From Clostridia bacterium (GTDB taxonomy: Bacteria > Bacillota > Dehalobacteriia > UBA7702), in contig JBJDXI010000069.1 of assembly GCA_051866595.1 (NCBI GenBank), positions 1-53,510 on the forward strand: 53,510 nt of DNA. Reading direction: 5' to 3'. A model generated the notes under the pieces. That model was given only the letters and a program-made list of their open reading frames with translations, was not told the origin of the DNA and did not search any database. Positions 1 through 53,510 of the stretch are shown one piece after another. Position 1 is the first letter of the stretch, and each line of letters begins with the position of its first letter. Both the position numbers and the translations under genes were made by a program.

Positions 1-1060
1 CCGATGAGGCCGTCTGCTGAGGTGCTTGTTGCTGAGGCTGCTGAGGCTGCTGCTGACCCATCTGATAGAGACTCTGGGCGTTCATGCCGCCGGCATTCCC
101 CGCCATATTCATCCCCATAAAGGCCATGGCCGCACCGGCGCCTTCGTTGGACGCCGCGTTCTGCATCGCCTGGGCCTGAGCGCCCACCAGATGCGCCGCC
201 GCCATCTGAGGATTCTTGAACGCCGCATTGCGCTGGAGTTCCTTGATCATCTGTTCGTCTTCTTCGCTGGCTTTAACGCTGGACACACCGAAGGAAACGA
301 TTTCGATCCCGCGGAGATCACGCCATTTGGCCGAAAGCACTTCGTTCAAGGCGTCTGCCAGTTCCATGGTGTGACCCGGCAGGGCGCTGTAACGGATGCC
401 CATATCCGAAATTTTCGCGAAGGCCGGCTGGAGAGCGGTAAGCAGTTCCGTTTTCAGCTGGCTGTCCAAGGATTCTCTCGTATATTCACTTTCCACATTA
501 CCGCAGATATTCGTATAAAACAGCAAGGGATTGCTGATATGATAGCTGTATTCGCCGAAACAGCGGATGGCGATATCCATATCCAGACCCACATTGGTAT
601 CTACCACGCGGAAAGGAACGGGAGAAGGCGTACCATACTTATTCCCCACCAGTTCCTTGGTATTGAAATAGTAAACACGCTGGTCTTTGGGAGGTTCGCC
701 GCCGAAGGTGAAACGCTTCCCGATATTTCCGAACACTTCTTTGACGCTCTGTCCCAGAGAACCGCTGAAAATCGAGGGCTCCGTGGACATATCATAGGTA
801 TATTCACCGGGTTCCGCGCAGACATCCACCACTTTCCCCTGCTCCACAATGAGCATACACTGGCCGTCGGCCACGGCGATGACCGAACCGTTGCTGATGA
901 TGTTGTCGCTTCCCTTGGTGTTGGAAGAACGGCCCGAAGTCCGCTTCTGACCTTTTACCGCCAGCACATCCGCTTCCATCGCTTCACAGTAAAAATACTC
1001 TTTCCATTGATCCGCCAACACACCGCCGGCGGAACCGACTGCCGCTTTAATAAGTCCCAT
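1..1060 (-). CDS. SPFH/band-7-like (YdjI-type) protein, 3' end runs off the window
   Basis: Not in the ORF track. The minus strand reads MGLIKAAVGSAGGVLADQWKEYFYCEAMEADVLAVKGQKR...SDNIISNGSVIAVADGQCMLIVEQGKVVD and ends in an M/G/Q-rich tail. An AGGAGG RBS lies at ~1070-1076. The 26..1108 + ORF is its antisense shadow. Confidence 0.85.
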   Translation of the reverse strand, partial: MGLIKAAVGSAGGVLADQWKEYFYCEAMEADVLAVKGQKRTSGRSSNTKGSDNIISNGSVIAVADGQCMLIVEQGKVVDVCAEPGEYTYDMSTEPSIFSGSLGQSVKEVFGNIGKRFTFGGEPPKDQRVYYFNTKELVGNKYGTPSPVPFRVVDTNVGLDMDIAIRCFGEYSYHISNPLLFYTNICGNVESEYTRESLDSQLKTELLTALQPAFAKISDMGIRYSALPGHTMELADALNEVLSAKWRDLRGIEIVSFGVSSVKASEEDEQMIKELQRNAAFKNPQMAAAHLVGAQAQAMQNAASNEGAGAAMAFMGMNMAGNAGGMNAQSLYQMGQQQPQQPQQQAPQQTASS

Positions 1061-1075
1061 AATTCAGTCTCCTCC

Positions 1076-2866
1076 TTAATAGTTAAAAGTTGTGCAGAGG
1101 CGTTTTAACATCGCCGCCACATGGCTGCGCTGCGCCGGATGATTCGGACGGAAATACAAACCGTCCCATTCGTCACTGCCCCGAACTAAATCAACACCAA
1201 ATGCCCAGCTGACAGAATCAGAAGCCCAATCAGCGATTTCACCATTATCTTTAAATCCCGCCAGCATAACACTGTCATTTTCGTCATATAAACCCTCGGA
1301 TTTCGCAAAACGGCAGAAAATCACCGCCAGTTCCTGACGGCTGACAGGGTCTTCCGGTCTGAAAAGACCGTTACCGTCTCCTTTCACAATGCCTGTATTT
1401 TCCGCCCAGGCAACAGCATCTTTATACCAGCTAGCCGGGGCCACATCAGCAAAAGAACAATCACCGCTGACCAACGGTTCATCTTTCAGGCGGTAGAGCA
1501 CTGTCGCAATCATTCCACGGGTAGTCGATAAAGCAGGGCTGAACTTATTATCCCCCGTGCCGTTCATCAGACGATTGTAATACACAAATGCCACATCATC
1601 ATAAAACCAATCCGTATACTCTTCCGTTTTTATCACATCGTCAAAGAACATCGAAGGCGGCGATGTTACCAGTTTACGGAAATCCATGGAAATCTTTAGT
1701 TCCTCGGCGCTTTTCGTAATGATCTTTGCCGGACGGCCGTTGATATATGGAGTGATACCTTCGTCAAAAGCATAGCCGCTTTTGGCTTCCAGCGTAATAT
1801 TCACACTATATTTTTTATTGACAAGGAAGGTACTGCCGTAAGGTTCCCATGATACATTAGCCACAGTGTAACCTTCATAGCCCCCGGAAACCGATGCGGT
1901 ATTGGAAGGAACCGCGCCGATCAAAGGTTTTATAACATCAACGGAAACTTTATCAAGAAGTTTATCGAAGTTCAGCGAAATTTTTAACTCCTCGGCGCTT
2001 TTTGTAATGATCTTTGCCGGACGGCCGTTGATATTGGGAGTGACACCTTCGGCAAAAACATAACCGTCTTTGGCTTCCAGCGTAATCATCACGCTGTATG
2101 CCTTGCCGGCCTCAAAAGTACTGCAGGAAGGATCCCAGGAAACATTGGCTACGGTATAGCCTTCAAAACCGCCGGGGATCGAAGCAGAGGAGGAAGGAGC
2201 CGCGCCGATCAGAGGTTTTTCCACATTAACGGAGACTTCGCTCACATCGCTCAGCTCACGATACACTTTAATGTTATCAATACCGATTCCATACTGATTC
2301 TGAGCCTGATAAACAAAACCGATCTTCACTTCTTTGCCGCGATATTCCGACAGATTCACATACTTCGAAAGTTTCAAAGTACGGGACGCCGGAGAGGTAC
2401 AATATTCCCCGGAGGAAATGGATTCACTGTAAATTTCCCGTTCACCGGTACCGTCGGCGGCCTTGATATAAATCGAGTACTCTTCCGCAAAAGAAAGATT
2501 CAGCGTAAATACATCATAATTGAGATATACCTCACCTTTTTTCGGCATGGTAAAAGACGGAGTATACGCATAATCCTCCGGTTGCAGTTTCAACTGTACC
2601 TCGTCTTCCGTAACGGCAAAGGAATAATCGAGCAATGCGCCGGTTTTCACTTTGCCGCCGGAAGAAGGCACCACAGCCTCATACTTCCAGTTATAGCCGT
2701 CTTTATCCCCATCGATATAGGACCATTTCTCCGCTTCCGATGCCGTATCAAAGCCACAGGAATAGAGTGTTTCCGTGGCCGCCGAGACACCGAAGCTGAA
2801 GCACAGCACCATCGCCAGGGCGAGGCACATGGCAACCCATACCGGGATTATTTTCTTTGTTTTCAT
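1076..2866 (-). CDS. Secreted SLH protein with a cleaved-adhesin-like (choice-of-anchor J-like) N-terminal domain, two ~95 aa repeats and 3 SLH motifs
   Basis: Signal peptide; WSYIDGDKDGYNW...IDNIKV; SLH motifs TRGMIA, SRQELA and QRSHVA. Confidence 0.8.
   Translation of the reverse strand: MKTKKIIPVWVAMCLALAMVLCFSFGVSAATETLYSCGFDTASEAEKWSYIDGDKDGYNWKYEAVVPSSGGKVKTGALLDYSFAVTEDEVQLKLQPEDYAYTPSFTMPKKGEVYLNYDVFTLNLSFAEEYSIYIKAADGTGEREIYSESISSGEYCTSPASRTLKLSKYVNLSEYRGKEVKIGFVYQAQNQYGIGIDNIKVYRELSDVSEVSVNVEKPLIGAAPSSSASIPGGFEGYTVANVSWDPSCSTFEAGKAYSVMITLEAKDGYVFAEGVTPNINGRPAKIITKSAEELKISLNFDKLLDKVSVDVIKPLIGAVPSNTASVSGGYEGYTVANVSWEPYGSTFLVNKKYSVNITLEAKSGYAFDEGITPYINGRPAKIITKSAEELKISMDFRKLVTSPPSMFFDDVIKTEEYTDWFYDDVAFVYYNRLMNGTGDNKFSPALSTTRGMIATVLYRLKDEPLVSGDCSFADVAPASWYKDAVAWAENTGIVKGDGNGLFRPEDPVSRQELAVIFCRFAKSEGLYDENDSVMLAGFKDNGEIADWASDSVSWAFGVDLVRGSDEWDGLYFRPNHPAQRSHVAAMLKRLCTTFNY
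1672..2240 (-). repeat. Intragenic tandem duplication, 2 x ~285 bp
   Basis: VSV.V.KPLIGA.PS...GYTVANVSW...ITLEAK.GY.F.EG.TP.INGRPAKIITKSAEELKIS occurs twice; boundaries approximate. Confidence 0.85.
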
Positions 2867-3042
2867 AAAATCCTCCTCTCATGACCTGCTTCAGGCAGAT
2901 TCCTTTCATTGCAAACAGGTTTTCTTCCGTATTCCAACGGGATTCCACCGATTTTCCTTTTTTGCCAAGAGAAACCGAAAACAGATCGTTTCACGGTGGT
3001 CATTTCCGGTATCGTCATTTTTCGACACTTTCCCTATCATTG

Positions 3043-3120
3043 ATTATATCAAAAAACCGCAAAAAGGATATTACCCCAAACCGAAAAAAGGGGTAATATA
3101 ACGCCGAAAGAGGGGTAATC
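3043..3120 (-). promoter_or_regulatory. Promoter with putative LuxR/NarL-type boxes
   Basis: Minus-strand TATAAT at 3043-3048. Perfect inverted repeat ATATTACCCC (3068-3077) / GGGGTAATAT (3090-3099), plus a third GGGGTAAT at ~3112. Confidence 0.5.
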
Positions 3121-3166
3121 TTTTTTTCAGCCAAAAGACGACGCAGGGGGTTTGTAAAATACAGGT

Positions 3167-3198
3167 AAAAAGAAAAGCCGACCCCCAAAAGGGTCGGT
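3167..3198 (-). terminator. Intrinsic terminator of the LuxR gene
   Basis: CCGACCC/GGGTCGG stem followed by a U-rich tract on the minus strand. Confidence 0.7.
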
Positions 3199-3208
3199 TC
3201 ACATCGCA

Positions 3209-4369
3209 TTACGGTTCCGATTGCGAAATCTCCTTTTCGACAAGGGCAAACAGCTCTTTCCGGCTGGAAACATTCAGTTTGGCAAAAACATGGGAAGTAT
3301 GCTTTTTCACCGTATTTTCCGAAACATGGAGTTCATCGGCGATCTCTTTCCGCCGTTTGTTTTCCAGCAGAAGGCCGAGAACTTCTCGTTCTCTGGCGGT
3401 CAGCTCCGCGGCGGCGGGACAGTCTGTCAACATCCGCGAAAACCGCTCCCCGGAGAAGGATCCGGGATCTTCGCAGACATCATCCCCCTCAAGGCAAAGG
3501 GCAAAAGCCGGTTCCTCCAGAGCAGACATTTCTTTTTCTCTGACAGAAGATCCTTTGTCCCCGATCAGTTCATAATCCTGCAGCATATTGTGGAGGAAAA
3601 GCAAAAACAGTTCCGAAATGAGGTAAGATACGGAAAGGAACTCAAAATGAAGGTGAATCAGCTGTTCCACAAGCCAGACGAGGATATTGCCCATGACCAG
3701 AACGGCCATGATCGCCGCGTGTTTATAAGAGGGAACCCGTTTGCGGATCACGGAAAAGAGGATCATACCGACCATTATGCCGAAATAGGAAAACAGATAC
3801 ACCGGATACAGCACGTGCAGCGGGCCGTAAACTTTATCCAGCGTAACAATGCCGTTCACGATTTCCCAATGAACTTCTTTATAGTACAGATCCAGATATC
3901 CGCCGCTGGCGGCAGAAAGAAAAACCAGAATACTGATGCCGAGCAAAACGCCGAAACAGACTTTGCGATACCGGATCCCGCAGATATCCGCAATGATCAT
4001 CAGCATAAACAGCGGCAGAAAAACGGCGCCGAAATAGGAGATGCGATTGGCGAGCAGCGCTTCTTCCAGACCCGTTGAAATGGAAAGCGCAAAATACCCC
4101 AAATTAACAATAAAAACCGAAATATACAGCAGTAAAAACCAGATTTCTTTTTTACGGACAAGACCGCAATAGCCCAAAAGCAGGAACAGCGAAAGGACGG
4201 TAACAAAGCCGTAAATCAAAGAAATGGAACTGATCCTGTCCGAAATACCATCCCCGTTCACCGCCGCCATAACCGGAGCGGACAAAAGAGACAGCAACGC
4301 AAACACGCCAATAGAGATCAAAAGAATACGGAAGATTCGATTGTTGTATTCATTTTTCGCCAGATTCAC
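3209..4369 (-). CDS. Membrane-bound LuxR-family regulator (HisKA_7TM-like N-terminus plus LuxR HTH)
   Basis: About 8 hydrophobic segments and a C-terminal LTAREREVL...EIADELHVSENTVKKHTSHVFAKLNV. Start moved to the GTG after GGAGG. Confidence 0.85.
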   Translation of the reverse strand: MNLAKNEYNNRIFRILLISIGVFALLSLLSAPVMAAVNGDGISDRISSISLIYGFVTVLSLFLLLGYCGLVRKKEIWFLLLYISVFIVNLGYFALSISTGLEEALLANRISYFGAVFLPLFMLMIIADICGIRYRKVCFGVLLGISILVFLSAASGGYLDLYYKEVHWEIVNGIVTLDKVYGPLHVLYPVYLFSYFGIMVGMILFSVIRKRVPSYKHAAIMAVLVMGNILVWLVEQLIHLHFEFLSVSYLISELFLLFLHNMLQDYELIGDKGSSVREKEMSALEEPAFALCLEGDDVCEDPGSFSGERFSRMLTDCPAAAELTAREREVLGLLLENKRRKEIADELHVSENTVKKHTSHVFAKLNVSSRKELFALVEKEISQSEP

Positions 4370-4454
4370 CAAAATTCCTCCGTTTCCTTTTATTCCGATA
4401 ATTTTACACAATATTATACCATACATATCACAAAAAACCAAGAGAATACAATTC

Positions 4455-4488
4455 AAAAAAGCGCCTCTCCTCCAAGGGAAGCGCTTTC
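4455..4488 (-). terminator. Intrinsic terminator
   Basis: AAAGCGCTTCCC...GGAGAGGCGCTTTTTT on the minus strand. Confidence 0.65.
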
Positions 4489-4552
4489 AAACAGTTCACA
4501 TCTGACCACGGCAATGCATATTCACAAAAGCGTTTTTCCGGTTTTTCGCGCC

Positions 4553-4639
4553 TCAATCCACACCGCTGAATTTTTTGGCCATTTCCATGAATAACTGCTT
4601 CTTTTCTTCATCGGTCATCTGGGAAAAATTTTTACGCAT
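4553..4639 (-). CDS. Putative 28-aa small protein MRKNFSQMTDEEKKQLFMEMAKKFSGVD
   Basis: AAAGAGGGG RBS, upstream TGnTATTCT, and terminators on both sides. Confidence 0.45.
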   Translation of the reverse strand: MRKNFSQMTDEEKKQLFMEMAKKFSGVD

Positions 4640-4752
4640 CGAAAGCCCCTCTTTCATCTTCAAGGTGGGAATTATCCCCCCTTCCTTTTGTGCTCTTAGA
4701 ATAACACAGAGTACGTACCAAAAAAGTCCCATCCATTGTTAAAAGAGGTCAT

Positions 4753-4786
4753 AAAAAAGCGGTGACGCCTGAGCGTCACCGCTTTT
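4753..4786. terminator. Terminator hairpin after the HAD gene
   Basis: AAAAAAGCGGTGACGC-ctga-GCGTCACCGCTTTT. Confidence 0.8.
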
Positions 4787-4800
4787 ACGTAATTCTCTTT

Positions 4801-5574
4801 TCAGATTAATTCAAAATGTTTCAACGCCTTTTCGATACCGTCCTCATCCACAGACGCGGTCACATAATCGGCAATGGCCTGTACTTCCGGTTTCGCGTTA
4901 CCCATGGCCACGCCGACGGCGGCGTACTGAAGCATTTCCACGTCGTTCTGGGCGTCACCGAAGGCCATAATTTCCTCTTTCCGTATATCCAGATGTTCCA
5001 GATATTTCTGAATCCCGGAGACCTTGCCGCCGCCTTCGGAAATAATATCCACGGCGCCGTCGCACCAGCGGGTAATCCGGCATCCCGAAGGACAGTGATG
5101 ATGAAACCAGCAATCTTCCTCATCCCGGTAAAAGGTGGTGGCCTGAAAGATCGGCGCCTTTTCGGGTTCGGCACTCTCCGGTATTTCCGTGGCAATATCC
5201 GTCAGCACCTGACGAGCCAGATCACTGACGAAGTTGATGCAGATCCCCTTTTCCTGGGTCAGATAAATCGAAACCTCTTTTCCCCGAAACACCGTCATCA
5301 GTTCGGAAACGGCCTGTTCATTAAGGGGATTTCCAAAGAGATAGGAGAAATCGCCGTCAAGGCAAAGCTGACCGTTGAGGGTAATGTAGCCGTCAAAGGT
5401 GAGTCCGTCCAGGGGCAACTGCTCAATTTCCGTCCGGTGCCGTCCCGTAGACATAAAGATTTTAACACCCCGTTCTTTCAGCCGGTTCAGACTCCGTTTC
5501 GTGCTTTCCGGCACCGTACCGGTGTCCAAAGAGAGCAGTGTGCCATCCACATCGAAAAAAACCGCCTTGATCAT
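4801..5574 (-). CDS. Cof-type HAD-IIB hydrolase
   Basis: FFDVDGTL, STGR and AFGDAQNDVEML motifs. Confidence 0.92.
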   Translation of the reverse strand: MIKAVFFDVDGTLLSLDTGTVPESTKRSLNRLKERGVKIFMSTGRHRTEIEQLPLDGLTFDGYITLNGQLCLDGDFSYLFGNPLNEQAVSELMTVFRGKEVSIYLTQEKGICINFVSDLARQVLTDIATEIPESAEPEKAPIFQATTFYRDEEDCWFHHHCPSGCRITRWCDGAVDIISEGGGKVSGIQKYLEHLDIRKEEIMAFGDAQNDVEMLQYAAVGVAMGNAKPEVQAIADYVTASVDEDGIEKALKHFELI

Positions 5575-5726
5575 GATTTCATTCCTCCGTATCCTCGTTT
5601 CTTCTGTTTTCAGTATATCACATTCCCTTTCATCCGTAAAATGAAATTTCGACGCGCCAACCGTCCTTGAAAAACCGCGTTTCCTTCTCTATAATAGAGG
5701 TAAGAACCATTCCGGGAGGAAACACC

Positions 5727-6863
5727 ATGAAATTCATGCACTTATCCGACCTGCATTTAGGGAAACGCGTTCATGAATATTCCATGATTGAGGATCAGGA
5801 ATACATATTGAAACAGATCATCGGAATCGCCGCCGATGAGAAGGTGGACGCCGTTTTCATCGCCGGGGATATTTACGATAAAACCTTTCCGCCGGTGGAG
5901 GCCGTGACCCTTTTGGATCAGTTTCTCTGGGCCTTGGCCGAAAAGGAAATCAGCGTCTGGATCATCAGCGGCAATCACGATTCCGCCGAACGTCTCTCCT
6001 TCGGCTCCCGGCTGATGGAGAAAAACAAGATTCATATCGCGCCGGTATACAACGGAGAGCTTCACACCGTTACCATGGAAGACAAATACGGCCCCATCGA
6101 CATTTCTCTGCTGCCCTTTGTCAAACCGGCGCAGGTCAAACGGTTTTTCCCCGAAGAAGAAATTCACACCTACACCGACGCTCTCCGAACCGCTTTGCAA
6201 GGCGACGCGCCGCGAAACCGCCGCCGGATTCTGATCACCCATCAGTTTGTCACCGGCGCTACCCGCTGTGAATCCGAAGAACCGGTAGTCGGCGGCCTCG
6301 ACAACGTGGACGCCTCGGTATTCAACGGCTTTGACTATGTGGCGCTGGGGCATATCCACAGTCCCCAGAACGTGGGGAGAGAGACCCTCCGCTACTGCGG
6401 CACGCCGCTGAAATATTCCTTTTCCGAAGTCCATCAGGGAAAATCCGTAACCATCGTCACTATGAAGGAAAAAGGCTGTATTTCTCTGAAAACAATCCCT
6501 CTTCGGCCTCTCCGTGATCTCAAAGAAATCAAAGGAACCTACAACGACCTCACTTTGAAAAGCTTTTACGAACATACAGAGTATCCGGAATCCTATCTTC
6601 ACATTACCCTCACCGATGAGGAAGACGTTCCCGACGCCGTCAGCCGCTTACAGGTGATTTACCCCCATATCATGAAACTGGATTACGACAACGCCCGAAC
6701 CCGGAACCGCCCCGGTACCGACACCGCAGGGGAAACGGAAAACAAAACGCCTATGGAGCTTTTTGAAGAATTTTACCAACACCGGAATTTTCAGCCCATG
6801 TCCGAAGAGCAGAAAAAATTCGCCTCGGAGCTGATGGAAAAAGTCATGGAGGAAGAAGCATGA
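5727..6863 (+). CDS. sbcD: Exonuclease SbcCD subunit D
   Basis: HLSDLHLG, AGDIYD, GNHDS and ALGHIH motifs; ATG at 5727 after GGAGG. Confidence 0.95.
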   Translation: MKFMHLSDLHLGKRVHEYSMIEDQEYILKQIIGIAADEKVDAVFIAGDIYDKTFPPVEAVTLLDQFLWALAEKEISVWIISGNHDSAERLSFGSRLMEKNKIHIAPVYNGELHTVTMEDKYGPIDISLLPFVKPAQVKRFFPEEEIHTYTDALRTALQGDAPRNRRRILITHQFVTGATRCESEEPVVGGLDNVDASVFNGFDYVALGHIHSPQNVGRETLRYCGTPLKYSFSEVHQGKSVTIVTMKEKGCISLKTIPLRPLRDLKEIKGTYNDLTLKSFYEHTEYPESYLHITLTDEEDVPDAVSRLQVIYPHIMKLDYDNARTRNRPGTDTAGETENKTPMELFEEFYQHRNFQPMSEEQKKFASELMEKVMEEEA

Positions 6864-9631
6864 GACCGATCCGATTAACCCTTTCCGCCTTCGGTCCCTA
6901 CGCCGGGAAAACCATCATGGATCTGGAGCCCCTGGGCACCGGCGGACTGTACCTCATCACCGGAGAAACCGGCGCGGGAAAAACCACCCTCTTTGACGCT
7001 GTTACCTACGCCCTTTACGGAGAACCCAGCGGCGACCAGCGAAAAGTTTCCATGCTGCGCTCCAAATACGCCAAGACGGAAACCCCCACCTTCGCGGAGC
7101 TGGTTTTTGAATGTAAAGGAAAACAGTATACCGTCCGGCGCAGTCCCGCCTATGAGCGTCCGGCCAAACGAGGAAATAAAATGGTGGAAGAAAAAGCCTC
7201 CGCTGAGCTGATCCTCCCCGACGGTTCCCTCATCACCAAAGAAAAAGCCGTTACCGCCGCGGTCTGCGGCATCATCGGCATCGACCGCCGCCAGTTTACC
7301 AGCATCGCCATGATCGCCCAGGGCGATTTTCAGAAACTGCTTTTGGCCTCCACCGAGGAACGGGAAAAGATCTTCCGCCAGATTTTCCATACCCATTGCT
7401 ATGAGAAACTCCAGAAAAAACTCAGCGACGCGGCCAAAGCCCTGAACAAAGAAAGAACGCTGAAAAAAAGCGGCATCCAACAGGATATTCAGATGATCAG
7501 CTGGGAGGAAAGGGACCCCCTTTATGAGGAAGTAACAAAAGCCAAAGAAGACGGTCTGCCCCTTGATGACATTCTCACCCTGCTGGAAACGCTCCTCCAA
7601 AAGGACAAGGAAGAAAAAGAAGCGAACCGAAAGAAACGGGAAGAAATCGGCGAGAAAAAAGAACAGACCGCCGCCGCCATCAACGCCGCGAAAAACCGGG
7701 AACAGATGGAAAAAGAGCTCCAAAAAGAGGAAGCCGCCCTCGAAAAAGACGAAGAGGAACAGGCCGAAAGCGAAAAGGCTTTTCTGGCCGAAAAAGAAAA
7801 GGAAAGCCGCAGGGAAGAGCTGCGAAAAAGCATTACCCTGGCCGAAAGCGAACTGGGCCGCTACGATGAATGGGAAGCCCTTCGCCGCGCGGTCAGAGAT
7901 TTTCAAAACCGGCTCAAAGCAGATGAAGCCGCCCGAACCCAATATGAAGAAAACCTTACCGTACTGGGGCAAAAACACGAGGAACTGAAAGCGGAATACG
8001 AAATGCTGAAAGCCAGCGACACCCGTCTTCTTGCCCTTCAACAAAGGGAAAAAGAAGCGGAAAAGAGCATGGCAGAGCTGAACCGCATCGAAGGAAAACT
8101 CCGGGATTGTGAAGATCAGCGTCAGCGCTGCGCCAAAGCCCAAAAGGAATATACCGGCTGCCGCCGCGTTCTGGAGGAAACCGAAGAAGTCTACGGACAG
8201 ATGTACCGTTCCTTTCTGGATCATCAGGCGGGAATCCTCGCCGAGGAGCTGGAGCCGGAGCGGCCCTGCCCCGTCTGCGGCTCCCTTCATCACCCCGCCC
8301 CGGCGAAGAAACCCGCTCACGCGCCGACAGAAAAGGAACTGAAAACCGGAGAAGAAAACAGGGACAAGGCCCGTGCCCAAGCCGAGAAAGCCGGTGTCAA
8401 CGCCGGCAGAGAACGGGCCGCCCTCCAACAGAAAGAAGCGGAGATTGAAGAGCTCTGCCGGGCCTTATACGACGAGGAAACCGGCGAAACCGCCGCAGAA
8501 ACCGTCACCCGAAAAACCGCGGAGCTGGCCGCGAAAAGGATCTCGTTAAAAGAAGAAATCGCCGAAGTAACGAAAGAGGTTCGCCGAAAAACGGCGCTGG
8601 AAACCAAAATCCTGCCCCAAGCAGAGAAAAAAGCAGAGGGATTTCGTCAAAAACTCAGCGAAGCGAAAACCGCCGCGGAAAAAGACCGGACCTCCCTCGC
8701 TCATTACGAAGAAGAGACCCGCAAAAAAGCTCAAAATCTGGCGTTCTCCGGCAAGGAAGAAGCCGAGGCCGCCCTTGAGAATGACCGAGCCCTGCTCCGC
8801 CGGATGGAGGAAGAATATAACAAAGCGAAAAGCCGATTTGAGAACATCCACCAAAGCATCACCGGGAGAAAAAGCCGGATCGAAGCTTTCCAAAGCCAAC
8901 GGAAAGAGATCTCCGCCGATAATCTTCGGGAACAACAGGCCCGTTATGCCGTCCTCAAAGAGGAAGAAAACCGGCTCCATGAACAGATTGAAAAACAGAC
9001 CTCACGCATCGACACCAATACCGCCGCCCTTCACAACATCCGGAAAAAATCCGGCGATATGGCGGTAATCGAAGAAAAATACCGCTGGGTCAACGCCCTT
9101 TCGGAAACCGCCAACGGCAGTCTCCGGGGAAGCCGGGACAAAATCAAGCTGGAAACCTACGTCCAGATGACCTATTTCGACCGCATCCTGCGGCGGGCCA
9201 ATATCCGCCTGATGGCCATGACCGACGGCCAGTACGACCTCAAACGGGCCGAGGCCGCCGCCGACAGCCGTTCCCAGACGGGGCTGGATCTCAATGTCAT
9301 CGACCATTACAACGGCACCGAGCGCAGTGTCCGCACGCTCTCCGGCGGTGAGACTTTTCTGGCCTCCCTCTGTCTGGCTCTGGGTCTCTCCGACGAAATC
9401 CGCTCCTCCGCCGGGGGCATCCGCATCGACACCATGTTCATTGACGAGGGATTTGGCTCCCTCGACGAGGAATCTCTCCGTCAGGCCGTGAAAGCCTTGA
9501 ACGATCTCACCGAAGGCAGCCGTCTCGTGGGCATCATCTCCCACGTGGCCGAGCTCAAGGAAAAGATCGAGAAGCAGATCGTCGTCACCAAAGAAAAAAC
9601 CGGCGGCAGCCGGGTGGAAATCATCGTCTGA
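6860..9631 (+). CDS. sbcC: Exonuclease SbcCD subunit C (SMC-like ATPase)
   Basis: GETGAGKT, coiled coil with CPVCGS zinc hook, LSGGE and FIDEGFG. Confidence 0.95.
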   Translation: MRPIRLTLSAFGPYAGKTIMDLEPLGTGGLYLITGETGAGKTTLFDAVTYALYGEPSGDQRKVSMLRSKYAKTETPTFAELVFECKGKQYTVRRSPAYERPAKRGNKMVEEKASAELILPDGSLITKEKAVTAAVCGIIGIDRRQFTSIAMIAQGDFQKLLLASTEEREKIFRQIFHTHCYEKLQKKLSDAAKALNKERTLKKSGIQQDIQMISWEERDPLYEEVTKAKEDGLPLDDILTLLETLLQKDKEEKEANRKKREEIGEKKEQTAAAINAAKNREQMEKELQKEEAALEKDEEEQAESEKAFLAEKEKESRREELRKSITLAESELGRYDEWEALRRAVRDFQNRLKADEAARTQYEENLTVLGQKHEELKAEYEMLKASDTRLLALQQREKEAEKSMAELNRIEGKLRDCEDQRQRCAKAQKEYTGCRRVLEETEEVYGQMYRSFLDHQAGILAEELEPERPCPVCGSLHHPAPAKKPAHAPTEKELKTGEENRDKARAQAEKAGVNAGRERAALQQKEAEIEELCRALYDEETGETAAETVTRKTAELAAKRISLKEEIAEVTKEVRRKTALETKILPQAEKKAEGFRQKLSEAKTAAEKDRTSLAHYEEETRKKAQNLAFSGKEEAEAALENDRALLRRMEEEYNKAKSRFENIHQSITGRKSRIEAFQSQRKEISADNLREQQARYAVLKEEENRLHEQIEKQTSRIDTNTAALHNIRKKSGDMAVIEEKYRWVNALSETANGSLRGSRDKIKLETYVQMTYFDRILRRANIRLMAMTDGQYDLKRAEAAADSRSQTGLDLNVIDHYNGTERSVRTLSGGETFLASLCLALGLSDEIRSSAGGIRIDTMFIDEGFGSLDEESLRQAVKALNDLTEGSRLVGIISHVAELKEKIEKQIVVTKEKTGGSRVEIIV

Positions 9632-9667
9632 AAAAAGCGTACCCGTGATAAGCGGGTACGCTTTTTT
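9632..9667. terminator. Bidirectional terminator
   Basis: AAAAAAGCGTACCCG...CGGGTACGCTTTTTT between convergent genes. Confidence 0.85.
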
Positions 9668-9673
9668 GCTTAT

Positions 9674-10897
9674 TTAAAACTCATTTTTCAGACTGCGGCT
9701 AAAGAGCATCTGGAGGATGCCGTCGGGATTGCGGTTTTCGTAAAGAATCTGATAAACGGCCTCGCAGATAGGAAGCTCCACGCCGTAGGCCTTGCCAAGA
9801 TTGCGGAGGGCCTTCACGGTATAGTACCCTTCGGCCAGCTTATGATAGGCCTTATGCTGCACCACACTGCGGCCGAAGGCCAGATTCTGGCTGTGGGAGG
9901 AAAACAGCGTCGCCTCGTAATCGCCGAGGTGGCAGAGGCCGTAAGCCGAAGAGGCCTTGCCGCCCATGGCGACGATGAGATTGGAAATCTCCTTGGTTCC
10001 CCGGGCCATCAGCGCCCCTTTCAGGGAGCTCATATCACGGCCTTCCAGCATCCCGGCGGCAATGCCGATGACGTTTTTCGCCGCGGCGCCGATTTCATTG
10101 CCCAGCAGGTCGGTTCCGTAATAAAAACGGATGAGATCACTGGAAAAGCTCTGAATCAGCTCTCTTTTGGCAAATTCGTCGTTGCTGTCGATGACCATGC
10201 AGTTGGGGATTCCCCGGTAAAATTCCTGCACATGGCCGGGGCCGAGCCATACCGCCACTTTATTGGAGGGGTGCACCTCATCGCTGACCACCTGTGAAAG
10301 GCGGCGGCCGGTCTCAATCTCGATGCCCTTCATGCACAGCACGATGATTTTATCCCGGATGTCCAGCTCCTTCAATCGCAGCGAAACATCCTGAAGCTGC
10401 TGGGCACTGATGGAAATCACCACAATATCCGCTTTGGGGCAGAGGTCGTAGGAGGTCACCAGACCGATGGATTCGGGAATGGAGAGATGCTCATTTTTTC
10501 TGGTGGCTTTCAGCTCTTTCATCCGCGCCGAGGTTTCCCGGCCGTAAAGGGTCACGTCATGACCGATTTTATCAAGGTACCAGGCCAGAAACGTCCCCCA
10601 GCGGCCGCAGCCGATGGTGAACACCTTTTTCACCGGTTTTTCCTCGTCGGGGAAACGCACTTCCTTCTGGAATTGGATATGATCCAGATCCGCCCGGATA
10701 ATGTCATTGACGGTAATGCCGTACATATCCGAGAGCTTGACCAAAAGCTCAATATCGGGGATGGAAGCACCCGTTTCCCATTTCGACACCGCCTGACGGG
10801 AGACGTTGAGTCGGCCGGCGAGGTCATCCTGGGTAATTTTATAGTATTTCCGCAGTTCCGTCAGGAACTGACCGATTTTCACGTAATCCAATTTCAT
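9674..10897 (-). CDS. gpsA: XRE-family HTH fused to NAD(P)H-dependent glycerol-3-phosphate dehydrogenase
   Basis: N-terminal TQDDLAGRLNVSRQAVSKWETG, then GCGRWGT, GPGHVQE, AAKNVIGIAAG and GDYEAT. ATG at 10897 after GAGGTG. Confidence 0.85.
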   Translation of the reverse strand: MKLDYVKIGQFLTELRKYYKITQDDLAGRLNVSRQAVSKWETGASIPDIELLVKLSDMYGITVNDIIRADLDHIQFQKEVRFPDEEKPVKKVFTIGCGRWGTFLAWYLDKIGHDVTLYGRETSARMKELKATRKNEHLSIPESIGLVTSYDLCPKADIVVISISAQQLQDVSLRLKELDIRDKIIVLCMKGIEIETGRRLSQVVSDEVHPSNKVAVWLGPGHVQEFYRGIPNCMVIDSNDEFAKRELIQSFSSDLIRFYYGTDLLGNEIGAAAKNVIGIAAGMLEGRDMSSLKGALMARGTKEISNLIVAMGGKASSAYGLCHLGDYEATLFSSHSQNLAFGRSVVQHKAYHKLAEGYYTVKALRNLGKAYGVELPICEAVYQILYENRNPDGILQMLFSRSLKNEF

Positions 10898-11060
10898 CAC
10901 CTCGGTTGTTCTGCACCTATTGTAACAGCTCCGCCCCGAAGAAGCGAGCAACGCTCCGTAGCGGGAAAGACTGAAACGCAACTTCTTTTCGCAGACTTTT
11001 TATCATTTTACCACAGACCAAGCGAAAAAAACAGCGTAACCTTCCGCCGCTCCCGCCTCA

Positions 11061-11120
11061 AAAGCGTTTCAAGACGGTTCGGACGCCCTAAGGGCGTTTC
11101 AAAACGATTTCGAACGCCCT
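11061..11120 (-). terminator. Tandem double hairpin after the CDF gene
   Basis: Two ~30 bp imperfect copies of GCGTTTCAAnACGnTT(T)CGnACGCCCT. Confidence 0.5.
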
Positions 11121-11127
11121 CCTTTTT

Positions 11128-12291
11128 TCAGGCTTTGCCGTCAAAATGAACGACCGTTTCATACTCCATACCCTTTTCTTTTAAACCGGCGTCGATTTGC
11201 TCTTTCAATTCCTTATAGGGCGTTTCCATGCTGTAAGGCACCGCCAGATCGAAAACGAGCTTGGTCTGATGAGCGCCGCGGACAAGGCGGAAATCGTGCA
11301 TGGAGAGGGCGGGATGAATCCCGGCAATGACGGTTTTCACCTGTTCCCGGGCGTCGTTCCATTCATCGTCGTTGAGAACGACGGGGTCGTAATGAATCAC
11401 CAGATTCACGTTGAGCTCCTCCATGGCCTCCCACTCGATTTCATCAATCATATCGTGGCAGTCCAGGGGATCTTCCTCGGCGCTGACTTCGGCGTGAACC
11501 GTGGCGTAGCATTGCCCCGGGCCATAATCGTGAACAAGGAGATCGTGGATGCCCAGCACCTTTTCGCGGGAAAGCACCATTTGGCTTAAATTTTCAATCA
11601 GCTCCTCATCGGCCTGTTTCCCCAGGAGGGGCGAAATCGTTTCCCTGGCGATATTCACACCGGAATAAAGAATGAACAACGCCACGGCCAGACCGACGAT
11701 GCCGTCGATATTCACATGGAAGAAATACTGCACCAGACAGCCCAGCAGAACCGCCGAGGACGTAATCACGTCGTTGCGGCTGTCCACGGAAGTGGCTTTC
11801 AGCGTAGTGGAGCGGATTTTCTTGCCCAGAGAACCGAAAAAGCCCATCATCCACAGCTTGACGCTGATGGAGGCAAGGAGCACGATAAAGGTAAACAGCG
11901 TAAATTCCACCGCCGCGGGATGAATGATTTTCATTACCGAGGTTTTGGCCAGCTCCGCGCCGATGATCAGAATCAGCGCCGCCACCACCAGACCGGAGAG
12001 GTATTCATAGCGGGCGTGGCCGTAGGGATGCTCGGCGTCGGCGGGTTGCTGAGCCATGCGGAACCCCAACAGCGTCACAACGGAAGAGGACGCGTCGGAA
12101 AGGTTGTTCACCGCGTCGGCAATGATGGAAACGGAACCTGCAATCCAGCCCACCACCAGTTTCCCCAGAAATAAAAGCGTGTTGCAGACAATGCCCGTCA
12201 ACCCGGCCAGCTTGCCGATGGCCGAACGCACCGAGGGATCTTCCACCCGGCTGTGGTCTTTGACAAAGAGCCGTAAAAGAAGATTCGTCAT
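11128..12291 (-). CDS. Cation diffusion facilitator transporter (probable Co/Ni efflux)
   Basis: ADAVNNLSD, HPYGHARYE, DSRND and HDLLVHDYGP motifs; lies downstream of a NiCo riboswitch. Confidence 0.92.
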   Translation of the reverse strand: MTNLLLRLFVKDHSRVEDPSVRSAIGKLAGLTGIVCNTLLFLGKLVVGWIAGSVSIIADAVNNLSDASSSVVTLLGFRMAQQPADAEHPYGHARYEYLSGLVVAALILIIGAELAKTSVMKIIHPAAVEFTLFTFIVLLASISVKLWMMGFFGSLGKKIRSTTLKATSVDSRNDVITSSAVLLGCLVQYFFHVNIDGIVGLAVALFILYSGVNIARETISPLLGKQADEELIENLSQMVLSREKVLGIHDLLVHDYGPGQCYATVHAEVSAEEDPLDCHDMIDEIEWEAMEELNVNLVIHYDPVVLNDDEWNDAREQVKTVIAGIHPALSMHDFRLVRGAHQTKLVFDLAVPYSMETPYKELKEQIDAGLKEKGMEYETVVHFDGKA

Positions 12292-12360
12292 AAAAAAACA
12301 CCTCCGAACTGTTTTCAGACCGAAATCCGAAAGAAAAAACCACGAAGCAGCAATTCTTTT

Positions 12361-12430
12361 ACTGTCCCGTGGTACAATCCACTGTCACAAAAGTGACCCG
12401 ACTCCAGACGTATATCCGGTCTGTTCAGTT
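12361..12430 (-). ncRNA. NiCo (czcD) riboswitch
   Basis: AACTGAACAGAC-[hairpin]-GTC-GG-GTCAC/GTGAC-GTGG/CCAC-GGGACAGT four-way-junction pattern, directly upstream of a CDF gene. Confidence 0.8.
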
Positions 12431-12529
12431 TCGCTATTTCGTATTGCGTGAATCATATTTATTTATTATATCAGCCACAGCGTACAGCGTCAACAAAAAA
12501 ATACAGCGCCGGATTTCATCCCAAAATCA

Positions 12530-12564
12530 GAAAAGAACCCCTGTTCCAAGGGGTTCTCTTTTTT
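12530..12564. terminator. Terminator hairpin after the DUF4317 gene
   Basis: AGAACCCC...GGGGTTCT flanked by A and T tracts. Confidence 0.65.
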
Positions 12565-13708
12565 ATTCTTCTTCACCGATGTCCACACCGACACCGTTGA
12601 CCTCCACCCCTTCATTGGCAGGAATGAGAAGGTACTTGCGGCCGTTGATGACTTTGGTCTGAATCACGCAGGTATATTCTGGATCCACGGTGATTTTCAC
12701 GTTGGGCGCTTCAATCTGAAATTTTTTGCTGTCCATAATATTGCCGGGATTCAACGCCGCGTTTTCCCCAAAACAGGCGTCGCAGGCTTTTTGAAAGGAC
12801 GCGGTTTTTTCCTCGGAAACGCCGCTGTTCCGGAGAACCTCGCAGACTTCGCCGGAGGAAATTTTCAACGGTTCCGGATCCTTGCTCTCCTTGTGAAGCA
12901 AAACACGGCCGTGGATATGCTCATGGAGATCCTGCACCACATCGAAGCGGCAGTCCTCCTCCAGGGCGCTTTCCAGCACACCTTGAAAGGCGGCTTTCTG
13001 CTCTCCGGCGGACATGGGAATTTCCCCGGTGTGAAACACCGCGTCGATAAAATCCAGATTCATCGTGGTATGGTCCTTGGTGTAAAACACCGCGTTATAG
13101 AGGTCGGCGGCGCGGTCATTGAAGGCGGGAAACATAAAGCCCACTTCCGGGGCGCCCACAAGCTGCACCGAATTATGGCGGCGAAACCCGTTTTCCATAG
13201 GGGCGTAGCCCAGCTCCGGCCGGCCGTCCTTCACCGGACACACACTGCACAGGAGATAAGAAAACATGGATTCCGAGGCGTCCTTCTGAATCTCGCCGTC
13301 GGCGCCGCGGTACGGCACGTCGTAATGGTCGCAGGCCAGCAAAATGAGATAATTATGCTCTTTGAAATCGAGGGTTTCGATGATTTTCCGGTAAAGCTGT
13401 TCCCGGGCGTCGGCGTCGGCCAGGGAGGAGGACCAGAGCGACATGAGGAGCTTGTGTTCCTCCCCGTTCATCACCTGATCGGCGGTGAAAACGATGTCCA
13501 CCAGTCCCTTGCCCAAACCGCCGGAAAGCACTTTTTTCAAAAAACCGAGATACTTTTCGGTTTCAAATTCATCCATCAGACCGAGGGACTCATCCAGATA
13601 GGAAATAATTTCCTTGTTGCCGTTGACGTAGCAGCCGTAAACGGTGCCGATATTGTTTTTATCCGGCGTGAGATGACGGCGGATTTCGCTTAATTCTTTC
13701 TGATTCAT
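12563..13708 (-). CDS. DUF4317 family protein
   Basis: MNQKELSEIRR...IGTVYGCYVN, GFMFPAFNDR and VEVNGV; start moved to the ATG after an RBS. Confidence 0.8.
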   Translation of the reverse strand: MNQKELSEIRRHLTPDKNNIGTVYGCYVNGNKEIISYLDESLGLMDEFETEKYLGFLKKVLSGGLGKGLVDIVFTADQVMNGEEHKLLMSLWSSSLADADAREQLYRKIIETLDFKEHNYLILLACDHYDVPYRGADGEIQKDASESMFSYLLCSVCPVKDGRPELGYAPMENGFRRHNSVQLVGAPEVGFMFPAFNDRAADLYNAVFYTKDHTTMNLDFIDAVFHTGEIPMSAGEQKAAFQGVLESALEEDCRFDVVQDLHEHIHGRVLLHKESKDPEPLKISSGEVCEVLRNSGVSEEKTASFQKACDACFGENAALNPGNIMDSKKFQIEAPNVKITVDPEYTCVIQTKVINGRKYLLIPANEGVEVNGVGVDIGEEE

Positions 13709-13876
13709 AACATCCCTCTTTCTCTGTTTCCGCTGTTTTCCGCGGGTGACATAAAGTATACCATTTTTCAAAAAGGAAGTCCAGCCAAAAGGAAAGCCCG
13801 GCACGGTAGTTTCTCCGCGCCGGGGCTTCTCCGTCGATCTTCCGTTGTCCATTTTAAATGAAGCAGAAAAGGTTCT

Positions 13877-13916
13877 CCGCGGCGGAGGAACAGAGGTGAA
13901 AAAACCTCCGCCGCGG
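13877..13916 (-). terminator. Strong hairpin after the 877-aa SLH gene
   Basis: CCGCGGCGGAGG / CCTCCGCCGCGG 12-bp stem. Confidence 0.6.
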
Positions 13917-14008
13917 TCGTGTGTAAAGTGGATGTTTGATTCTTTTGTTTCAGGTTTTTACTTCATGTTTTTGTGTATAAACGAAACGGAAAAGAAACGC
14001 ACCTCCTT

Positions 14009-16642
14009 TCAGTTCAGGATATTTTCGTCAAAGCGCTGAAGCACCGCGGCGGCCTGGGCCCGGGTGGCGTTGCCCTGAGGTTCCAGAGTGCCGTTATCAT
14101 GGCCTTGGATCAGTTTAGAAGCCACGGCCCAGCCCATTTCTTCTTTCGCCCAGTCGCTGACGGAAGAACCGTCTTTGAAAGCGTCAAAAGAAGCGGTATT
14201 CGATACATCACAGCCGTTGAGTTTGGCGTAGCGGTACATCATCGCCGCCATCTGTTCACGGGTGATGGGATCCTGAGGCGCGAATTTGCCGGCGTAGCCT
14301 TCAACGATACCGTTTTCCGTACCCCAGGCCACGGCTTTGGAATACCATTCATCATCTTTCACATCATCATAAGAAGATGTGGCTTTGACTTCCGGTTCAC
14401 CGCCCAGGCGGTAAAGCATGGTGATATACATGGCGCGGGTCAGAGCGCTGTCTGGTTCAAAGGTCGTTGCCGTCATGCCGTTCATAATACCGTTGACATA
14501 GACATAACGGACATTTTCCATGTACCAGTCGCCGTCTTTCAGGTCGGTAAAGGGAAGCTCCGCGGTGAGATCAGCATAGGCTTTTTCCGCGGCGATAAGA
14601 GTATCGAGATTTTCCACAAAGCCTTTCTGTTCTTCGGTCAGAGCGTCATAGGCAGAGCGGGCCGCTTCGATGGCGCCTTTGCTTTCGAGGGTCACTTCGC
14701 CGATGGCCGCGATCTGTTTTTCCACGGCTTTTCCGGCAAGGTAATCATCACTGTACTGAGGATAGTTTTCCATGTAGGTTTCATGGGCCACACGGAAACA
14801 GGTTTTGCCGTTCAGAAGGTCGGCCAGCCCCTGCAGGACTTCGTAAGAAGCCATGCGGGTATCGTACTGCCCCATGCCGCCGCCGGCGTTCTGCTGGCAA
14901 AGGAGCGCAAAGAGGGCGCTTTGGCCGTTTTCGCCGATCCACGGATCATCGGTTCCGTATTCATCCAGTGTAACACCGGCGCCAACAGCGGTGGTGGTAG
15001 CTACCGCCACGGAAAATGTATTCATGTTACTGCCGTTGGCGATCACGGAAGTATAATTCTTCCGGAAAGCGTCGAGAAGCTTTTGGGCTTCTCCTTCCAT
15101 GCCTTCCACATCGTTCAGGAATTCACAGGCGAACAAGGTCATGGAATAAAAATCCGACATATTGGTGGACGCGCTGAGATCCACTTTTTCGCAGGCGTTC
15201 ACAAGGGTTTTGAGACCGGCGGCCCGGAGCTCTTCGGTATACCCTTCTTCCGGCGTGGCGTTCACCACTTCCAGGGCGAGCAGGAAATAGGATTCGGTGA
15301 TGGTATCGCTTTCGGCAAGGCGAACCCGAAGACTGCCGTCTTCATCGAGATTGAGTTCGCCGCCGGCGATATCGTGATCTTTATAGGCCAGAGAGATCAG
15401 GGCTTCCACAAGATTGGCGCCGCCGATGTTCCGGGGATCACCGCCGAGGCCGGCAATGCCGAGGATCTGACGGCCGAGGATTTTGGAAGCCGGTACCGAC
15501 CCCTGATTGGATGTTAGGCTTTCCAGTGTGGCATTTTTGAACTGAGAAGCTTTTGTATCGAGATAGGTTTTTCCCTCGGAGGAAGCCAGAAGTTCACTGT
15601 CGGCATCATAGCCCAGCGCGCCGAAAATATAAGCTTCCCAGTCGATGCCGGAGCCGTTGCCGGTATCCGCCGACAGGCCGAGATAATTTTCACCGTTGTA
15701 GAAACCTTTGGTCTGATACCATTTCACAAAAAGGTCCCGAGCGCCCTCGGCGTATTCTCTTGCCGTGGCGTACATGGTAAATTCCTGATACTGACGGCTG
15801 TCGCCGATTTCCGCAGCAACCCAGTATTTTCCGGCTTCAAGTCCTTCGGTGGGAATCGTTCCCGCGGTATCGGAATAGCAGTTCTGTACAATATCGCCGA
15901 CGGTGGTTTCCACCAGAGTACCTTCGATGGCGTCATCGGAAGTGCCGTTTTCCTTATCGGTCACATAAAGTTTAACGGCGGTATCATCATTGGCATCGGC
16001 AAAAGAAGCGCCGATACTGATTTTCATTGTATTTCCCTCATAATTAGAAACGGGAGAAATATCCAAACTTTTCACAACAGGTGAAGGTATTGTACAATAA
16101 AAAACGAAACTCGCGACTACTTGACCATCTGAATTCTGTTCAGATACGATATAACAATCTTCCAAACCAGTCCTTACATCAATAGGAGTATCTAATGAAG
16201 GAGTAAGGATACGAGCAGTACGTCCTCCTGAATTGATATACAACTGTTGATTATCTTTACCTAAATTCTTTACATTTACTAAATAAATATTTCTATCCGC
16301 GGGAACATCCAATTTAAACTGAGTGATATCTTCAGAAATATTTACGGTATAAATTTCCGCAGGGTTTTCTGCGACCCATTTTGAAAAAAAGGTATTAACA
16401 AACGCCTCACTTCTGTCAGCACCGGGATTTACCAGGGTAACCGTTTTCCCGGTATCAAAAAGCTCAAGAGCCGTAGATTCATCATCATTTGCATAGAACT
16501 GTAAAGAAGAAATAAGAGAATCAAGATTCGTTTCTTCCCCAGGTTCCTCTGCATAAACACCTAAGCTGAAACTCAACAGAACGATCAAGGCAAAAAAAGG
16601 AACAACGAGCAGATTTACTCTTCTTTTGATGATGTTTTCCAT
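14009..16642 (-). CDS. SLH surface protein with prenyltransferase/transcobalamin-alpha-like helical barrel
   Basis: Signal peptide; IDWEAYIFGALG, ILGIAGLGGDPRNIGGANLV and QQNAGGG motifs; one helical repeat; 3 SLH motifs. Confidence 0.75.
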   Translation of the reverse strand: MENIIKRRVNLLVVPFFALIVLLSFSLGVYAEEPGEETNLDSLISSLQFYANDDESTALELFDTGKTVTLVNPGADRSEAFVNTFFSKWVAENPAEIYTVNISEDITQFKLDVPADRNIYLVNVKNLGKDNQQLYINSGGRTARILTPSLDTPIDVRTGLEDCYIVSEQNSDGQVVASFVFYCTIPSPVVKSLDISPVSNYEGNTMKISIGASFADANDDTAVKLYVTDKENGTSDDAIEGTLVETTVGDIVQNCYSDTAGTIPTEGLEAGKYWVAAEIGDSRQYQEFTMYATAREYAEGARDLFVKWYQTKGFYNGENYLGLSADTGNGSGIDWEAYIFGALGYDADSELLASSEGKTYLDTKASQFKNATLESLTSNQGSVPASKILGRQILGIAGLGGDPRNIGGANLVEALISLAYKDHDIAGGELNLDEDGSLRVRLAESDTITESYFLLALEVVNATPEEGYTEELRAAGLKTLVNACEKVDLSASTNMSDFYSMTLFACEFLNDVEGMEGEAQKLLDAFRKNYTSVIANGSNMNTFSVAVATTTAVGAGVTLDEYGTDDPWIGENGQSALFALLCQQNAGGGMGQYDTRMASYEVLQGLADLLNGKTCFRVAHETYMENYPQYSDDYLAGKAVEKQIAAIGEVTLESKGAIEAARSAYDALTEEQKGFVENLDTLIAAEKAYADLTAELPFTDLKDGDWYMENVRYVYVNGIMNGMTATTFEPDSALTRAMYITMLYRLGGEPEVKATSSYDDVKDDEWYSKAVAWGTENGIVEGYAGKFAPQDPITREQMAAMMYRYAKLNGCDVSNTASFDAFKDGSSVSDWAKEEMGWAVASKLIQGHDNGTLEPQGNATRAQAAAVLQRFDENILN

Positions 16643-17301
16643 CTATTTTCTCCTTTCAATCATTTGATTTTTTAATTTTCATTCCCGCGCTGAAACGCGC
16701 GTTAAAATTCATTTCGATTCCGGATCAATGATACGTTTATCATCTCCCTTTTCCGGTCAGATCAACCTATGTTCCGACCTTATAAAATTCTGTGCGTGAA
16801 CCGCTTTCACGCAAACAATGAAGTTTTCAAAGACCGTGCTCCCCTTCCATATTTCAAAGCGCCGGAGTCCGTTGCGGAAAAGACCGGGTTTAGAACAACC
16901 AATTACTTTTTATTTTCTCCGTTTGGGCTTGGAATGGGAAGGTTTGGTATATTGCGGGGCTTGCGCCCGGACAATCAATAAGTATCTGCCCCAAAGGGGC
17001 CGCTCTCCTTTACAGGAGAGCTTTATATATTTTTTGGGAAGGAAATATTGAAAGGGGGGAAAACAAAACCCCCGACAACCGCGGAAACAAATCCCCTTGC
17101 GGGGCGGCTTCCGCGCAAACGGAAGCCGGGGAAGGTTTGTTTGGGTAAAAGAAACAATGTATTGCAAGGACGGAAAATCCGTCTCAAACAACCGGCATCG
17201 GAGCACCCCAAAAAAGAAAAAACGCCCATTCCCCTTTAAAAAAGGAAGGACGTTTTCATTTTCCGAGCACAAAACAAACGGAAGATCGACGGAAAACACC
17301 G

Positions 17302-17330
17302 TTGACACCGACAGAAAAGTACAGTAAAAT
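17302..17330 (+). promoter_or_regulatory. Near-consensus sigmaA promoter, antisense to the leader
   Basis: TTGACA-17 nt-TAAAAT. Confidence 0.65.
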
Positions 17331-17440
17331 AGAGATTGCCCTTCGGGGTACCGGCACGCTGTGCGAGAGAAAAGTGACCGCCAAGAAACTGACTCCGCAC
17401 AGCGTGTGCTTTATAGGATTTTGAATGTTAATATCAAATC

Positions 17441-17490
17441 AAAAAAACCGTATTTTCATTCTCTCGGAGAAGAAAATACGGTTTGCTTTT
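17441..17490. terminator. Riboswitch-1 terminator, possibly bidirectional
   Basis: AAACCGTATTTTC...GAAAATACGGTTT with U tracts on both strands. Confidence 0.75.
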
Positions 17491-17528
17491 TAGAAATCAA
17501 CCGGGATCATACACCAAGAGAAATACCT

Positions 17529-17664
17529 GCCGCATGACGTATTCTGACTCGGCTTCCATGTTTCCCTCGCCTTCCCGTTCTCAAAGGAACAGTGGCATCT
17601 GAGGTTCCCTCGGCCTCACAGCACCTTGGTAGTGTCCGGGATTTTCACCCGATTCCTATGCGGC
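17529..17664 (-). ncRNA. Cobalamin riboswitch 1
   Basis: AGGAATCGGGTGAAAATCCCG...CTGTGA...GCCACTG...CGGGAAGGC...AGTCAGAATAC. Loop TACCAAG is complementary to downstream CTTGGTG. Promoter TTGACT-17-TATATT at ~17720-17748. Confidence 0.9.
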
Positions 17665-17921
17665 GTTCCGATTCTGTTTATTTTTTCAGCGCACAAAATT
17701 AAATACTTATGTTATGTATAATATATCACGGAGTGCTCCGAAAGTCAATCAAAAAAGGCGAAAGGAACAAAAAAACCTTGGCGGAGCACACTAACAAACG
17801 ATACGATGCTCCGCAAGAAAATCAATTTTCGAGAACAAAATATTTGAAGTCAATTTCGCGAAAAAGCCTTGTTTTTCTCCGACAGCGTGGTATAATCATA
17901 TTGTAAATTGAATTGAACAGA

Positions 17922-18072
17922 GCAAAACGACGGAGAAACCGAGTTGGAATCTCGGACGGTCGCGCCACTGTGATGCGGAGCGTGCTTCGGATGAAAGTCA
18001 GCCACTGTAAAGTATGTTTATGGGAAGGCGAAGCAACGCGTTGATGCGAAGTCAGGATATTCCCCGTTTTGC
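17922..18072 (+). ncRNA. Cobalamin riboswitch 2, divergent, no downstream CDS
   Basis: CCGAGTTGGAATCTCGGACGGTCGCGCCACTGTGA...GCCACTG...TGGGAAGGC...AAGTCAGGATA. Kissing hairpin GCTTC-CGCGGAA-GAAGC at 18085-18101. Promoter TGnTATAAT at 17888-17896. Confidence 0.9.
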
Positions 18073-18119
18073 GTTTGAGTCTCAGCTTCCGCGGAAGAAG
18101 CGACGGTCTTTTTTATTGG

Positions 18120-18322
18120 AGAAAAGCCCCGTTTCTTTTTAGAAGCGGGGTCGATTTTATTTACATGTTGCCAAACTCAGTTCGTGTTCCGCATCTTTCC
18201 GTGTCTCTAAGGCATGAGGAACACACTCACCTCTTCTATTAAGGATAACTCCTTAACTACAAATCTCCTTTCCTTTTCTCTTTCTTTTCTCTCCGGCGGC
18301 CTTCAGCGGCCGCTCTTTTTTT
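18120..18322 (+). ncRNA. Candidate riboswitch-controlled sRNA (CU-rich)
   Basis: Hairpins, then CACCTC, CTCCTT and CTCCTTTCC motifs, ending in GCGGCC/GGCCGC plus a T run; no credible ORF. Confidence 0.45.
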
Positions 18323-18394
18323 GTATGAATCTACGCCAATCCCTCTTCTTCCCCCCCCCGGTTTAGGGAAAATCTTTTCCGTTTCCAAACAGCC

Positions 18395-18433
18395 GAAGGC
18401 CGATGCTGGTTTCAGCATCGGCCTTCTTTTTTT
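18395..18433. terminator. Strong terminator hairpin between convergent units
   Basis: GAAGGCCGATGCTG/CAGCATCGGCCTTC followed by T7. Confidence 0.8.
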
Positions 18434-18473
18434 CATTTCATCACAAGGAGGAAAAATACAGGAGGGATTCCTG

Positions 18474-21401
18474 TTATTTTGTCGTCATTTCCGCGAAACG
18501 CTGGATCACCGCGGCGGCCTGGGCCCGGGTGGCGCTGCCTTTCGGTTCCAGGGTGCCGTTATCATGACCCTGCATCAGCTTGGAGGCCACGGCCCAGCCC
18601 ATTTCTTCTTTCGCCCAGTCGCTGACGGTATTTCCGTCTTTGAAAGCGTCAAAGGAAGCGGTATTCGATACATCACAGCCGTTGAGTTTGGCGTAGCGGT
18701 ACATCATCGCCGCCATCTGTTCCCTGGTGATGCTGTCCATCGGACTGAATTTGCCGTTATAACCTTCCACGATGCCTTTTTCCGTGCCCCATGCCACGGC
18801 TTTGGAATACCATTCATCGTCTTTCACATCATCATAAGAAGATGTGGCTTTGACTTCCGGTTTACCGCCCAGGCGGTAAAGCATGGTGATATACATGGCC
18901 CGGGTCAATTCACTGTCCGGTTCAAAGGTCGTTCCCGTCATGCCGTTCATAATGCCGTTGACATAGACATAGCGGACAGAATCCTGATACCAGCCGTCCT
19001 TTGCCAGATCGGTAAAGGGAATTTCCGCGGTGATATAGGCGTAGGCTTCTTCGGCGGCAACAAGGTCATCGGCCTTTGAGACCAGAGCTTTCTGGTCGGC
19101 GGTCAAAGCGTTATAGGCGGCACGGGCCGCATCGATGGCGTCTTTGCTGTCAAGGGTCACTTCGCCGATGGCGGCGATTTTTTCATCCACCGCTTTGGCG
19201 GCGGCTTTGTCCGCGGCTTCTTTTTCCAGCTGAGCCAGTTTCGCTTCGGCGGCGGTGAGTGTATCGGCCTTGGTCACAAGGGCTTTTGCTTCATCGGAGA
19301 GAGCGTCATAGGCGGCACGAGCCCCTTCGATGGTGTCTTTGCTGTCGAGAGTCACTTCACCGATGGCGGCGATTTTCTTATCCACAGCGTCGGCGGCCAG
19401 CTGCTGTTTGACTTCGTCTTTCATGGCAATGGCAAAAATAGCGCCGCTGTCGTTTTTATGATAGATGGTGCCGTCTTCGTCGCAGATCACACTGGCGGTG
19501 CACCACTGTTCAAATCTTGCGGCATCGTAAAGGGTGGTCTGAACGGCTTCGGAACCGTCGGCTTTGGCCTTGATCACTTCCACGCCGCCGGGATTGTTGT
19601 TATAGGCAACATAAAGATACAGGTAACCGTCTTCTTCATAAGCGGTGGAGAGCAAAGGCGAAGTCTGAGCGTGGCCGCTTCCATTCACCGACCATTTGAT
19701 TTCTTTGGTGCTGAGGTCAATGCCGATGTAATGACCGTCTCCCCCTTTGCCCACGCCCATATAGGCCATGCCTTTATAGATCACCGGGGTGCTGGTGGCA
19801 CCGGTGCCGTAGGCGGAGCAGTCGATGATCTCAAGATCCGAAAGTTCGCCGGTTTCGCCGTTGATGGCCGCCATGCCCAGCTTACCGTTGTTGATGGCGA
19901 AGTATACTTTGCCGTTGTCATAGCAGACCGAGGAACGGATCGTGGTAGCTTCGCCCACCTCCAGATCGGTGACCAGCTTGCCGGTTTCTTTATCGCGGCT
20001 GTAAAGGTGGCCGCTGTCGCTGCCGTAGACTACATAATCGCCGACGATGGCGGCGCCGGCCCAATAGAAGCCTCTGGCATCGGTGGCACGCCAGATCAGT
20101 TTACCGGTTTCCGCGTCGAGACAGACAAAGGCATCTTCCTTGTTATACCCCCCAAATCCGGTGTAGATTTTGCCGTCGTCATAAGTGACGGGGCTGTAGG
20201 CGCCGCCGCCGTTTTCATCTTTATAAATCCATACGGAGTTCAGTGTTTTGGCGCTGAGAGCTTCCACAGTGCCGCCACCCAGAGGGCAGAAGATCAGACC
20301 GTCGCTGTAAGTAGCCGGAACCGTACCCCAGCTGTAGGAAGCGGATAATGCGCCGACGGCGGTGACTTCGCCGGTAACTTTATTGATTTTCTTTACGCTG
20401 TTTCCGCAGATGGAAACGACGGAATCATCCACAAGGATCAGGGGAGAAGGCGTATCGGACCAGTCGGTGCTGAAGGTCTTCTCCCAGAGCACTTCGGTTT
20501 CTTCGACGGTGCGGGGGGTCTGAGCCGCAGTGATACCGTTATTGATGCTGTTATTGCGGAACGAGGACCAGTCGGAATCATAAACCACACGGTCCATTTC
20601 CACTTCAATGGTGTATTCCGTGGCGCCGGAAGAGGTGTTCATCGAGGGCCAGGAGGTATCGCCGCATTTCACGGTGATGACAAGACCTTTGTCCACCGGA
20701 ATTTCCTCAGTGCGCTTGTATTCTTTGTCCCCCACATAAATGCGAACCTGGAAGTTTTTGTTTTCCGCGGTGGGCGTGATTTTTACCGAATCGGTGCCTT
20801 CGGGAAGTTTCAGGGAATATTCGTTGACATCCCCGTCAAATTCCGGCGATAAGGTGCCTTCGCTGGATTCCAGCGCTTTCAGCGCTGTGCTGTTGTTGTT
20901 CCAGGAGCCGCCGAGGTCTTCACCCATGGTAATGCTGTAACAGACACAAATCTCATCTCCGTCAGCCAAAGTTCCATCCGCAACAGTATAAGCAGAGAAG
21001 CCCTCATTGGTAAACCAATCATTCAGTGTACCCATCCAACCGGAATAACCACCGCCATCAAATGCACTGAGACCGTTAATCGAAGAAATATAACCGGAAT
21101 CCAGGCCTTCCGCCGTGAGGCCTTCACTTTCAAGGGCGGCCTTTACACAGCTCATCATCGTGGAGTCGTCATTCAGTTCCACCCAGGTATCCACCAGGGT
21201 ACCGGTCCAGAAGGAGTCTTCCCAGGTCAGATCGTTTTCTTCCGCAAATTCTTCATCAAAAGTGGTGTTTTCAATAATGACATGAACTTTATCCGTATCA
21301 CCGGAAAGACCGGTATCCAGCAGCGTCGCGGCGGAAAGGCCGGAGCTGAACGCGAAGATACAGAGAATCATGCAAAGTAAGCTAAGCCATTGTTTTTTCA
21401 T
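18474..21401 (-). CDS. SLH protein: DUF4430-like, cadherin-like beta-sandwich, PQQ-like beta-propeller, 2 helical repeats, 3 SLH
   Basis: YISSINGLSAFDGGGYSGWMGTLNDWF; LSPEFDGDVNEY; WSSFRNN and CLDAETGKLIW blades; start MKKQWL after an RBS. Confidence 0.8.
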   Translation of the reverse strand: MKKQWLSLLCMILCIFAFSSGLSAATLLDTGLSGDTDKVHVIIENTTFDEEFAEENDLTWEDSFWTGTLVDTWVELNDDSTMMSCVKAALESEGLTAEGLDSGYISSINGLSAFDGGGYSGWMGTLNDWFTNEGFSAYTVADGTLADGDEICVCYSITMGEDLGGSWNNNSTALKALESSEGTLSPEFDGDVNEYSLKLPEGTDSVKITPTAENKNFQVRIYVGDKEYKRTEEIPVDKGLVITVKCGDTSWPSMNTSSGATEYTIEVEMDRVVYDSDWSSFRNNSINNGITAAQTPRTVEETEVLWEKTFSTDWSDTPSPLILVDDSVVSICGNSVKKINKVTGEVTAVGALSASYSWGTVPATYSDGLIFCPLGGGTVEALSAKTLNSVWIYKDENGGGAYSPVTYDDGKIYTGFGGYNKEDAFVCLDAETGKLIWRATDARGFYWAGAAIVGDYVVYGSDSGHLYSRDKETGKLVTDLEVGEATTIRSSVCYDNGKVYFAINNGKLGMAAINGETGELSDLEIIDCSAYGTGATSTPVIYKGMAYMGVGKGGDGHYIGIDLSTKEIKWSVNGSGHAQTSPLLSTAYEEDGYLYLYVAYNNNPGGVEVIKAKADGSEAVQTTLYDAARFEQWCTASVICDEDGTIYHKNDSGAIFAIAMKDEVKQQLAADAVDKKIAAIGEVTLDSKDTIEGARAAYDALSDEAKALVTKADTLTAAEAKLAQLEKEAADKAAAKAVDEKIAAIGEVTLDSKDAIDAARAAYNALTADQKALVSKADDLVAAEEAYAYITAEIPFTDLAKDGWYQDSVRYVYVNGIMNGMTGTTFEPDSELTRAMYITMLYRLGGKPEVKATSSYDDVKDDEWYSKAVAWGTEKGIVEGYNGKFSPMDSITREQMAAMMYRYAKLNGCDVSNTASFDAFKDGNTVSDWAKEEMGWAVASKLMQGHDNGTLEPKGSATRAQAAAVIQRFAEMTTK

Positions 21402-21562
21402 TTTATGATTCCTTTCCATAGGTAGATTTTTTCGGCCGTATGCTTTGTTTTGCTCCTTTCTTCTTCCCAATCGGCCGTATGCGGGAAAATATTCTATTCA
21501 AGCTGCGCCCTCCGGAAACGGAGGAGCCGCAAACCTTGTCAGATCCACAGGGAACACTCCCT

Positions 21563-22165
21563 CTATTCCATATCCGAACCCACGTCTTTTCCCAGATCGC
21601 AGGTGTAATGCCAGCCGATGACATCCCCCTCGGAAACGAGGTAGCGGCTGGCGCCGTAATTGGGAAACCAGTCGTTGACGCAATAGGTCCAGCCGGAAAG
21701 GGAGCCGCAGTCAAATTCATAGAGATTGGCGATGCCCTCCACATAGTGGGAGTCGTACAGCGGCGTCCAACTGAATTCCAGATGAATCTTGTTTTCGATC
21801 ATTTCCCGTTTCAGCACATCGAAAACGGTTTCCCCTTCGTAAAAGGGAACCTCCTGCTTGGCAAAGATCACGCCGTCCTCGGGAACGAGGGCTTGCTTTT
21901 CCTTAGGCAGGGATTCCATGTGATCGAGAATCGTGGAACATTCCACCACCAGCACGCAGGTGCCCTCTTTGGATTCGTCAATGTTCTTGTTTTCATCCTC
22001 GCCGTCGATGGGCATAGGCTGTCCTTCCGGAATCTCATCGGTATTCACCGCCGCCACATCGTCGCTGTAAGCGGCAGCCTGCTCCGTGGTGACGGTACCG
22101 CAGGCCGCGGCGAAAACCATCACCGCCGCCAGCAAAAACAGAACCGCGAAAAACTTCCGTTTCAT
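21563..22165 (-). CDS. DUF4430 (transcobalamin C-terminal-like) lipoprotein
   Basis: Lipobox-like FAAAC; YVEGIANLYEFDCGSLSGWTYCVN...WHYTCDLG. Confidence 0.85.
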   Translation of the reverse strand: MKRKFFAVLFLLAAVMVFAAACGTVTTEQAAAYSDDVAAVNTDEIPEGQPMPIDGEDENKNIDESKEGTCVLVVECSTILDHMESLPKEKQALVPEDGVIFAKQEVPFYEGETVFDVLKREMIENKIHLEFSWTPLYDSHYVEGIANLYEFDCGSLSGWTYCVNDWFPNYGASRYLVSEGDVIGWHYTCDLGKDVGSDME

Positions 22166-22184
22166 GATGCTCCCGCCTTTCTCT

Positions 22185-23198
22185 TTATTCACTCATGGCG
22201 TAAAGGGGAGAAAGTCCCTTTTCCGCCCGTTCCAGTGCGGTAACCGCGTAAAACGCCTGTTCCGTGGCGATGGCGTCGGAGGAGTTCAGCGCTTTGGTGT
22301 GGGTATAGGAGCCGTCGTCCAGACGGTAGGTCATCAGGGCGTCAAAAACGCTGTGATCACCTTTGACAAAGCGCTCATCCTCCACGGAAACGCCCAGAGA
22401 AGATAAGGCCGTCAGCACCTGAGCGGAGCTTTCGGCGTTGGGTTCCTCCCAGGAGGAGTAACCACCGTCGTCATCCTGAACGGCGCTGAGATAATCCAGG
22501 GCCTTTTCCACCACCGGTGAAACGTCTTCTCTGTCTTTATAGAAGGCCAGTGCCTGCAAGGCCATGGCGGTAATGTCCACATCACCGTCGGCGCCGGCGT
22601 CCAGGGAGAACGAACCATCCTCATTCTGGGAAGCCAGAATTTTCTGAAGGTACATTTCCGCCGTGGCCTGTGTCGCCGCGTCGGGGTTTTCCGGCAGCTC
22701 GTAAGTACCGGAATTCAAAGCGATCAGCGCCCAGATGGGTCCGTTGAGCCCCTGGATGCAGACTTTATCAAAATCCGCCAGAGGAATCAGCAGGTTGTAA
22801 CCGCCGACGTTCCCCGGATCTTTCCCCAGTGCCGTCAGAACCAGCACCGTCCGGGAATATTCGGTATACTTCGTCTGATCCAGCACACCGCCGCAATCGG
22901 TCACTTTCTGTTCCAGCAGTGAATAATAAGCGTCGTAAAAGCCATCGGGGACTTTGGAATCACTGCGGACAAGGGCGATCACGGCCCAATCGCCGCCGAC
23001 CTCGCCGACGGGAAGCTCCGACGCCCGGTCATAGAAGTAGCAGGCGGTCAGGTCCACCGCCTCTTCCACCGTGATTTCCGCGGGTTCCGCCGTTTCTGTA
23101 TCCATACTTTCGGTCTTTTCCTTTTCTTTGCCGCATCCGCATAACAGGACCATTGCCAAAAAACAGCAAAACAGCAAATACAATCCTTTTCTTTTCAT
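22185..23198 (-). CDS. Prenyltransferase/squalene-oxidase-repeat (alpha-barrel) lipoprotein
   Basis: Lipobox LCGC; GGDWAVIAL, QGLNGPIWALIAL, QNEDGSF, DVDITAMALQAL and ATEQA. Confidence 0.8.
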   Translation of the reverse strand: MKRKGLYLLFCCFLAMVLLCGCGKEKEKTESMDTETAEPAEITVEEAVDLTACYFYDRASELPVGEVGGDWAVIALVRSDSKVPDGFYDAYYSLLEQKVTDCGGVLDQTKYTEYSRTVLVLTALGKDPGNVGGYNLLIPLADFDKVCIQGLNGPIWALIALNSGTYELPENPDAATQATAEMYLQKILASQNEDGSFSLDAGADGDVDITAMALQALAFYKDREDVSPVVEKALDYLSAVQDDDGGYSSWEEPNAESSAQVLTALSSLGVSVEDERFVKGDHSVFDALMTYRLDDGSYTHTKALNSSDAIATEQAFYAVTALERAEKGLSPLYAMSE

Positions 23199-23208
23199 CT
23201 CTTCCTCC

Positions 23209-25620
23209 TTAATACAAATGTCGGATATATCGGTCTACCCAGCGTTTCACATACCGGGAGTGTTTTTTCGCGAAGGTTTTCGCCTCTTCCCGCAGAAGGG
23301 CAAAAACGTGACGCCGCAGGGGAGAAACGGAATGATCGCTGAACACCGCCTCCCGATGGAGGCGCACCGCCATTCCGTAACGAAGGGACAGCCCCTCGCC
23401 GCCAAGTTCTTCCAGCTCGGATTCCATATCCTCCAGCGAGCCGTTTTTCCGTTTCAAACCACCGGCGCCGAGGAGATTCAGGGTATCGCAGAACAGCAGA
23501 TTCACCGCCTGACGGTCATCGGCTTCGGCCAGCTCCCGTCGGCGTTTTTGCATCACCTTCCGGCGGCGGAGCCACAAAACGAAGAAAGCGGCCAGGAGCA
23601 GGAAAATAAAGACGCCGGCGAAAACAGCGATCCATACCGGCGAAAAACCGGATTTCCCGGGATCACTTTGATCTTCGTCCTCCTCGATATCCTCGTAATT
23701 ATCCTGTTCCATCTGAACCATCCCCTGTTGATTGCTCTGGCTGTCCAGCGTATCGGAGATCTGTTCTTTCATCTGATCGGGACGTTCCATCACAAAGAGA
23801 TAGGGCGGCGTGACCTCAAAGGGAATCCAGCCCACTCCGTCACGGTAATATTCCACCCAGGCGTGGGCGTTTTCACCGGTCACCGTGATGGGTTTCCCCT
23901 CCCCGGCTCCGGCGGCATCCGTCGGCGTGATGATATATCCTTCCACATAGCGGGAAGGAATCCCGTAATAGCGGAACATCAGCGCCGCCGCTGTGGCATA
24001 GTGAACGGAATAGCCCTCGCCGCTGTTTTCCAGAAAATTACGGCAGAAATCGGTGCCGTCTTTCGGCGCGGACACATCTTCGTTATACGTTACATTTGTC
24101 AGGAGTTCATCTAAAATCCCCTGCATGGCAACGTTGTACGCGGTGTGGCCCGCCGAAAGATCCGCCTCTCCGAGATGGGTTTTCAGAACCGAGAGCGTTT
24201 CTTCGGGGATCGTAAGGTACGTATCATAAACAAATGACCGGTAAGCCGCTTCATTTTCAAGATAGCGAAGGGTTTCCTCATTTCCGGCGGCGGCCTGTTC
24301 TTTCAGGATTTGCCCCAGTTCCGCGGCGGCCTTCACCTGATTGGAAACGATGGTATAGGTCACGTTTTCCGGATCGTCATAATCCGCCGGGCAGGGCGCT
24401 TCATCCCCAATACGGGAAGCGGCTTTGCCGATACCACCGTCGGTATACTCATAGGGACTGTAAACATATCGATTCCCGGCATGAAGATTACGGACGGTTA
24501 CGGTGATTTCCTCGGTCTCCCGTCCGGCGGCGGAGGCCGCCGAAGAAAGCTGAGACATCCCGTAAAAACCACTGTTGTGCAGCCAATAAAAGGTATCGGC
24601 GTATTTATAAAGGGTTTCCCGATCTACCGGTTCCCAACCTTGGGAGGTATAAACGGAACCGACATACCCCCGAAGATAGAGGGAGCAGGGATCCGACATC
24701 GTCACTTCCAGGGCCGGTTTATCTTCCCGTTCCAGCGGCGCCGTCTCCTTGAGACGTCCTTCGGGGAAGTTGTTTGTCTCATCACGCTCCCAGCGCAGAT
24801 TTTCAGCGAAAGAGACCAGCTGTTTTTCCAGGGCGGAGCACATTTCCGGTTTATCATAGCCATTGGTAAAAATCCCGGTGAGGGGCAAGAGACAAAGGGC
24901 CATGACAATAACGGCGGCGATACCGCCGGAAAACAAAAGAGCCCCGCCGCCGCTTTTACCCGATGCAATGCCGCTGATCCCGGCCATAAAGAGTAGAAAC
25001 AAGGCAAGAGAAAGCAGACTGTACCATACCCAGGATGGAGATACCACCGCCGGGATCAGCAGAACAAAGAGGAAAAGCAAGGCAAGAAAAAGCATCAGAC
25101 GACCGCGGCCCAGTACTATATGGACGGTCAGCATAGACATCACCGCGATAACCGGCAAAAGAAACACCGTCACGGCCAGAGACTCACTGTAAAGACCTGA
25201 AACCGCTGTCCGCAGATAAATCAGACGAAACGCGGCGCCCCAGAGATCTTTCAGACCGTTGAGAATCACGGCCAGACCGTCCCGGAACAACGCGCCGCCG
25301 AACAGAAGTACCGCGACCATCAGCAGTACCGAAGCCAGGGAAATTCCCCGGCGCCAACGGGGTTTATCATAACAGAAAAAGGTCACACCCAAACAAAGGG
25401 CACACCAGATCACAAGAACCGACCCGTTGCAGGGAACCGAAATCAGCGTCAGCACAACGCCGCCGAAGGAAACAAGAAAAAGCAAGGCCAAAGCCAAGAG
25501 AGTAAAAAGATGGAATCTTTCCGTTTTCGGGTCCGTTTCAGTCCGCGGCTCCCATCCAAAAGTCATACCACCGGCTTGTTCCCGTGGTTTCTTTACGCGT
25601 TTAATCGAAATCATCATCAA
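23209..25620 (-). CDS. Membrane protein with transglutaminase-like domain (Cys replaced by Ser)
   Basis: Multiple N-terminal TM segments; GYSVHYATA, GIPSRYVEGY, HAWVEYY and WIPFEVTP; C-terminal TM. Confidence 0.85.
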   Translation of the reverse strand: MMMISIKRVKKPREQAGGMTFGWEPRTETDPKTERFHLFTLLALALLFLVSFGGVVLTLISVPCNGSVLVIWCALCLGVTFFCYDKPRWRRGISLASVLLMVAVLLFGGALFRDGLAVILNGLKDLWGAAFRLIYLRTAVSGLYSESLAVTVFLLPVIAVMSMLTVHIVLGRGRLMLFLALLFLFVLLIPAVVSPSWVWYSLLSLALFLLFMAGISGIASGKSGGGALLFSGGIAAVIVMALCLLPLTGIFTNGYDKPEMCSALEKQLVSFAENLRWERDETNNFPEGRLKETAPLEREDKPALEVTMSDPCSLYLRGYVGSVYTSQGWEPVDRETLYKYADTFYWLHNSGFYGMSQLSSAASAAGRETEEITVTVRNLHAGNRYVYSPYEYTDGGIGKAASRIGDEAPCPADYDDPENVTYTIVSNQVKAAAELGQILKEQAAAGNEETLRYLENEAAYRSFVYDTYLTIPEETLSVLKTHLGEADLSAGHTAYNVAMQGILDELLTNVTYNEDVSAPKDGTDFCRNFLENSGEGYSVHYATAAALMFRYYGIPSRYVEGYIITPTDAAGAGEGKPITVTGENAHAWVEYYRDGVGWIPFEVTPPYLFVMERPDQMKEQISDTLDSQSNQQGMVQMEQDNYEDIEEDEDQSDPGKSGFSPVWIAVFAGVFIFLLLAAFFVLWLRRRKVMQKRRRELAEADDRQAVNLLFCDTLNLLGAGGLKRKNGSLEDMESELEELGGEGLSLRYGMAVRLHREAVFSDHSVSPLRRHVFALLREEAKTFAKKHSRYVKRWVDRYIRHLY

Positions 25621-26783
25621 ATCAACACCTGATACAGTGCGTTCCGGTAATTCTCCGGCGTTACGGCATACACCTCGCCGCCGGCAAAATCCGTACCGGA
25701 TTCCCGTTCCGAGCAGAGGATCATCGTTTTCCGCACCGTCTGAGGCAGAACGGAAAACGTTTCCGAGGGAGAGGAAGCGATATAAACAATATTGGAGTAA
25801 CTGCCGTGATCTCCGGTTTTCAAATATCCCTCCACCGTATCCTCTTCACCGCGGATTTCCGAAACGGACAGGATCTCCGGCAGAATGAGCTGAAAGGATT
25901 CCTCGGAATCAATACGGTGACCGACAAAGGTTCCGTTTTCCGAACGAAGCCAGCCAACGGTATGCGCGGCATTCATTTCCGTCAGACGATGGGAAAGAGA
26001 GAGCAGGATTTCGCCTAAAGCGTGGCGCGCCGAAGGCGAAGTCCAAGGTTGCCCCGGAGGACAGACACGTTCAAAGAGAATCAGCACCGATTCATTCACC
26101 GGCAGGCTGGCCTCGCGGATCATCAGCCGGTCGTATTTCCCCGTCAGTTTCCAATGGATACTGCGAAGGGCGTCACCGGGCTCGTAATCACGGACGGCGA
26201 AAGTCTCCGAGGGATCGTTCCCCGCTTTGTAAGGAGAAAAACGGTCACATTCCGGTTCGGTCACACCGCTTTTCGCCACCGTAACATCGATGGGGAAAAG
26301 CTCCGGCAGAATCAGGGCGTATTGTGATAATTCCTTTGGAACGAAAAGAGCCGCCGTTCCAAAAGAATCATACACTTTCAGACTTTTCACGGTGACCGCC
26401 GCTTTTCCGCAGTGAGCGGAAACAGCATGAAAGGAAGACACCGCCCGGCCCCGGCCGGGAACCACCAGAGCAACGGTATCCTCCGCCTTTTCTCCGGTAA
26501 AAAGATTTTTTATTTCCACAACGACTCGGAGCACCGGAAAAGGACAGCGGCAGGGATTTTCCACGGCAATCTCTCCGGAAACAGGCTCTCCCGGCCCGGA
26601 CAGATCGCCAAGGGACAGCGATACTTCCATCCTGGGCGCGAAGAGGCGGTTCAGCACCGAGGAAACAGCGATTATCAGCAGTACCGCGGCGATCAGTAAC
26701 AGAGGAAGAATACTCTCCCCAAAAATCGCCAGCACCAGCAGGGCCACAACAATGCCGCTGACATACAGAACACGTTTATTCAT
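25617..26783 (-). CDS. DUF58 domain protein
   Basis: VRDYEPGDALRSIHWKLT; 2 N-terminal TM segments; located between MoxR and the transglutaminase. Confidence 0.9.
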   Translation of the reverse strand: MNKRVLYVSGIVVALLVLAIFGESILPLLLIAAVLLIIAVSSVLNRLFAPRMEVSLSLGDLSGPGEPVSGEIAVENPCRCPFPVLRVVVEIKNLFTGEKAEDTVALVVPGRGRAVSSFHAVSAHCGKAAVTVKSLKVYDSFGTAALFVPKELSQYALILPELFPIDVTVAKSGVTEPECDRFSPYKAGNDPSETFAVRDYEPGDALRSIHWKLTGKYDRLMIREASLPVNESVLILFERVCPPGQPWTSPSARHALGEILLSLSHRLTEMNAAHTVGWLRSENGTFVGHRIDSEESFQLILPEILSVSEIRGEEDTVEGYLKTGDHGSYSNIVYIASSPSETFSVLPQTVRKTMILCSERESGTDFAGGEVYAVTPENYRNALYQVLI

Positions 26784-27729
26784 AGCGTGATCCCTTTCCC
26801 GTTACCGGCATCATCACCGAAGAGAGCAGTTCCGCCGTGATGTCCCCGGCGGAAGTTCCCGTCAGCCGCGCCTTTGGCTGGAGCATCAGACGGTGTCCTA
26901 CCACATCGGGGAAGACCGCGGCAATATCCTCGGGAATCACGTAATTCCGACCTTCGATAAAGGCATGGGCTTTGCCCATACGGCTCAGCGCCAGGGCGCC
27001 CCTAGGGCTTAACCCCTGCAGTACCAGATCATGACAGCGGGTCGCCTCCGCCAGGGAGGTAATATATTCGTAAATGGCATCGGCAACATATACGTCCGTC
27101 ACCTCTTCCCTGAGGGCCACCAGTCCTTCGGCATCCATCTTACATTCGATACGGTCCAACGGATTGGCGGAATGGCGGTCTTTCAGAATGTTCACCTGAC
27201 TTTGGAAATCCGGGTACCCCATCCGGGTCCGAATCATAAACCGGTCCAACTGGGAGTCGGGGAGCATCTGGGTACCGGCGGAGCCCACGGGATTCTGGGT
27301 GGCAATCACCACAAAGGGACGGGGCACTTCCCGGGTCACGCCGTCCACGGTGACACGGAATTCTTCCATAACCTCCAGCAGCGCCGACTGGGTGCGGCTG
27401 GAGGTACGGTTGATTTCATCGGCCAGAAAGAGATTCGTCATCACAGCACCGGGTTTATACTCAAAATTCCCCGTCGATTTGTCATAAACCGAAAAGCCCA
27501 CAATATCCGAGGGCATACTGTCAGAGGTCAGCTGAACCCGTTTGTAATCCAATCCCAATACCTTGCTGAAGGCCAGCGCCAGCGTGGTTTTGCCGACACC
27601 GGGGACGTCATCGAGAAGGATGTGCCCTCCGGAAAGCATCGCCATCAGAACTTTGGCGATGATCTCATCCTTCCCGATGATGACTTTTTTGATTTCAGAC
27701 AAAATATCGTTTACCTGTTGATTCATCAT
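26776..27729 (-). CDS. moxR: MoxR-family AAA+ ATPase
   Basis: DVPGVGKT, LADEINR, TQSALLE, ATQNP and QLDRF. Confidence 0.93.
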   Translation of the reverse strand: MMNQQVNDILSEIKKVIIGKDEIIAKVLMAMLSGGHILLDDVPGVGKTTLALAFSKVLGLDYKRVQLTSDSMPSDIVGFSVYDKSTGNFEYKPGAVMTNLFLADEINRTSSRTQSALLEVMEEFRVTVDGVTREVPRPFVVIATQNPVGSAGTQMLPDSQLDRFMIRTRMGYPDFQSQVNILKDRHSANPLDRIECKMDAEGLVALREEVTDVYVADAIYEYITSLAEATRCHDLVLQGLSPRGALALSRMGKAHAFIEGRNYVIPEDIAAVFPDVVGHRLMLQPKARLTGTSAGDITAELLSSVMMPVTGKGSRYE

Positions 27730-27744
27730 AACGATCCCTTTCGA

Positions 27745-29799
27745 TCAATAAGATTCAATAAATTTTTCGGGATACTCCCCGGCGGCGCCGTTCAGCCCGC
27801 CGATGTCGCGTCCCAGATTCAGTGTGAACCGAATGGAAAGCCGCTGACCGTCATTGAGATAAACGCCGCTCAAACCGCAATTGGGATAAAACTCATCCAC
27901 GGCGATATTCCAGCCGGATTTGGCATAGAAATCCATCTCTCCGAGACTGTCCGGACTCCAGACTCCGGTTTCCGAGGCGCCGTCCCTGTCAAGGTATTCC
28001 AGGAGACTGGCGGGAATTTCAACATTTGGAACAAGATTTTCTCCGTAGATCCGAGCCAGGTAAAACCCGCTGTCCAGCGTACCTGTAGAATCAAAGGAGA
28101 TATTACAGCTGTCAAAAAGCCGTTTCACCACATAAGACGCCGGTTCACCGTCGTAAATTTCCACTTGCGTCGGCGGAACGATGTATCCCAGGCCCAGCGT
28201 AGTGGCTTCCACGCTGACGGTGGCATAACCGATGGGCCCGTCGTTCCGGTGATAGGTCAGGTGGAAAATATAGAGAGCGTTATAGCCCTCGTCATCCTTG
28301 ACGTAAACCGTCACCTCATTCTCCGGCGAAGATAGATTCAGAAGATAGCTGGTCTTTTCGTTTTCCCCCTCAAGCCGCACAGGGCTTCCGTTCAGCTTCA
28401 CCGAAATGTTGCTGGAATAGAGACGCTCTCCGTGATAATCATAAGCGATCAGATCCACGGTGTATTTGCTGTTGTTCACCGTCATGGGATCCGTCAGATT
28501 GCATTGGATCGTCGGCGCGTGGGCTTTATCGGGAATTGGATTTTCCGCTGTGGCCTGCTGCCGTTCAAAATAGATCTTATAGCTGCGGGAAACTTTCTGA
28601 TCGCCGTCTTTCGCCGTGATGGTCACGGTGTTTTCACCGTGGGAAAGTTCCATACTGAATTTTCCGTTTCCGTCGCTCTGCTGGGTTTTACCGCCGTTCA
28701 GACGCACCGATATTTTGGCGTTTTCGCTGTTGACCATCCATACGGAAAAAGCGAGGTTCGCCTCGGAAACGGTCATGCCGTCGGTGAGATCGGTCTCGAA
28801 ATCAAAAATACCGGAACTGATATAGGTAACCGTGTAAGTTTCCTCTTTGCGCAGGCCGTTTTTCTCGGCGGAAAGGACGAAAACATTGGCGCCGTCTTTC
28901 AGCCGCACCCGGTAGCTGCCGGCACTGCCTTCGGTTTTTTCACCGTTCAGCGTCACCGTTAACGGCGTGTCTTCTCCAAGATAGGAGGCATCGGCCGTAA
29001 AGGAAAGAAGATCCCGGTCTACGGTCTGATCTTTCAGAGATGTATTGATCACAAGGCTTTTCGTATCCAGATAAACGGTATAGTCTTTATAAGGCGAGGC
29101 GACGATTTTGCCGGAAGCGTCGGCATAATCGATCTTAACCCGAATGGTGTTTTTTCCTTCGGTAAGATCCACTTTGCCGTTGAACTGGGGAACCAGATGC
29201 CCGTTGACAAAAACCTGAACCTCTTTGGGGCTTAACGAGGAATCTTTATGACGGATAGAAAAGGAGTAATCCTTTACGGTTACCGTCTCGCCGTCTTTGA
29301 TGGAAGTGGTGAAATACTCCGTAGAGGTGGTATTTCCGTTTTCCGTATTGCCGCCGGCGATACCGTTATTTCCCGGTGAAGCGGGAGCATCCGCCGTGGA
29401 TTGAGAAGTAGAGGATGGTTTTTGCTCTGTTTCCGGATCACTGTCGTTCCCTTCGGGCTGGGCCGATTCTTCCTCTTCTTCCTCAGGCTCCGATTCCTCT
29501 TCTTTTTCATCGTTCAGCGCTTCATCGCTGAGTTCCTGTTCCTCCCCATCGGTCTGTTCCGAAGCGACGGGAACCGGAATATAAACATTTTCATCGGTTT
29601 CCCCTTCGCAATCCAGCACGGAAGATTCCGCATCCCAGGAAGAGGAAGCTCCCGCAATGGGGTTTTCCGGAGCCGTTTCCCCGGCGAAAAGAGCACCGCA
29701 GCCCAAAATAAGAAAAAAGGCAATAAGGAGCAAACCCATTCCCACAGACGACGCCCTCTCCCGGTAAAAGGAAAGGCACCGGCTGAGAATCGTTTTCAT
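27745..29799 (-). CDS. Exported protein: acidic linker, several Ig-like modules and a C-terminal DUF4430-like domain
   Basis: N-terminal hydrophobic anchor; repeated L..G.N.I.V modules; LGEMDFYAKSGWNIAV...RFTLNLGRDIG. Confidence 0.7.
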   Translation of the reverse strand: MKTILSRCLSFYRERASSVGMGLLLIAFFLILGCGALFAGETAPENPIAGASSSWDAESSVLDCEGETDENVYIPVPVASEQTDGEEQELSDEALNDEKEEESEPEEEEEESAQPEGNDSDPETEQKPSSTSQSTADAPASPGNNGIAGGNTENGNTTSTEYFTTSIKDGETVTVKDYSFSIRHKDSSLSPKEVQVFVNGHLVPQFNGKVDLTEGKNTIRVKIDYADASGKIVASPYKDYTVYLDTKSLVINTSLKDQTVDRDLLSFTADASYLGEDTPLTVTLNGEKTEGSAGSYRVRLKDGANVFVLSAEKNGLRKEETYTVTYISSGIFDFETDLTDGMTVSEANLAFSVWMVNSENAKISVRLNGGKTQQSDGNGKFSMELSHGENTVTITAKDGDQKVSRSYKIYFERQQATAENPIPDKAHAPTIQCNLTDPMTVNNSKYTVDLIAYDYHGERLYSSNISVKLNGSPVRLEGENEKTSYLLNLSSPENEVTVYVKDDEGYNALYIFHLTYHRNDGPIGYATVSVEATTLGLGYIVPPTQVEIYDGEPASYVVKRLFDSCNISFDSTGTLDSGFYLARIYGENLVPNVEIPASLLEYLDRDGASETGVWSPDSLGEMDFYAKSGWNIAVDEFYPNCGLSGVYLNDGQRLSIRFTLNLGRDIGGLNGAAGEYPEKFIESY

Positions 29800-30000
29800 G
29801 AAACGCCCCCTTCCGGTCTCCTCATTTTACAAACAGCAGAAAGGCAGCAAGCTCACGCCTGCCGCTTTCCGCAAAGAGGAGAATAAGAGAAAAAGAATAA
29901 CGAATATAACGCGTTTTACAACTCACGAAGGATGATTTCCCGGGAGTCTTATCGGGAGCATCCATTCGTCAAAAATGCAGAGAAACAGCGAGGGCCGCCG

Positions 30001-30258
30001 GGGATCCACCCGTGTGCTGATGGATTCTTTCCCCGAAAACCGCCCTTGCGCGCCGACATACCTGTTTCTTCAAGGAGACTCCGTGGCGGGCATATCACCC
30101 CATCCCCGAAGAATACCGCGGCGCCTGCCGGTAAAGAGCCTTTGAATCCGATCCCTACGGCCCGTGTGCTGACCGTCTGAAACGGGGCTTTCCTTTCCCG
30201 GCAATCTATTACATCCTTTCGGAGACTCCTTTATGGTTTCATACCATTCCGAAAAGAT
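30001..30258 (-). ncRNA. Candidate tandem structured RNA element in the leader
   Basis: Two ~150-nt units, each with a GGA(A)TGG..CCA..GGAGTCTCC junction and a hairpin containing TCAGCACACGGG. Confidence 0.45.
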
Positions 30259-30270
30259 ATAAACAAAGAC

Positions 30271-30330
30271 AAAAAAAGTGCGCAGAATCAGACCGGAAGA
30301 AGAGGGTCTCCCGAGCCGACAACTGCACAC
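30271..30330 (-). terminator. Second leader terminator/attenuator
   Basis: GTGTGCAG...CTGCGCAC followed by T7. Confidence 0.55.
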
Positions 30331-30356
30331 GTAAAACAATATAGAGTTTCCTATTC

Positions 30357-30389
30357 AAAAAAAACCGCAAAAGCATTGAGCCTTTGCGG
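30357..30389 (-). terminator. Riboswitch-3 terminator
   Basis: CCGCAAAGGC...GCTTTTGCGG followed by T8. Confidence 0.75.
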
Positions 30390-30436
30390 ACGCCTGACAT
30401 CAACTGTATGTGGCAGCTGAACGTTCGATCGATCCG

Positions 30437-30570
30437 CCAAAGCAAGTATCCCGACTTAGATTCAACGCCCTTTCCCGCCTTCTCGATCATAGATCAATGG
30501 CATATGGGAACGGCTCATCATCACGGTGGCCATACCGCAGAGGAATTGCACCTCTATTCCATAGCTCTGG
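30437..30570 (-). ncRNA. Cobalamin riboswitch 3
   Basis: GGAATAGAGGTGCAATTCCTCTGCGGTATGGCCACCGTGA...GCCATTG...GAGAAGGC...AAGTCGGGATAC. GTATG is complementary to a downstream CATAC loop. Promoter TTGCAT-17-TATGAT at 30596-30624. Confidence 0.9.
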
Positions 30571-30648
30571 AATCGTTTTTTTCGATTGTAGATATATCAT
30601 ACCATCGTTCTTTTGAAAATGCAAGAAGAATTTTTCAAAAAGCAAAAG

Positions 30649-30680
30649 AATATGCTCCCGGCTTTCATCGGGAGCATATT
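30649..30680 (-). terminator. Terminator of the 803-aa gene
   Basis: AATATGCTCCCG/CGGGAGCATATT stem. Confidence 0.75.
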
Positions 30681-30695
30681 TCACAAACAATCATT

Positions 30696-33107
30696 TTACA
30701 GTGACAGAACAAAGCGCATCATAACCGCGGCGATCTGCGCTCTTGTGGCGGAACCTTTCGGCGCCAGAATGATCCGCCCACCGTCGGTGGTACCGCCGAT
30801 ATATCCCTGTTTCACCGCCCACTGGAAGGGCTTCATGGCATAGGGCGAAATTTCGACGGCATCCGGGAAGGAGGAAACGGAAGTCACGGAGGATACATCC
30901 ATTCCTTTGTATTCATCGCAGTAACGATAGAAAATCGTTACCATCTGTTCTCTGGTAATCATTGCGTCAGGAGAGAACGTATCATCGGAGGTTCCTTTGA
31001 CAATACCGTTCTGATAAGCCCACACAACGGCATTTTGATACCAGTCGGCCGTCAGATCGGTAAAGGGCACCCCGCCCTTCACAGCAGGGGAACCGCTGTA
31101 CCGATACAGGATCACCACAAGCTGTGCCCGGGTTGTATTTTTATCCGGAGCGAATACTGTTGTTTCCATACCGTTCATCAACCCGTTCCAGTAATTGAAC
31201 AAAACGCCGTCACGGTACCAATCTCCGCTTTTCACATCACGGAAAGGATTTTCCTTGATTTTCGTTTCAGCGGCAGTCAAAGCCGAAAGGTTTGTTACCA
31301 GAGCCTGTTCTTCCTTGGTCAGTTGTTCATAGGCGATCCGGGCTTCGGCAACGCTTTTTTCGGAGATACGTCCGTTGAGACCGTTAATTTTCGCCGTGAC
31401 CGCCGCCACCGCTTCGTGGTCAACGGAATCCGTTACGGAAATATCCACCGAGGTATAAAGAGGAGAAACCGTCTGATTGATATTGTTCTGATCGTTATCG
31501 TTATTTCCGTCGTCGGTATCCCGGTACATCACATGGGAAAAGGTCAGCGTCACTTCAATATCATCCTCTGTCAGCGGATCCGTACTGTATTCCACATATT
31601 CCGTCACATCCCGGGTTTTTCCGTTGGCGTAGGTGGCCGTAACAACCATACCGGCGGGATCAAAGGTTTCCCCGGCATTATATTCGGTTTTATCCGGTTC
31701 CTTTGTGACTTCCAGCTTTTTGATGCTCCAGCCCAGTGCCATAATGTAGCAGGAATCGTTTTTGAAATACATCGTGCCGTACTCATCGCAGATGGCGCTG
31801 CCGAGGGCATACTGCACCTGTTCCCCGGCGGGAGTAAATAAAATCTCCGCGAATTGGGATTTGCTGTCCATCTCGGTCTGGCCGGGCTTATCCTTGATCA
31901 CCCGAACTTTGCCGGGCACATAATTTTCAATAAAATAGACATAAACCGAACCGTCGGTTTCCTCGTAGGCCGTGGTTAAAAGTCCGCTGGTCTGAACGCA
32001 GCCCTGGGTGGGGCAGGAATAGGCCACTTCACCTTTTTCCAGATCGATGACGTCGATATGATGGCCCAGTTCGATATTTTCCGCGTCGGTCTGCACAAAC
32101 TGTCCCTGTTTGCCCTGAACGCCGACGTAAGCCCGGCCGTTATAGATCACCGGAGTACAGGAAACCTTGCCGCCGAGATCCATTTCAAGCATATTCTCTT
32201 CATCGAGATTCCCTTCGGCGTCTACGGGAACTCCATAGAAGGAACCGCCCTGGGAGGCGAAGTAAGCCGTCCCTGCGCCGTCGCCGTCTTCATCCACAAA
32301 CGCGACGGTACTGCGGATATCACCGTTCAAACCTTCAATTTTGTCAATCACCTGCGCTTTACCGCCGTCGCTGTGATTGCCGGAGCGAACCGAATAAAAG
32401 ACCGAAGATCGTGCAACCCCCTCACCGGTGGATGCGTCGCCCTCACCGTCATCGGAGCCGACGAGAAGATAATTGTCATTCACATAGCACCCGGCCCAGT
32501 AAAAACCGCCGGTATGGGTCAGCGTCCAGACTTCTTCACCGGTCTCAGCGTCAACGCAGACATAATCCGCTTCCGAGGTGGAGGAACGCCAGTAACCGGT
32601 ATAAACGTAACCATCATGATAAGTCACCGGACAGTTGGACTGCCCTCGGTTCTCGTTCTGATACAGCCATCCCGCGGTCATCGTCTCTAAATCCATCACC
32701 TGAAGCTTGCCGTTGGCCAGCGACACATAGAGAGAACCGTCACAGTAGGTCGGCGGCGTAATATTCCAGGAAGAGGAGCTGGCGGCATCCAGTTCCCCCT
32801 GCTGAATCACTTCCCCGGTCACCGAATCCACCTTGTATACAATATTGCTGCAAAAAAAGACGATGGCGTCATCGACGATAATCGGGGGACTCGGCGCGTA
32901 ATCCCAGCCTGTACCGATTTTCTTCGCCCAGTAAAGAGTCGCGTCATCGGCCTGGGTCGGCAGAGCGACGGACGTCACACCGTTATTTTCCGGATTCCCC
33001 CGGAAATTACCCCAGGTATAGGCGTAAAGTCCCTGAGCGGAAAAGCAAAGAAAACACATAACGGCCAGGGCCAAAAGGGCCAAACGACATGATTTTTTTC
33101 GTTTCAT
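30696..33107 (-). CDS. SLH protein: PQQ-like beta-propeller, Ig-like domain, helical repeat, 3 SLH
   Basis: WGNFRGN, CVDAETGEEVW and YFKNDS motifs shared with the 18474-21401 protein; PDKTEYNAGETFDPAGMVVTATY; SLH motifs. Confidence 0.8.
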   Translation of the reverse strand: MKRKKSCRLALLALAVMCFLCFSAQGLYAYTWGNFRGNPENNGVTSVALPTQADDATLYWAKKIGTGWDYAPSPPIIVDDAIVFFCSNIVYKVDSVTGEVIQQGELDAASSSSWNITPPTYCDGSLYVSLANGKLQVMDLETMTAGWLYQNENRGQSNCPVTYHDGYVYTGYWRSSTSEADYVCVDAETGEEVWTLTHTGGFYWAGCYVNDNYLLVGSDDGEGDASTGEGVARSSVFYSVRSGNHSDGGKAQVIDKIEGLNGDIRSTVAFVDEDGDGAGTAYFASQGGSFYGVPVDAEGNLDEENMLEMDLGGKVSCTPVIYNGRAYVGVQGKQGQFVQTDAENIELGHHIDVIDLEKGEVAYSCPTQGCVQTSGLLTTAYEETDGSVYVYFIENYVPGKVRVIKDKPGQTEMDSKSQFAEILFTPAGEQVQYALGSAICDEYGTMYFKNDSCYIMALGWSIKKLEVTKEPDKTEYNAGETFDPAGMVVTATYANGKTRDVTEYVEYSTDPLTEDDIEVTLTFSHVMYRDTDDGNNDNDQNNINQTVSPLYTSVDISVTDSVDHEAVAAVTAKINGLNGRISEKSVAEARIAYEQLTKEEQALVTNLSALTAAETKIKENPFRDVKSGDWYRDGVLFNYWNGLMNGMETTVFAPDKNTTRAQLVVILYRYSGSPAVKGGVPFTDLTADWYQNAVVWAYQNGIVKGTSDDTFSPDAMITREQMVTIFYRYCDEYKGMDVSSVTSVSSFPDAVEISPYAMKPFQWAVKQGYIGGTTDGGRIILAPKGSATRAQIAAVMMRFVLSL

Positions 33108-33127
33108 CCTGATTCCTCCTTAAAAAT

Positions 33128-33264
33128 AAAAAAAGTGCGCAAACAAAGACAGAAAAATCTGTCTTTCCATTGCACACATCGGAATTTTCCCCGCGGCTTC
33201 ACACTTGCCGAAGGAAACGCTATGAAATTGAGGTCATTATAGCAGAGAAAACAAAAACTGTCAA
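33128..33264 (-). promoter_or_regulatory. Consensus promoter and terminator-like leader hairpin
   Basis: TTGACA-17-TATAAT (33264-33236); GTGTGCAA...TTGCGCAC plus a T run just before the RBS. Confidence 0.7.
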
Positions 33265-33332
33265 TGAAAAATGACCGGAGCGCCTCCGGTGCCATCTGTA
33301 AACCGAAGGCGTTGCCTGAACGTAACCCGATC

Positions 33333-33773
33333 TTACCTGGGCTCCTCATACACAGAGCGGGCAATGACTTCCTCAAAACCGTACCAGCCCAGTTTCTGAC
33401 CACATCGGTCGCAAAAAGACTGATATTCCCATTCCAGCGTCGATCGACATTGAGGGCACAGAGGATACTCCCGGCCGTCCTTAAAACGAACCGCTTCCAC
33501 CACGGACTTCCGAAAACGGTACGCCAGTTCTTCTTCTCTTTTTTTCGGATGCCATGACGAAAGGTACGTTTCTTTCATCACATCTGCCAATCCTGCCGGA
33601 TCGACAGGGCGCGGAGCCATTAACAGACCCATTGTTTCTTCCCGGGAACACATCAGAATATGAAAGGAATCACCGGTTTCCGAAGGATACGGTTCCCGCT
33701 GTTTTTCTTTATGCGGAAGTAATCCAAAGAACACCGAGTTGAGCATTGTTCGATACATAGAATCCATGAGCAT
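33333..33773 (-). CDS. Hypothetical protein with C-terminal zinc ribbon
   Basis: AGGAGG RBS; CPQC...FCDRCGQKL. Confidence 0.7.
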   Translation of the reverse strand: MLMDSMYRTMLNSVFFGLLPHKEKQREPYPSETGDSFHILMCSREETMGLLMAPRPVDPAGLADVMKETYLSSWHPKKREEELAYRFRKSVVEAVRFKDGREYPLCPQCRSTLEWEYQSFCDRCGQKLGWYGFEEVIARSVYEEPR

Positions 33774-33942
33774 TCCTCCTTTCCTGTATCTCTATTTTAA
33801 ACGGAAAAGGCCCCAAAGACGAGGAACGAAAGTTCCTTATATTATATAATAATATATAATATATTATGCGCAAAAGATGTTCCCCGGGGAAAAAATATGA
33901 TATAATGAATCAACATTTCATACAGATACAAAGGAGACTGTC

Positions 33943-34293
33943 ATGCTGTTTATTGAATACGCCAAATGCACCACCTGCAAAAAAGCGAAAAAATGGCTGG
34001 AAAGCCACGAAATCACCTTTACCGACCGTCCCATCAAGGAAGAAGCACCGACCTATGACGAACTGAAAACGTGGCATCAGAAAAGCGGCCTGCCCCTGAA
34101 AAAATTTTTCAATACCAGCGGCCAGCTCTACCGCTCCTTTGAGTTAAAGGACAAGCTCCCCTCGATGAGCGAAGAAGAACAGCTCCGTCTGTTGGCAAGC
34201 GACGGTATGCTGGTTAAACGCCCTATCGTCGTCACGGAAAACGATATTCTGGTGGGCTTTAAAGAAGACGAATGGGAAAAAGCGCTGTTATGA
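33943..34293 (+). CDS. ArsC/Spx/MgsR family protein
   Basis: CTTCKKAKKWL, FNTSG and LVKRP. Confidence 0.92.
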   Translation: MLFIEYAKCTTCKKAKKWLESHEITFTDRPIKEEAPTYDELKTWHQKSGLPLKKFFNTSGQLYRSFELKDKLPSMSEEEQLRLLASDGMLVKRPIVVTENDILVGFKEDEWEKALL

Positions 34294-34985
34294 GTCTTTG
34301 GGAACAAAACCTCCACCAACAGCTTTTCGCTTTGGCCGACCCGGAATATAAGAATTTTCATTGTTCCCTGATGCCCACCGTTGACAGAGATACCGTCATC
34401 GGCATCCGCACACCGGTTCTGCGGAAATTCACCGGGGACTTCGCCAAAACCGAAGCGGCCGCCGTTTTTCTGCGAAGCCTGCCTCACCGCTATTACGAAG
34501 AAAACAACCTTCACGGCTTTCTCCTCGAAAAGATCAAAGATTACGATACCCTCATCCGGGAACTGAACCGTTTTCTGCCTTACGTCAATAACTGGGCAAC
34601 CTGTGATATGATCTCACCGAAGATCTTCAAAAAACACCTTCCGGAGCTGTTCGGTCAGATCAATATCTGGCTCGAAGCGGAAGACACTTACACCGTCCGT
34701 TTTGCCCTGGGGATGCTGATGAAATTTTATCTTGACGAGGCTTTTGAACCCGCTCATCTTGAACTCGTATCGAACCTCCGCTCCGGGGAATACTACATCA
34801 ACATGATGACCGCGTGGTATTTCGCCACAGCTCTGGCCAAACAGTACGATACAGTCCTACCCTATCTGGAACAGCGTCGTCTCGATCCCTGGACCCACAA
34901 CAAAGCCATTCAAAAAGCCATTGAGAGCCGCAGGATCACGCCGGAGCAAAAAGAATATCTGCGTACATTGAGGATCAAAAAATGA
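34290..34985 (+). CDS. DNA alkylation repair protein (AlkD-like)
   Basis: GIRTP, NWATCD, YYINMMTAW and NKAIQKAIES; ATGA overlap with the upstream gene. Confidence 0.88.
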   Translation: MSLWEQNLHQQLFALADPEYKNFHCSLMPTVDRDTVIGIRTPVLRKFTGDFAKTEAAAVFLRSLPHRYYEENNLHGFLLEKIKDYDTLIRELNRFLPYVNNWATCDMISPKIFKKHLPELFGQINIWLEAEDTYTVRFALGMLMKFYLDEAFEPAHLELVSNLRSGEYYINMMTAWYFATALAKQYDTVLPYLEQRRLDPWTHNKAIQKAIESRRITPEQKEYLRTLRIKK

Positions 34986-35650
34986 AAAGAGAAAAATTTG
35001 TCGTTTCCTACAGCGGCGGCAAAGACAGCGCCCTGGCTCTTCACCGTGTTATCCAGGAAGGCCACATCCCCACCGCTTTGCTTATCACTTATAACACCGA
35101 TGCAGGACGCTCCTGGTTTCACGGGATTCCCCCTTTTCTCCTGGATGATCTGGCCGACGCCCTCCAAATTCCCGTCCGCAAAATCCCCTGCGGCGGCGGG
35201 AACGATTACACCGAAAGTTTTATTTCCGCCCTCAAAGAAGAGAAAGAGGCCGGCGCTGCCTTCTGCGTTTTCGGAGATATTGACATTGAGGATCACCGCC
35301 AATGGTGCGCCGATGTCTGTACCGCCGCGGGGATCCGCCTTTATCATCCCCTGTGGCAGGAATCCCGTGAAGCGCTGGTGAAAGAGTGCATCCGCGAAGG
35401 ATTTATCGCCCATATCACCACCCTGGATACGGCAAGACTCAGCGAAAAGCATTTAGGACGTGTCCTCTCGGAAGAGGAAATCAAAGAAATCGCCGCCGAA
35501 GGCGCCGACGCCTGTGGCGAAAACGGCGAATACCATACCTTCGTTTCCGACGGTCCCCTTTTCCGCCATCCCGTTTCCTTCACTTTCGGCACACCGGTGA
35601 AAAAGGGCTCTTATGCCAGCCTGCCGCTGGAAAACAAGAAAGACCGATAA
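34982..35650 (+). CDS. Dph6/DUF71-like PP-loop ATP pyrophosphatase
   Basis: SYSGGKDS, FGDID, PLW and CGENGEYHT. Confidence 0.9.
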   Translation: MKREKFVVSYSGGKDSALALHRVIQEGHIPTALLITYNTDAGRSWFHGIPPFLLDDLADALQIPVRKIPCGGGNDYTESFISALKEEKEAGAAFCVFGDIDIEDHRQWCADVCTAAGIRLYHPLWQESREALVKECIREGFIAHITTLDTARLSEKHLGRVLSEEEIKEIAAEGADACGENGEYHTFVSDGPLFRHPVSFTFGTPVKKGSYASLPLENKKDR

Positions 35651-35680
35651 AATAACAACAAATCATTTGAAAGGGCAAGA

Positions 35681-37012
35681 ATGAGAGTTCAATTATCCGA
35701 CCATTTTAATTATTCCCGCATTTTCCGGTTTACTCTGCCTTCCATCATCATGATGATCTTTTCCTCCCTTTACGTCATTGTTGACGGTCTTTTCGTCTCC
35801 AATCTCGTGGGAAGCAACGCACTGGCATCGGTGAATATCATCATGCCCGCCATTATGACCATCGGCGCCTTCGGTTTTATGCTGGGCATCGGGGGCAACG
35901 CCCAGGTTGCAAAAACATTGGGCGAAGGAGACAACGAAAAGGCCCGCCGCTATTTTTCCCTCATTGTCGTCACCATCCTCGTTTTAGGCTTTTCCCTGTC
36001 TGCCCTTTGCCTGATTTTTATCGAACCCCTCTGCCGTTTCCTCGGCGCCAGCGAAAAGCTGATGGATTATTGCGTGACTTACGGTGCCATTATGCTGGCC
36101 GGCAGCACCTTCTTTATGCTTCAGGTCACTTTTCAAACCTTCTTCGTCACCGCCGAAAAGCCCACTCTGGGACTGATCTTCACCGTGGCCGCCGGCATCA
36201 CCAACATGGTCTTTGACTATATTTTCATCGCCGTGATGGGACTGGGCATCGCCGGGGCGGCTCTTGCCACGGTGCTGGGATACGCCGTCGGCGGCGTCAT
36301 CCCCTTTTTCTATTTTCTTCTGCCCAACAGCAGTCTGCTGCGGTTCAAAAAACCCCGGTTCGACCTGGCGATGCTGCTCCGCAGCTCCGCCAATGGCGCC
36401 TCGGAAATGGTGTCGAACCTTTCCTATTCCATCGTGACCTTTCTCTATAACTTTCAGATGATGCGCATCGCCGGTGAAAACGGCGTGGCCGCCATTACCG
36501 TGGTACTCTACGTCAACATGATTTTCAACGCCATCATCATGGGTTATTCCTTCGGAATCGCTCCGGTGATCGGCTTTCATTACGGCGCGGAAAACCACGA
36601 GGAGCTGCAAAACCTCTTTCGCCGTTGTTTAAAAGTGATCGGCGCTGTTTCCATCCTGATGGTGATTATGGCACAGCTCACCGCCGGGCCGGTTACCGAT
36701 ATTTTCTGCGGCGGCAACAGAGAACTGGAAACGATGACGACCTCCGGATTCCGGCTGTACGCCCTCTCCTTCCTTTTCTGCGGCATGAACATTTTCGGTT
36801 CCTCCTTTTTCACCGCCCTGTGCAACGGCAAAATCTCCGCCGTCATTTCCTTCCTGCGGACACTGGTGATGGAAACCGGTATGCTGTTACTTCTGCCCAC
36901 GGTTTTCGGGCTCATCGGCGTGTGGCTGGCGGTGCCCATTACCGAAACCGTTACATTTATGGTGGTACTCTATTTCTGGATTACCCGGCGGAAACGGTAT
37001 CACTACGTCTGA
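35681..37012 (+). CDS. MATE efflux transporter
   Basis: About 12 TM segments; VDGLFVSN, GIAGAALAT and GVWLA. Confidence 0.92.
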   Translation: MRVQLSDHFNYSRIFRFTLPSIIMMIFSSLYVIVDGLFVSNLVGSNALASVNIIMPAIMTIGAFGFMLGIGGNAQVAKTLGEGDNEKARRYFSLIVVTILVLGFSLSALCLIFIEPLCRFLGASEKLMDYCVTYGAIMLAGSTFFMLQVTFQTFFVTAEKPTLGLIFTVAAGITNMVFDYIFIAVMGLGIAGAALATVLGYAVGGVIPFFYFLLPNSSLLRFKKPRFDLAMLLRSSANGASEMVSNLSYSIVTFLYNFQMMRIAGENGVAAITVVLYVNMIFNAIIMGYSFGIAPVIGFHYGAENHEELQNLFRRCLKVIGAVSILMVIMAQLTAGPVTDIFCGGNRELETMTTSGFRLYALSFLFCGMNIFGSSFFTALCNGKISAVISFLRTLVMETGMLLLLPTVFGLIGVWLAVPITETVTFMVVLYFWITRRKRYHYV

Positions 37013-37026
37013 ATCACTGAATATTC

Positions 37027-37089
37027 AAAAAAGCGCTTTCCGGAGCTCCCCGTCCAGGGGATGCTTCTCCGAAAAGCGCTTTCTTTTTT
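37027..37089. terminator. Bidirectional terminator
   Basis: AAAGCGCTTT...AAAGCGCTTT long hairpin between convergent genes. Confidence 0.65.
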
Positions 37090-37528
37090 ATTTTCGTTTC
37101 CATTTCATGGGAATATAGGCAATGCCGTCCTTCTCTTCTTTTTCGCCCAAAAGCTCAAAACCCAGACGGCGGTAAATTTCAACGGCATAGGGAGAGGAAT
37201 GTACCGTCAGTTCCCCGGAGCCGCAGTCCTTTTTTGCCTGTTCCGCCAGGGCTTTGCCGATCCCTCTGCGATGATGCGCGCCGTCAACGAAAAACAACGC
37301 GATATGATTTCCCTGTTCCCGGGTGGCGAGAACGCCCCGCATTTCACCGCTGTCAAAAGCGCCGTAAAACTTCAGTCCCCGGACATACCCCGGATCGTGA
37401 ATGGCATAACCGAAAGCGTCGATGCCCTCCCGGGAATAGCCCGGCGCGTCGTACTTCAAAAAGACTTCCCAGGCCAGCTCCAGACCGTCTCCCCGCTCAT
37501 GATTTTCCAAAAGACGAATTTCCATCAC
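37088..37528 (-). CDS. GNAT acetyltransferase
   Basis: FFVDGAHHRRGIGKAL and SSPYAVEIYRRLGF. Confidence 0.9.
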   Translation of the reverse strand: MMEIRLLENHERGDGLELAWEVFLKYDAPGYSREGIDAFGYAIHDPGYVRGLKFYGAFDSGEMRGVLATREQGNHIALFFVDGAHHRRGIGKALAEQAKKDCGSGELTVHSSPYAVEIYRRLGFELLGEKEEKDGIAYIPMKWKRK

Positions 37529-37581
37529 CGCATCCTCCTTTACGCAAAACAGTATAGCATAAACGGGAGAGAAAAACGAGA

Positions 37582-38229
37582 TCAGATATCCTGTCTTTCA
37601 AAATTTTTCAGGGAAAGCCGGTAGGAAACAAAGGTCAGCAGAGCGAAAAGCAGAAAACCAACGACCAACACCACCAGTTTTTCCGTCAAGAACTGAGGAT
37701 CCAAAGTATCCATCCGTTCCGCGAAAAAGGGAACGATATGTGTAAGGGTTTCCATCACACCGGCGTAGAAAAAAACCACCGTGGAAGAAACAACAAAGGC
37801 TTTTCCCACTTTCCGCACATCTTTGTAATACACGAGGAAAAAAATGAGATTAAAGAGACCCAGCATCACAAAGGAAAAACCGAAAAAGGCAAGATTGGCC
37901 TCGATGCCCACCTGATTCAAAGGAACCGACATTTGCTGACGCAACACGGCGAAGGGAACCGCCAGCAACATCTGGCCCAATTCCAGAAGCAGAACCGTCA
38001 TAAAACGCGCCTTGACAGCGTCGGTTTTGCCCACCGGCAACAGGAGCGAATACTCCACATCCTTATTTTCCCGGCCGCCGAGACAGATGAAAAAGACGCC
38101 GAGTGAAGTATAAAAAAACGTCACATAATAGGGATAGTTCGGGATCAACAGCAGCGCGGAGAGCAGAAGGAAACCGACGGACGCCGGATGCATTGCCAGC
38201 CGCAGTTCTTTTTGGAGCAATCGGTTCAT
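37582..38229 (-). CDS. ABC-2 type permease
   Basis: LLQKE, LLPV...V.ARF, ~6 TM segments, C-terminal FERQDI. Confidence 0.85.
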   Translation of the reverse strand: MNRLLQKELRLAMHPASVGFLLLSALLLIPNYPYYVTFFYTSLGVFFICLGGRENKDVEYSLLLPVGKTDAVKARFMTVLLLELGQMLLAVPFAVLRQQMSVPLNQVGIEANLAFFGFSFVMLGLFNLIFFLVYYKDVRKVGKAFVVSSTVVFFYAGVMETLTHIVPFFAERMDTLDPQFLTEKLVVLVVGFLLFALLTFVSYRLSLKNFERQDI

Positions 38230-39071
38230 GCTTCGCCCTCCTTTTCCAGATGAATCATAATGGTTTCGGGATCGGCGGGAAGAACCGTACCGAAAATATC
38301 CTTCGCCCTCTCTGCCTCTATCAGCGCGGCAAAGCCCTCTTTCCGGCGCTTACAACCGATGAGCAGGGAAGGATCGTTTTTTTCTTTCTCCTCACCGGTC
38401 ATCGTCACCAGACGGTAGCTGTTCATAAATGATTTCATCTCTTCATCCGCCCGGAGCTGTCCCTGCCGCAGATATAAAATTCGGTCGGCGCACTGTTCCA
38501 GATCGGTAATGATATGGGTGGAAAATAAAATCGTAACGCCTCTGTCTTTCAGCTCCAAAAAGAGATCCAGAAGCTCATCCCGGGAAATCGGATCCAGTCC
38601 CGAAGTGGGTTCATCGAGGATCAGAAGCTCCGCGCCGTGGGATAACGCCAAAGACAGAGCGTATTTCACTTTCATCCCCGCCGAGAGCTTCGCCGGTGTT
38701 TTGTTTTCGTCCAGAGCGAAATCCAAAAGACAGCGGCGGTACGTCTTTTCATCCCAGGTATCGTAAAAAGAGCGGGTCACCGCGGTGACGGTTTTCAGCT
38801 TTCGGGAAGGATAAAAATCAAAGCCTCCGGAAATATAGCCGATTTTCTGTTTCACCGTTTTTTCGTTACCGATAAAATCGAGCCCTAAAAACCGGACAGC
38901 GCCGCCATCAGGATGAAGAAAGCCCAGCAGAGATTTGAGAGTCGTGGTTTTACCGGCTCCGTTGCGGCCGATAAAACCGGTAATCTGACCTTGGGCCAGA
39001 GAGAAGGAAACCGGCCCCAGAGAAAAGGCCGGATAATTTTTTTCCAGCTGTTCCACGGTTAAAACGCTCAC
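38226..39071 (-). CDS. ABC transporter ATP-binding protein
   Basis: GRNGAGKT, LSAG, LDEPTSGLD and STH. Confidence 0.95.
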   Translation of the reverse strand: MSVLTVEQLEKNYPAFSLGPVSFSLAQGQITGFIGRNGAGKTTTLKSLLGFLHPDGGAVRFLGLDFIGNEKTVKQKIGYISGGFDFYPSRKLKTVTAVTRSFYDTWDEKTYRRCLLDFALDENKTPAKLSAGMKVKYALSLALSHGAELLILDEPTSGLDPISRDELLDLFLELKDRGVTILFSTHIITDLEQCADRILYLRQGQLRADEEMKSFMNSYRLVTMTGEEKEKNDPSLLIGCKRRKEGFAALIEAERAKDIFGTVLPADPETIMIHLEKEGEA

Positions 39072-39532
39072 TCCGATTCCCCCTTTTTCCCTTTCATCGC
39101 GGACTTCATCCCTTTCAGCGCCGACTGCATTTCATTCATCTTGCCGATGAAATGATCGGTGCGGACAAGGGCCAACCCCTGTTCAACATCACCGAGGACG
39201 AGAAGATCGTCGCCGGGATGGAGATCAAAAATACGCCGGGCCTTCACCGGGATCACAATCTGCCCCTTTTCGCCGATAGTGACGGTGCCGAAGAGATATT
39301 TCCCTTTGGGCGGTACCGAGAGGCCCTCGGCCTCTCTGCCGTCAAAAGTCAGCAGCTCATCCACGGTGACATTATATAATTTCGCCAGCGCCACACAGTT
39401 TGAAATATCCGGCGTGGTCGTTCCGTTTTCCCATTTGGCCACAGCCTGACGGGAAACACCGATTTTCTCCGCCACATCTTCCTGAGAGAAGCCGTTGATT
39501 TTCCGCAAAGTCCACAAATTCTCACTTAGCAT
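39068..39532 (-). CDS. XRE HTH plus AbrB/SpoVT-like regulator
   Basis: SQEDVAEKIGVSRQAVAKWE and TIGEKGQIVIPVKAR; start uncertain (39532-39550). Confidence 0.85.
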   Translation of the reverse strand: MLSENLWTLRKINGFSQEDVAEKIGVSRQAVAKWENGTTTPDISNCVALAKLYNVTVDELLTFDGREAEGLSVPPKGKYLFGTVTIGEKGQIVIPVKARRIFDLHPGDDLLVLGDVEQGLALVRTDHFIGKMNEMQSALKGMKSAMKGKKGESE

Positions 39533-39750
39533 ACAAATCATTCCTTTCATACCTCTATTTTAAAAGGAAATGCCTCTGTTTTCAACCAACCGCCGCAACC
39601 ATTTCAGGTAAAAAATGTTATCTTTCGTTGCGTATCATTGCCGTGATTCTTTCTTTTTCGAAAAAAGGCCATTGGTTTACAAAGCGGATGAAATATGGTA
39701 TATTAAGCTTTAACACGCACCCAAGCCGATGGGCTCACGGAGCAAACGAC

Positions 39751-40659
39751 ATGAATACCTTAAAAAAACAACATTCTTCTCTTTTTTATATCGGACTCAT
39801 CGTCATTCAGGGACTGATTTTCGGCATCGGCAATCCGCTGATCAAATTCGCTTATGAGAGCATTTCTCCCTTCTGGTGTCTGGCACTGCGGTTTACCGCG
39901 GCCACCCTTATATTCCTTCTGATCTGCGGAAAAACTGCCGTTCCCGAATTAAAGCGGAGCCGCGTAAAAGTATGGCTTCCCACATCCCTCTGCATGGCGT
40001 TGGCTTATATTACCTGTAATATCGCTCTGAATTTAACCACCGCCACCGGCGTAGGCTTTTTAATGTCTCTGGCGGTGGTTTTCACACCGCCCCTTGCCCG
40101 GCTGGTTCTCGGGCGGAAGATGCGCCGTTCCTTTTTGCCGGTGCTGATTTTCGCTGTGGCCGGTCTTTATCTGCTTTGTATGAACGGCGGAACCTTCCGT
40201 TTCGGCCCCGGAGAGCTGCTGGCGCTGATCTGTTCCTTTGGCATGGCCGGTTCGCTGGTATGGGGAGAGGATTGCCTTAATACTCTATCCCCCTCGGCGG
40301 TATCCCTGATCCAAACGGCGGTCACCGCCGCCGCCAGTATTCTCTGCGCCGTCATCCTGGAACCCTTTCCCGATCTCGGAGCGGTGGAACCCAAAGCATG
40401 GTGGATTATCCTTTATCTGATTATCCTCTGTTCCTGTCTCTGCTACATCCTGCAAAACATCGCTCTGGCCCATTTACCCTCGGCGGTGGTATCTCTCACT
40501 CAATGCCTGGAGCCGGTCTTCACCGCGGTATTCGCCATGATTCTTCTGGGTGAAAGCTTGTCCACTCTGGGTTTCGGCGGCGCTTTGCTGCTGATGATCT
40601 GCATCATTTACGGAAATTACACGGAAAATAAATATGAATCCAAGGAGGACACCCCATGA
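39751..40659 (+). CDS. DMT/EamA transporter
   Basis: About 10 TM segments; ALRF and LEPVF. Confidence 0.88.
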   Translation: MNTLKKQHSSLFYIGLIVIQGLIFGIGNPLIKFAYESISPFWCLALRFTAATLIFLLICGKTAVPELKRSRVKVWLPTSLCMALAYITCNIALNLTTATGVGFLMSLAVVFTPPLARLVLGRKMRRSFLPVLIFAVAGLYLLCMNGGTFRFGPGELLALICSFGMAGSLVWGEDCLNTLSPSAVSLIQTAVTAAASILCAVILEPFPDLGAVEPKAWWIILYLIILCSCLCYILQNIALAHLPSAVVSLTQCLEPVFTAVFAMILLGESLSTLGFGGALLLMICIIYGNYTENKYESKEDTP

Positions 40660-41102
40660 TCCGAAAAATCAACGAGAACGACCGAGACGCTTTTTTAGCC
40701 ATGACGGAAGATTTTTACAACTCCGACGCCGTTTACTACCGTATTCCCAAAGAGTACCGGGAACGCACTTTTGAAGAACTCATGCGTTCCGATGTTTATA
40801 CCGAAGGCTTCATTTTCGAAAAGGAAGGAAAAACCGCGGGCTACGCCCTGATCAGCAAATCCTTTTCCCAGGAAGCCGGCGGCCTCGTGGTGTGGCTGGA
40901 AGAGCTCATGATTCTGCCGGAATACCGCTCTCAGGGATTGAGCACAAAGTTCTTTCATTATCTGGAGGAGAACGTTCCCGCCGCCCGGTACCGTCTGGAA
41001 ACGGAGCCCGAAAACGAAGGCGCCGTCCGCCTCTATAAGCGCATGGGCTACGAATTCTGCCCCTATGTTCAATGGATCAAAAAAGGCAAAGACGCCGAAT
41101 AA
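40656..41102 (+). CDS. GNAT acetyltransferase
   Basis: LEELMILPEYRSQG and NEGAVRLYKRMG. Confidence 0.9.
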   Translation: MIRKINENDRDAFLAMTEDFYNSDAVYYRIPKEYRERTFEELMRSDVYTEGFIFEKEGKTAGYALISKSFSQEAGGLVVWLEELMILPEYRSQGLSTKFFHYLEENVPAARYRLETEPENEGAVRLYKRMGYEFCPYVQWIKKGKDAE

Positions 41103-41132
41103 AAAAATTCCCGTTCAACGGGAATTTTTTTT
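41102..41132. terminator. Bidirectional terminator
   Basis: AAAAAAATTCCCG-ttcaa-CGGGAATTTTTTT. Confidence 0.8.
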
Positions 41133-41136
41133 ATGC

Positions 41137-41694
41137 TTACACGTTCAGTTTATCCAAAATTTTACAGTAGAGTTTTCGCATATGAGGTTCGGTATCATCC
41201 TTGCGAATCTCTGAAACGGCACGCCACATGACGCCGCTGTTTTCGTCGGCCTTCATCCGGAGAGCCGCGTTTTCATCCGCCTCAAAGAGATAAGTCACAT
41301 TCAGATGGACGTGAGGAGCCACATATTCGCCTTTGCGTACATGAGACTGAACGCCGATCAGCTCCAGAGAAACGGGATTTTCGGAAAGAGAACGGGCGGA
41401 GACAAGGCCGGTTTCCTCCTCCAGCTCCCGGCAGGCCACGGCAAAGAGATCGCCGCAACCGTCGGCGTGACCGCCCACCCAGCTCCAGGCGTTATAAATA
41501 TTATGGTGCACCATCAGCGCTTTGGTTCGTTCCGGATTCATCACCCAGGCCGAAGCCGTAAAATGAAGCAGCCGATTTTCCCGGGTCAGTAAATCCTCGT
41601 ATTCCAAGAAATAATGAAGCATCAGTTCACGGTCGACAGCCTCCTGGGAATTGCCGGGAACAAAGGCTTCGATGATTTCCTTCGCTTTTTTCAT
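41137..41694 (-). CDS. NUDIX hydrolase
   Basis: GGHAD...ACRELEEETG. Confidence 0.9.
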   Translation of the reverse strand: MKKAKEIIEAFVPGNSQEAVDRELMLHYFLEYEDLLTRENRLLHFTASAWVMNPERTKALMVHHNIYNAWSWVGGHADGCGDLFAVACRELEEETGLVSARSLSENPVSLELIGVQSHVRKGEYVAPHVHLNVTYLFEADENAALRMKADENSGVMWRAVSEIRKDDTEPHMRKLYCKILDKLNV

Positions 41695-41697
41695 CGC

Positions 41698-42135
41698 TCA
41701 TTCCTCCGGACGGTTTTTCCCCGTCCGCATTTTCTTTATTTTTTCCGATAATTCCGCCAGTTCTTCCTTGGACAATTCCGGCAGGTGTTCCAGCTTTTCC
41801 ATGAAAACGGAAACCGTTTCCTCCTGATGGCGGCGGATAAACTCCGTATAGTAGCTGACCACCACACCGGGAATCATAGCCACCACGAGAATCCCCATGA
41901 GCGAGACGAGGATCGTCAGAATACGACCGAAAGGCGTTACGACACAGAGATCACCGAAACCGATGGTGGTGGCCGCCGCGTATAAGAACCAGAAGCCATC
42001 GCCGATGGTTTCAATCTGAGGTTCGATAAAACGCAGAATCAAGCCGACGGAAAAAAGAACCAGCAAAAACCACCAGAAGAAGCGAAGAACCTTCGTCGTG
42101 CGTAAAATAAAATACAGTCTTTTAAGCGCTTTCAT
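41698..42135 (-). CDS. Potassium channel family protein (2TM)
   Basis: TTIGFGD selectivity filter. Confidence 0.85.
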   Translation of the reverse strand: MKALKRLYFILRTTKVLRFFWWFLLVLFSVGLILRFIEPQIETIGDGFWFLYAAATTIGFGDLCVVTPFGRILTILVSLMGILVVAMIPGVVVSYYTEFIRRHQEETVSVFMEKLEHLPELSKEELAELSEKIKKMRTGKNRPEE

Positions 42136-43363
42136 GGCGTTTTCCTCCAAAATCCGGGATCAGCGCCGCCAAAAATGAAGCGCCGATAAGATAGAGCAGG
42201 CAGTTTACGGGGAAGCAGAGCATCAACAGCATCGCCGCGGCAAAGGGCTTCCGCAAAATCGTCGTTACCACCGCCGCGCAGACCACGGCACAGCAGAAAA
42301 CGGGATCCACCGGCAGTACCGCCGCGGCGGCAAAGCCGGCGGCGACACCGGAAAAGATCGCGGGAAAGAAGTGACCGCCTCGCCAGCCACAACTGATGCA
42401 GATATTGGTCATCACCATTTTCACCGCCGCCGCCACAAAGAGAACCGCCGGCGTATAGAGGGCGTAATCCTCAATGAGTACATCCATCTGGGTTTCGCCG
42501 GAAAACATGGCCCAGGGAAAGAAAATCGCCGCCACGCCCACAGCGGCGCCGCAGAGAACCCCCAAAAGCACCCGCTTTTCCGCCAGAGGACGGGTCAGAC
42601 AGTGCAATCCTCTTTCCGTAAGTTTAAAGAGCCAGCCAAAAGCGACTCCCAGCAGCGTTAAGGGAACAATCCAGATCAGATCTTTCACTCCGGCGTCGGA
42701 GGGACCGAAACGGGGCAGTCCGCCGCCGCGGCCGAAAAGGTGTCCGAGAATCAGGAACAGCACCAGCGCACCGAAGATTCCGCAGAAGGTGGCGAAAATT
42801 TTAATGCCTTGGGGCAGTTTGACTTCCCGATCGGAATAAAGATCCTCCTCAATGGGCATGAGAAAGCCGAAAAAAGGCGAACCGAAAAGCACCGCCAACG
42901 TCGCGGAAATGCCGACGTCGGCCATTTCCGGCAGGATTTTCCGAGCGGTTTTCAGATGATCCCCGGCCCAATAACATAACCCCACAAAAATACCGGTGAG
43001 CCCCGCTTCGGGGCCGACGGCGCCGCCGAAGAGCAGCGGCAGAATCGCCGCAAGCAGCGTACGGGGCATATGATGATAATCGTAATATTTTTCCTTCTTC
43101 ACCGTGGCCATGACTTCCGACAACAAGGCGGGACAGGCACCCCATTTTTTTTGGAGCAGGCCAATGATAAGACCACCGATGATGCCGAGGCCCAAGGCAT
43201 AGAGCCACGACCACGGCGTGCCGTCAAAACAGCCGGGAATCCTGGACCAGAGCAGATCGATTCCCAAATCCATCACCCGCAGAAAGACCCAGAGAATACC
43301 GCCAATGACAGCGCCTAACGCTGCGGAGAAGAGGAACATGATAAAAATCTTTTTTGCTTTCAT
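42122..43363 (-). CDS. ClC-family chloride channel protein
   Basis: GPEAG, GWRGGHFFP and many TM segments. Confidence 0.85.
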   Translation of the reverse strand: MKAKKIFIMFLFSAALGAVIGGILWVFLRVMDLGIDLLWSRIPGCFDGTPWSWLYALGLGIIGGLIIGLLQKKWGACPALLSEVMATVKKEKYYDYHHMPRTLLAAILPLLFGGAVGPEAGLTGIFVGLCYWAGDHLKTARKILPEMADVGISATLAVLFGSPFFGFLMPIEEDLYSDREVKLPQGIKIFATFCGIFGALVLFLILGHLFGRGGGLPRFGPSDAGVKDLIWIVPLTLLGVAFGWLFKLTERGLHCLTRPLAEKRVLLGVLCGAAVGVAAIFFPWAMFSGETQMDVLIEDYALYTPAVLFVAAAVKMVMTNICISCGWRGGHFFPAIFSGVAAGFAAAAVLPVDPVFCCAVVCAAVVTTILRKPFAAAMLLMLCFPVNCLLYLIGASFLAALIPDFGGKRHESA

Positions 43364-44241
43364 TCTTTTTTCTGTTTTCGGGCAGACCGAATTTCTTCCT
43401 TTTTTAATTGAAGTTTTAATTTCTGCATTTCCAGATCGGCTTTGGCCGCTTCGATTTCCTCCTCGGTTTTCAGCTGAGGAATAAAGCTCTGGGCCACTTT
43501 GCCCCGGCCGCGGTTTTTGATATAGATGATGCCGATGGCGGAAAAGACCAGAGCGCCGAGGCAGTTTACCATGAGATCCTTCATCGTATCAAGGATACCC
43601 ACATCGAGATAACCGCCGTTCATCACATAGGAGACCTGTTCTCCGTTATCCATATAGTAGACCACGGTCTTTTGAATATCCGGTAAGCTGACCACCTCAT
43701 TTAGGCCGTTGGGATTCAACGCCACGGAATTCACGGCGCTGATAAAGAAATCCTTCTGCATATCGGAGCCGGTGAACTGATCCATGGAAAATTCAAAGAA
43801 CTCCCAGAGCACACCGATGGTCATGGAAAAGCAGAACGCCACAAAGGCCACGAAAATCGGAGACATACTGATATGTACCCGGGGGTCCTGATTGAGAATG
43901 TCAATCATACTGAAACCGATGGCCGCCATGAGGAAACCGTTGATGGTGTGAAGCATCGTGTCCCAATAAGGAAACAGCGTATAGAAACTGCGGATTTCCC
44001 CTAAAATCATGTGGGCGTAAATAAAGAGAAGGATCACCACTTCCAATGCCACAGGAATCCGCACATGAAACTTCCTGTCAACAATCTGGGGAATATTGAA
44101 CAGCAGCAGCGTCAGTACGCAGAGAAATACATTGTAATACTCATGATGAATAAACTGGGTAACGGCACCGATGACGACGAAAAACTGTAAAATGATATGA
44201 ACAATATCGCCCTGGCGGCCTTTAAGCTTTTCTTTCAGCAT
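43360..44241 (-). CDS. Conserved membrane protein
   Basis: WDTMLH, GVLWEFFEF and DTMKDL motifs; TM segments. Confidence 0.7.
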   Translation of the reverse strand: MLKEKLKGRQGDIVHIILQFFVVIGAVTQFIHHEYYNVFLCVLTLLLFNIPQIVDRKFHVRIPVALEVVILLFIYAHMILGEIRSFYTLFPYWDTMLHTINGFLMAAIGFSMIDILNQDPRVHISMSPIFVAFVAFCFSMTIGVLWEFFEFSMDQFTGSDMQKDFFISAVNSVALNPNGLNEVVSLPDIQKTVVYYMDNGEQVSYVMNGGYLDVGILDTMKDLMVNCLGALVFSAIGIIYIKNRGRGKVAQSFIPQLKTEEEIEAAKADLEMQKLKLQLKKEEIRSARKQKKE

Positions 44242-44260
44242 AATTCCCTTCCTTTCCTTT

Positions 44261-44896
44261 TTATATCTTCCGAACGGGATGGCGGATCACCGTTTTAAGG
44301 TTTTCCGGCTTACAGCGGCGGGCGTCACTGAGATAGATTTCATGGTGATACCGGGTTTCTGAAATATCCACGGTATACCCCTGTTCTTTGGCGAAAGCTT
44401 CCATCAGAGCGATGGTGTCCGGTTCGTCATCGTAGGAACCAATGTGCATACACTGCACCGAAAGCCCCTCATGGTACGTGAGAAACTCCGCCTTGGAAAA
44501 ATCCGTCTTTTTCTTCCGGGAAGCCTCTTCCACCGCCCAACGGAAATCCTTTTCCGTCACGAAATCCGGCAGGCGGATCAGGGAAATCCACTGAAAATCC
44601 GCTTTGCGGCTGTAATCAATCCCCGTTATACCCTCCTGCCACCAGAATCCTTCCAGCGGCGGCACCACATAATCAAAATAGCCCTCGATGTGATGATCGC
44701 CTTTATCACTCATTTTGATGGTAAACGCGATACCGTAAAGAAGATTCATGGCCTTTTTATATTCGCCGTCTTCCTAATTGGGGTCGCCCTTTCCTCTCAC
44801 GGCAATAAAATTCATCGGCGGCACCTCCACAATGGAAGGTTTGTTTTTGGGCAGATAAAATTCTTTGTATTCTTTTTTATAATCAAATTTCGCCAT
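44261..44896 (-). pseudogene. GyrI-like domain protein interrupted by an in-frame TAG at codon 41
   Basis: MAKFDYKKEYKEFYLPK...GKGDPN*EDGEYKKAMNLLY is in frame with the 44261..44749 ORF; TAG at 44774-44776. Confidence 0.75.
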
Positions 44897-45407
44897 GATT
44901 TCCTCCCACTTGCAGTTCATAATTGACAATATCCAGATATTTCCCGAATTTCACGCCGACTTCGTGAAGAACGCCGCTGAAGGTAAAACCGAAGCGCTCG
45001 TGAAGCCGGACGCTGGCTTCATTTTCGCCGGTAATCACGGAAACCACCGTATGAACGGAATCATCTTCCCGGGCCAGCTTCAGAATGGCCGTCATCAGTT
45101 CAGCGGCAATACCCTGACGGCGGTATTCCGCCGCCACATAGAGGGAAAGCTCCACCGTCGTGCGGTAGGCTTCCTTTTCCCGGTAAGAGGAGAGCGAGGC
45201 GTAGCCCACGGCTTTTCCGTCTTTTTCCGCCACGATCAGGGGATGATTTTCAATATTGTGATGAGAAAACCATGTTTCCCATTGATCCATCGTTTTGGGA
45301 TGAAGGTCAAAGGTGGCCACACCGTTTTCCACTTCGTAATTATAAATATCCAAAAGAGATTGCAAATCTTTGATTTCCGCTTTACGAATCAACATCTTTT
45401 TCCTCAT
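44883..45407 (-). CDS. GNAT, phosphinothricin-acetyltransferase-like
   Basis: IYNYEV...ATFD, ELSLYV, NEASVRLHERFGF and GVKFG. Confidence 0.9.
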   Translation of the reverse strand: MRKKMLIRKAEIKDLQSLLDIYNYEVENGVATFDLHPKTMDQWETWFSHHNIENHPLIVAEKDGKAVGYASLSSYREKEAYRTTVELSLYVAAEYRRQGIAAELMTAILKLAREDDSVHTVVSVITGENEASVRLHERFGFTFSGVLHEVGVKFGKYLDIVNYELQVGGNHGEI

Positions 45408-46093
45408 TTCATTTCTTCCGCGAGAAAAACGTCCACCGCGGAGTTAAAGGCCGCCGGGCATTTCGAGGCGATAAAATGATCGCCTTCCAGAATTTCCAAC
45501 TTCGCGCCGCCGATGGCGGCGGCGATGCGCCGTGTATGGCGGTCTTTGATCATATCCTTCGTCCCGGCAATCACCAACACCGGCATGGACAGCTCTTTCA
45601 GCGAAGATTCCGAAATATGGGGCTCACAGACCATCAGGCCGAGAAGCTCCGCTTTGGCTTTGGCTTTTTCGCTCCGCTTTTTAAAAAGAGAGGCGAAATA
45701 ATAGCCGAGCACCACGGGAATCTGCACCCAGCCTTTCACCCCGGAGGGTTCCAGATTCGCGCCATTGAGAATCAGCCGCTCCACGAAAGAAGGATATTTC
45801 AGAGCGAAAAGCAAGGCGATATTGCCGCCGTCGGAAAACCCCAGCAGGTGCGCTTTTTCAATGCGGTGTTCCGTCATGAAATCGTGAAGGTCCTCAACAA
45901 ACCGGGTCAGCGTAAAGGGCACCTCTCCCCTGGGCGACTTACCGTGTCCCCGGGTATCCACGGCGATGACCCGGTATTTTGAGGCGAAAAAGGCCATCTG
46001 ATGCTGAAAATAGCCGCTGTCCTCCCCGTTTCCGTGAAGCAGGATCAAGGGAAAGCCCTCTCCCGCCTCCACATAATGAAGCGAAATATCCAT
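45404..46093 (-). CDS. Alpha/beta hydrolase
   Basis: LLHGNG, DTRGHG and GFSDG nucleophile elbow. Confidence 0.9.
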   Translation of the reverse strand: MDISLHYVEAGEGFPLILLHGNGEDSGYFQHQMAFFASKYRVIAVDTRGHGKSPRGEVPFTLTRFVEDLHDFMTEHRIEKAHLLGFSDGGNIALLFALKYPSFVERLILNGANLEPSGVKGWVQIPVVLGYYFASLFKKRSEKAKAKAELLGLMVCEPHISESSLKELSMPVLVIAGTKDMIKDRHTRRIAAAIGGAKLEILEGDHFIASKCPAAFNSAVDVFLAEEMK

Positions 46094-46163
46094 AGAGCCT
46101 CCAGATATAAGAAAAGGGCCGTACCCCAAGAAAGGTATCCGCCCTTAACCGTTATTTCTCACG

Positions 46164-47309
46164 TCATTTTAATTCTTCACAATAAATACCCTCAATCAGC
46201 GCCGTCATTTCCGCCAAGGTGGGTTGAACGGCATTGGCGCCAAGGGTGGGATCGGCCATGGCCATTTCCGCCAGAGCCGGAATATCATTTACGGAGAGGC
46301 CGGCCTCCTTCAGCGTGGGAAGGGGCAGTTCTCCGATGAACCCGTACAGATAGCGGACGGTCCGGCCGCCGTCACGGTCTTCCAGACCGCAGGCTCTGCC
46401 GATTTCCGCGACACGGTCCGGGATGGCCCGGCGGTTGAAATCCAGAACATAAGGCATCACCATTCCCACGGCCTGGCCGTGAGGAATCCCACAGAAATTC
46501 TCAATGGAAAAACCGATGCTGTGCATCAACCCGAGACCGCTGTTGGAAAAAGCGTAGCCGGCCAGAGAAGCGGCCCAGCAGAGATCCGTCCGGGCAGAAA
46601 GATTTTCCGGTTCTTCCACCGCTGTTTTCAACGAGCGGTTGATCAGCGTCACCGCCTGAAGGGCCAGACCGTCAGAGAAGGGCTGATGATTGACGGCGCA
46701 GTAAGCCTCCATGGCATGGGTAAGAGCGTCCAGCCCCGTCGAAGCCGTAATTTCCGGCGGCAAGGCGGTCATCAGTTCCGGATCGCTGACGGCAAGACGG
46801 ACGAGGCAATGGTCGTCAATGGTGATGGATTTTGTATGATGCTCATGATCGGTCAGCACAAAAAAGCGGGTAACTTCCGCGCCGGTACCGGCGGTGGTGT
46901 TCACGGCAATCACCGGCACACCGGGGTAGAGCGAACGGTTGATCCCGATATAGCGGGAAACGGAGCCGCCGTTGGCCGCGGCCAGAGACGCCGCTTTGGC
47001 CGTATCCACCGGGGAACCGCCACCGACGGCGATCATAAAATCACAGGAATGAACTTTAAAGGCTTCCGCCGCGGCGTCAACCACGGAAACCGACGGATTG
47101 GAAATCACGCCGGTAAAGAAATCATATTTCAATCCGATACCGTCCAGCACGGCGGTGACGGCACGCATCACCGGAGAGGACGCCAGAAATTCATCGGTGA
47201 CGATAAGTCCATGGCTCAGATTTTCCTTATCTATAAAAGAAGCCAAGGCCTTCACGCTTCCCGGACCGACGGCAAAACGGCCCGGATAAAAAAGTTCGGT
47301 ATATTCCAT
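46164..47309 (-). CDS. Iron-containing alcohol dehydrogenase
   Basis: GGGSPVD, TTAGTG, DALTHAME and PHG. Confidence 0.92.
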   Translation of the reverse strand: MEYTELFYPGRFAVGPGSVKALASFIDKENLSHGLIVTDEFLASSPVMRAVTAVLDGIGLKYDFFTGVISNPSVSVVDAAAEAFKVHSCDFMIAVGGGSPVDTAKAASLAAANGGSVSRYIGINRSLYPGVPVIAVNTTAGTGAEVTRFFVLTDHEHHTKSITIDDHCLVRLAVSDPELMTALPPEITASTGLDALTHAMEAYCAVNHQPFSDGLALQAVTLINRSLKTAVEEPENLSARTDLCWAASLAGYAFSNSGLGLMHSIGFSIENFCGIPHGQAVGMVMPYVLDFNRRAIPDRVAEIGRACGLEDRDGGRTVRYLYGFIGELPLPTLKEAGLSVNDIPALAEMAMADPTLGANAVQPTLAEMTALIEGIYCEELK

Positions 47310-47399
47310 GATACTCTCCCAAATCATTTCAATGGCCCTATTATAGCATATCCGCTCAAAAAAAAGAAGATGCCAAAAGGCACCTTCTTTGATTTTTTG

Positions 47400-48263
47400 T
47401 TATTTCGAGGGGGTTTCCGTCACAAAAAGGATTCCCAGGGTTTTCGGCCCGCAGTGGCAGGAAATCGTGCAGCTGGCCGTAGAACGGTAAACGTGTTCAA
47501 AGGGAAGGACATCCAGAATGGCGCGCTCCACCTGATCCCGGAAGGAATCCTCCAGACCGCCGGAATCGGTAATGAAAATTTTATCGGTGCGGATATCGTC
47601 ATACTGGGCAAGTTTTTCTTTCACGTATTTCAGCACAACTTTTTCAAAGGCGCCGCGGTATTTTTTTCCCACGGTCATACTGCCGTCGTTGTTGTTCACC
47701 TCAATCCCCGGGCGGATATTCAGCAAGCTGGCGGAAAAGGCCGCCACCGAGGAACAGCGTCCGCCGGCGTGGAGAAATTCCAGTGTATCCACGACAAAAC
47801 TGCCGTGATAACAGCCGTGATGTTCATCAAAATAGGCCTTGATTTCCGCCGCCGTTTTTCCTGCTTTAATCATTTCACCGGCGTCCAACACCTGGAGTCC
47901 CACACCGCTGGAGAGATTGCGGCCGTCAATCACATGGACGTGTCCCAGCTCCATAGCGGCGTTTACACAGTTCTGATGGGAGCTGGAAAGGGCGCTGCCC
48001 AGATTGAAATGAACCACTTCATGTCCCTGTTCCACAAAGGGACGGAAATAATCCAGATATTCACCGGTATTGATGGCGGAGGTTTTCGGCAGCAGATGTT
48101 TATCATAATACACCTGATAAATATCTTCCGGAACAATGTCCACACCGTCCATATATTCCTGATTGTCCAGTAAAACGTGGAAAGGGATGGTACGGACATC
48201 ATATTTTTCACGCAGGGCATCATTTAAATCGCAGGTTCGGTCTGCGCTGAGGATTACGGCCAT
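47400..48263 (-). CDS. DegV family fatty-acid-binding protein
   Basis: PKTS, LSSS, LHAGGR and HCGP. Confidence 0.9.
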   Translation of the reverse strand: MAVILSADRTCDLNDALREKYDVRTIPFHVLLDNQEYMDGVDIVPEDIYQVYYDKHLLPKTSAINTGEYLDYFRPFVEQGHEVVHFNLGSALSSSHQNCVNAAMELGHVHVIDGRNLSSGVGLQVLDAGEMIKAGKTAAEIKAYFDEHHGCYHGSFVVDTLEFLHAGGRCSSVAAFSASLLNIRPGIEVNNNDGSMTVGKKYRGAFEKVVLKYVKEKLAQYDDIRTDKIFITDSGGLEDSFRDQVERAILDVLPFEHVYRSTASCTISCHCGPKTLGILFVTETPSK

Positions 48264-48392
48264 ATAAAAAAACCTCGCTTTACAAAATATACTTTCCCTG
48301 TATTTTATTGTAAAAGTATATCACAAGAATCTTAAAAATAAAAGAAAAGATTGCAAAACACAAAAAAGATATTTCAGAAAACACTCTGTATA

Positions 48393-49463
48393 TCAGGGAT
48401 GACAGCGTCCGCAGGGTTCATATCCCTGAGAAAGAGCATCCTCCCGGGAAGCGAAATAAACGGCGTTCTGCTCCTCGGGGAGAGAGGAGCAATCGGGCCG
48501 GTGAAATTTCTTGCTGTTGATATTGCCGATGTAGGCGTCTTCCGCCTCCACCGCCGGCTGTTCATCGGTGCGGTTCGGTTCCGCCACGGGCATGGCCGAT
48601 TCAGAGCTGTTGGAAAATTCAATATACCGACCGTCACTGCGGCAAATAATGGTGCCCAGCTCATCGGTGCGGTAGACCGCGGCCCCGACGTCCCGCAGAC
48701 GACTCAGAACCTCTTCGGTGGGATGGCCATATTTATTGCCTTCGCCGACGCTGATCACCGCGTAATCCGGCATCACTTCCCGGAGGAACACGTAATTCGT
48801 GGAATCGGCGCCGCCGTGATGGGCCACCTTCAGCACATCGGCGGAAAGATCCGCCCCCGCTTCCACCAGCTCTTTTTCTTCCCCGGCCATCGCGTCGCCG
48901 GTAAAGAGGTATGAAGTTTCCCCGTAATCAATCCGCAGAACAATGGAATTTTCATTAGGATCCTTATCGAGAGAAACCGGCCCCAAAAACGTCACGGTAC
49001 TGTCTCCCAGCTCAAAGCGATCCCCGGGAGAAGGATCGGTAAAGGAAAGGGATTTTGAGGCGGCCGTATCGCAGAACCGCTGATAGATTTTTGTTTCCGC
49101 CGGGTTGCCGTCCACATAGAGCGTTTCCACGTCAAAGGCTTCCAGCACATCGGGAAGGCCACCGAGGTGGTCTTCATCGGAATGGGTGGAAACCACCGCA
49201 TCCAGTTCCATAATACCCAGAGACCGGAGATACGATACGACATCATCACCGTCACCCACATTACCACCGTCAATAAGCATAGATTCACCGTCACAGCGCA
49301 CCAGGGCGGAATCCGCCTGTCCCACATCGAAAAAGTATATTTCAAAAGCCGCGTTTTCCAGCGTCTTTCCGGAAGAAGATGACGCCGTTTCAGTTGACGT
49401 TCCGCATCCGGCGGTCAGAAGCAAAACAGTGATCCACAAAAGAGCAATCCAGCGTTTTTTCAT
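48393..49463 (-). CDS. ComEC-like metallo-beta-lactamase-fold lipoprotein with C-terminal Ada-like Zn domain
   Basis: Lipobox TAGC; DVGQAD, THSDEDHLGG, LFTGD, HHG and KFHRPDC...PCGRC. Confidence 0.88.
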   Translation of the reverse strand: MKKRWIALLWITVLLLTAGCGTSTETASSSSGKTLENAAFEIYFFDVGQADSALVRCDGESMLIDGGNVGDGDDVVSYLRSLGIMELDAVVSTHSDEDHLGGLPDVLEAFDVETLYVDGNPAETKIYQRFCDTAASKSLSFTDPSPGDRFELGDSTVTFLGPVSLDKDPNENSIVLRIDYGETSYLFTGDAMAGEEKELVEAGADLSADVLKVAHHGGADSTNYVFLREVMPDYAVISVGEGNKYGHPTEEVLSRLRDVGAAVYRTDELGTIICRSDGRYIEFSNSSESAMPVAEPNRTDEQPAVEAEDAYIGNINSKKFHRPDCSSLPEEQNAVYFASREDALSQGYEPCGRCHP

Positions 49464-49679
49464 TTTTTCACCCGCGTTTCTTTTTTCCTCATTATACCAC
49501 AAACTCCGCAAAAAAGATTCTCTCCGCGGAAATAAAAAAAACCGTCAGAACAAAAAAATACCGCCCAAGGCGGTACAGCAATGGAAGTATTGTTGTTATT
49601 TTACAACTTTCTTTTTTGTTTTCGCCTATATTATACACAATCTGTTGAAATAAGTAAATCGATATTTTATAATGTAAAA

Positions 49680-49694
49680 ATAAGAAAAACTTAT
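49680..49694. promoter_or_regulatory. Putative LysR box
   Basis: ATAAG-N5-CTTAT palindrome (T-N11-A) immediately upstream of the LysR gene. Confidence 0.5.
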
Positions 49695-49711
49695 GACTTA
49701 CGGAGATTTTT

Positions 49712-50635
49712 ATGAACCGCTACATCGCTTTCTGCCACATCATCGAAACCGGCAGTTTCAGCCGAGCCGCCGAGGAAATGGGTTATTCCCAATCGGCGGT
49801 GAGCCAGATGATCCGCTCCCTGGAAAACGAAATGGATATGAAACTCCTCATCCGCTCCCACGGCAGTATCGAGCTGACCCACGAGGGGCAGGAGCTGCTG
49901 CCGCTGATCCGCGCCGTCGTCAATGACTACCGGGTTCTGGAAGAAAAGTCCAAGGAGCTCCGGGGCGTCAATTCCGGCGAAGTCCGCATCGGCACCATGA
50001 ACAGTGTTTCCAGCTTCTGGCTGCCCAAAATGATTAAAAAATTTCAGGAGATCTATCCCGAAGTCCGTTTCACCCTGATGCAGGGAGAATACACCTCCAT
50101 TGCCCAATGGGTCAAAAACGGCGAAGCGGATTTCGGCTTCGCCAACAGCGACGCCGTCACCGGCCTCACCATCGTCCCCCTCTATACCGATGAGATGATG
50201 GCGGTTCTGCCGGAGAACCACCCCCTCTGCAACCGGGCCGCGGTTCCTCTGGCGGAGCTGTCGGAAGATCCCTATATCCGGTTGGAGGAGGGCAGCTTCA
50301 ACGAGCCGATGAACGCCTTTCACTCTCTGGGACTGGAGCCCAACACACGGCTCAGCGTCTACGATGACTACACCGTTTTAGCCATGATCGAAGAGGGCCT
50401 CGGATACAGCATCATTCCCGAGATGAATCTCCTGCGCCACGATTACAAAGTCGTAAAGCGATCGTTGGAACCGAAAATCACCCGCAACCTCTGTCTGATC
50501 TACCGTAATCTCAACGCCGTTCCCAAAATGAGCCGGCGATTCATTGATTTTATCTCCAAATACTTCTTTCACCTGCAAAATGACACCACAGAAACATCCG
50601 ATACCACCAAAGGAAAACATCGTCATGAAATCTGA
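49712..50635 (+). CDS. LysR-family regulator
   Basis: GSFSRAAEEMGYSQSAVSQMIRSLE. Confidence 0.95.
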   Translation: MNRYIAFCHIIETGSFSRAAEEMGYSQSAVSQMIRSLENEMDMKLLIRSHGSIELTHEGQELLPLIRAVVNDYRVLEEKSKELRGVNSGEVRIGTMNSVSSFWLPKMIKKFQEIYPEVRFTLMQGEYTSIAQWVKNGEADFGFANSDAVTGLTIVPLYTDEMMAVLPENHPLCNRAAVPLAELSEDPYIRLEEGSFNEPMNAFHSLGLEPNTRLSVYDDYTVLAMIEEGLGYSIIPEMNLLRHDYKVVKRSLEPKITRNLCLIYRNLNAVPKMSRRFIDFISKYFFHLQNDTTETSDTTKGKHRHEI

Positions 50636-51374
50636 AATCCGCAAAAGCTTCACTGCCGCCTTTCCCAAAACCATTCCCATCATCCCGGGCTATGTCTTTA
50701 TGGGCATCGCTTTCGGCATCCTCTTTGTCAATCTGGGCTACGCCTGGTACTGGCCGATGCTGATGGGCCTCATCATCTACGCCGGCATGGCTCAGTTTGT
50801 CTCCGTCAATATGCTGGTTCCCGGGGTGAGTCTTCTCAATACCTTTCTTTTTCAGTTCGCCCTCAATGCCCGCCATATCTTCTACGGCCTCTCCATGCTG
50901 GAAAAATTCAAATCCATGGGGAAACTCCGTCCCTATATGGTTTTTGCCCTCACCGATGAAACCTATTCCCTGCTCTGCTCGGTCAATCCCCCGGAGGGCG
51001 TGTCCCCAAAGCATTACCTTTTTTTCATCGCTTTTCTCGATCAGTGCTACTGGGTTCTCGGCTGTTTCCTCGGGGGCATCGCCGGTTCCTTCATCACTTT
51101 CAACACCACCGGCATCGACTTTTCCATGACGGCGCTGTTCATCACCATCGTCATCGACCAGTGGAAAGAGGTCAAAGAGCACATTCCGGTATTCTGCGGC
51201 TTCAGCGCCTCCCTGCTCTGTCTCTTCCTTTTGGGCGCCGACCGCTTTATCATTCCGGCACTCCTCTGCATCACCGCCTGTCTCCTGCTCTTCCGCCGCC
51301 GTATCGAAAAGACGACAGTGCCGGCAACCGCAAATGAAAATGAAACCGGGGAGGGAAACAACGATGTTAAATAA
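50625..51374 (+). CDS. azlC: AzlC-family branched-chain amino acid exporter
   Basis: YAGMAQF, NARHIFY and LTDETY. Confidence 0.9.
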   Translation: MKSEIRKSFTAAFPKTIPIIPGYVFMGIAFGILFVNLGYAWYWPMLMGLIIYAGMAQFVSVNMLVPGVSLLNTFLFQFALNARHIFYGLSMLEKFKSMGKLRPYMVFALTDETYSLLCSVNPPEGVSPKHYLFFIAFLDQCYWVLGCFLGGIAGSFITFNTTGIDFSMTALFITIVIDQWKEVKEHIPVFCGFSASLLCLFLLGADRFIIPALLCITACLLLFRRRIEKTTVPATANENETGEGNNDVK

Positions 51375-51693
51375 TACCGAACTGCTCTTCTATATTCTCG
51401 TCATCGCCGCCGCGGTTCTTGCCACAAGGGCCTGCCCTTTTCTCCTTTTTCCCGCGGGAAAGGAAACGCCCAGAGTCATCCTCTATCTGGGGAATACCCT
51501 GCCCTGCGCCCTCATGGCGCTGCTGGTGGTCTACTGCCTCAAAAGCGTGTCTATTCTGGCCTACCCCCACGGTATTCCCGAGGTTCTCGCCATCGCCGCC
51601 GTGGTTCTGCTCCACCTCTGGAAAAAGAACACCCTTCTCAGCATCGGCGTGGGCACCGTTCTTTATATGTTTCTGATTCAGGGCGTATTTTAA
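51364..51693 (+). CDS. azlD: AzlD-family protein
   Basis: TRACPF, LP...LVVYC and LSI..GT; follows azlC. Confidence 0.88.
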   Translation: MLNNTELLFYILVIAAAVLATRACPFLLFPAGKETPRVILYLGNTLPCALMALLVVYCLKSVSILAYPHGIPEVLAIAAVVLLHLWKKNTLLSIGVGTVLYMFLIQGVF

Positions 51694-51756
51694 TCCCGCT
51701 CATTTCATGTTATAATAGGAATATCAAAGGCATACAGTAAAAGGAGTGATTCTGTT

Positions 51757-52068
51757 ATGTTAACAATGACCTGTGACGTCGTCCCCGGCAAAGCCTATAC
51801 CATTCTCGGTACGGTGATGGGTTCTTACGTCAATTCCAAAAATATCGGCCACGACATCGGCGCCAGCCTGAAAACGATTGTCGGCGGCGAACTGAAAAGC
51901 TACACCAAAATGATGGATGAAGCCAGAGCCCACGCCTTCGGCAAAATGGAAGAACAGGCCGCCGCCATGGGCGCCGACGCCGTCATCGCCGTAAAGATCT
52001 GCTCCAGCGCCATTATTCAGGGAGCCTCGGAAATCCTCGTTTACGGCACCGCCATCAAATGGAGTTAA
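51757..52068 (+). CDS. YbjQ/UPF0145 family protein
   Basis: IVGGELKSY, GADAV and YGTA. Confidence 0.9.
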   Translation: MLTMTCDVVPGKAYTILGTVMGSYVNSKNIGHDIGASLKTIVGGELKSYTKMMDEARAHAFGKMEEQAAAMGADAVIAVKICSSAIIQGASEILVYGTAIKWS

Positions 52069-52087
52069 GGAAGGAAGCGTTTCCAAA

Positions 52088-52717
52088 ATGAAAGTCTTAA
52101 TGATCAACGGCAGCAGCCACAAAGCCGGCTGCACCTTTACAGCTTTGTCCGAAGCCGCCAAAGCCTTGAACGAACAGGGTATCGAAACGGAAATCATCCA
52201 GACCGGCACCGCGCCGATCCGGGATTGCACCGCTTGCGGCGCCTGCCGCAAAAACGGCGGCAAATGCGCCTTTGGTGATGAGGACATGGTCAATGAAATC
52301 ATCGAAAAAGCCAAAGACGCCGATGGCTTCATCTTCGGCACACCGGTCTACTACGCCCATCCCAGCGGCCGCATCCTCTCCCTGCTGGACCGTTTGTTCT
52401 ACGCCGGCGGCGCCAACTTCGCCTATAAACCCGGAGCCGCCGTGGCGTCCGCCCGCCGCTCGGGCACAACAGCCTCCTTCGACGTGCTGAACAAATACTT
52501 CACCATCAGCAAAATGCCTGTGGTTTCCTCTCTCTATTGGAACAACATCCACGGCAACCGCGCCGAAGAAGCGCTCCAGGACGAAGAAGGTTTACAGACC
52601 ATGAACCTTTTGGGTCAGAACATGGCATGGCTCCTGAAATGCATCGAAGCCGGGAAAAAAGCGGGCATCGATCATCCCGTTCCCGAAGCCAAAATCAAAA
52701 CCAACTTCATCCGCTGA
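52088..52717 (+). CDS. Flavodoxin-like / iron-sulfur flavoprotein
   Basis: INGS, CTACGAC...C and GTPVYY. Confidence 0.9.
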   Translation: MKVLMINGSSHKAGCTFTALSEAAKALNEQGIETEIIQTGTAPIRDCTACGACRKNGGKCAFGDEDMVNEIIEKAKDADGFIFGTPVYYAHPSGRILSLLDRLFYAGGANFAYKPGAAVASARRSGTTASFDVLNKYFTISKMPVVSSLYWNNIHGNRAEEALQDEEGLQTMNLLGQNMAWLLKCIEAGKKAGIDHPVPEAKIKTNFIR

Positions 52718-52735
52718 AGAATCATCGGCAAGAAT

Positions 52736-52776
52736 AAAAAATCCGTCAGCAGTCGCTCCGCTGACGGATTTTTTTC
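52736..52776. terminator. Bidirectional terminator
   Basis: AAAAAATCCGTCAGC...GCTGACGGATTTTTTT. Confidence 0.85.
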
Positions 52777-52784
52777 GTGTTCTT

Positions 52785-53351
52785 TCATATAAGAAGAGAG
52801 GTCATCAGTTTTACGCTTTCCAGTACCTCTTCTTCGGAGAAGGTCTCTTTCCTTGTCAGCCAGAGCCGCAGGATGCGGATATAGCCGCCGACGCAGAAGG
52901 AAGCGTAAAACTCCGCGGAAATCGGCAGTTCCTTGCCGTTTTTCACCTCATTTTTCAGCCGCTCGGTGAGATCACCCTCGATCTGCTCTTCCAGAGCGTC
53001 GATGAGCGTCATGGGGAAATTACTGCCCAGAACACGGCGGACCATCGTCTCGTTCTCATTGAGGAAACTGATCATATGGTGAGCCATCCGCAGAAACATC
53101 TCAGCGACGGTCTCACCCTCCCGGGGGAGATTGGCCTTATAAAATTCATCCCGTATCTGACGGATATAGAAGGCGAGATATTCATATTTATCGGAAAAGT
53201 GCTTATAGAAGGTGGTGCGCCGGATCATGGCACGGTCGCACAGTTCCTTGACCGTGATATCTTCAAAGCTCTTTTCCTCCAGCAGTTCGGAAAAGGCCTG
53301 CGCCAACAGACGATAGGTTTTGGTCACTCTGAGATCTTTTTGTTCTTTCAT
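52785..53351 (-). CDS. TetR/AcrR regulator
   Basis: ITVKELCDRAMIRRTTFYKHFSDKY. Confidence 0.93.
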   Translation of the reverse strand: MKEQKDLRVTKTYRLLAQAFSELLEEKSFEDITVKELCDRAMIRRTTFYKHFSDKYEYLAFYIRQIRDEFYKANLPREGETVAEMFLRMAHHMISFLNENETMVRRVLGSNFPMTLIDALEEQIEGDLTERLKNEVKNGKELPISAEFYASFCVGGYIRILRLWLTRKETFSEEEVLESVKLMTSLLI

Positions 53352-53510
53352 GAAAAATCCTCCCTTTTCGGAGACATTTTATCAAATTTGTCAATTAAGA
53401 AACAACCGACACGGTTTTGATTCTTGCCAAATTCTTCTGTTTGTTATATCATAACGCAGAAAAGAGACATTTGTCAATTATCTTTCTTTTGTTTATTATC
53501 TTTTAAAAGG

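Follow-up and report, generated by a model that had tools for sequence, protein, structure and literature searches.

The minus strand of the DNA analysed here (53,510 nucleotides from a Clostridia bacterium; the whole stretch is hereafter called the window) carries nine co-oriented genes, A to I, which are predicted, and in our view probably serve, to build the outer components with which a Gram-positive anaerobe acquires vitamin B12 (corrinoids). The cluster most likely serves to capture vitamin B12 on the cell surface. It recurs in many gut Clostridia, always in company with a poorly understood, presumably ATP-driven set of three proteins, the MoxR module. The evidence comes from the composition of the cluster, its cobalamin riboswitches, its recurrence across Clostridia and the folds of its products.

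Composition of the gene cluster

The nine minus-strand ORFs, searched with Pfam, code for the domains named in the original prediction. Gene A (30696-33107) codes for an 803-residue protein with a signal peptide, a BamB-like PQQ_2 propeller, a Big_3 domain and three SLH repeats. It is preceded by a promoter-like site on the same strand (33236-33264; TTGACA and TATAAT separated by 17 nt, with a TG element, 12 of 12 consensus matches) and directly followed 3' by a terminator-like hairpin (30649-30680, minus strand). An Rfam RF00174 scan detected no riboswitch between this promoter-like site and A, which is a separate transcription unit not headed by a riboswitch.

The eight other genes are all on the minus strand. 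Gene B (27745-29799) codes for a 684-residue protein with an N-terminal anchor or lipobox, an acidic linker, an Ig/Cadherin-like stalk and a divergent DUF4430-like C-terminal domain. The next three genes code for a MoxR-type AAA+ ATPase (C, 26776-27729; AAA_3, 181.3 bits, and AAA_lid_2, 75.5 bits), a DUF58 protein with an N-terminal membrane segment (D, 25617-26783), whose Pfam match is marginal (24.6 bits for a cut-off of 23.4), and a TgpA-like membrane protein (E, 23209-25620; Transglut_core PF01841, 67.8 bits). Gene D shares an overlap of 8 nt with C and one of 4 nt with E. Two lipoproteins follow, a 337-residue alpha/alpha-toroid (F, 22185-23198; Prenyltrans, 29.9 bits for a cut-off of 26.5) and a 209-residue DUF4430 (SLBB) protein (G, 21563-22192). 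The 998-residue product of H (18474-21470) combines DUF4430, Cadherin-like and 8-bladed BamB-like PQQ_2 propeller domains with helical repeats and three SLH repeats, and that of I (14009-16642, 877 residues) has a signal peptide, an N-terminal beta region, an alpha/alpha-toroid-like middle part (approximately residues 330-610), helical repeats and three SLH repeats.

The three SLH-anchored proteins expected from the original prediction are thus A, H and I, with Pfam SLH matches of 93.9, 105.1 and 118.8 bits, respectively, each comprising three C-terminal stretches. Each of the six non-cytoplasmic proteins has one N-terminal hydrophobic segment. A and H, proposed to contain paralogous propellers, are 35% identical over 784 residues. 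In keeping with the absence of importer genes noted earlier, no ECF or BtuFCD genes were found among the 20 other ORFs of the window that were scanned. The contigs of RNA libraries match the cluster only in scattered places and are uninformative on its regulation.

Cobalamin riboswitches

Infernal searches with RF00174 (gathering score 31.5 bits) identified the three cobalamin riboswitches that had been claimed. Riboswitch 1 (30424-30582, minus strand; 53.3 bits) heads the B-to-H operon, and riboswitch 2 (17539-17656, minus strand; 60.9 bits), a short form that matches model positions 47-167 only, heads gene I. Riboswitch 3 (17892-18082; 60.5 bits) is on the plus strand. An expression platform and a same-strand downstream gene are found for the first two; the third has terminators and no downstream gene.

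Riboswitch 1 follows a promoter-like site identified by eye (approximately 30596-30623, minus strand; TTGCAT-17-TATGAT), and its expression platform is a terminator hairpin with a T-run (30365-30389, minus strand) located 35 nt past the aptamer. Similarly, riboswitch 2 is preceded by a promoter-like site (17720-17748, minus strand; TTGACT and TATATT separated by 17 nt, with a TG element) and followed by an AT-rich hairpin with a T-run, also recognized by eye (approximately 17441-17486, minus strand). A strong hairpin of 14 pairs with T-runs on both sides (18395-18426) is present at the end of gene H. The leaders are long, about 565 nt ahead of B and 896 nt ahead of I. From this arrangement, we consider it likely that transcription-terminating cobalamin riboswitches gate two units, the operon B-C-D-E-F-G-H and the single gene I.

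Genomes of the same genus contain 10 to 26 cobalamin riboswitch matches each, many of them ahead of giant SLH proteins that harbour the domains of this cluster. An orthologue of riboswitch 1 is found at the equivalent place in one of them, G001, and short-form copies resembling riboswitch 2 precede I-like genes in G001, G002 and G005.

Recurrence of the gene set across Clostridia

We collected 80 loci from diverse Clostridia through an alignment of E; they are selected by likeness to E, and their counts are non-independent since many loci come from related species. Carriers include Blautia, Ruminococcus, Oscillospiraceae and Clostridium cadaveris. Seven kinds of genes recur, coding for the MoxR, DUF58 and TgpA-like proteins, the alpha-toroid lipoprotein, the DUF4430 lipoprotein, the DUF4430-tailed stalk protein and a BamB-like propeller. 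E is present in all 80 loci, D in 74, C in 71, F in 68, B in 64, the propeller in 53 and G in 48. Of the 80 loci, 34 have all seven kinds, arranged in no fewer than four gene orders, and the position of the DUF58 gene after the MoxR gene is kept in 74.

Strong riboswitch matches were detected in 22 loci, every one on the cluster strand, and according to the locus maps they are upstream of the cluster genes and co-oriented with them in 19. More than 1 kb of upstream sequence is visible in 29 loci; a riboswitch is present there in 13 and absent in 16. Rfam confirmed all 11 upstream matches checked in seven loci, six of these matches being directly ahead of the MoxR gene, and five of six nhmmer-negative loci were negative by Rfam too. 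ECF genes (for EcfT, EcfAA' and an S component) are located beside the cluster and co-oriented with it in 39 loci, with all three in 30. In relatives, and on another contig (C163) of the genome studied here, riboswitch-headed genes for EcfT, a fused EcfAA' and an S component adjoin a DUF4430 gene; ECF genes are also located behind a riboswitch in locus L094. The arrangement on C163 is riboswitch-EcfT-EcfAA'-S, and its S protein has about 220 extra N-terminal residues. This survey, in which the same gene set recurs in several orders with riboswitches and ECF genes, supports assigning all nine genes to a single B12-linked system.

Within the genus, G001 retains the arrangement riboswitch-B-C-D-E-F-G. 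G002 and G003 have kept propeller-B-C-D-E; F and G are absent, and no riboswitch was found at E ≤ 0.1.

Domains and folds of the putative binding proteins

Three DUF4430-like domains had been proposed; those of G and H match Pfam, and the third is the divergent C-terminal domain of B. For the DUF4430/transcobalamin-like SLBB profile (PF14478; curated cut-off 23.8 bits), G and H score 54.1 and 31.5 bits, respectively. B has no Pfam DUF4430 match at E ≤ 0.01, and the scores of two B orthologues, 18.3 and 15.9 bits, do not reach the cut-off. Its C-terminal domain was related to G by blastp (6e-7) and by a home-made hmm profile of the G family (E 2.8e-10 in an 11-sequence search). This DUF4430-like domain of B is also present in G002 and G003.

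The two predicted alpha-barrel proteins are F, with its Prenyltrans toroid, and I, whose middle part aligns with the F family (hhalign, 78.9% probability, E 1.6e-5, 241 columns). In a fold search, the model of F (pLDDT 89) matched the alpha-domain of transcobalamin with TM scores of 0.56-0.60 (2V3N at rank 3, 4ZRP_B at rank 8 and 2BB5 at rank 23), and it matched class II terpene cyclases and prenyltransferases equally well, the cyclases ranking first. F was not assigned to the transcobalamin/intrinsic factor family by sequence: none of the cluster proteins matches the Pfam Cobalamin_bind signature, and the F-family profile retrieved no transcobalamin among PDB sequences at E ≤ 10. Locus L078 has a fusion of F with G in which the order of the domains is that of transcobalamin.

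The expected likeness to BtuG was not borne out. The propeller of H (model pLDDT 88.9) is BamB-like, and the 50 Foldseek matches listed (ranks 1-50 with gaps) are all BamB, YxaL, tetrathionate hydrolase or designed 8- to 10-bladed propellers, with no BtuG among them.

The MoxR-DUF58-TgpA-like trio

E comprises six N-terminal transmembrane segments, a large outside domain with a transglutaminase-core fold, one more transmembrane segment and a cytoplasmic tail, with seven hydrophobic segments in total. Its profile matches the periplasmic domain of TgpA (6G49; E 1.4e-10). We take the catalytic residue of the latter to be the Cys of the GFCAHYA motif, in a Cys-His-Asp triad. In the corresponding column, the 82 E-family sequences have Ser (44), Asp (31), Thr (6) or Gln (1) and never Cys, unlike TgpA; the residue is Ser538 in the E protein of the window. 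The His of the triad is kept in 74 of these sequences, and 75 have Glu at the acid position. Given the replacement of the catalytic Cys in all 82 family members, cross-linking by E appears unlikely, and a remodelling role as a transglutaminase is not supported.

The Pseudomonas aeruginosa trio PA2875-PA2874-TgpA and the Bifidobacterium PFNA cluster comprise these three families too, likewise ordered and with overlapping genes. Unlike those trios, the one described here is set within riboswitch-bearing, B12-linked genes, which point to a ligand. Bifidobacterial MoxR-DUF58-transglutaminase trios reportedly accompany an FN3 surface protein (PMC8430577, PMC6803598). C, D and E, with B and the propeller, might similarly form a general module for surface-protein assembly or adhesion, a cousin of the PFNA operon that would not handle corrinoids and would merely neighbour B12 uptake genes, with which it would at times be co-regulated. 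The conservation of propeller-B-C-D-E in G002 and G003 without the riboswitch, F and G is consistent with such a module, but B itself has a DUF4430-like domain in these two genomes as well. Furthermore, the MoxR operon has its own riboswitch, distinct from that of the ECF operon, in four loci (L080, L084, L087 and L094), and the Rfam-confirmed riboswitches directly ahead of MoxR in six loci argue in the same direction. F is inside the MoxR operon in most loci and even forms a single ORF with E in L098 and L106. We therefore regard a module devoid of corrinoid-related function as unlikely.

A predicted route for corrinoid acquisition

In the B12 acquisition system that we favour, low intracellular B12 would switch on expression. 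H, with its DUF4430 domain and propeller, and I, with its alpha-toroid, would be held in the wall zone by their SLH anchors. F and G would be membrane lipoproteins that jointly provide the two domain types, alpha-toroid and DUF4430, between which B12 is sandwiched in transcobalamin, and B would hold a further DUF4430-like head on its Ig-like stalk. Corrinoids would then be imported by the riboswitch-controlled ECF importer, encoded on another contig in this genome and beside the cluster in many relatives. The MoxR and DUF58 proteins would form an ATP-driven membrane module of this system with E, a seven-TM TgpA-like protein with a pseudo-enzyme domain outside, and the most likely task of this module is to remodel the outside binders, to load them or to unload them. 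The riboswitches, the domains and folds, the lost cysteine and the conserved gene set are computational results; that corrinoids are bound, in which order they are handed over and what the MoxR module does are inferences. Of the relay initially envisaged, the single B12-linked gene set is supported; the BtuG likeness, the transglutaminase remodelling and the control by the third riboswitch are not.

A more specific mechanism may be put forward, tentatively and with considerable doubt. The MoxR-DUF58-Cys-less TgpA-like trio might be a trans-membrane ATP motor that empties or opens a split B12 sandwich, composed of F and either G or the DUF4430 heads present in B and H, and thereby delivers the corrinoid to the ECF importer. 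It would be a Gram-positive counterpart of the TonB-powered transfer from BtuG to BtuB. Mechanically, it would be related to CobS/CobT and BchI/BchD, the AAA+/vWA motors of tetrapyrrole chelatases. In that case, the orphan MoxR-DUF58-TgpA trio, which is widespread, could be a general energiser of extra-membrane ligand-binding proteins.

The corrinoid-related task might differ from the import of complete B12. The genome contains cbiA, B, C, D, ET, G, H, P and bzaB, and the anaerobic cobalamin pathway and bzaB are located behind riboswitches. Judging from these genes, the organism appears able to make its own cobamides, and therefore scavenging is not obligatory. The cluster might capture a precursor (cobinamide) or a particular cobamide, or retain self-made cobamide at the surface, and the paralogous binders (G, H and B; F and I) could vary in specificity. 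'B12 or its precursors' was the wording of Burroughs et al. (PMC1796856). The present data do not separate complete cobamides from precursors; an ECF importer with an S component and OFF-type riboswitches nevertheless fit uptake, which makes these other tasks quite unlikely in our view.

It is very improbable that F and I act outside the cell on an envelope lipid or glycan, as enzymes of the terpene-cyclase/prenyltransferase superfamily, with DUF4430 as a generic partner and a secondary link to riboswitches: the F-family profile does match drimenyl-diphosphate synthases and squalene-hopene cyclases (E 2e-12 to 5e-10), which also come first by fold, but F is predicted to be a lipoprotein on the outer side of the cell, where prenyl diphosphates are not expected, it consistently occurs with DUF4430, riboswitches and ECF genes, and its fusion with G follows the transcobalamin order. 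The acid motif of class II terpene cyclases is DxDD. At what we take to be the same place, F keeps D-V-D (residues 206-208), but in its DVDIT motif (residues 206-210) the final Asp is missing, and F was not retained as a class II cyclase.

Relation to known systems

The B12 acquisition system proposed here resembles several described or predicted ones. In 2007, Burroughs et al. predicted that DUF4430 (SLBB)/toroid surface proteins encoded beside CbiO/CbiQ-like genes scavenge B12 (PMC1796856). The predicted systems share with ours DUF4430 proteins that are secreted or anchored, either on their own or combined with toroid, Ig or beta-propeller domains, paralogous SLBB genes in one operon, CbiO/CbiQ-like (ECF) neighbours and a predicted B12-scavenging role. 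In contrast, the set described here constantly includes the MoxR-DUF58-pseudo-TgpA trio and protein B; the main text of that article has no occurrence of AAA/MoxR or of transglutaminase, and riboswitches are absent from it. Surface capture of B12 by DUF4430/toroid proteins had already been predicted, and the new result is the comparative one. We found no description in print of an obligatory MoxR module joined to DUF4430/toroid B12 capture.

A 2026 review describes the Btu relay of Bacteroides thetaiotaomicron (BtuG, BtuH, BtuJ, BtuK and BtuB), which similarly involves several surface binders controlled by riboswitches, two of which are present in some loci, the fusion of a propeller with a further B12-binding domain (BtuGH; compare H) and the idea of a multi-step hand-over (PMC13616437). 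Unlike that relay, the system of the window has no outer membrane, TonB or BtuB, it combines DUF4430 and toroid domains instead of those of BtuH and BtuJ (DUF4465), its propeller is BamB-like rather than BtuG-like, its anchoring relies on SLH repeats or lipoboxes, and an AAA+ module takes the place of TonB energy. As in animal transcobalamin, intrinsic factor and haptocorrin (2BB5, 2V3N, 4ZRP), an alpha/alpha-toroid is paired with a beta-grasp DUF4430-type domain, but the two domains are split over separate lipoproteins, and there is no sequence-level match (12-14% identity in structural alignments of F). ECF-type B12 importers, exemplified by ECF-CbrT of Lactobacillus delbrueckii, may correspond to the riboswitch-headed EcfT, EcfAA' and S component on C163 and in relatives, with the difference that the importer is outside the window.

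Extracellular cobamide capture by Gram-positive gut bacteria is called "entirely uncharacterized" in the same review (PMC13616437). The cluster provides a defined, widely conserved parts list with a ligand indicated by riboswitches, and it gives the long-unexplained MoxR-DUF58-TgpA-like trio a testable job in a concrete, assayable process. Since cultured carriers exist, binding, uptake and knock-out tests are feasible. Because gut communities are shaped by competition for B12, the existence of a second major strategy for its capture, next to the Btu system of Bacteroides, would be of ecological interest.

A stand-alone riboswitch unit

Riboswitch 3 had been counted among the control elements of the cluster. 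It is instead part of a stand-alone riboswitch and small-RNA unit on the plus strand with no gene downstream, which is kept elsewhere in the genus. The unit consists, in this order, of an extended -10 element (TGGTATAAT, at approximately 17880), the aptamer, a first terminator (18126-18151), a conserved, pyrimidine-rich tail with CACCTCTTC and a second terminator (18295-18314). Riboswitch-controlled small RNAs reportedly include Rli55 of Listeria and EutX of Enterococcus, which this unit resembles in having its own promoter-like site, two terminators and no gene. Unlike them, it is not associated with eut genes, and the CACCTCTTC in its conserved, pyrimidine-rich tail is anti-Shine-Dalgarno-like. 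By analogy, the unit could give rise to a non-coding RNA that is short or long according to the level of B12.

Composition of the gene cluster

The cluster consists of nine large ORFs on the minus strand (14009-33107), hereafter genes A to I. Pfam searches recovered the propeller, MoxR, DUF58, Transglut_core and SLH domains announced by the original prediction. Gene A codes for a PQQ_2 propeller, a Big_3 domain and three SLH domains, B for a Cadherin-like domain, C for AAA_3 and AAA_lid_2 (MoxR), D for a marginal DUF58 (24.6 bits, cut-off 23.4), E for Transglut_core, F for a prenyltransferase-type toroid (29.9 bits, cut-off 26.5), G for DUF4430, H for DUF4430, Cadherin-like, PQQ_2 and three SLH domains, and I for three SLH domains. 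The C-terminus of B, at about residues 520-684, appears to be the third DUF4430-like domain foreseen, which aligned with G in blastp (6e-7) and with a hmm profile of the G family (E 2.8e-10); in the B orthologues, the corresponding domain scores below the Pfam threshold. Of the two alpha-barrel proteins expected, F was identified by both Pfam and structural modelling, and the middle of I appears, with modest confidence, to be homologous to F (hhalign 78.9 %, E 1.6e-5, 241 columns). The propeller proteins A and H are indeed paralogues, with 35 % identity across 784 aa.

Over their C-terminal 276 residues, composed of helical repeats and SLH domains (18474-19310 and 14009-14840, minus strand), H and I are 74 % identical. 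The rest of the two proteins is far less alike, which suggests a recent duplication or gene conversion of these C-termini. A single N-terminal hydrophobic segment was found in each of A, B, F, G, H and I. E harbours six such segments followed by a large loop and a seventh segment, D has one and C none. Among the 20 other ORFs of the window that were scanned, no gene for B12 synthesis and, in line with the original prediction, none for B12 transport was found. Elsewhere in the window, a NiCo riboswitch (12360-12437, minus strand, 47 bits) precedes a cation-efflux (CDF) gene (11128-12291), and another gene outside the cluster (1076-2866, minus strand) encodes an SLH protein that also carries a Cleaved_Adhesin domain.

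Transcription units

Rfam searches identified the three predicted cobalamin riboswitches, namely riboswitch 1 (30424-30582, minus strand, 53.3 bits), riboswitch 2 (17539-17656, minus strand, 60.9 bits), a short form aligned to model positions 47-167, and riboswitch 3 (17892-18082, plus strand, 60.5 bits). The proposed control of the cluster by these elements would apply to a B-to-H unit and to gene I, but not to gene A or riboswitch 3. Gene A has its own promoter-like site, a perfect sigma-70-like match (33264-33236, minus strand), and a terminator directly 3' of its stop codon (30680-30649, minus strand), and the Rfam search of the window found no riboswitch in its 5' region.

Riboswitch 1 is preceded by a promoter-like TTGCAT-17-TATGAT motif on the minus strand, read by eye, and a terminator is found 35 nt past its aptamer (30389-30365, minus strand). 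A leader of ~565 nt separates the riboswitch from B. Genes B to H overlap or are separated by at most 92 nt, and a strong hairpin (18426-18395) ends the unit. Similarly, the gene I unit includes a promoter-like site (17748-17720, minus strand), riboswitch 2, an AT-rich terminator recognised by eye (~17486-17441, minus strand) and a leader of 896 nt between riboswitch and gene (16643-17538, minus strand), which contains no credible ORF. In three genomes of the same genus (G001, G005 and G002), the leader of the I orthologue contains an additional gene for a secreted protein of 289-324 aa, with a DUF4430 domain in the G002 copy; blastn and tblastx detected no remnant of it in the 896-nt leader.

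The long leaders match no Rfam family at E <= 1, and the similarity of the riboswitch 1 leader to that of G001 is confined to the first ~64 nt, in the terminator region. The 12-nt word TCAGCACACGGG occurs twice in the ~565-nt leader (30161-30172 and 30009-30020, minus strand; spacing 152 nt), in a portion without Rfam match and not conserved in G001. Three studies provided RNA-library contigs, all short and a few of them near-identical, that map to parts of A, E, H and I and to intergenic regions. They represent shares of 0.05-0.10 of the window, their strand, level and B12 dependence are not readable, and they may include DNA admixture.

Conservation of the gene set

An E orthologue occurs in all but one of the six other genomes of the genus. 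It is present, however, in only 8 of 61 relatives, among them the genome under study, and in 8 out of the 73 genomes that make up the GTDB class. The G001 locus has the order A, A', riboswitch, B, C, D, E, F, G. In G002 and G003, a gene for a giant propeller-SLH protein is followed by a shorter B, then C, D and E; these two loci lack F and G, and no riboswitch was detected in them at E <= 0.1.

For a wider survey, we used a pattern scan and an alignment of four E proteins, with one genome per species. This yielded 95 relatives, and the best 80 loci were analysed. According to record titles, they originate from Blautia, Ruminococcus, Oscillospiraceae, Christensenellales, Clostridium cadaveris, Emergencia, Anaerovoracaceae, Peptostreptococcaceae, Thermacetogenium, Syntrophaceticus and others. 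Candidate cultured carriers of the cluster are Clostridium cadaveris JCM 1392 (L039) and Blautia strains (L049, L053, L065 and L068). Comparing the window proteins by blastp with every ORF in these 80 loci, we found E in 80/80, D in 74/80, C in 71/80, F in 68/80, B in 64/80, a propeller in 53/80 and G in 48/80 loci, many of which are truncated at contig ends. All seven kinds occur together in 34/80 loci; as these were chosen via E and many come from related species, the samples are not independent. In this counterpart of the synteny survey proposed with the original prediction, the set recurs in Clostridia well outside the genus.

Gene orders vary, including P-B-F-C-D-E-G (P for propeller), G-F-C-D-E-B-P, C-D-E-F-B-P and B-C-D-E-P-F-G, and the retention of the gene set despite this variation argues for a functional unit. 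Fusions were also identified. In locus L078, F and G form a single chain with the toroid first, as in transcobalamin, and in L098 and L106 a single ORF encodes E and F, separated by a membrane segment, a tail and a signal segment. We conclude that the cluster is a real, conserved system.

Association with cobalamin riboswitches and ECF importers

To search the 80 loci for riboswitches, we used the 12 cobalamin riboswitches of the genome under study (1.87 Mb) to make a DNA profile, which was refined once; as a control, it recovered two independent Rfam matches (L010 and L013). Strong matches (E < 1e-5) were found in 22/80 loci, all on the cluster strand. The riboswitch is upstream of at least one cluster gene in 19 of the 80 loci and only 3' of the last recognised gene in three. 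In 29 loci, more than 1 kb of sequence is visible ahead of the leftmost gene (cluster or ECF); 13 of these loci contain a riboswitch and 16 do not. Rfam confirmed 11/11 profile matches checked in seven loci (39-105 bits), and in six profile-negative loci it gave one marginal match (L051, 32.7 bits) and none in the other five. In six loci (L071, L080, L085, L087, L094 and L099), the riboswitch directly precedes the MoxR gene.

Genes for an ECF importer, identified by Pfam in L094 and in contig C163 of the genome under study, adjoin the cluster in 41 of the 80 loci and are co-oriented with it in 39. EcfT and EcfAA' are present in 35 loci, and all three ECF genes in 30. The ECF genes are typically placed immediately after G. 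L080, L084, L087 and L094 share a two-part arrangement, with a riboswitch, a further ORF, EcfT, EcfAA', S and G, then a second riboswitch followed by C, D, E, F, B and the propeller. The first gene after the ECF-operon riboswitch codes for an HNH_repeat protein in the Emergencia-type L094 (724-1713, plus strand), and likewise in L087. On contig C163, a riboswitch precedes an ECF operon of the same type as in the relatives. Altogether, this comparative evidence supports the link of the cluster with B12 well.

The genomes of the genus (1.5-2.6 Mb) harbour 10-26 cobalamin riboswitch matches each. Several of those in G001-G005 (L128-L133) precede genes for giant SLH proteins of 1250-2800 aa, whose DUF4430, toroid and repeat segments resemble those of H and I. 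On another contig of the genome under study (L113, G000:C98), a cobalamin riboswitch (4266-4432, minus strand) precedes the gene of a secreted protein with a length of 1351 aa or more (2-4054, minus strand), with aBig_2 and GLUG motifs and no DUF4430, toroid or SLH domain in the assembled part.

The genome under study encodes an anaerobic cobalamin pathway and bzaB, and this speaks against regarding the organism simply as a scavenger. On one of its contigs (L117, G000:C188, 2166-4775, minus strand), a cobalamin riboswitch precedes two ThiC-like genes, and the score of one of them above the BzaB cut-off (725.6 vs 700 bits) suggests anaerobic synthesis of a benzimidazole lower ligand. PYLIS_3 elements (mttB-type pyrrolysine insertion; 51-68 bits) were found near the cluster in G002 and G003, at distances of a few kb (L013 1171-1270 and 3638-3737; L014 16760-16859; L015 6017-6116). 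The genus probably uses corrinoid-dependent methylamine methyltransferases.

Structural models and putative functions

A model of F based on 20 homologues is an alpha/alpha-toroid (pLDDT 89.1). Foldseek ranked drimenyl-diphosphate synthases first (TM 0.53), transcobalamin 3rd, 8th, 10th, 19th and 23rd (TM 0.56-0.60), and prenyltransferase beta subunits are also among the matches. As the fold matches both transcobalamin and cyclases, and the F-family sequence profile matches cyclases only, the model is compatible with a transcobalamin-like role but is not proof of it. When G, F and B were each searched as single sequences against the PDB, none matched transcobalamin, and the hits of G and B were all at chance level. 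The predicted F-G complex (score 0.08, mark 0.32) bears neither way on their pairing. The H propeller model (pLDDT 88.9) matches BamB and other eight-bladed propellers, and the supposed likeness to BtuG was not borne out, with no BtuG entry among the 50 Foldseek matches listed.

E aligned with the periplasmic domain of Pseudomonas aeruginosa TgpA (6G49) at E 1.4e-10. In a MAFFT alignment of 82 E-family sequences, the column of the Cys residue of GFCAHYA contains Ser (44), Asp (31), Thr (6) or Gln (1) and never Cys. This loss in 82/82 sequences argues against remodelling by a transglutaminase, as suggested in the original prediction. E is most likely either a pseudo-enzyme or a modified hydrolase, and not a transglutaminase that cross-links.

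Under low B12, the riboswitches would allow transcription read-through. H and I would be anchored to the wall and B, F and G tethered to the membrane, presenting DUF4430 and toroid modules that most likely bind corrinoids, by analogy with the two halves of transcobalamin, and the ECF importer would bring the ligand into the cell. The predicted topology places the ATPase C and the vWA-like adaptor D inside and the large dead-enzyme domain of E outside, beside F. From their constant membership, the direct riboswitch lead in several genomes and this topology, we infer that C, D and E may form an energy-coupled module for loading, unloading or assembling the binders outside the cell. Corrinoid binding, the order of hand-over and the task of this module are all conjectural.

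The core idea of B12 scavenging has been predicted before. Burroughs et al. (2007; PMC1796856) proposed that Gram-positive SLBB proteins that have toroid, Ig or propeller partners and adjoining CbiO/CbiQ-like genes scavenge B12. A 2026 review (PMC13616437) describes the capture of cobamides outside the cell as uncharacterised in Gram-positive bacteria. Our literature searches found no work on DUF4430 in bacterial B12 capture, none combining cobalamin riboswitch, transcobalamin and Firmicutes, none tying the MoxR/DUF58/transglutaminase trio to B12 and, judged by title and abstract, none related on B12 riboswitch and MoxR. MoxR-DUF58-pseudo-TgpA with B and a BamB-like propeller was not found in print as a conserved riboswitch-linked set, although the supplementary neighbourhood table of PMC1796856 may list such neighbours. 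With this proviso, the MoxR module as an integral part of the cluster is new and merits experiments.

A stand-alone riboswitch unit

Riboswitch 3 points at the 3' end of H, with no ORF downstream. Copies with 73-76 % identity were found in 5/5 same-genus genomes searched (seven copies including that of the window), and their likeness continues beyond the aptamer. Antisense control of H was considered and rejected, as the unit has other contexts in five relatives. In the alignment of the copies, the unit (17870-18314, plus strand) has the conserved order extended -10, aptamer, terminator 1, ACATGTTGCCAAACT, a pyrimidine-rich stretch with CACCTCTTC, and terminator 2. In five of the six other copies, it is located 3' of spoVAD/spoVAE-like genes, and the downstream neighbours vary. 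A conserved, ORF-less unit with varying neighbours indicates a stand-alone riboswitch and small-RNA unit rather than a control element of the cluster, and makes it a candidate B12-controlled small RNA.

Follow-up and report, generated by a model that had tools for sequence, protein, structure and literature searches.

What does a cobalamin riboswitch control when no credible gene follows it? Such a riboswitch lies on the plus strand of the DNA analyzed here (the window; 53,510 nt from a Clostridia bacterium metagenome-assembled genome [MAG]). The first-pass annotation had taken it for an orphan riboswitch heading a noncoding RNA, and the comparative evidence agrees: the unit, of which 14 copies were compared, is conserved with its promoter, two covarying hairpins, single-stranded motifs, and a terminator. 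It probably encodes a regulatory RNA under the control of B12, and RNAs of this kind are known in only a few bacteria. More specifically, we read positions 17869 to 18322 (+) as an autonomous noncoding RNA gene whose product length would be set by B12 and whose long form would act in trans, a reading to which we assign a probability of roughly 0.6.

A complete cobalamin riboswitch with its own promoter

Read directly from the sequence, the promoter occupies 17869 to 17896 (+) and consists of a −35 element, TTGTTT (17869 to 17874), a 16-nt spacer, and an extended −10 element, TGgTATAAT (17888 to 17896), from which transcription is predicted to start at about 17903 (+). The TTG and the −10 element are retained in seven same-genus homologues; a simple consensus promoter scan did not list the promoter at 17869 to 17896. 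A TTGCCA sequence considered as a −35 box was rejected, its spacing to any −10-like hexamer, judged by eye, ranging from 12 to 22 nt across copies.

The aptamer (17892 to 18082, +) matches Rfam family RF00174 over the entire model (positions 1 to 189 of 189) with 60.5 bits and an E value of 1.4e-12, above the gathering score of 31.5 bits, and was recovered again by a whole-genome search. Binding of a cobalamin and an effect on termination are predicted. Downstream stands a P13-type kissing hairpin with a U-run (18085 to 18114, +), in which GCTTC, the loop CGCGGAA, and GAAGC (18085 to 18101; stem 18085 to 18089 with 18097 to 18101, loop 18090 to 18096) are followed by GACGGTC and a U-run at 18109 to 18114. 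The CGCG of the loop is complementary to a UCGCG in what we take to be L5, an assignment based on the Rfam consensus line and on known structures. The UCGCG/CGCG combination occurs in 13 of the 14 copies, and the remaining copy (L041) has UUGCG/CGCA, a single compensatory change in the L5-L13 kissing loop, so that the kissing interaction between L5 and a loop of the expression platform that typifies RF00174 members is present throughout. The promoter, the intact aptamer, and the kissing hairpin with its U tract had all been proposed earlier, and all three are borne out. On these grounds the P13 hairpin is predicted to be both the B12-dependent kissing-loop partner and a first, weak terminator.

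Two early hairpins, a closing terminator, and the predicted transcripts

A second hairpin with a U-rich stretch follows at 18126 to 18162 (+); its stem, GCCCCGTTTCT...AGAAGCGGGGT, spans 18126 to 18151 and has 11 pairs in the terminator scan. This hairpin may serve as a second and strong terminator or, alternatively, as a 5' stem that protects the tail. The unit is closed by an intrinsic terminator at 18295 to 18322 (+), with a six-pair stem (18295 to 18314) and a T7 run (18316 to 18322), as had been claimed; two of its six pairs have changed on both sides. Outside the conserved unit lies a further strong terminator (18395 to 18433, +), a 14-pair stem at 18395 to 18426 followed by T7. The scan found six sites against 1.7 expected, and its plus-strand calls were 18126 to 18151, 18295 to 18314, and 18395 to 18426. 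It did not call the P13 site, which has a 5-bp stem and a U-run starting 7 nt later.

A comparison of homologues, which the first-pass annotation had named as a check, supports both early hairpins. When P13 and hairpin 2 were tested for covariation across 14 copies against 500 shuffles and slid controls, 98.5% of cells were paired, nine of the 15 pairs showed changes on both sides, none of the 500 shuffles matched the score, and the slid controls paired at 44 to 56%. P13 contributes five pairs (three changed on both sides, 100% of cells paired in the 14 copies), and hairpin 2 contributes 10 (six changed on both sides, 97.7% paired in the 14 copies).

Transcripts starting near 17903 are predicted to stop at 18114 (~212 nt) or 18162 (~260 nt) or to continue to 18322 (~420 nt). 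The ~212- and ~420-nt forms fit the sizes proposed earlier (~210 and ~420 nt), but that proposal overlooked the second hairpin; judged by sequence, hairpin 2 (18126 to 18151) makes the stronger terminator, so that a short form of ~260 nt, and not ~210 nt, is possible.

The tail lacks a credible ORF and carries conserved pyrimidine motifs predicted to be accessible

Beyond hairpin 2 extends a pyrimidine-rich tail of ~170 nt, free of open reading frames (ORFs) and ended by the intrinsic terminator. GC skew across 18200 to 18399 is −0.36. No credible ORF had been noticed before the end of the convergent gene at 18474, and this held: plus-strand ORFs at 18014 to 18366 are at most 57 amino acids long and cross the hairpins, and no start is common to the 14 copies. 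Nor do the 14 tails share an ORF, a start codon, or a Shine-Dalgarno (SD) sequence; candidate ORFs begin inside hairpin 2. A three-codon minus-strand ORF (ATGAAGAGGTGA), present in six of eight genus copies, is absent from the window and was discarded. An Rfam search of 18060 to 18480 with E values up to 10 gave 15 weak matches, all below gathering, and no known family.

A conserved segment, CATGTTGCCAAAC (18164 to 18176, +), often serves as the 5' side of a stem on which the first pyrimidine motif is displayed. Within it, every one of the 14 copies has GCCAA, and the eight same-genus copies all have GCCAAA. The three motifs with complementarity to SD sequences that had been reported in the tail, CACCTC, CTCCTT, and CTCCTTTCC, were located at 18228 to 18233, 18249 to 18254, and 18265 to 18273, respectively. 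The first forms part of TCACCTCTTC (18227 to 18236, +), a candidate seed with a predicted unpaired probability of 0.93; TCACCTC is retained in seven of the eight same-genus copies, with predicted unpaired values of 0.78 to 0.94 at those seven sites. The second, CTCCTT, is the one of the window's three motifs that is predicted to be paired (unpaired probability 0.20), held in a small hairpin, TTAAGGA-TAAC-TCCTTAA (18239 to 18256, +), that appears in the minimum free energy (MFE) fold of the window copy only. The third, CTCCTTTCC, sits in a pyrimidine tract at 18260 to 18294 (+) with an unpaired probability of 0.93, and same-genus copies retain ATCTCCTTT or ATCTCTTTT. Each of the six sister-genus tails has one or two CUCCUU-type motifs, and all except L041 have two. 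Of 18 CTCCTT-type sites, 14 are predicted to be unpaired with a probability of 0.85 or more, where tail means are 0.46 to 0.60. The middle of the tail showed no conserved fold among the copies compared. An accessible, conserved seed, as expected of a base-pairing anti-SD small RNA (sRNA), is therefore present as judged by predicted accessibility.

Anti-SD-type hexamers are more frequent in the window tail than in dinucleotide shuffles (7 observed versus 1.6, p = 0.006). They exceed the shuffle mean in all 14 tails, with p < 0.05 in only five of the 14; the tails of G002, G003, and G006 gave p values of 0.27 to 0.39. The likeness of these motifs to the 16S anti-SD sequence is to a general consensus that we assume to hold here, the MAG being without a 16S gene. 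Base pairing of an anti-SD kind by the tail is plausible from these features.

C/U-rich sRNAs of the Firmicutes, such as RsaE/RoxS and RsaI/RsaOG, carry unpaired pyrimidine motifs that can pair with SD regions and end in an intrinsic terminator. To our knowledge, none of these is headed by a riboswitch. The only Rfam hint toward C/U-rich sRNAs in our searches was RsaOG, whose 17.4 bits (E = 3.2) fall short of the gathering score of 50 and do not amount to membership.

The unit is conserved across two genera and in varied neighborhoods

All seven genomes of the genus carry the unit, as do genomes of a sister genus, and 14 copies from the two genera were compared. DNA matches of 73 to 76% identity were found in all six other genus genomes, and a covariance model of the tail matched all seven. 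The sister-genus copies lie downstream of a cobalamin aptamer (L041, L042, L087, L089, L100, and L105). In a pattern scan of genome contigs, 11 of 20 matches combined an aptamer with a hit of the tail model, the other nine being chance matches without a riboswitch; among metagenome contigs, one of five matches had both. Conservation is highest in the aptamer and the platform, and homology to relatives stops at the closing terminator (18322).

The copies occupy at least five different gene neighborhoods. Six genus genomes have the unit after SpoVAD/SpoVAE-family genes; elsewhere it lies after an M20 peptidase gene, before UPF0182, before CobO, or facing SLH genes. The window genome's own spoVAE locus (contig C66) has only ~100 nt at this place and no riboswitch, and the unit is therefore placed elsewhere in this genome. 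The gene facing it in the window is convergent (18474 to 21470, −) and encodes a 998-amino-acid surface protein with DUF4430, Cadherin-like, PQQ_2, and three SLH domains. A search with this protein of the seven genus genomes returned hundreds of paralogous SLH proteins, none of them a clear orthologue, the best match having 49% identity at the C terminus, so the question of a gene at the same locus in relatives was answered through the homologous units instead. The suspicion that the locus is a deletion remnant was not upheld: the same unit occurs in all seven genus genomes and in at least five neighborhoods, with no conserved ORF. The 998-amino-acid gene is the last of a minus-strand run that is itself headed by a riboswitch (30582 to 30424). 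Elsewhere in the window, two riboswitches are separated from the next credible gene by 625 and 897 nt.

Contigs assembled from RNA libraries also cover the unit. One of 364 nt (X15) lies wholly within 17922 to 18287 and bridges both early hairpins, joining the aptamer to most of the tail, and contigs from two further studies cover 18122 to 18260 and 18166 to 18322; such contigs show neither strand, ends, nor level, and DNA may occur in these libraries. No RNA-library contig covers 18337 to 18640 or 17422 to 17600, an absence that is uninformative.

Comparison with known riboswitch-gated RNAs

The first-pass annotation had pointed to EutX/Rli55 and AspocR as noncoding RNAs under B12 riboswitches, and the literature agrees; these three are the only B12-gated noncoding RNAs described in the papers cited (PMC8237595, PMC8079631), and a 2026 review tabulating signal-responsive sRNAs has only Rli55/EutX under B12 riboswitches (PMC13501541). 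In the descriptions cited, Rli55 of Listeria monocytogenes and EutX of Enterococcus faecalis have their own promoter, an adenosylcobalamin (AdoCbl)-type riboswitch at the 5' end, a terminator that responds to B12 and yields the short form, and a full-length form made only without B12 (PMC8079631, PMC8237595). The window unit likewise combines its own promoter and a 5' B12 riboswitch with a sequence free of ORFs up to the terminator, and its predicted ~212- to 260-nt and ~420-nt forms resemble the 200- and ~450-nt sizes given for Rli55 (PMC8079631). It differs in its output: where Rli55/EutX have ANTAR elements, it has CU-rich, single-stranded, anti-SD-like motifs, with no Rfam-detectable similarity to either. 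An ANTAR dual hexaloop pair was absent from every fold of the unit, and the loops are of 7 nt (P13) and 4 to 5 nt (hairpin 2). No eut locus or EutVW genes adjoin the unit; the neighbors are SLH/DUF4430, SpoVA, M20 peptidase, UPF0182, and CobO genes.

Other known systems share parts of the design. AspocR (L. monocytogenes) is reported as a B12-gated antisense RNA to pocR; B12 determines whether its short or its long form is made, and the RNA reaches 1,400 nt and overlaps its target (PMC8079631). The window unit similarly points at the end of an opposite-strand gene in most copies but ends in a terminator short of the facing gene; by sequence, read-through would not overlap that gene, since two terminators intervene, and the facing genes vary. 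SreA/SreB of Listeria and the SAM-I riboswitch/sRNA of Desulfovibrio vulgaris are riboswitch transcripts with a role in trans (PMC13501541; bioRxiv 10.1101/803072). As these sources present them, the terminated riboswitch itself pairs and a downstream gene is also controlled, whereas our unit has no downstream gene and keeps its candidate seeds beyond the terminator. The c-di-GMP riboswitch Bc1 of Bacillus thuringiensis is described with two terminators 28 bp apart, the downstream one being stronger (PMC11218506); the window unit also has two successive hairpins, with a different ligand and a noncoding tail, whereas Bc1 precedes genes.

A model for a B12-gated RNA acting in trans

Our best reading is a B12-gated, trans-acting RNA built like Rli55/EutX minus the ANTAR element. 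The sigma-A-type promoter would start an RNA that opens with the complete cobalamin aptamer. With B12 bound, the L5 kiss would stabilize P13, and transcription would halt at the first or the second hairpin (~212 or ~260 nt); without B12, polymerase would continue to 18322 and yield the ~420-nt form. Only this long form would carry TCACCTCTTC and CTCCTTTCC, conserved and predicted to be single stranded, and as it would be made only without B12, the RNA would serve as a low-B12 signal. The long form may then act in trans, most likely by pairing with the purine-rich ribosome-binding regions of particular mRNAs, in a way that would resemble the CU-rich sRNAs of the Firmicutes and may involve Hfq, which the genome encodes.

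A far more specific version of this idea seems doubtful to us: that the unit represents a new family of B12-gated sRNAs of uncultured gut Clostridia, in which, at low B12, two unpaired anti-SD-like copies block chosen ribosome-binding sites and so spare the cofactor, a logic analogous to iron sparing by RyhB; a B12-sparing role of this kind had been suggested in the first pass. Corrinoid proteins of methyltransferase systems, several of which are encoded in the genome, would be examples of targets in such a scheme; methylmalonyl-CoA mutase was not found in the genome, which is 92% complete.

The unit would bring the known B12-gated design to another, uncultured gut lineage and join it to another output module, in which accessible pyrimidine motifs take the place of ANTAR. 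Should the tail pair with ribosome-binding sites, the posttranscriptional control of unlinked genes would respond to vitamin status, and this would be the first riboswitch-gated sRNA to act by pairing in trans, as opposed to protein sequestration or antisense overlap. Many "orphan" riboswitches that annotation ignores would then be genes for regulators.

Searches for targets

The enrichment of B12 enzymes among targets that the first-pass annotation had expected did not appear: none stood above shuffled seeds, and genes with B12-binding domains gave only a weak trend. As the target set we used 1,807 translation initiation regions (start regions) of the window genome. The best seed duplex reached −21.6 kcal/mol, near what was obtained with shuffled seeds (about −15 to −18 kcal/mol, a quarter of the start regions). 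Two genes whose N termini looked, by eye, like those of IspD and HypE came out on top of the seed search but did no better than expected from shuffled seeds and were put aside, and duplexes of the whole tail with the 1,807 regions were unrealistically long and were dropped. Where the genome has exact complements of the motifs, they fall within coding regions. A 14-mer seed complement with at most two mismatches occurs at 60 places genus-wide, with per-genome counts similar to those of a backwards control; one variant of it that recurs in four genomes lies inside a coding region. Six genes have UGGCAAC near their starts, each of them simply beginning Met-Ala-Thr.

Eight matches to B12-binding domains were found, six of them over the cut-off. 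The best ranks of their start regions were 21, 44, and 69 of 1,807, and a Fisher combination, which left out C157 (wrong gene model), with C61:60-425 being without a model, gave p ~0.07. The corrinoid (B12-binding) protein gene on C27 is the one such gene with an SD region that matches the seed, and its orthologues, in five of seven genomes, have differing SD sequences without this complementarity. The first genes of 11 other riboswitch units showed no enrichment for the tail seeds (Kolmogorov-Smirnov [KS] p, 0.10 to 0.72); a 16S-type control seed gave p = 0.05.

Alternative explanations

The long form might instead sequester an RNA-binding protein, with the pyrimidine motifs and GUUGCCAA being protein sites and not seeds. 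In architecture and size the unit matches Rli55/EutX, which are described as sequestering EutV (PMC8237595, PMC8079631); most copies have two repeated motifs per RNA, no mRNA target emerged from the scans, and the invariance of GCCAA in 14 copies would otherwise go unexplained. Against such a decoy speak the lack of ANTAR-type dual hexaloops and the location of the only ANTAR protein in the genome beside a glutamine-synthetase-like gene, away from the unit and from any eut genes, on which we rejected an EutX-type model. Moreover, with neighbors that differ among copies, the unit is not accompanied by any candidate partner protein. We consider a decoy unlikely. Interference in cis, by read-through colliding or pairing with the 3' end of the convergent DUF4430/SLH gene (18474), is very unlikely, notwithstanding AspocR as a precedent (PMC8079631). 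An opposite-strand gene end is indeed faced in the window, in the six spoVAE-locus copies, and in L100 and L101, and the genes faced are of SLH type in both the window and L100 (a partial ORF judged by eye); the terminator of the minus-strand gene (18474 to 18458) is weak, so its 3' untranslated region could overlap the tail. Yet two plus-strand terminators (18295 to 18322 and 18395 to 18433) separate the tail from this gene, conserved sequence stops at the unit's own terminator, and the facing genes vary from a 68-amino-acid protein without a Pfam family and a nitroreductase to a hexapeptide transferase and SLH proteins, while in three copies same-strand genes come next.

The trans-acting long form has also to be weighed against readings in which the tail does nothing of its own. 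The short terminated RNA could be the active species, as in SreA, or the unit could merely titrate or report B12, the tail being a spacer with terminators. That aptamer and platform are best conserved would fit, and trans-acting SAM riboswitch RNAs are on record (PMC13501541), but specific motifs, a covarying hairpin, and a terminator kept in the tail over two genera are not what one expects of a spacer, and we give this explanation little chance. It is just as improbable that the riboswitch is a relic or a long leader that once controlled, or still controls, a downstream B12 gene, or, in a variant, a small protein encoded in the tail. The variant runs against the lack of any ORF, start, or SD sequence in common and against candidate ORFs that start within hairpin 2, and a relic against stems that covary and a promoter and terminator that have been kept. 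The gaps of 625 and 897 nt behind the two other window riboswitches would suit a long leader, as would L041, the one copy of 14 with a B12 gene on the same strand, a CobO/BtuR adenosyltransferase gene 563 nt past the aptamer. No B12 gene stands behind the other 13 copies, and in L041 itself the interval between tail and gene holds a long terminator hairpin and, by eye, a promoter-like TTTACT-TATAAT.

Architecture of the unit

The cobalamin aptamer was full length (17892-18082, plus strand), scoring 60.5 bits against an Rfam gathering score of 31.5 over model positions 1-189 of 189. A promoter with a 16-nt spacer was read from the sequence, its -35 element being TTGTTT (17869-17874) and its extended -10 element TGgTATAAT (17888-17896); it was absent from the list of the consensus promoter scan, and its TTG and -10 were retained in 7/7 same-genus homologues. 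The aptamer is followed by a first hairpin of 5 bp (GCTTC / CGCGGAA / GAAGC, 18085-18101), by GACGGTC and a U-run (18109-18114), and by a GC-rich hairpin 2 of 11 bp with a U-rich tail after it (18126-18151). The tail of the unit then carries a block CATGTTGCCAAAC (18164-18176), the motif TCACCTCTTC (18227-18236), a small hairpin containing CTCCTT (18239-18256) and a pyrimidine tract bearing CTCCTTTCC (18265-18273), before the unit terminator (stem 18295-18314, T7 to 18322). The terminator scan, with 6 sites against 1.7 expected, called hairpin 2 and two later plus-strand terminators, and did not call the first hairpin. The last of these, a strong 14-bp terminator (18395-18426, to 18433), separates the terminator of the unit from the convergent 998-aa DUF4430/Cadherin-like/PQQ/SLH gene (minus strand, stop at 18474), and there is no evident transcript that it would end; a nine-C run (18349-18359) stands just ahead of it, and both are outside the part conserved in relatives. 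Plus-strand ORFs in the unit region reached 57 aa at most. The promoter, intact aptamer, kissing hairpin, U tract and lack of a credible ORF before 18474 described in the first-pass annotation were all confirmed in the sequence.

In 13 of 14 copies the first-hairpin loop CGCG is complementary to UCGCG in aptamer loop L5, and in the remaining copy, at locus L041 of a sister genus, both sides have changed (UUGCG with CGCA) and the pairing is kept. Both early hairpins covary in an alignment of homologues: across its 14 sequences the two jointly had 98.5% of cells paired, with double-sided changes in 9 of 15 pairs, a covariation score reached by 0 of 500 shuffles, and 44 to 56% pairing in slid controls. 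As judged from these sequences, the kissing loop between L5 and the first hairpin is real.

Conservation and genomic setting

The unit was found in all six other genomes of the genus at 73 to 76% DNA identity, the match extending well past the aptamer, and a covariance model built from the tail alone matched 7/7 genus genomes. That model gave weak matches in three sister-genus genomes, two of them (L041 and L042) directly behind a cobalamin aptamer; the match in the third (L040), and those at L044 and L045, had no such aptamer directly ahead and were taken as terminator look-alikes. A pattern scan of genomes of 185,579 species returned 20 matches, 11 with both an aptamer and a tail-model match; five of the 11 score the same as known places and were left uncounted, the new loci being L087, L089, L100 and L105. 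The remaining nine, without a riboswitch, were rejected. The same scan of a metagenome collection gave an aptamer and a tail-model match in one of five.

Six genus copies lie downstream of SpoVAD- and SpoVAC/SpoVAEB-family genes and face a 68-aa gene without a Pfam family and a nitroreductase gene. At the spoVAE locus of the window's own genome (contig C66) there are only ~100 nt and one hairpin between genes, and the unit is therefore located elsewhere in that genome. Sister-genus copies are placed after an M20 peptidase gene; they stand upstream of UPF0182 at L087 (by Pfam) and L105 (by a near-identical N-terminus) and of CobO at L041, and others face a hexapeptide transferase or SLH-type gene. 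No ORF, start codon or Shine-Dalgarno (SD) sequence common to the 14 tails was found; a recurrent "MPRF..." frame was rejected as coding, its start lying inside hairpin 2 and the frame being missing from the window. The orphan riboswitch is not a deletion remnant, being present in 7/7 genus genomes and in sister-genus genomes, in varied neighborhoods, and to judge from its sequence the unit behaves as an independent gene, bounded by its promoter and terminator. Two genomes have two copies in different places (G001, L015 and L029; G011, L042 and L100); in the second G001 copy the motifs have diverged, with TTATCTC in place of TCACCTC, and the first U-run is missing.

Conserved motifs of the tail

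RNAalifold recovered only the two outer hairpins, and the middle of the tail had no common fold. GCCAA was kept in 14/14 copies, TCACCTC in seven of the eight genus copies, and ATCTCCTTT or ATCTCTTTT among genus copies, while each of the six sister-genus copies has one or two CUCCUU-type motifs. All tails are 60 to 66% pyrimidine. Partition-function folds gave an unpaired probability of 0.78 to 0.94 for the seven TCACCTC sites and of at least 0.85 for 14 of 18 CTCCTT-type sites, the exceptions being 0.20 (the window's middle motif), 0.55, 0.69 and 0.72; the means of the individual tails were 0.46 to 0.60. Hexamers of the anti-SD type were above the shuffle mean in 14/14 tails, reaching p<0.05 in only five. 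We take the likeness to the ribosomal anti-SD from the general consensus, the metagenome-assembled genome (MAG) containing no 16S gene. Five or six genus copies (among the tails L014-L019) have a long-range helix of UUCCGUAU and AUACGGAA, with an inner hairpin inside it and TCACCTCTTC remaining in the loop; this helix is missing from the window copy, where GTGTTCC (18184-18190) pairs instead with GGAACAC (18218-18224).

Proposed mode of action

Binding of B12 would allow the kissing loop to stabilize the first hairpin, so that transcription would stop either at 18114 or, near 18162, at hairpin 2, the stronger of the two, giving a short form of ~212 or ~260 nt if the start is near 17903, as predicted. 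When B12 is lacking, transcription would continue to 18322, giving an RNA of ~420 nt. The isoforms of ~210 and ~420 nt put forward earlier agree with the predicted ~212 and ~420 nt, and the short form may instead be ~260 nt. A c-di-GMP riboswitch has been described that has two terminators in succession, of which the second is more effective (PMC11218506).

Contigs assembled in Logan from four RNA-library runs of three studies were placed on the window. Run X15 gave a 364-nt contig wholly inside 17922-18287, spanning the first hairpin, U-run and hairpin 2; X17 gave a 264-nt contig (17923-18188), X18 one at 18122-18260, and X19 contigs at 17731-18023, 17963-18195, 18037-18195 and 18166-18322, the last with 45 further letters unlike the window. 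Such contigs are uninformative on strand, ends and level, and RNA libraries may contain DNA; they give a hint, and no more, that the read-through form exists. Fourteen other runs, listed as DNA or of unknown kind (nine studies, mostly pig gut), contained some half or more of the words sampled.

Since the accessible motifs are contained in the long form alone, it is likely the active one. We favor base pairing in trans with purine-rich ribosome-binding regions, by analogy, because the short motifs recur, are unpaired and stay conserved amid drifting flanks. The CU-rich sRNAs of Firmicutes have this same pattern of conserved short unpaired motifs and drifting flanks. The genome encodes Hfq. Against 1,807 start regions from rough gene models, seed duplexes were no better than shuffled seeds, and across the genus the seed complement was no commoner than a control pattern. 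No target was found. For the enrichment in B12 enzymes suggested earlier there was a weak trend: several corrinoid proteins are encoded, with best start-region ranks of 21, 44 and 69 of 1,807 (combined p ~0.07), and for the one corrinoid protein gene with a matching SD the match was not kept in orthologues. The first genes of other riboswitch units showed no enrichment for tail seeds. With these scans giving no target, a B12-sparing logic stays a hypothesis.

Base pairing in trans has to be weighed against other roles. In EutX and Rli55 an AdoCbl riboswitch occupies the 5' part and EutV is bound via a 3' dual hairpin (PMC8237595); Rli55 is described as 200 or ~450 nt and AspocR as 230 or 1,400 nt (PMC8079631). 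The unit resembles Rli55/EutX in its mode of working, as predicted from sequence, but two of their defining features, the ANTAR-type dual hexaloops and the linkage to eut/EutV-EutW, are missing, and the unit is therefore not a member of that type. A protein decoy of this kind is possible, though one without an ANTAR partner, as the unit has no dual hexaloops and the genome's only ANTAR protein adjoins a glutamine-synthetase-like gene. Antisense action on the facing gene, whose own terminator is weak, is unlikely given that two terminators intervene and that neighbor genes change between copies. A leader role for a downstream gene survives only at L041, where CobO follows the unit, and even there a terminator hairpin and a promoter-like stretch precede CobO. 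The titles and abstracts searched held no description of a B12-gated base-pairing sRNA, and Rli55/EutX are the sole entries under B12 riboswitches in a table of a 2026 review (PMC13501541).

Other B12-related loci

The window's genome (1.87 Mb, 196 contigs, 92% complete) contains 12 cobalamin riboswitches, which precede cobalt/ECF transport, CbiM, CobT, CobQ, ThiC-like (Bza-type) and large surface-protein genes, functions judged by eye from N-termini. The gap from aptamer to gene is 77 to 217 nt throughout, save for the three riboswitches in the window. One of these, divergent from the unit (17656-17539, minus strand; 60.9 bits in Rfam, model positions 47-167 only), has its own promoter (17748-17720, minus) and is separated by 897 nt from the next credible gene, an 877-aa SLH protein starting at 16642 (minus). 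No Pfam family matches a 132-aa ORF between them (16910-17308), which looks noncoding; the region may be a leader, long and structured, or else a second riboswitch RNA. Another (30582-30424, minus; terminator 30389-30365) stands 625 nt ahead of seven minus-strand genes running to 18474, which open with a 684-aa Cadherin-like protein, a MoxR AAA ATPase, DUF58 and a transglutaminase-like protein and end with a prenyltransferase-toroid-like protein, DUF4430 and the 998-aa DUF4430/SLH protein. DUF4430 presumably has a B12-binding role, and 30582-18474 (minus) looks like a B12-controlled surface locus for B12 capture. Immediately upstream of a cation-efflux (CDF) gene (12291-11128) is a NiCo riboswitch (12437-12360, minus; 47 bits). 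On contig C96 (81-1916, minus), a 611-aa protein with an N-terminal B12-binding domain (PF02310, 87.9 bits), its remainder by eye a LytS/YehU-type histidine kinase, is a possible protein sensor of B12.

Follow-up and report, generated by a model that had tools for sequence, protein, structure and literature searches.

The leader of a cobalamin-riboswitch operon on a 53,510-nt contig of a Clostridia bacterium (JBJDXI010000069.1; the whole contig is called the window here) carries a real, conserved and previously uncatalogued element, which is duplicated in this genome (G000, a 1.87-Mb assembly) and constitutes a structured leader RNA in series with the riboswitch. The element, referred to below as the module, is made of two hairpins, H1 and H2, and is present as two units of ~150 nt on the minus strand (unit 1, 30262-30126; unit 2, 30113-29986). 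An earlier sequence-only reading of the window had described a twice-repeated module on this strand, and all of its elements were found at the places given there. Three further genomes of the same genus are designated G001, G002 and G003.

All leader elements are read on the minus strand. The leader is ~780 nt long, contains several hairpins and local duplications, and is ordered, 5' to 3', as a tentative promoter, the cobalamin aptamer, the terminators T1 and T2, the module, a stretch of ~165-195 nt, and the genes. The individual features are as follows.

30596..30624, minus strand: tentative promoter (TTGCAT, 17 nt, TATGAT), read by eye
30424..30582, minus strand: cobalamin riboswitch aptamer (RF00174; 53.3 bits against a gathering score of 31.5)
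30357..30389, minus strand: terminator T1, a 10-bp stem (30389-30365) and U8, from the terminator scan
30271..30332, minus strand: intrinsic terminator T2 (stem 30330-30278), from the fold
30332-30324, minus strand: T2 5' arm, ACGUGUGCA
30297-30286, minus strand: T2 inner conserved block, UCCGGUCUGAUU
30285-30278, minus strand: T2 3' arm
30277-30271, minus strand: T2 U7 tract
30209..30262, minus strand: unit 1 H1, with a 15-bp outer stem, an inner hairpin (30247-30233) and the 3' bulge AAAGGAGUC (30232-30224), from the fold and covariance model R1
30126..30203, minus strand: unit 1 H2, an extended hairpin with apical stem 30176-30157 and loop AGCACACG (30170-30163), from the fold, R1 and pair counts
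30066..30113, minus strand: unit 2 H1, with an 11-bp outer stem, an inner hairpin and the 3' bulge CGGAGUC (30083-30077), from the fold, covariance models R1 and R2, and pair counts
29986..30055, minus strand: unit 2 H2, an extended hairpin with apical stem 30025-30004 and loop AGCACACG (30018-30011), from the fold and pair counts
29925..29965, minus strand: hairpin with GACUCC in its loop (29948-29943), from the fold and the complementarity scan
29844..29865, minus strand: terminator-like hairpin near the ribosome-binding site, with nine pairs and a weak U tail, from the terminator scan
27745..29812, minus strand: ribosome-binding site (~29812-29804), ATG at 29799 and the first gene, 684 aa with a cadherin-like domain

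Upstream of the leader lies an SLH-domain gene that ends at 30696 and has its own terminator (30680-30649). The putative promoter has a weak -35 box, and the promoter scan did not report the site. T1, which aligns with the terminator of G001, is the expression platform of the cobalamin riboswitch. T2 is located between T1 and the module and was absent from the sequence-only reading; its 5' arm and inner block are exact k-mers common to G002. Part of the inner block (30290-30299) shows a perfect 10-nt complementarity to 29810-29819, just upstream of the ribosome-binding site, where ~0.2 such matches are estimated to be expected by chance in the leader; this pairing was dropped, being found in G000 and absent in G002 and G003.

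Two exact repeats set the register of the units: GGAGTCTCC is found at 30229-30221 and 30082-30074 (spacing 147) and TCAGCACACGGG at 30172-30161 and 30020-30009 (spacing 152), in keeping with the ~150-nt period noticed earlier. The 9-mer GGAGTCTCC has these two copies and no other in the 53.5-kb window (0.29 expected; two of 100 shuffles reach two copies), exact matches to CAGCACACGG are confined to the same two sites, and the combined motif pattern recovers only the two units in the whole 1.87-Mb assembly, with none in the reversed control. The long H1 hairpin has a bulge with GGAGU on its 3' strand; the bulge measures 7-9 nt in the G000 units and 11 nt in G002 and G003. H2, likewise long, ends in the 8-nt loop AGCACACG, which is closed in both G000 units by U.G and C-G pairs, and the linker between H1 and H2 varies from 33 to 55 nt. 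Outside the common blocks the two units can hardly be aligned (mean column identity is 70% with the blocks included), so the earlier description of differing stems around identical loops is correct. The folds drawn for unit 1 H1, for the unit 1 hairpin 30176-30157 and for unit 2 H1 were recovered as such, and the unit 2 hairpin came out at 30025-30004, a few bases off the 30001-30027 proposed. The suggested GGAGTC:GACTCC pairing did not hold up: GACTCC is indeed present at 29948-29943, in the loop of a hairpin that is specific to G000 and has no counterpart in G002 or G003, but the pairing is unsupported because no equivalent partner is kept in these two related species.

A BLAST search of all 73 genomes of the class with the riboswitch region identified orthologous riboswitch leaders in the three same-genus genomes (G002, 84% identity; G003, 83%; G001, 77%). 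Behind the riboswitch, G002 and G003 have terminator-like hairpins, a T2 homologue and then a single H1-H2 module, which thus occupies the same place as in the window, with cobalamin riboswitch and terminators before it and genes for B12-binder-like lipoproteins behind it. Here a two-gene operon of ~1.6 kb begins ~165 nt past the module and encodes a prenyltransferase-like toroid lipoprotein and a DUF4430 protein; the long operon of the window contains both of these genes as well. G001 shares the riboswitch and the long operon with the window but has a shorter leader and no module, and the module is therefore dispensable for the operon. The G001 leader does contain a T2-like hairpin without a U tract, a 13-mer common with unit 1 H1 and an H2-like hairpin, and this module-like stretch is taken as degenerate or never complete.

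Several observations were made beside these leaders. A second GGAGU occurs in G002 and G003 (L029/L030 ~1145-1160, minus strand) ~155 nt downstream of the first, in the context ACCAAGGAGU, which resembles the 3' half of unit 1 H1; this stretch, which was not scored by R2, may be what is left of a second unit. A promoter-like site that follows the G002 module was discarded, being weaker in G003 (by eye), with none found there on this strand in G000. Just upstream of the G002 riboswitch, a trimethylamine methyltransferase (MttB) gene (L044 14936-16405, minus strand) is broken by one in-frame TAG (L044 15424-15422) into parts of 327 and 143 aa, as expected for a pyrrolysine codon. An orthologue of the first operon gene in genome G005 follows an SLH gene after a 120-nt spacer with no riboswitch and was set aside.

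The sequence-only reading had suggested a conserved RNA structure and, among the ways to check it, a covariance model. R1, built from the G002 and G003 copies only, was run over 89 kb and recovers both window units, with 25.1 bits for unit 1 (E=6.9e-5) and 12.3 bits for unit 2 (E=0.18); the G001 leader and seven further loci with cobalamin riboswitches gave no match. R2 was built from all four copies and scores unit 2 at 88.4 bits, a value that includes this unit's own sequence in the model. Each copy folded alone yields the same architecture. Fold z-scores are -3.3, -4.2 and -4.0 for three of the copies (0/200 shuffles as stable; unit 1, -3.97) and -1.1 for unit 2, for which 24/200 shuffles are as stable, so that it is not by itself more stable than shuffled sequence.

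Compensatory changes are abundant in the four-row alignment A9, where 95.5% of 133 pair cells form standard pairs and 19 of the 35 pairs are changed on both sides, although these counts are inflated by the fitting of A9 to the model structure. None of 500 shuffles reached the pairing or the change values, and controls in which the partners were slid by 1-3 columns paired at 41-57%. The doubly changed pairs are spread over three helices, all of which contribute (5, 3 and 11). As G002 and G003 are 98% identical in the module, the alignment represents three effectively independent versions. G.U pairs, which would be A.C on the opposite strand, make up 24 of the 133 cells, and the RNA therefore lies on the minus strand, like the riboswitch and the genes. 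Unpaired and invariant are GGAGU in the H1 bulge and AGCACACG in the H2 loop, the latter with closing pairs U.G and Y-G; GGAGU and UYAGCACACGGG are constant across the copies and every stem differs. The module is under selection for its structure and for the sequences of bulge and loop, and we consider it highly probable that it is a genuine conserved structured RNA.

This combination of drifting stems and constant loops bears on whether the module might be a ligand-free structural element, such as a stabiliser, a processing site or a Rho shield, that arose by repeated duplication of terminator-like hairpins. The many hairpins and local duplications of the leader would suit such an origin, as would the resemblance of the H2 5' strand and loop to the 3' half of T2, and G001 manages without the module. 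Stability or shielding, however, needs neither an invariant 12-nt loop region nor GGAGU amid drifting stems, and we regard an origin and role of this kind as unlikely.

The Rfam 15 covariance scan returned no match to the module in the window at gathering scores, none at E<=10 in 29750-30700 and none at E<=10 in the G002 leader, consistent with the earlier remark that the family was not recognised. A dispersed repeat or mobile element is not indicated either, as the motif pair and R2 match nothing but this leader in G000, G002 and G003. Run against the 73 class genomes, R2 found G000 (twice), G002 and G003 and no module in the other 70, laxer filters gave the same three in the 14 family genomes, and a degenerate motif pattern was absent from all 400 further phylum genomes sampled; the module is confined to three species of one genus. 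It is also non-coding: G000 and G002 share no reading frame, the best six-frame match between them reaching 15.4 bits (E=0.05). Having no Rfam match, homologues with compensatory changes and no further occurrence in the genomes searched, the module is therefore a real structured leader RNA of very narrow distribution, duplicated in this genome.

Weaker matches were set aside. A BLAST search of 60 relatives with the 621-nt leader yielded five short matches at E<=0.01 and nothing useful; three are chance matches, two in apparent coding stretches and one 27-nt intergenic, and the remaining two (L004, L007) fall on leader positions outside the module. The exact motifs matched twice in species-representative genomes (Specibacter and a Geobacteraceae MAG), without the hairpin context, and once in the JGI metagenomes, inside a 401-aa ORF; all three are taken as chance matches because the hairpins are absent or the match lies in an ORF. 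A 24-nt riboswitch anchor common to G000 and G001 had no match in the JGI metagenomes, a collection that seems to be without this lineage. A weak R2 match in genome G043 (E=0.21) lacks the loop motif, and of seven weak R2 matches within the family (E 1-7.4) six lack both motifs and the other, L048, was left out of the comparison. Most of the public runs in which the stretch occurs are pig-gut metagenomes.

Transcription of the leader and its module is weakly suggested by contigs assembled from three RNA libraries, which carry no information on strand, ends or level and may contain DNA. Contig X17 covers 30331-30585, X15 covers 30255-30453 and thus bridges T1 and T2, and X16 extends from unit 1 into unit 2 (30067-30228); the stretch 29600-30066 has no cover, which is uninformative either way. 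In a variant contig of 93% identity the inner stem AUGG/CCAU is kept and the bulge begins GAAGGA.

The operon behind the window leader comprises seven genes over 11 kb, down to 18474. The gene for the 684-aa protein is followed by those for a MoxR ATPase, a DUF58 protein, a transglutaminase, a prenyltransferase-like toroid protein, a DUF4430 protein and a 998-aa SLH/DUF4430 protein. In every case the genes behind the module include the prenyltransferase-like toroid lipoprotein and a DUF4430 protein, a family of B12 binders.

Other riboswitches in the window lie outside this leader. A full-length cobalamin riboswitch on the plus strand (17892-18082, 60.5 bits) points at the 3' end of the minus-strand gene for the 998-aa protein (stop at 18474) and is followed by terminator-like hairpins (~18123-18160 and ~18393-18440) and by no plausible plus-strand gene; it could control a small or antisense RNA made at the distal end of the operon described above. 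The third match to the cobalamin riboswitch (17539-17656, minus strand, 60.9 bits, model positions 47-167 only) precedes a 132-aa ORF without a Pfam match and a gene for an 877-aa SLH protein, and has no H1-H2 module. A NiCo riboswitch (12360-12437, minus strand, 47 bits) is located directly upstream of a cation-efflux (CDF) gene (11128-12291).

An 11-kb, seven-gene operon with a two-hairpin architecture in its leader brings to mind processive antitermination, in which the module would modify RNA polymerase to read through operon-internal terminators. The put RNA of phage HK022 and the EAR RNA of Bacillus act in this way, and as compact multi-hairpin RNAs in a leader or operon that need no adjacent expression platform they resemble the module. 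The differences are considerable: the module has no sequence or model match to them, nor to any Rfam antitermination family, the strong terminators lie upstream and not downstream of it, and in G002 and G003 it precedes a short operon of only two genes. A single NusG-domain gene per genome was found in 13 of the 14 family genomes, and with only one such gene a LoaP-type partner system is disfavoured. Processive antitermination is therefore a most improbable function for the module, given these points against it.

The explanation that we favour, tentatively and at somewhat less than even confidence, is that the window carries tandem copies of one conserved cis-encoded RNA module in a B12-riboswitch operon leader, which form a second checkpoint read by a trans-acting factor. 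Invariant nucleotides in loop and bulge on drifting stems are the usual signature of recognition by a partner in trans. On this view the module would act behind the riboswitch as a second regulatory checkpoint. Its invariant bulge and loop would be recognised by a factor supplied in trans, a protein more probably than a metabolite, and this factor would determine what becomes of transcripts that extend beyond T1 and T2, at the level of elongation, stability or translation; the duplication in G000 would provide two binding units. That a trans factor reads bulge and loop is, as a claim of its own, possible and held a shade more loosely still. Since the relatives have one unit before a two-gene operon, tandem copies and an 11-kb operon are not intrinsic to the element. 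Against the checkpoint, no conserved expression platform follows the module, the start codon is ~165 nt away in G002 and G003, and in the window only unit 2 overlaps a weak terminator-like hairpin (30000-29986, terminator scan), with the 3' base strand of its H2. No obvious RNA-binding regulator that could serve as the factor is encoded in the window.

The same overlap makes unit 2 H2 and the terminator-like hairpin mutually exclusive, which would suit an orphan riboswitch aptamer, a small-molecule binder that forms a two-input gate with the cobalamin riboswitch and whose doubling sharpens the response. The variable H1-H2 linker is in line with this, and a review (PMC9481103) describes tandems of an AdoCbl riboswitch and a second sensor (c-di-GMP-I, c-AMP-GMP or T box), validated riboswitches beside orphan candidates, and duplicated sensor domains in series. 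The leader shares with the AdoCbl tandems described there (PMC9481103) the order of a cobalamin OFF switch, its own terminator and, further along, a second structured RNA; unlike in those systems, the module belongs to no known class, lies behind the additional, constitutive-looking T2 and lacks a conserved expression platform. A classical riboswitch is made less likely by the lack of a conserved platform behind the module, which in G002 and G003 no terminator follows. The conserved nucleotides, moreover, are in an apical loop and a bulge and not in a multi-helix junction, and the occurrence in three species contrasts with metabolite sensors, which are usually widespread. We consider an aptamer of this kind unlikely.

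Similar systems also include EutX and Rli55, B12-riboswitch-controlled RNAs with hairpins that bind ANTAR proteins. ANTAR sites consist of two short hairpins with hexanucleotide loops that have A at position 1 and G at position 4. In these RNAs, as in the leader described here, a B12 riboswitch decides on the transcription of downstream paired hairpins with conserved loops and variable stems, whereas the module has an 8-nt loop and a bulge instead of two hexaloops and its RNA continues into genes. An ANTAR-binding dual hairpin was rejected on this ground, the H2 loop having 8 nt and the conserved site of H1 being a 7-11-nt bulge. One ANTAR gene is present in 12 of the 14 family genomes, with or without the module, and does not track it.

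The H2 loop is further related to T2. In three species it is perfectly complementary to 7 nt of the T2 5' arm (CGUGUGC with GCACACG), and the adjoining position co-varies (G with C in G000, A with U in G002 and G003). All three genomes have one and the same T2 5' arm, whereas the 3' arm is different in each. In the complementarity scan this 5' arm was the only H2-loop partner conserved in all three species. Within the leader it is also the top duplex partner of both window loops and of the G003 loop, and the second for G002. Together with G001, which has neither the T2 U tract nor the module, these observations would fit an RNA-RNA switch in which the H2 loop would mimic the T2 3' arm, pair with the 5' arm and thereby remodel or prevent T2 in read-through transcripts or in trans. 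Such a switch is nevertheless rather unlikely. H2 is made ~130-300 nt after the T2 U tract, too late to save its own transcript from termination; the duplex, at -13.4 kcal/mol, has only a small margin over the runners-up at -11 to -12; the co-variation concerns one position in two lineages; and H1 and the invariant GGAGU are left unexplained. The likeness of H2 to T2 could also be a relic of H2 having arisen by duplication of a terminator arm. The loop/T2-arm pairing may instead have a role in trans or after transcription.

It is even conceivable, if quite improbable, that H2 is a decoy of the terminator 3' arm whose loop captures the T2 5' arm on neighbouring nascent transcripts, which would amount to feed-forward antitermination in trans. 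The first polymerase past T2 would then help the following ones through by way of the leader of its sibling mRNA, an effect that the doubled module in G000 would strengthen. Other pairings were dropped: that of the H2 loop with UGUGUUAA near the start in G002 and G003 is not conserved, and that of GGAGU with the 5' strand of riboswitch P1 covers 5-6 nt only. Pairing of the module to the ribosome-binding site was not conserved across the species compared.

The weight of the finding is limited by its occurrence in only three species, and the mechanism is a proposal. The finding itself is an uncatalogued structured RNA with compensatory changes, coupled to a cobalamin riboswitch and to genes of apparent surface B12 binders in an uncultured pig-gut bacterium. 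Should the pairing of the H2 loop with the terminator arm be functional, it would be a mode of terminator control for which we know of no precedent. If a factor reads the module, the leader would integrate B12 with a second signal and add one more mixed riboswitch gate to a short list.
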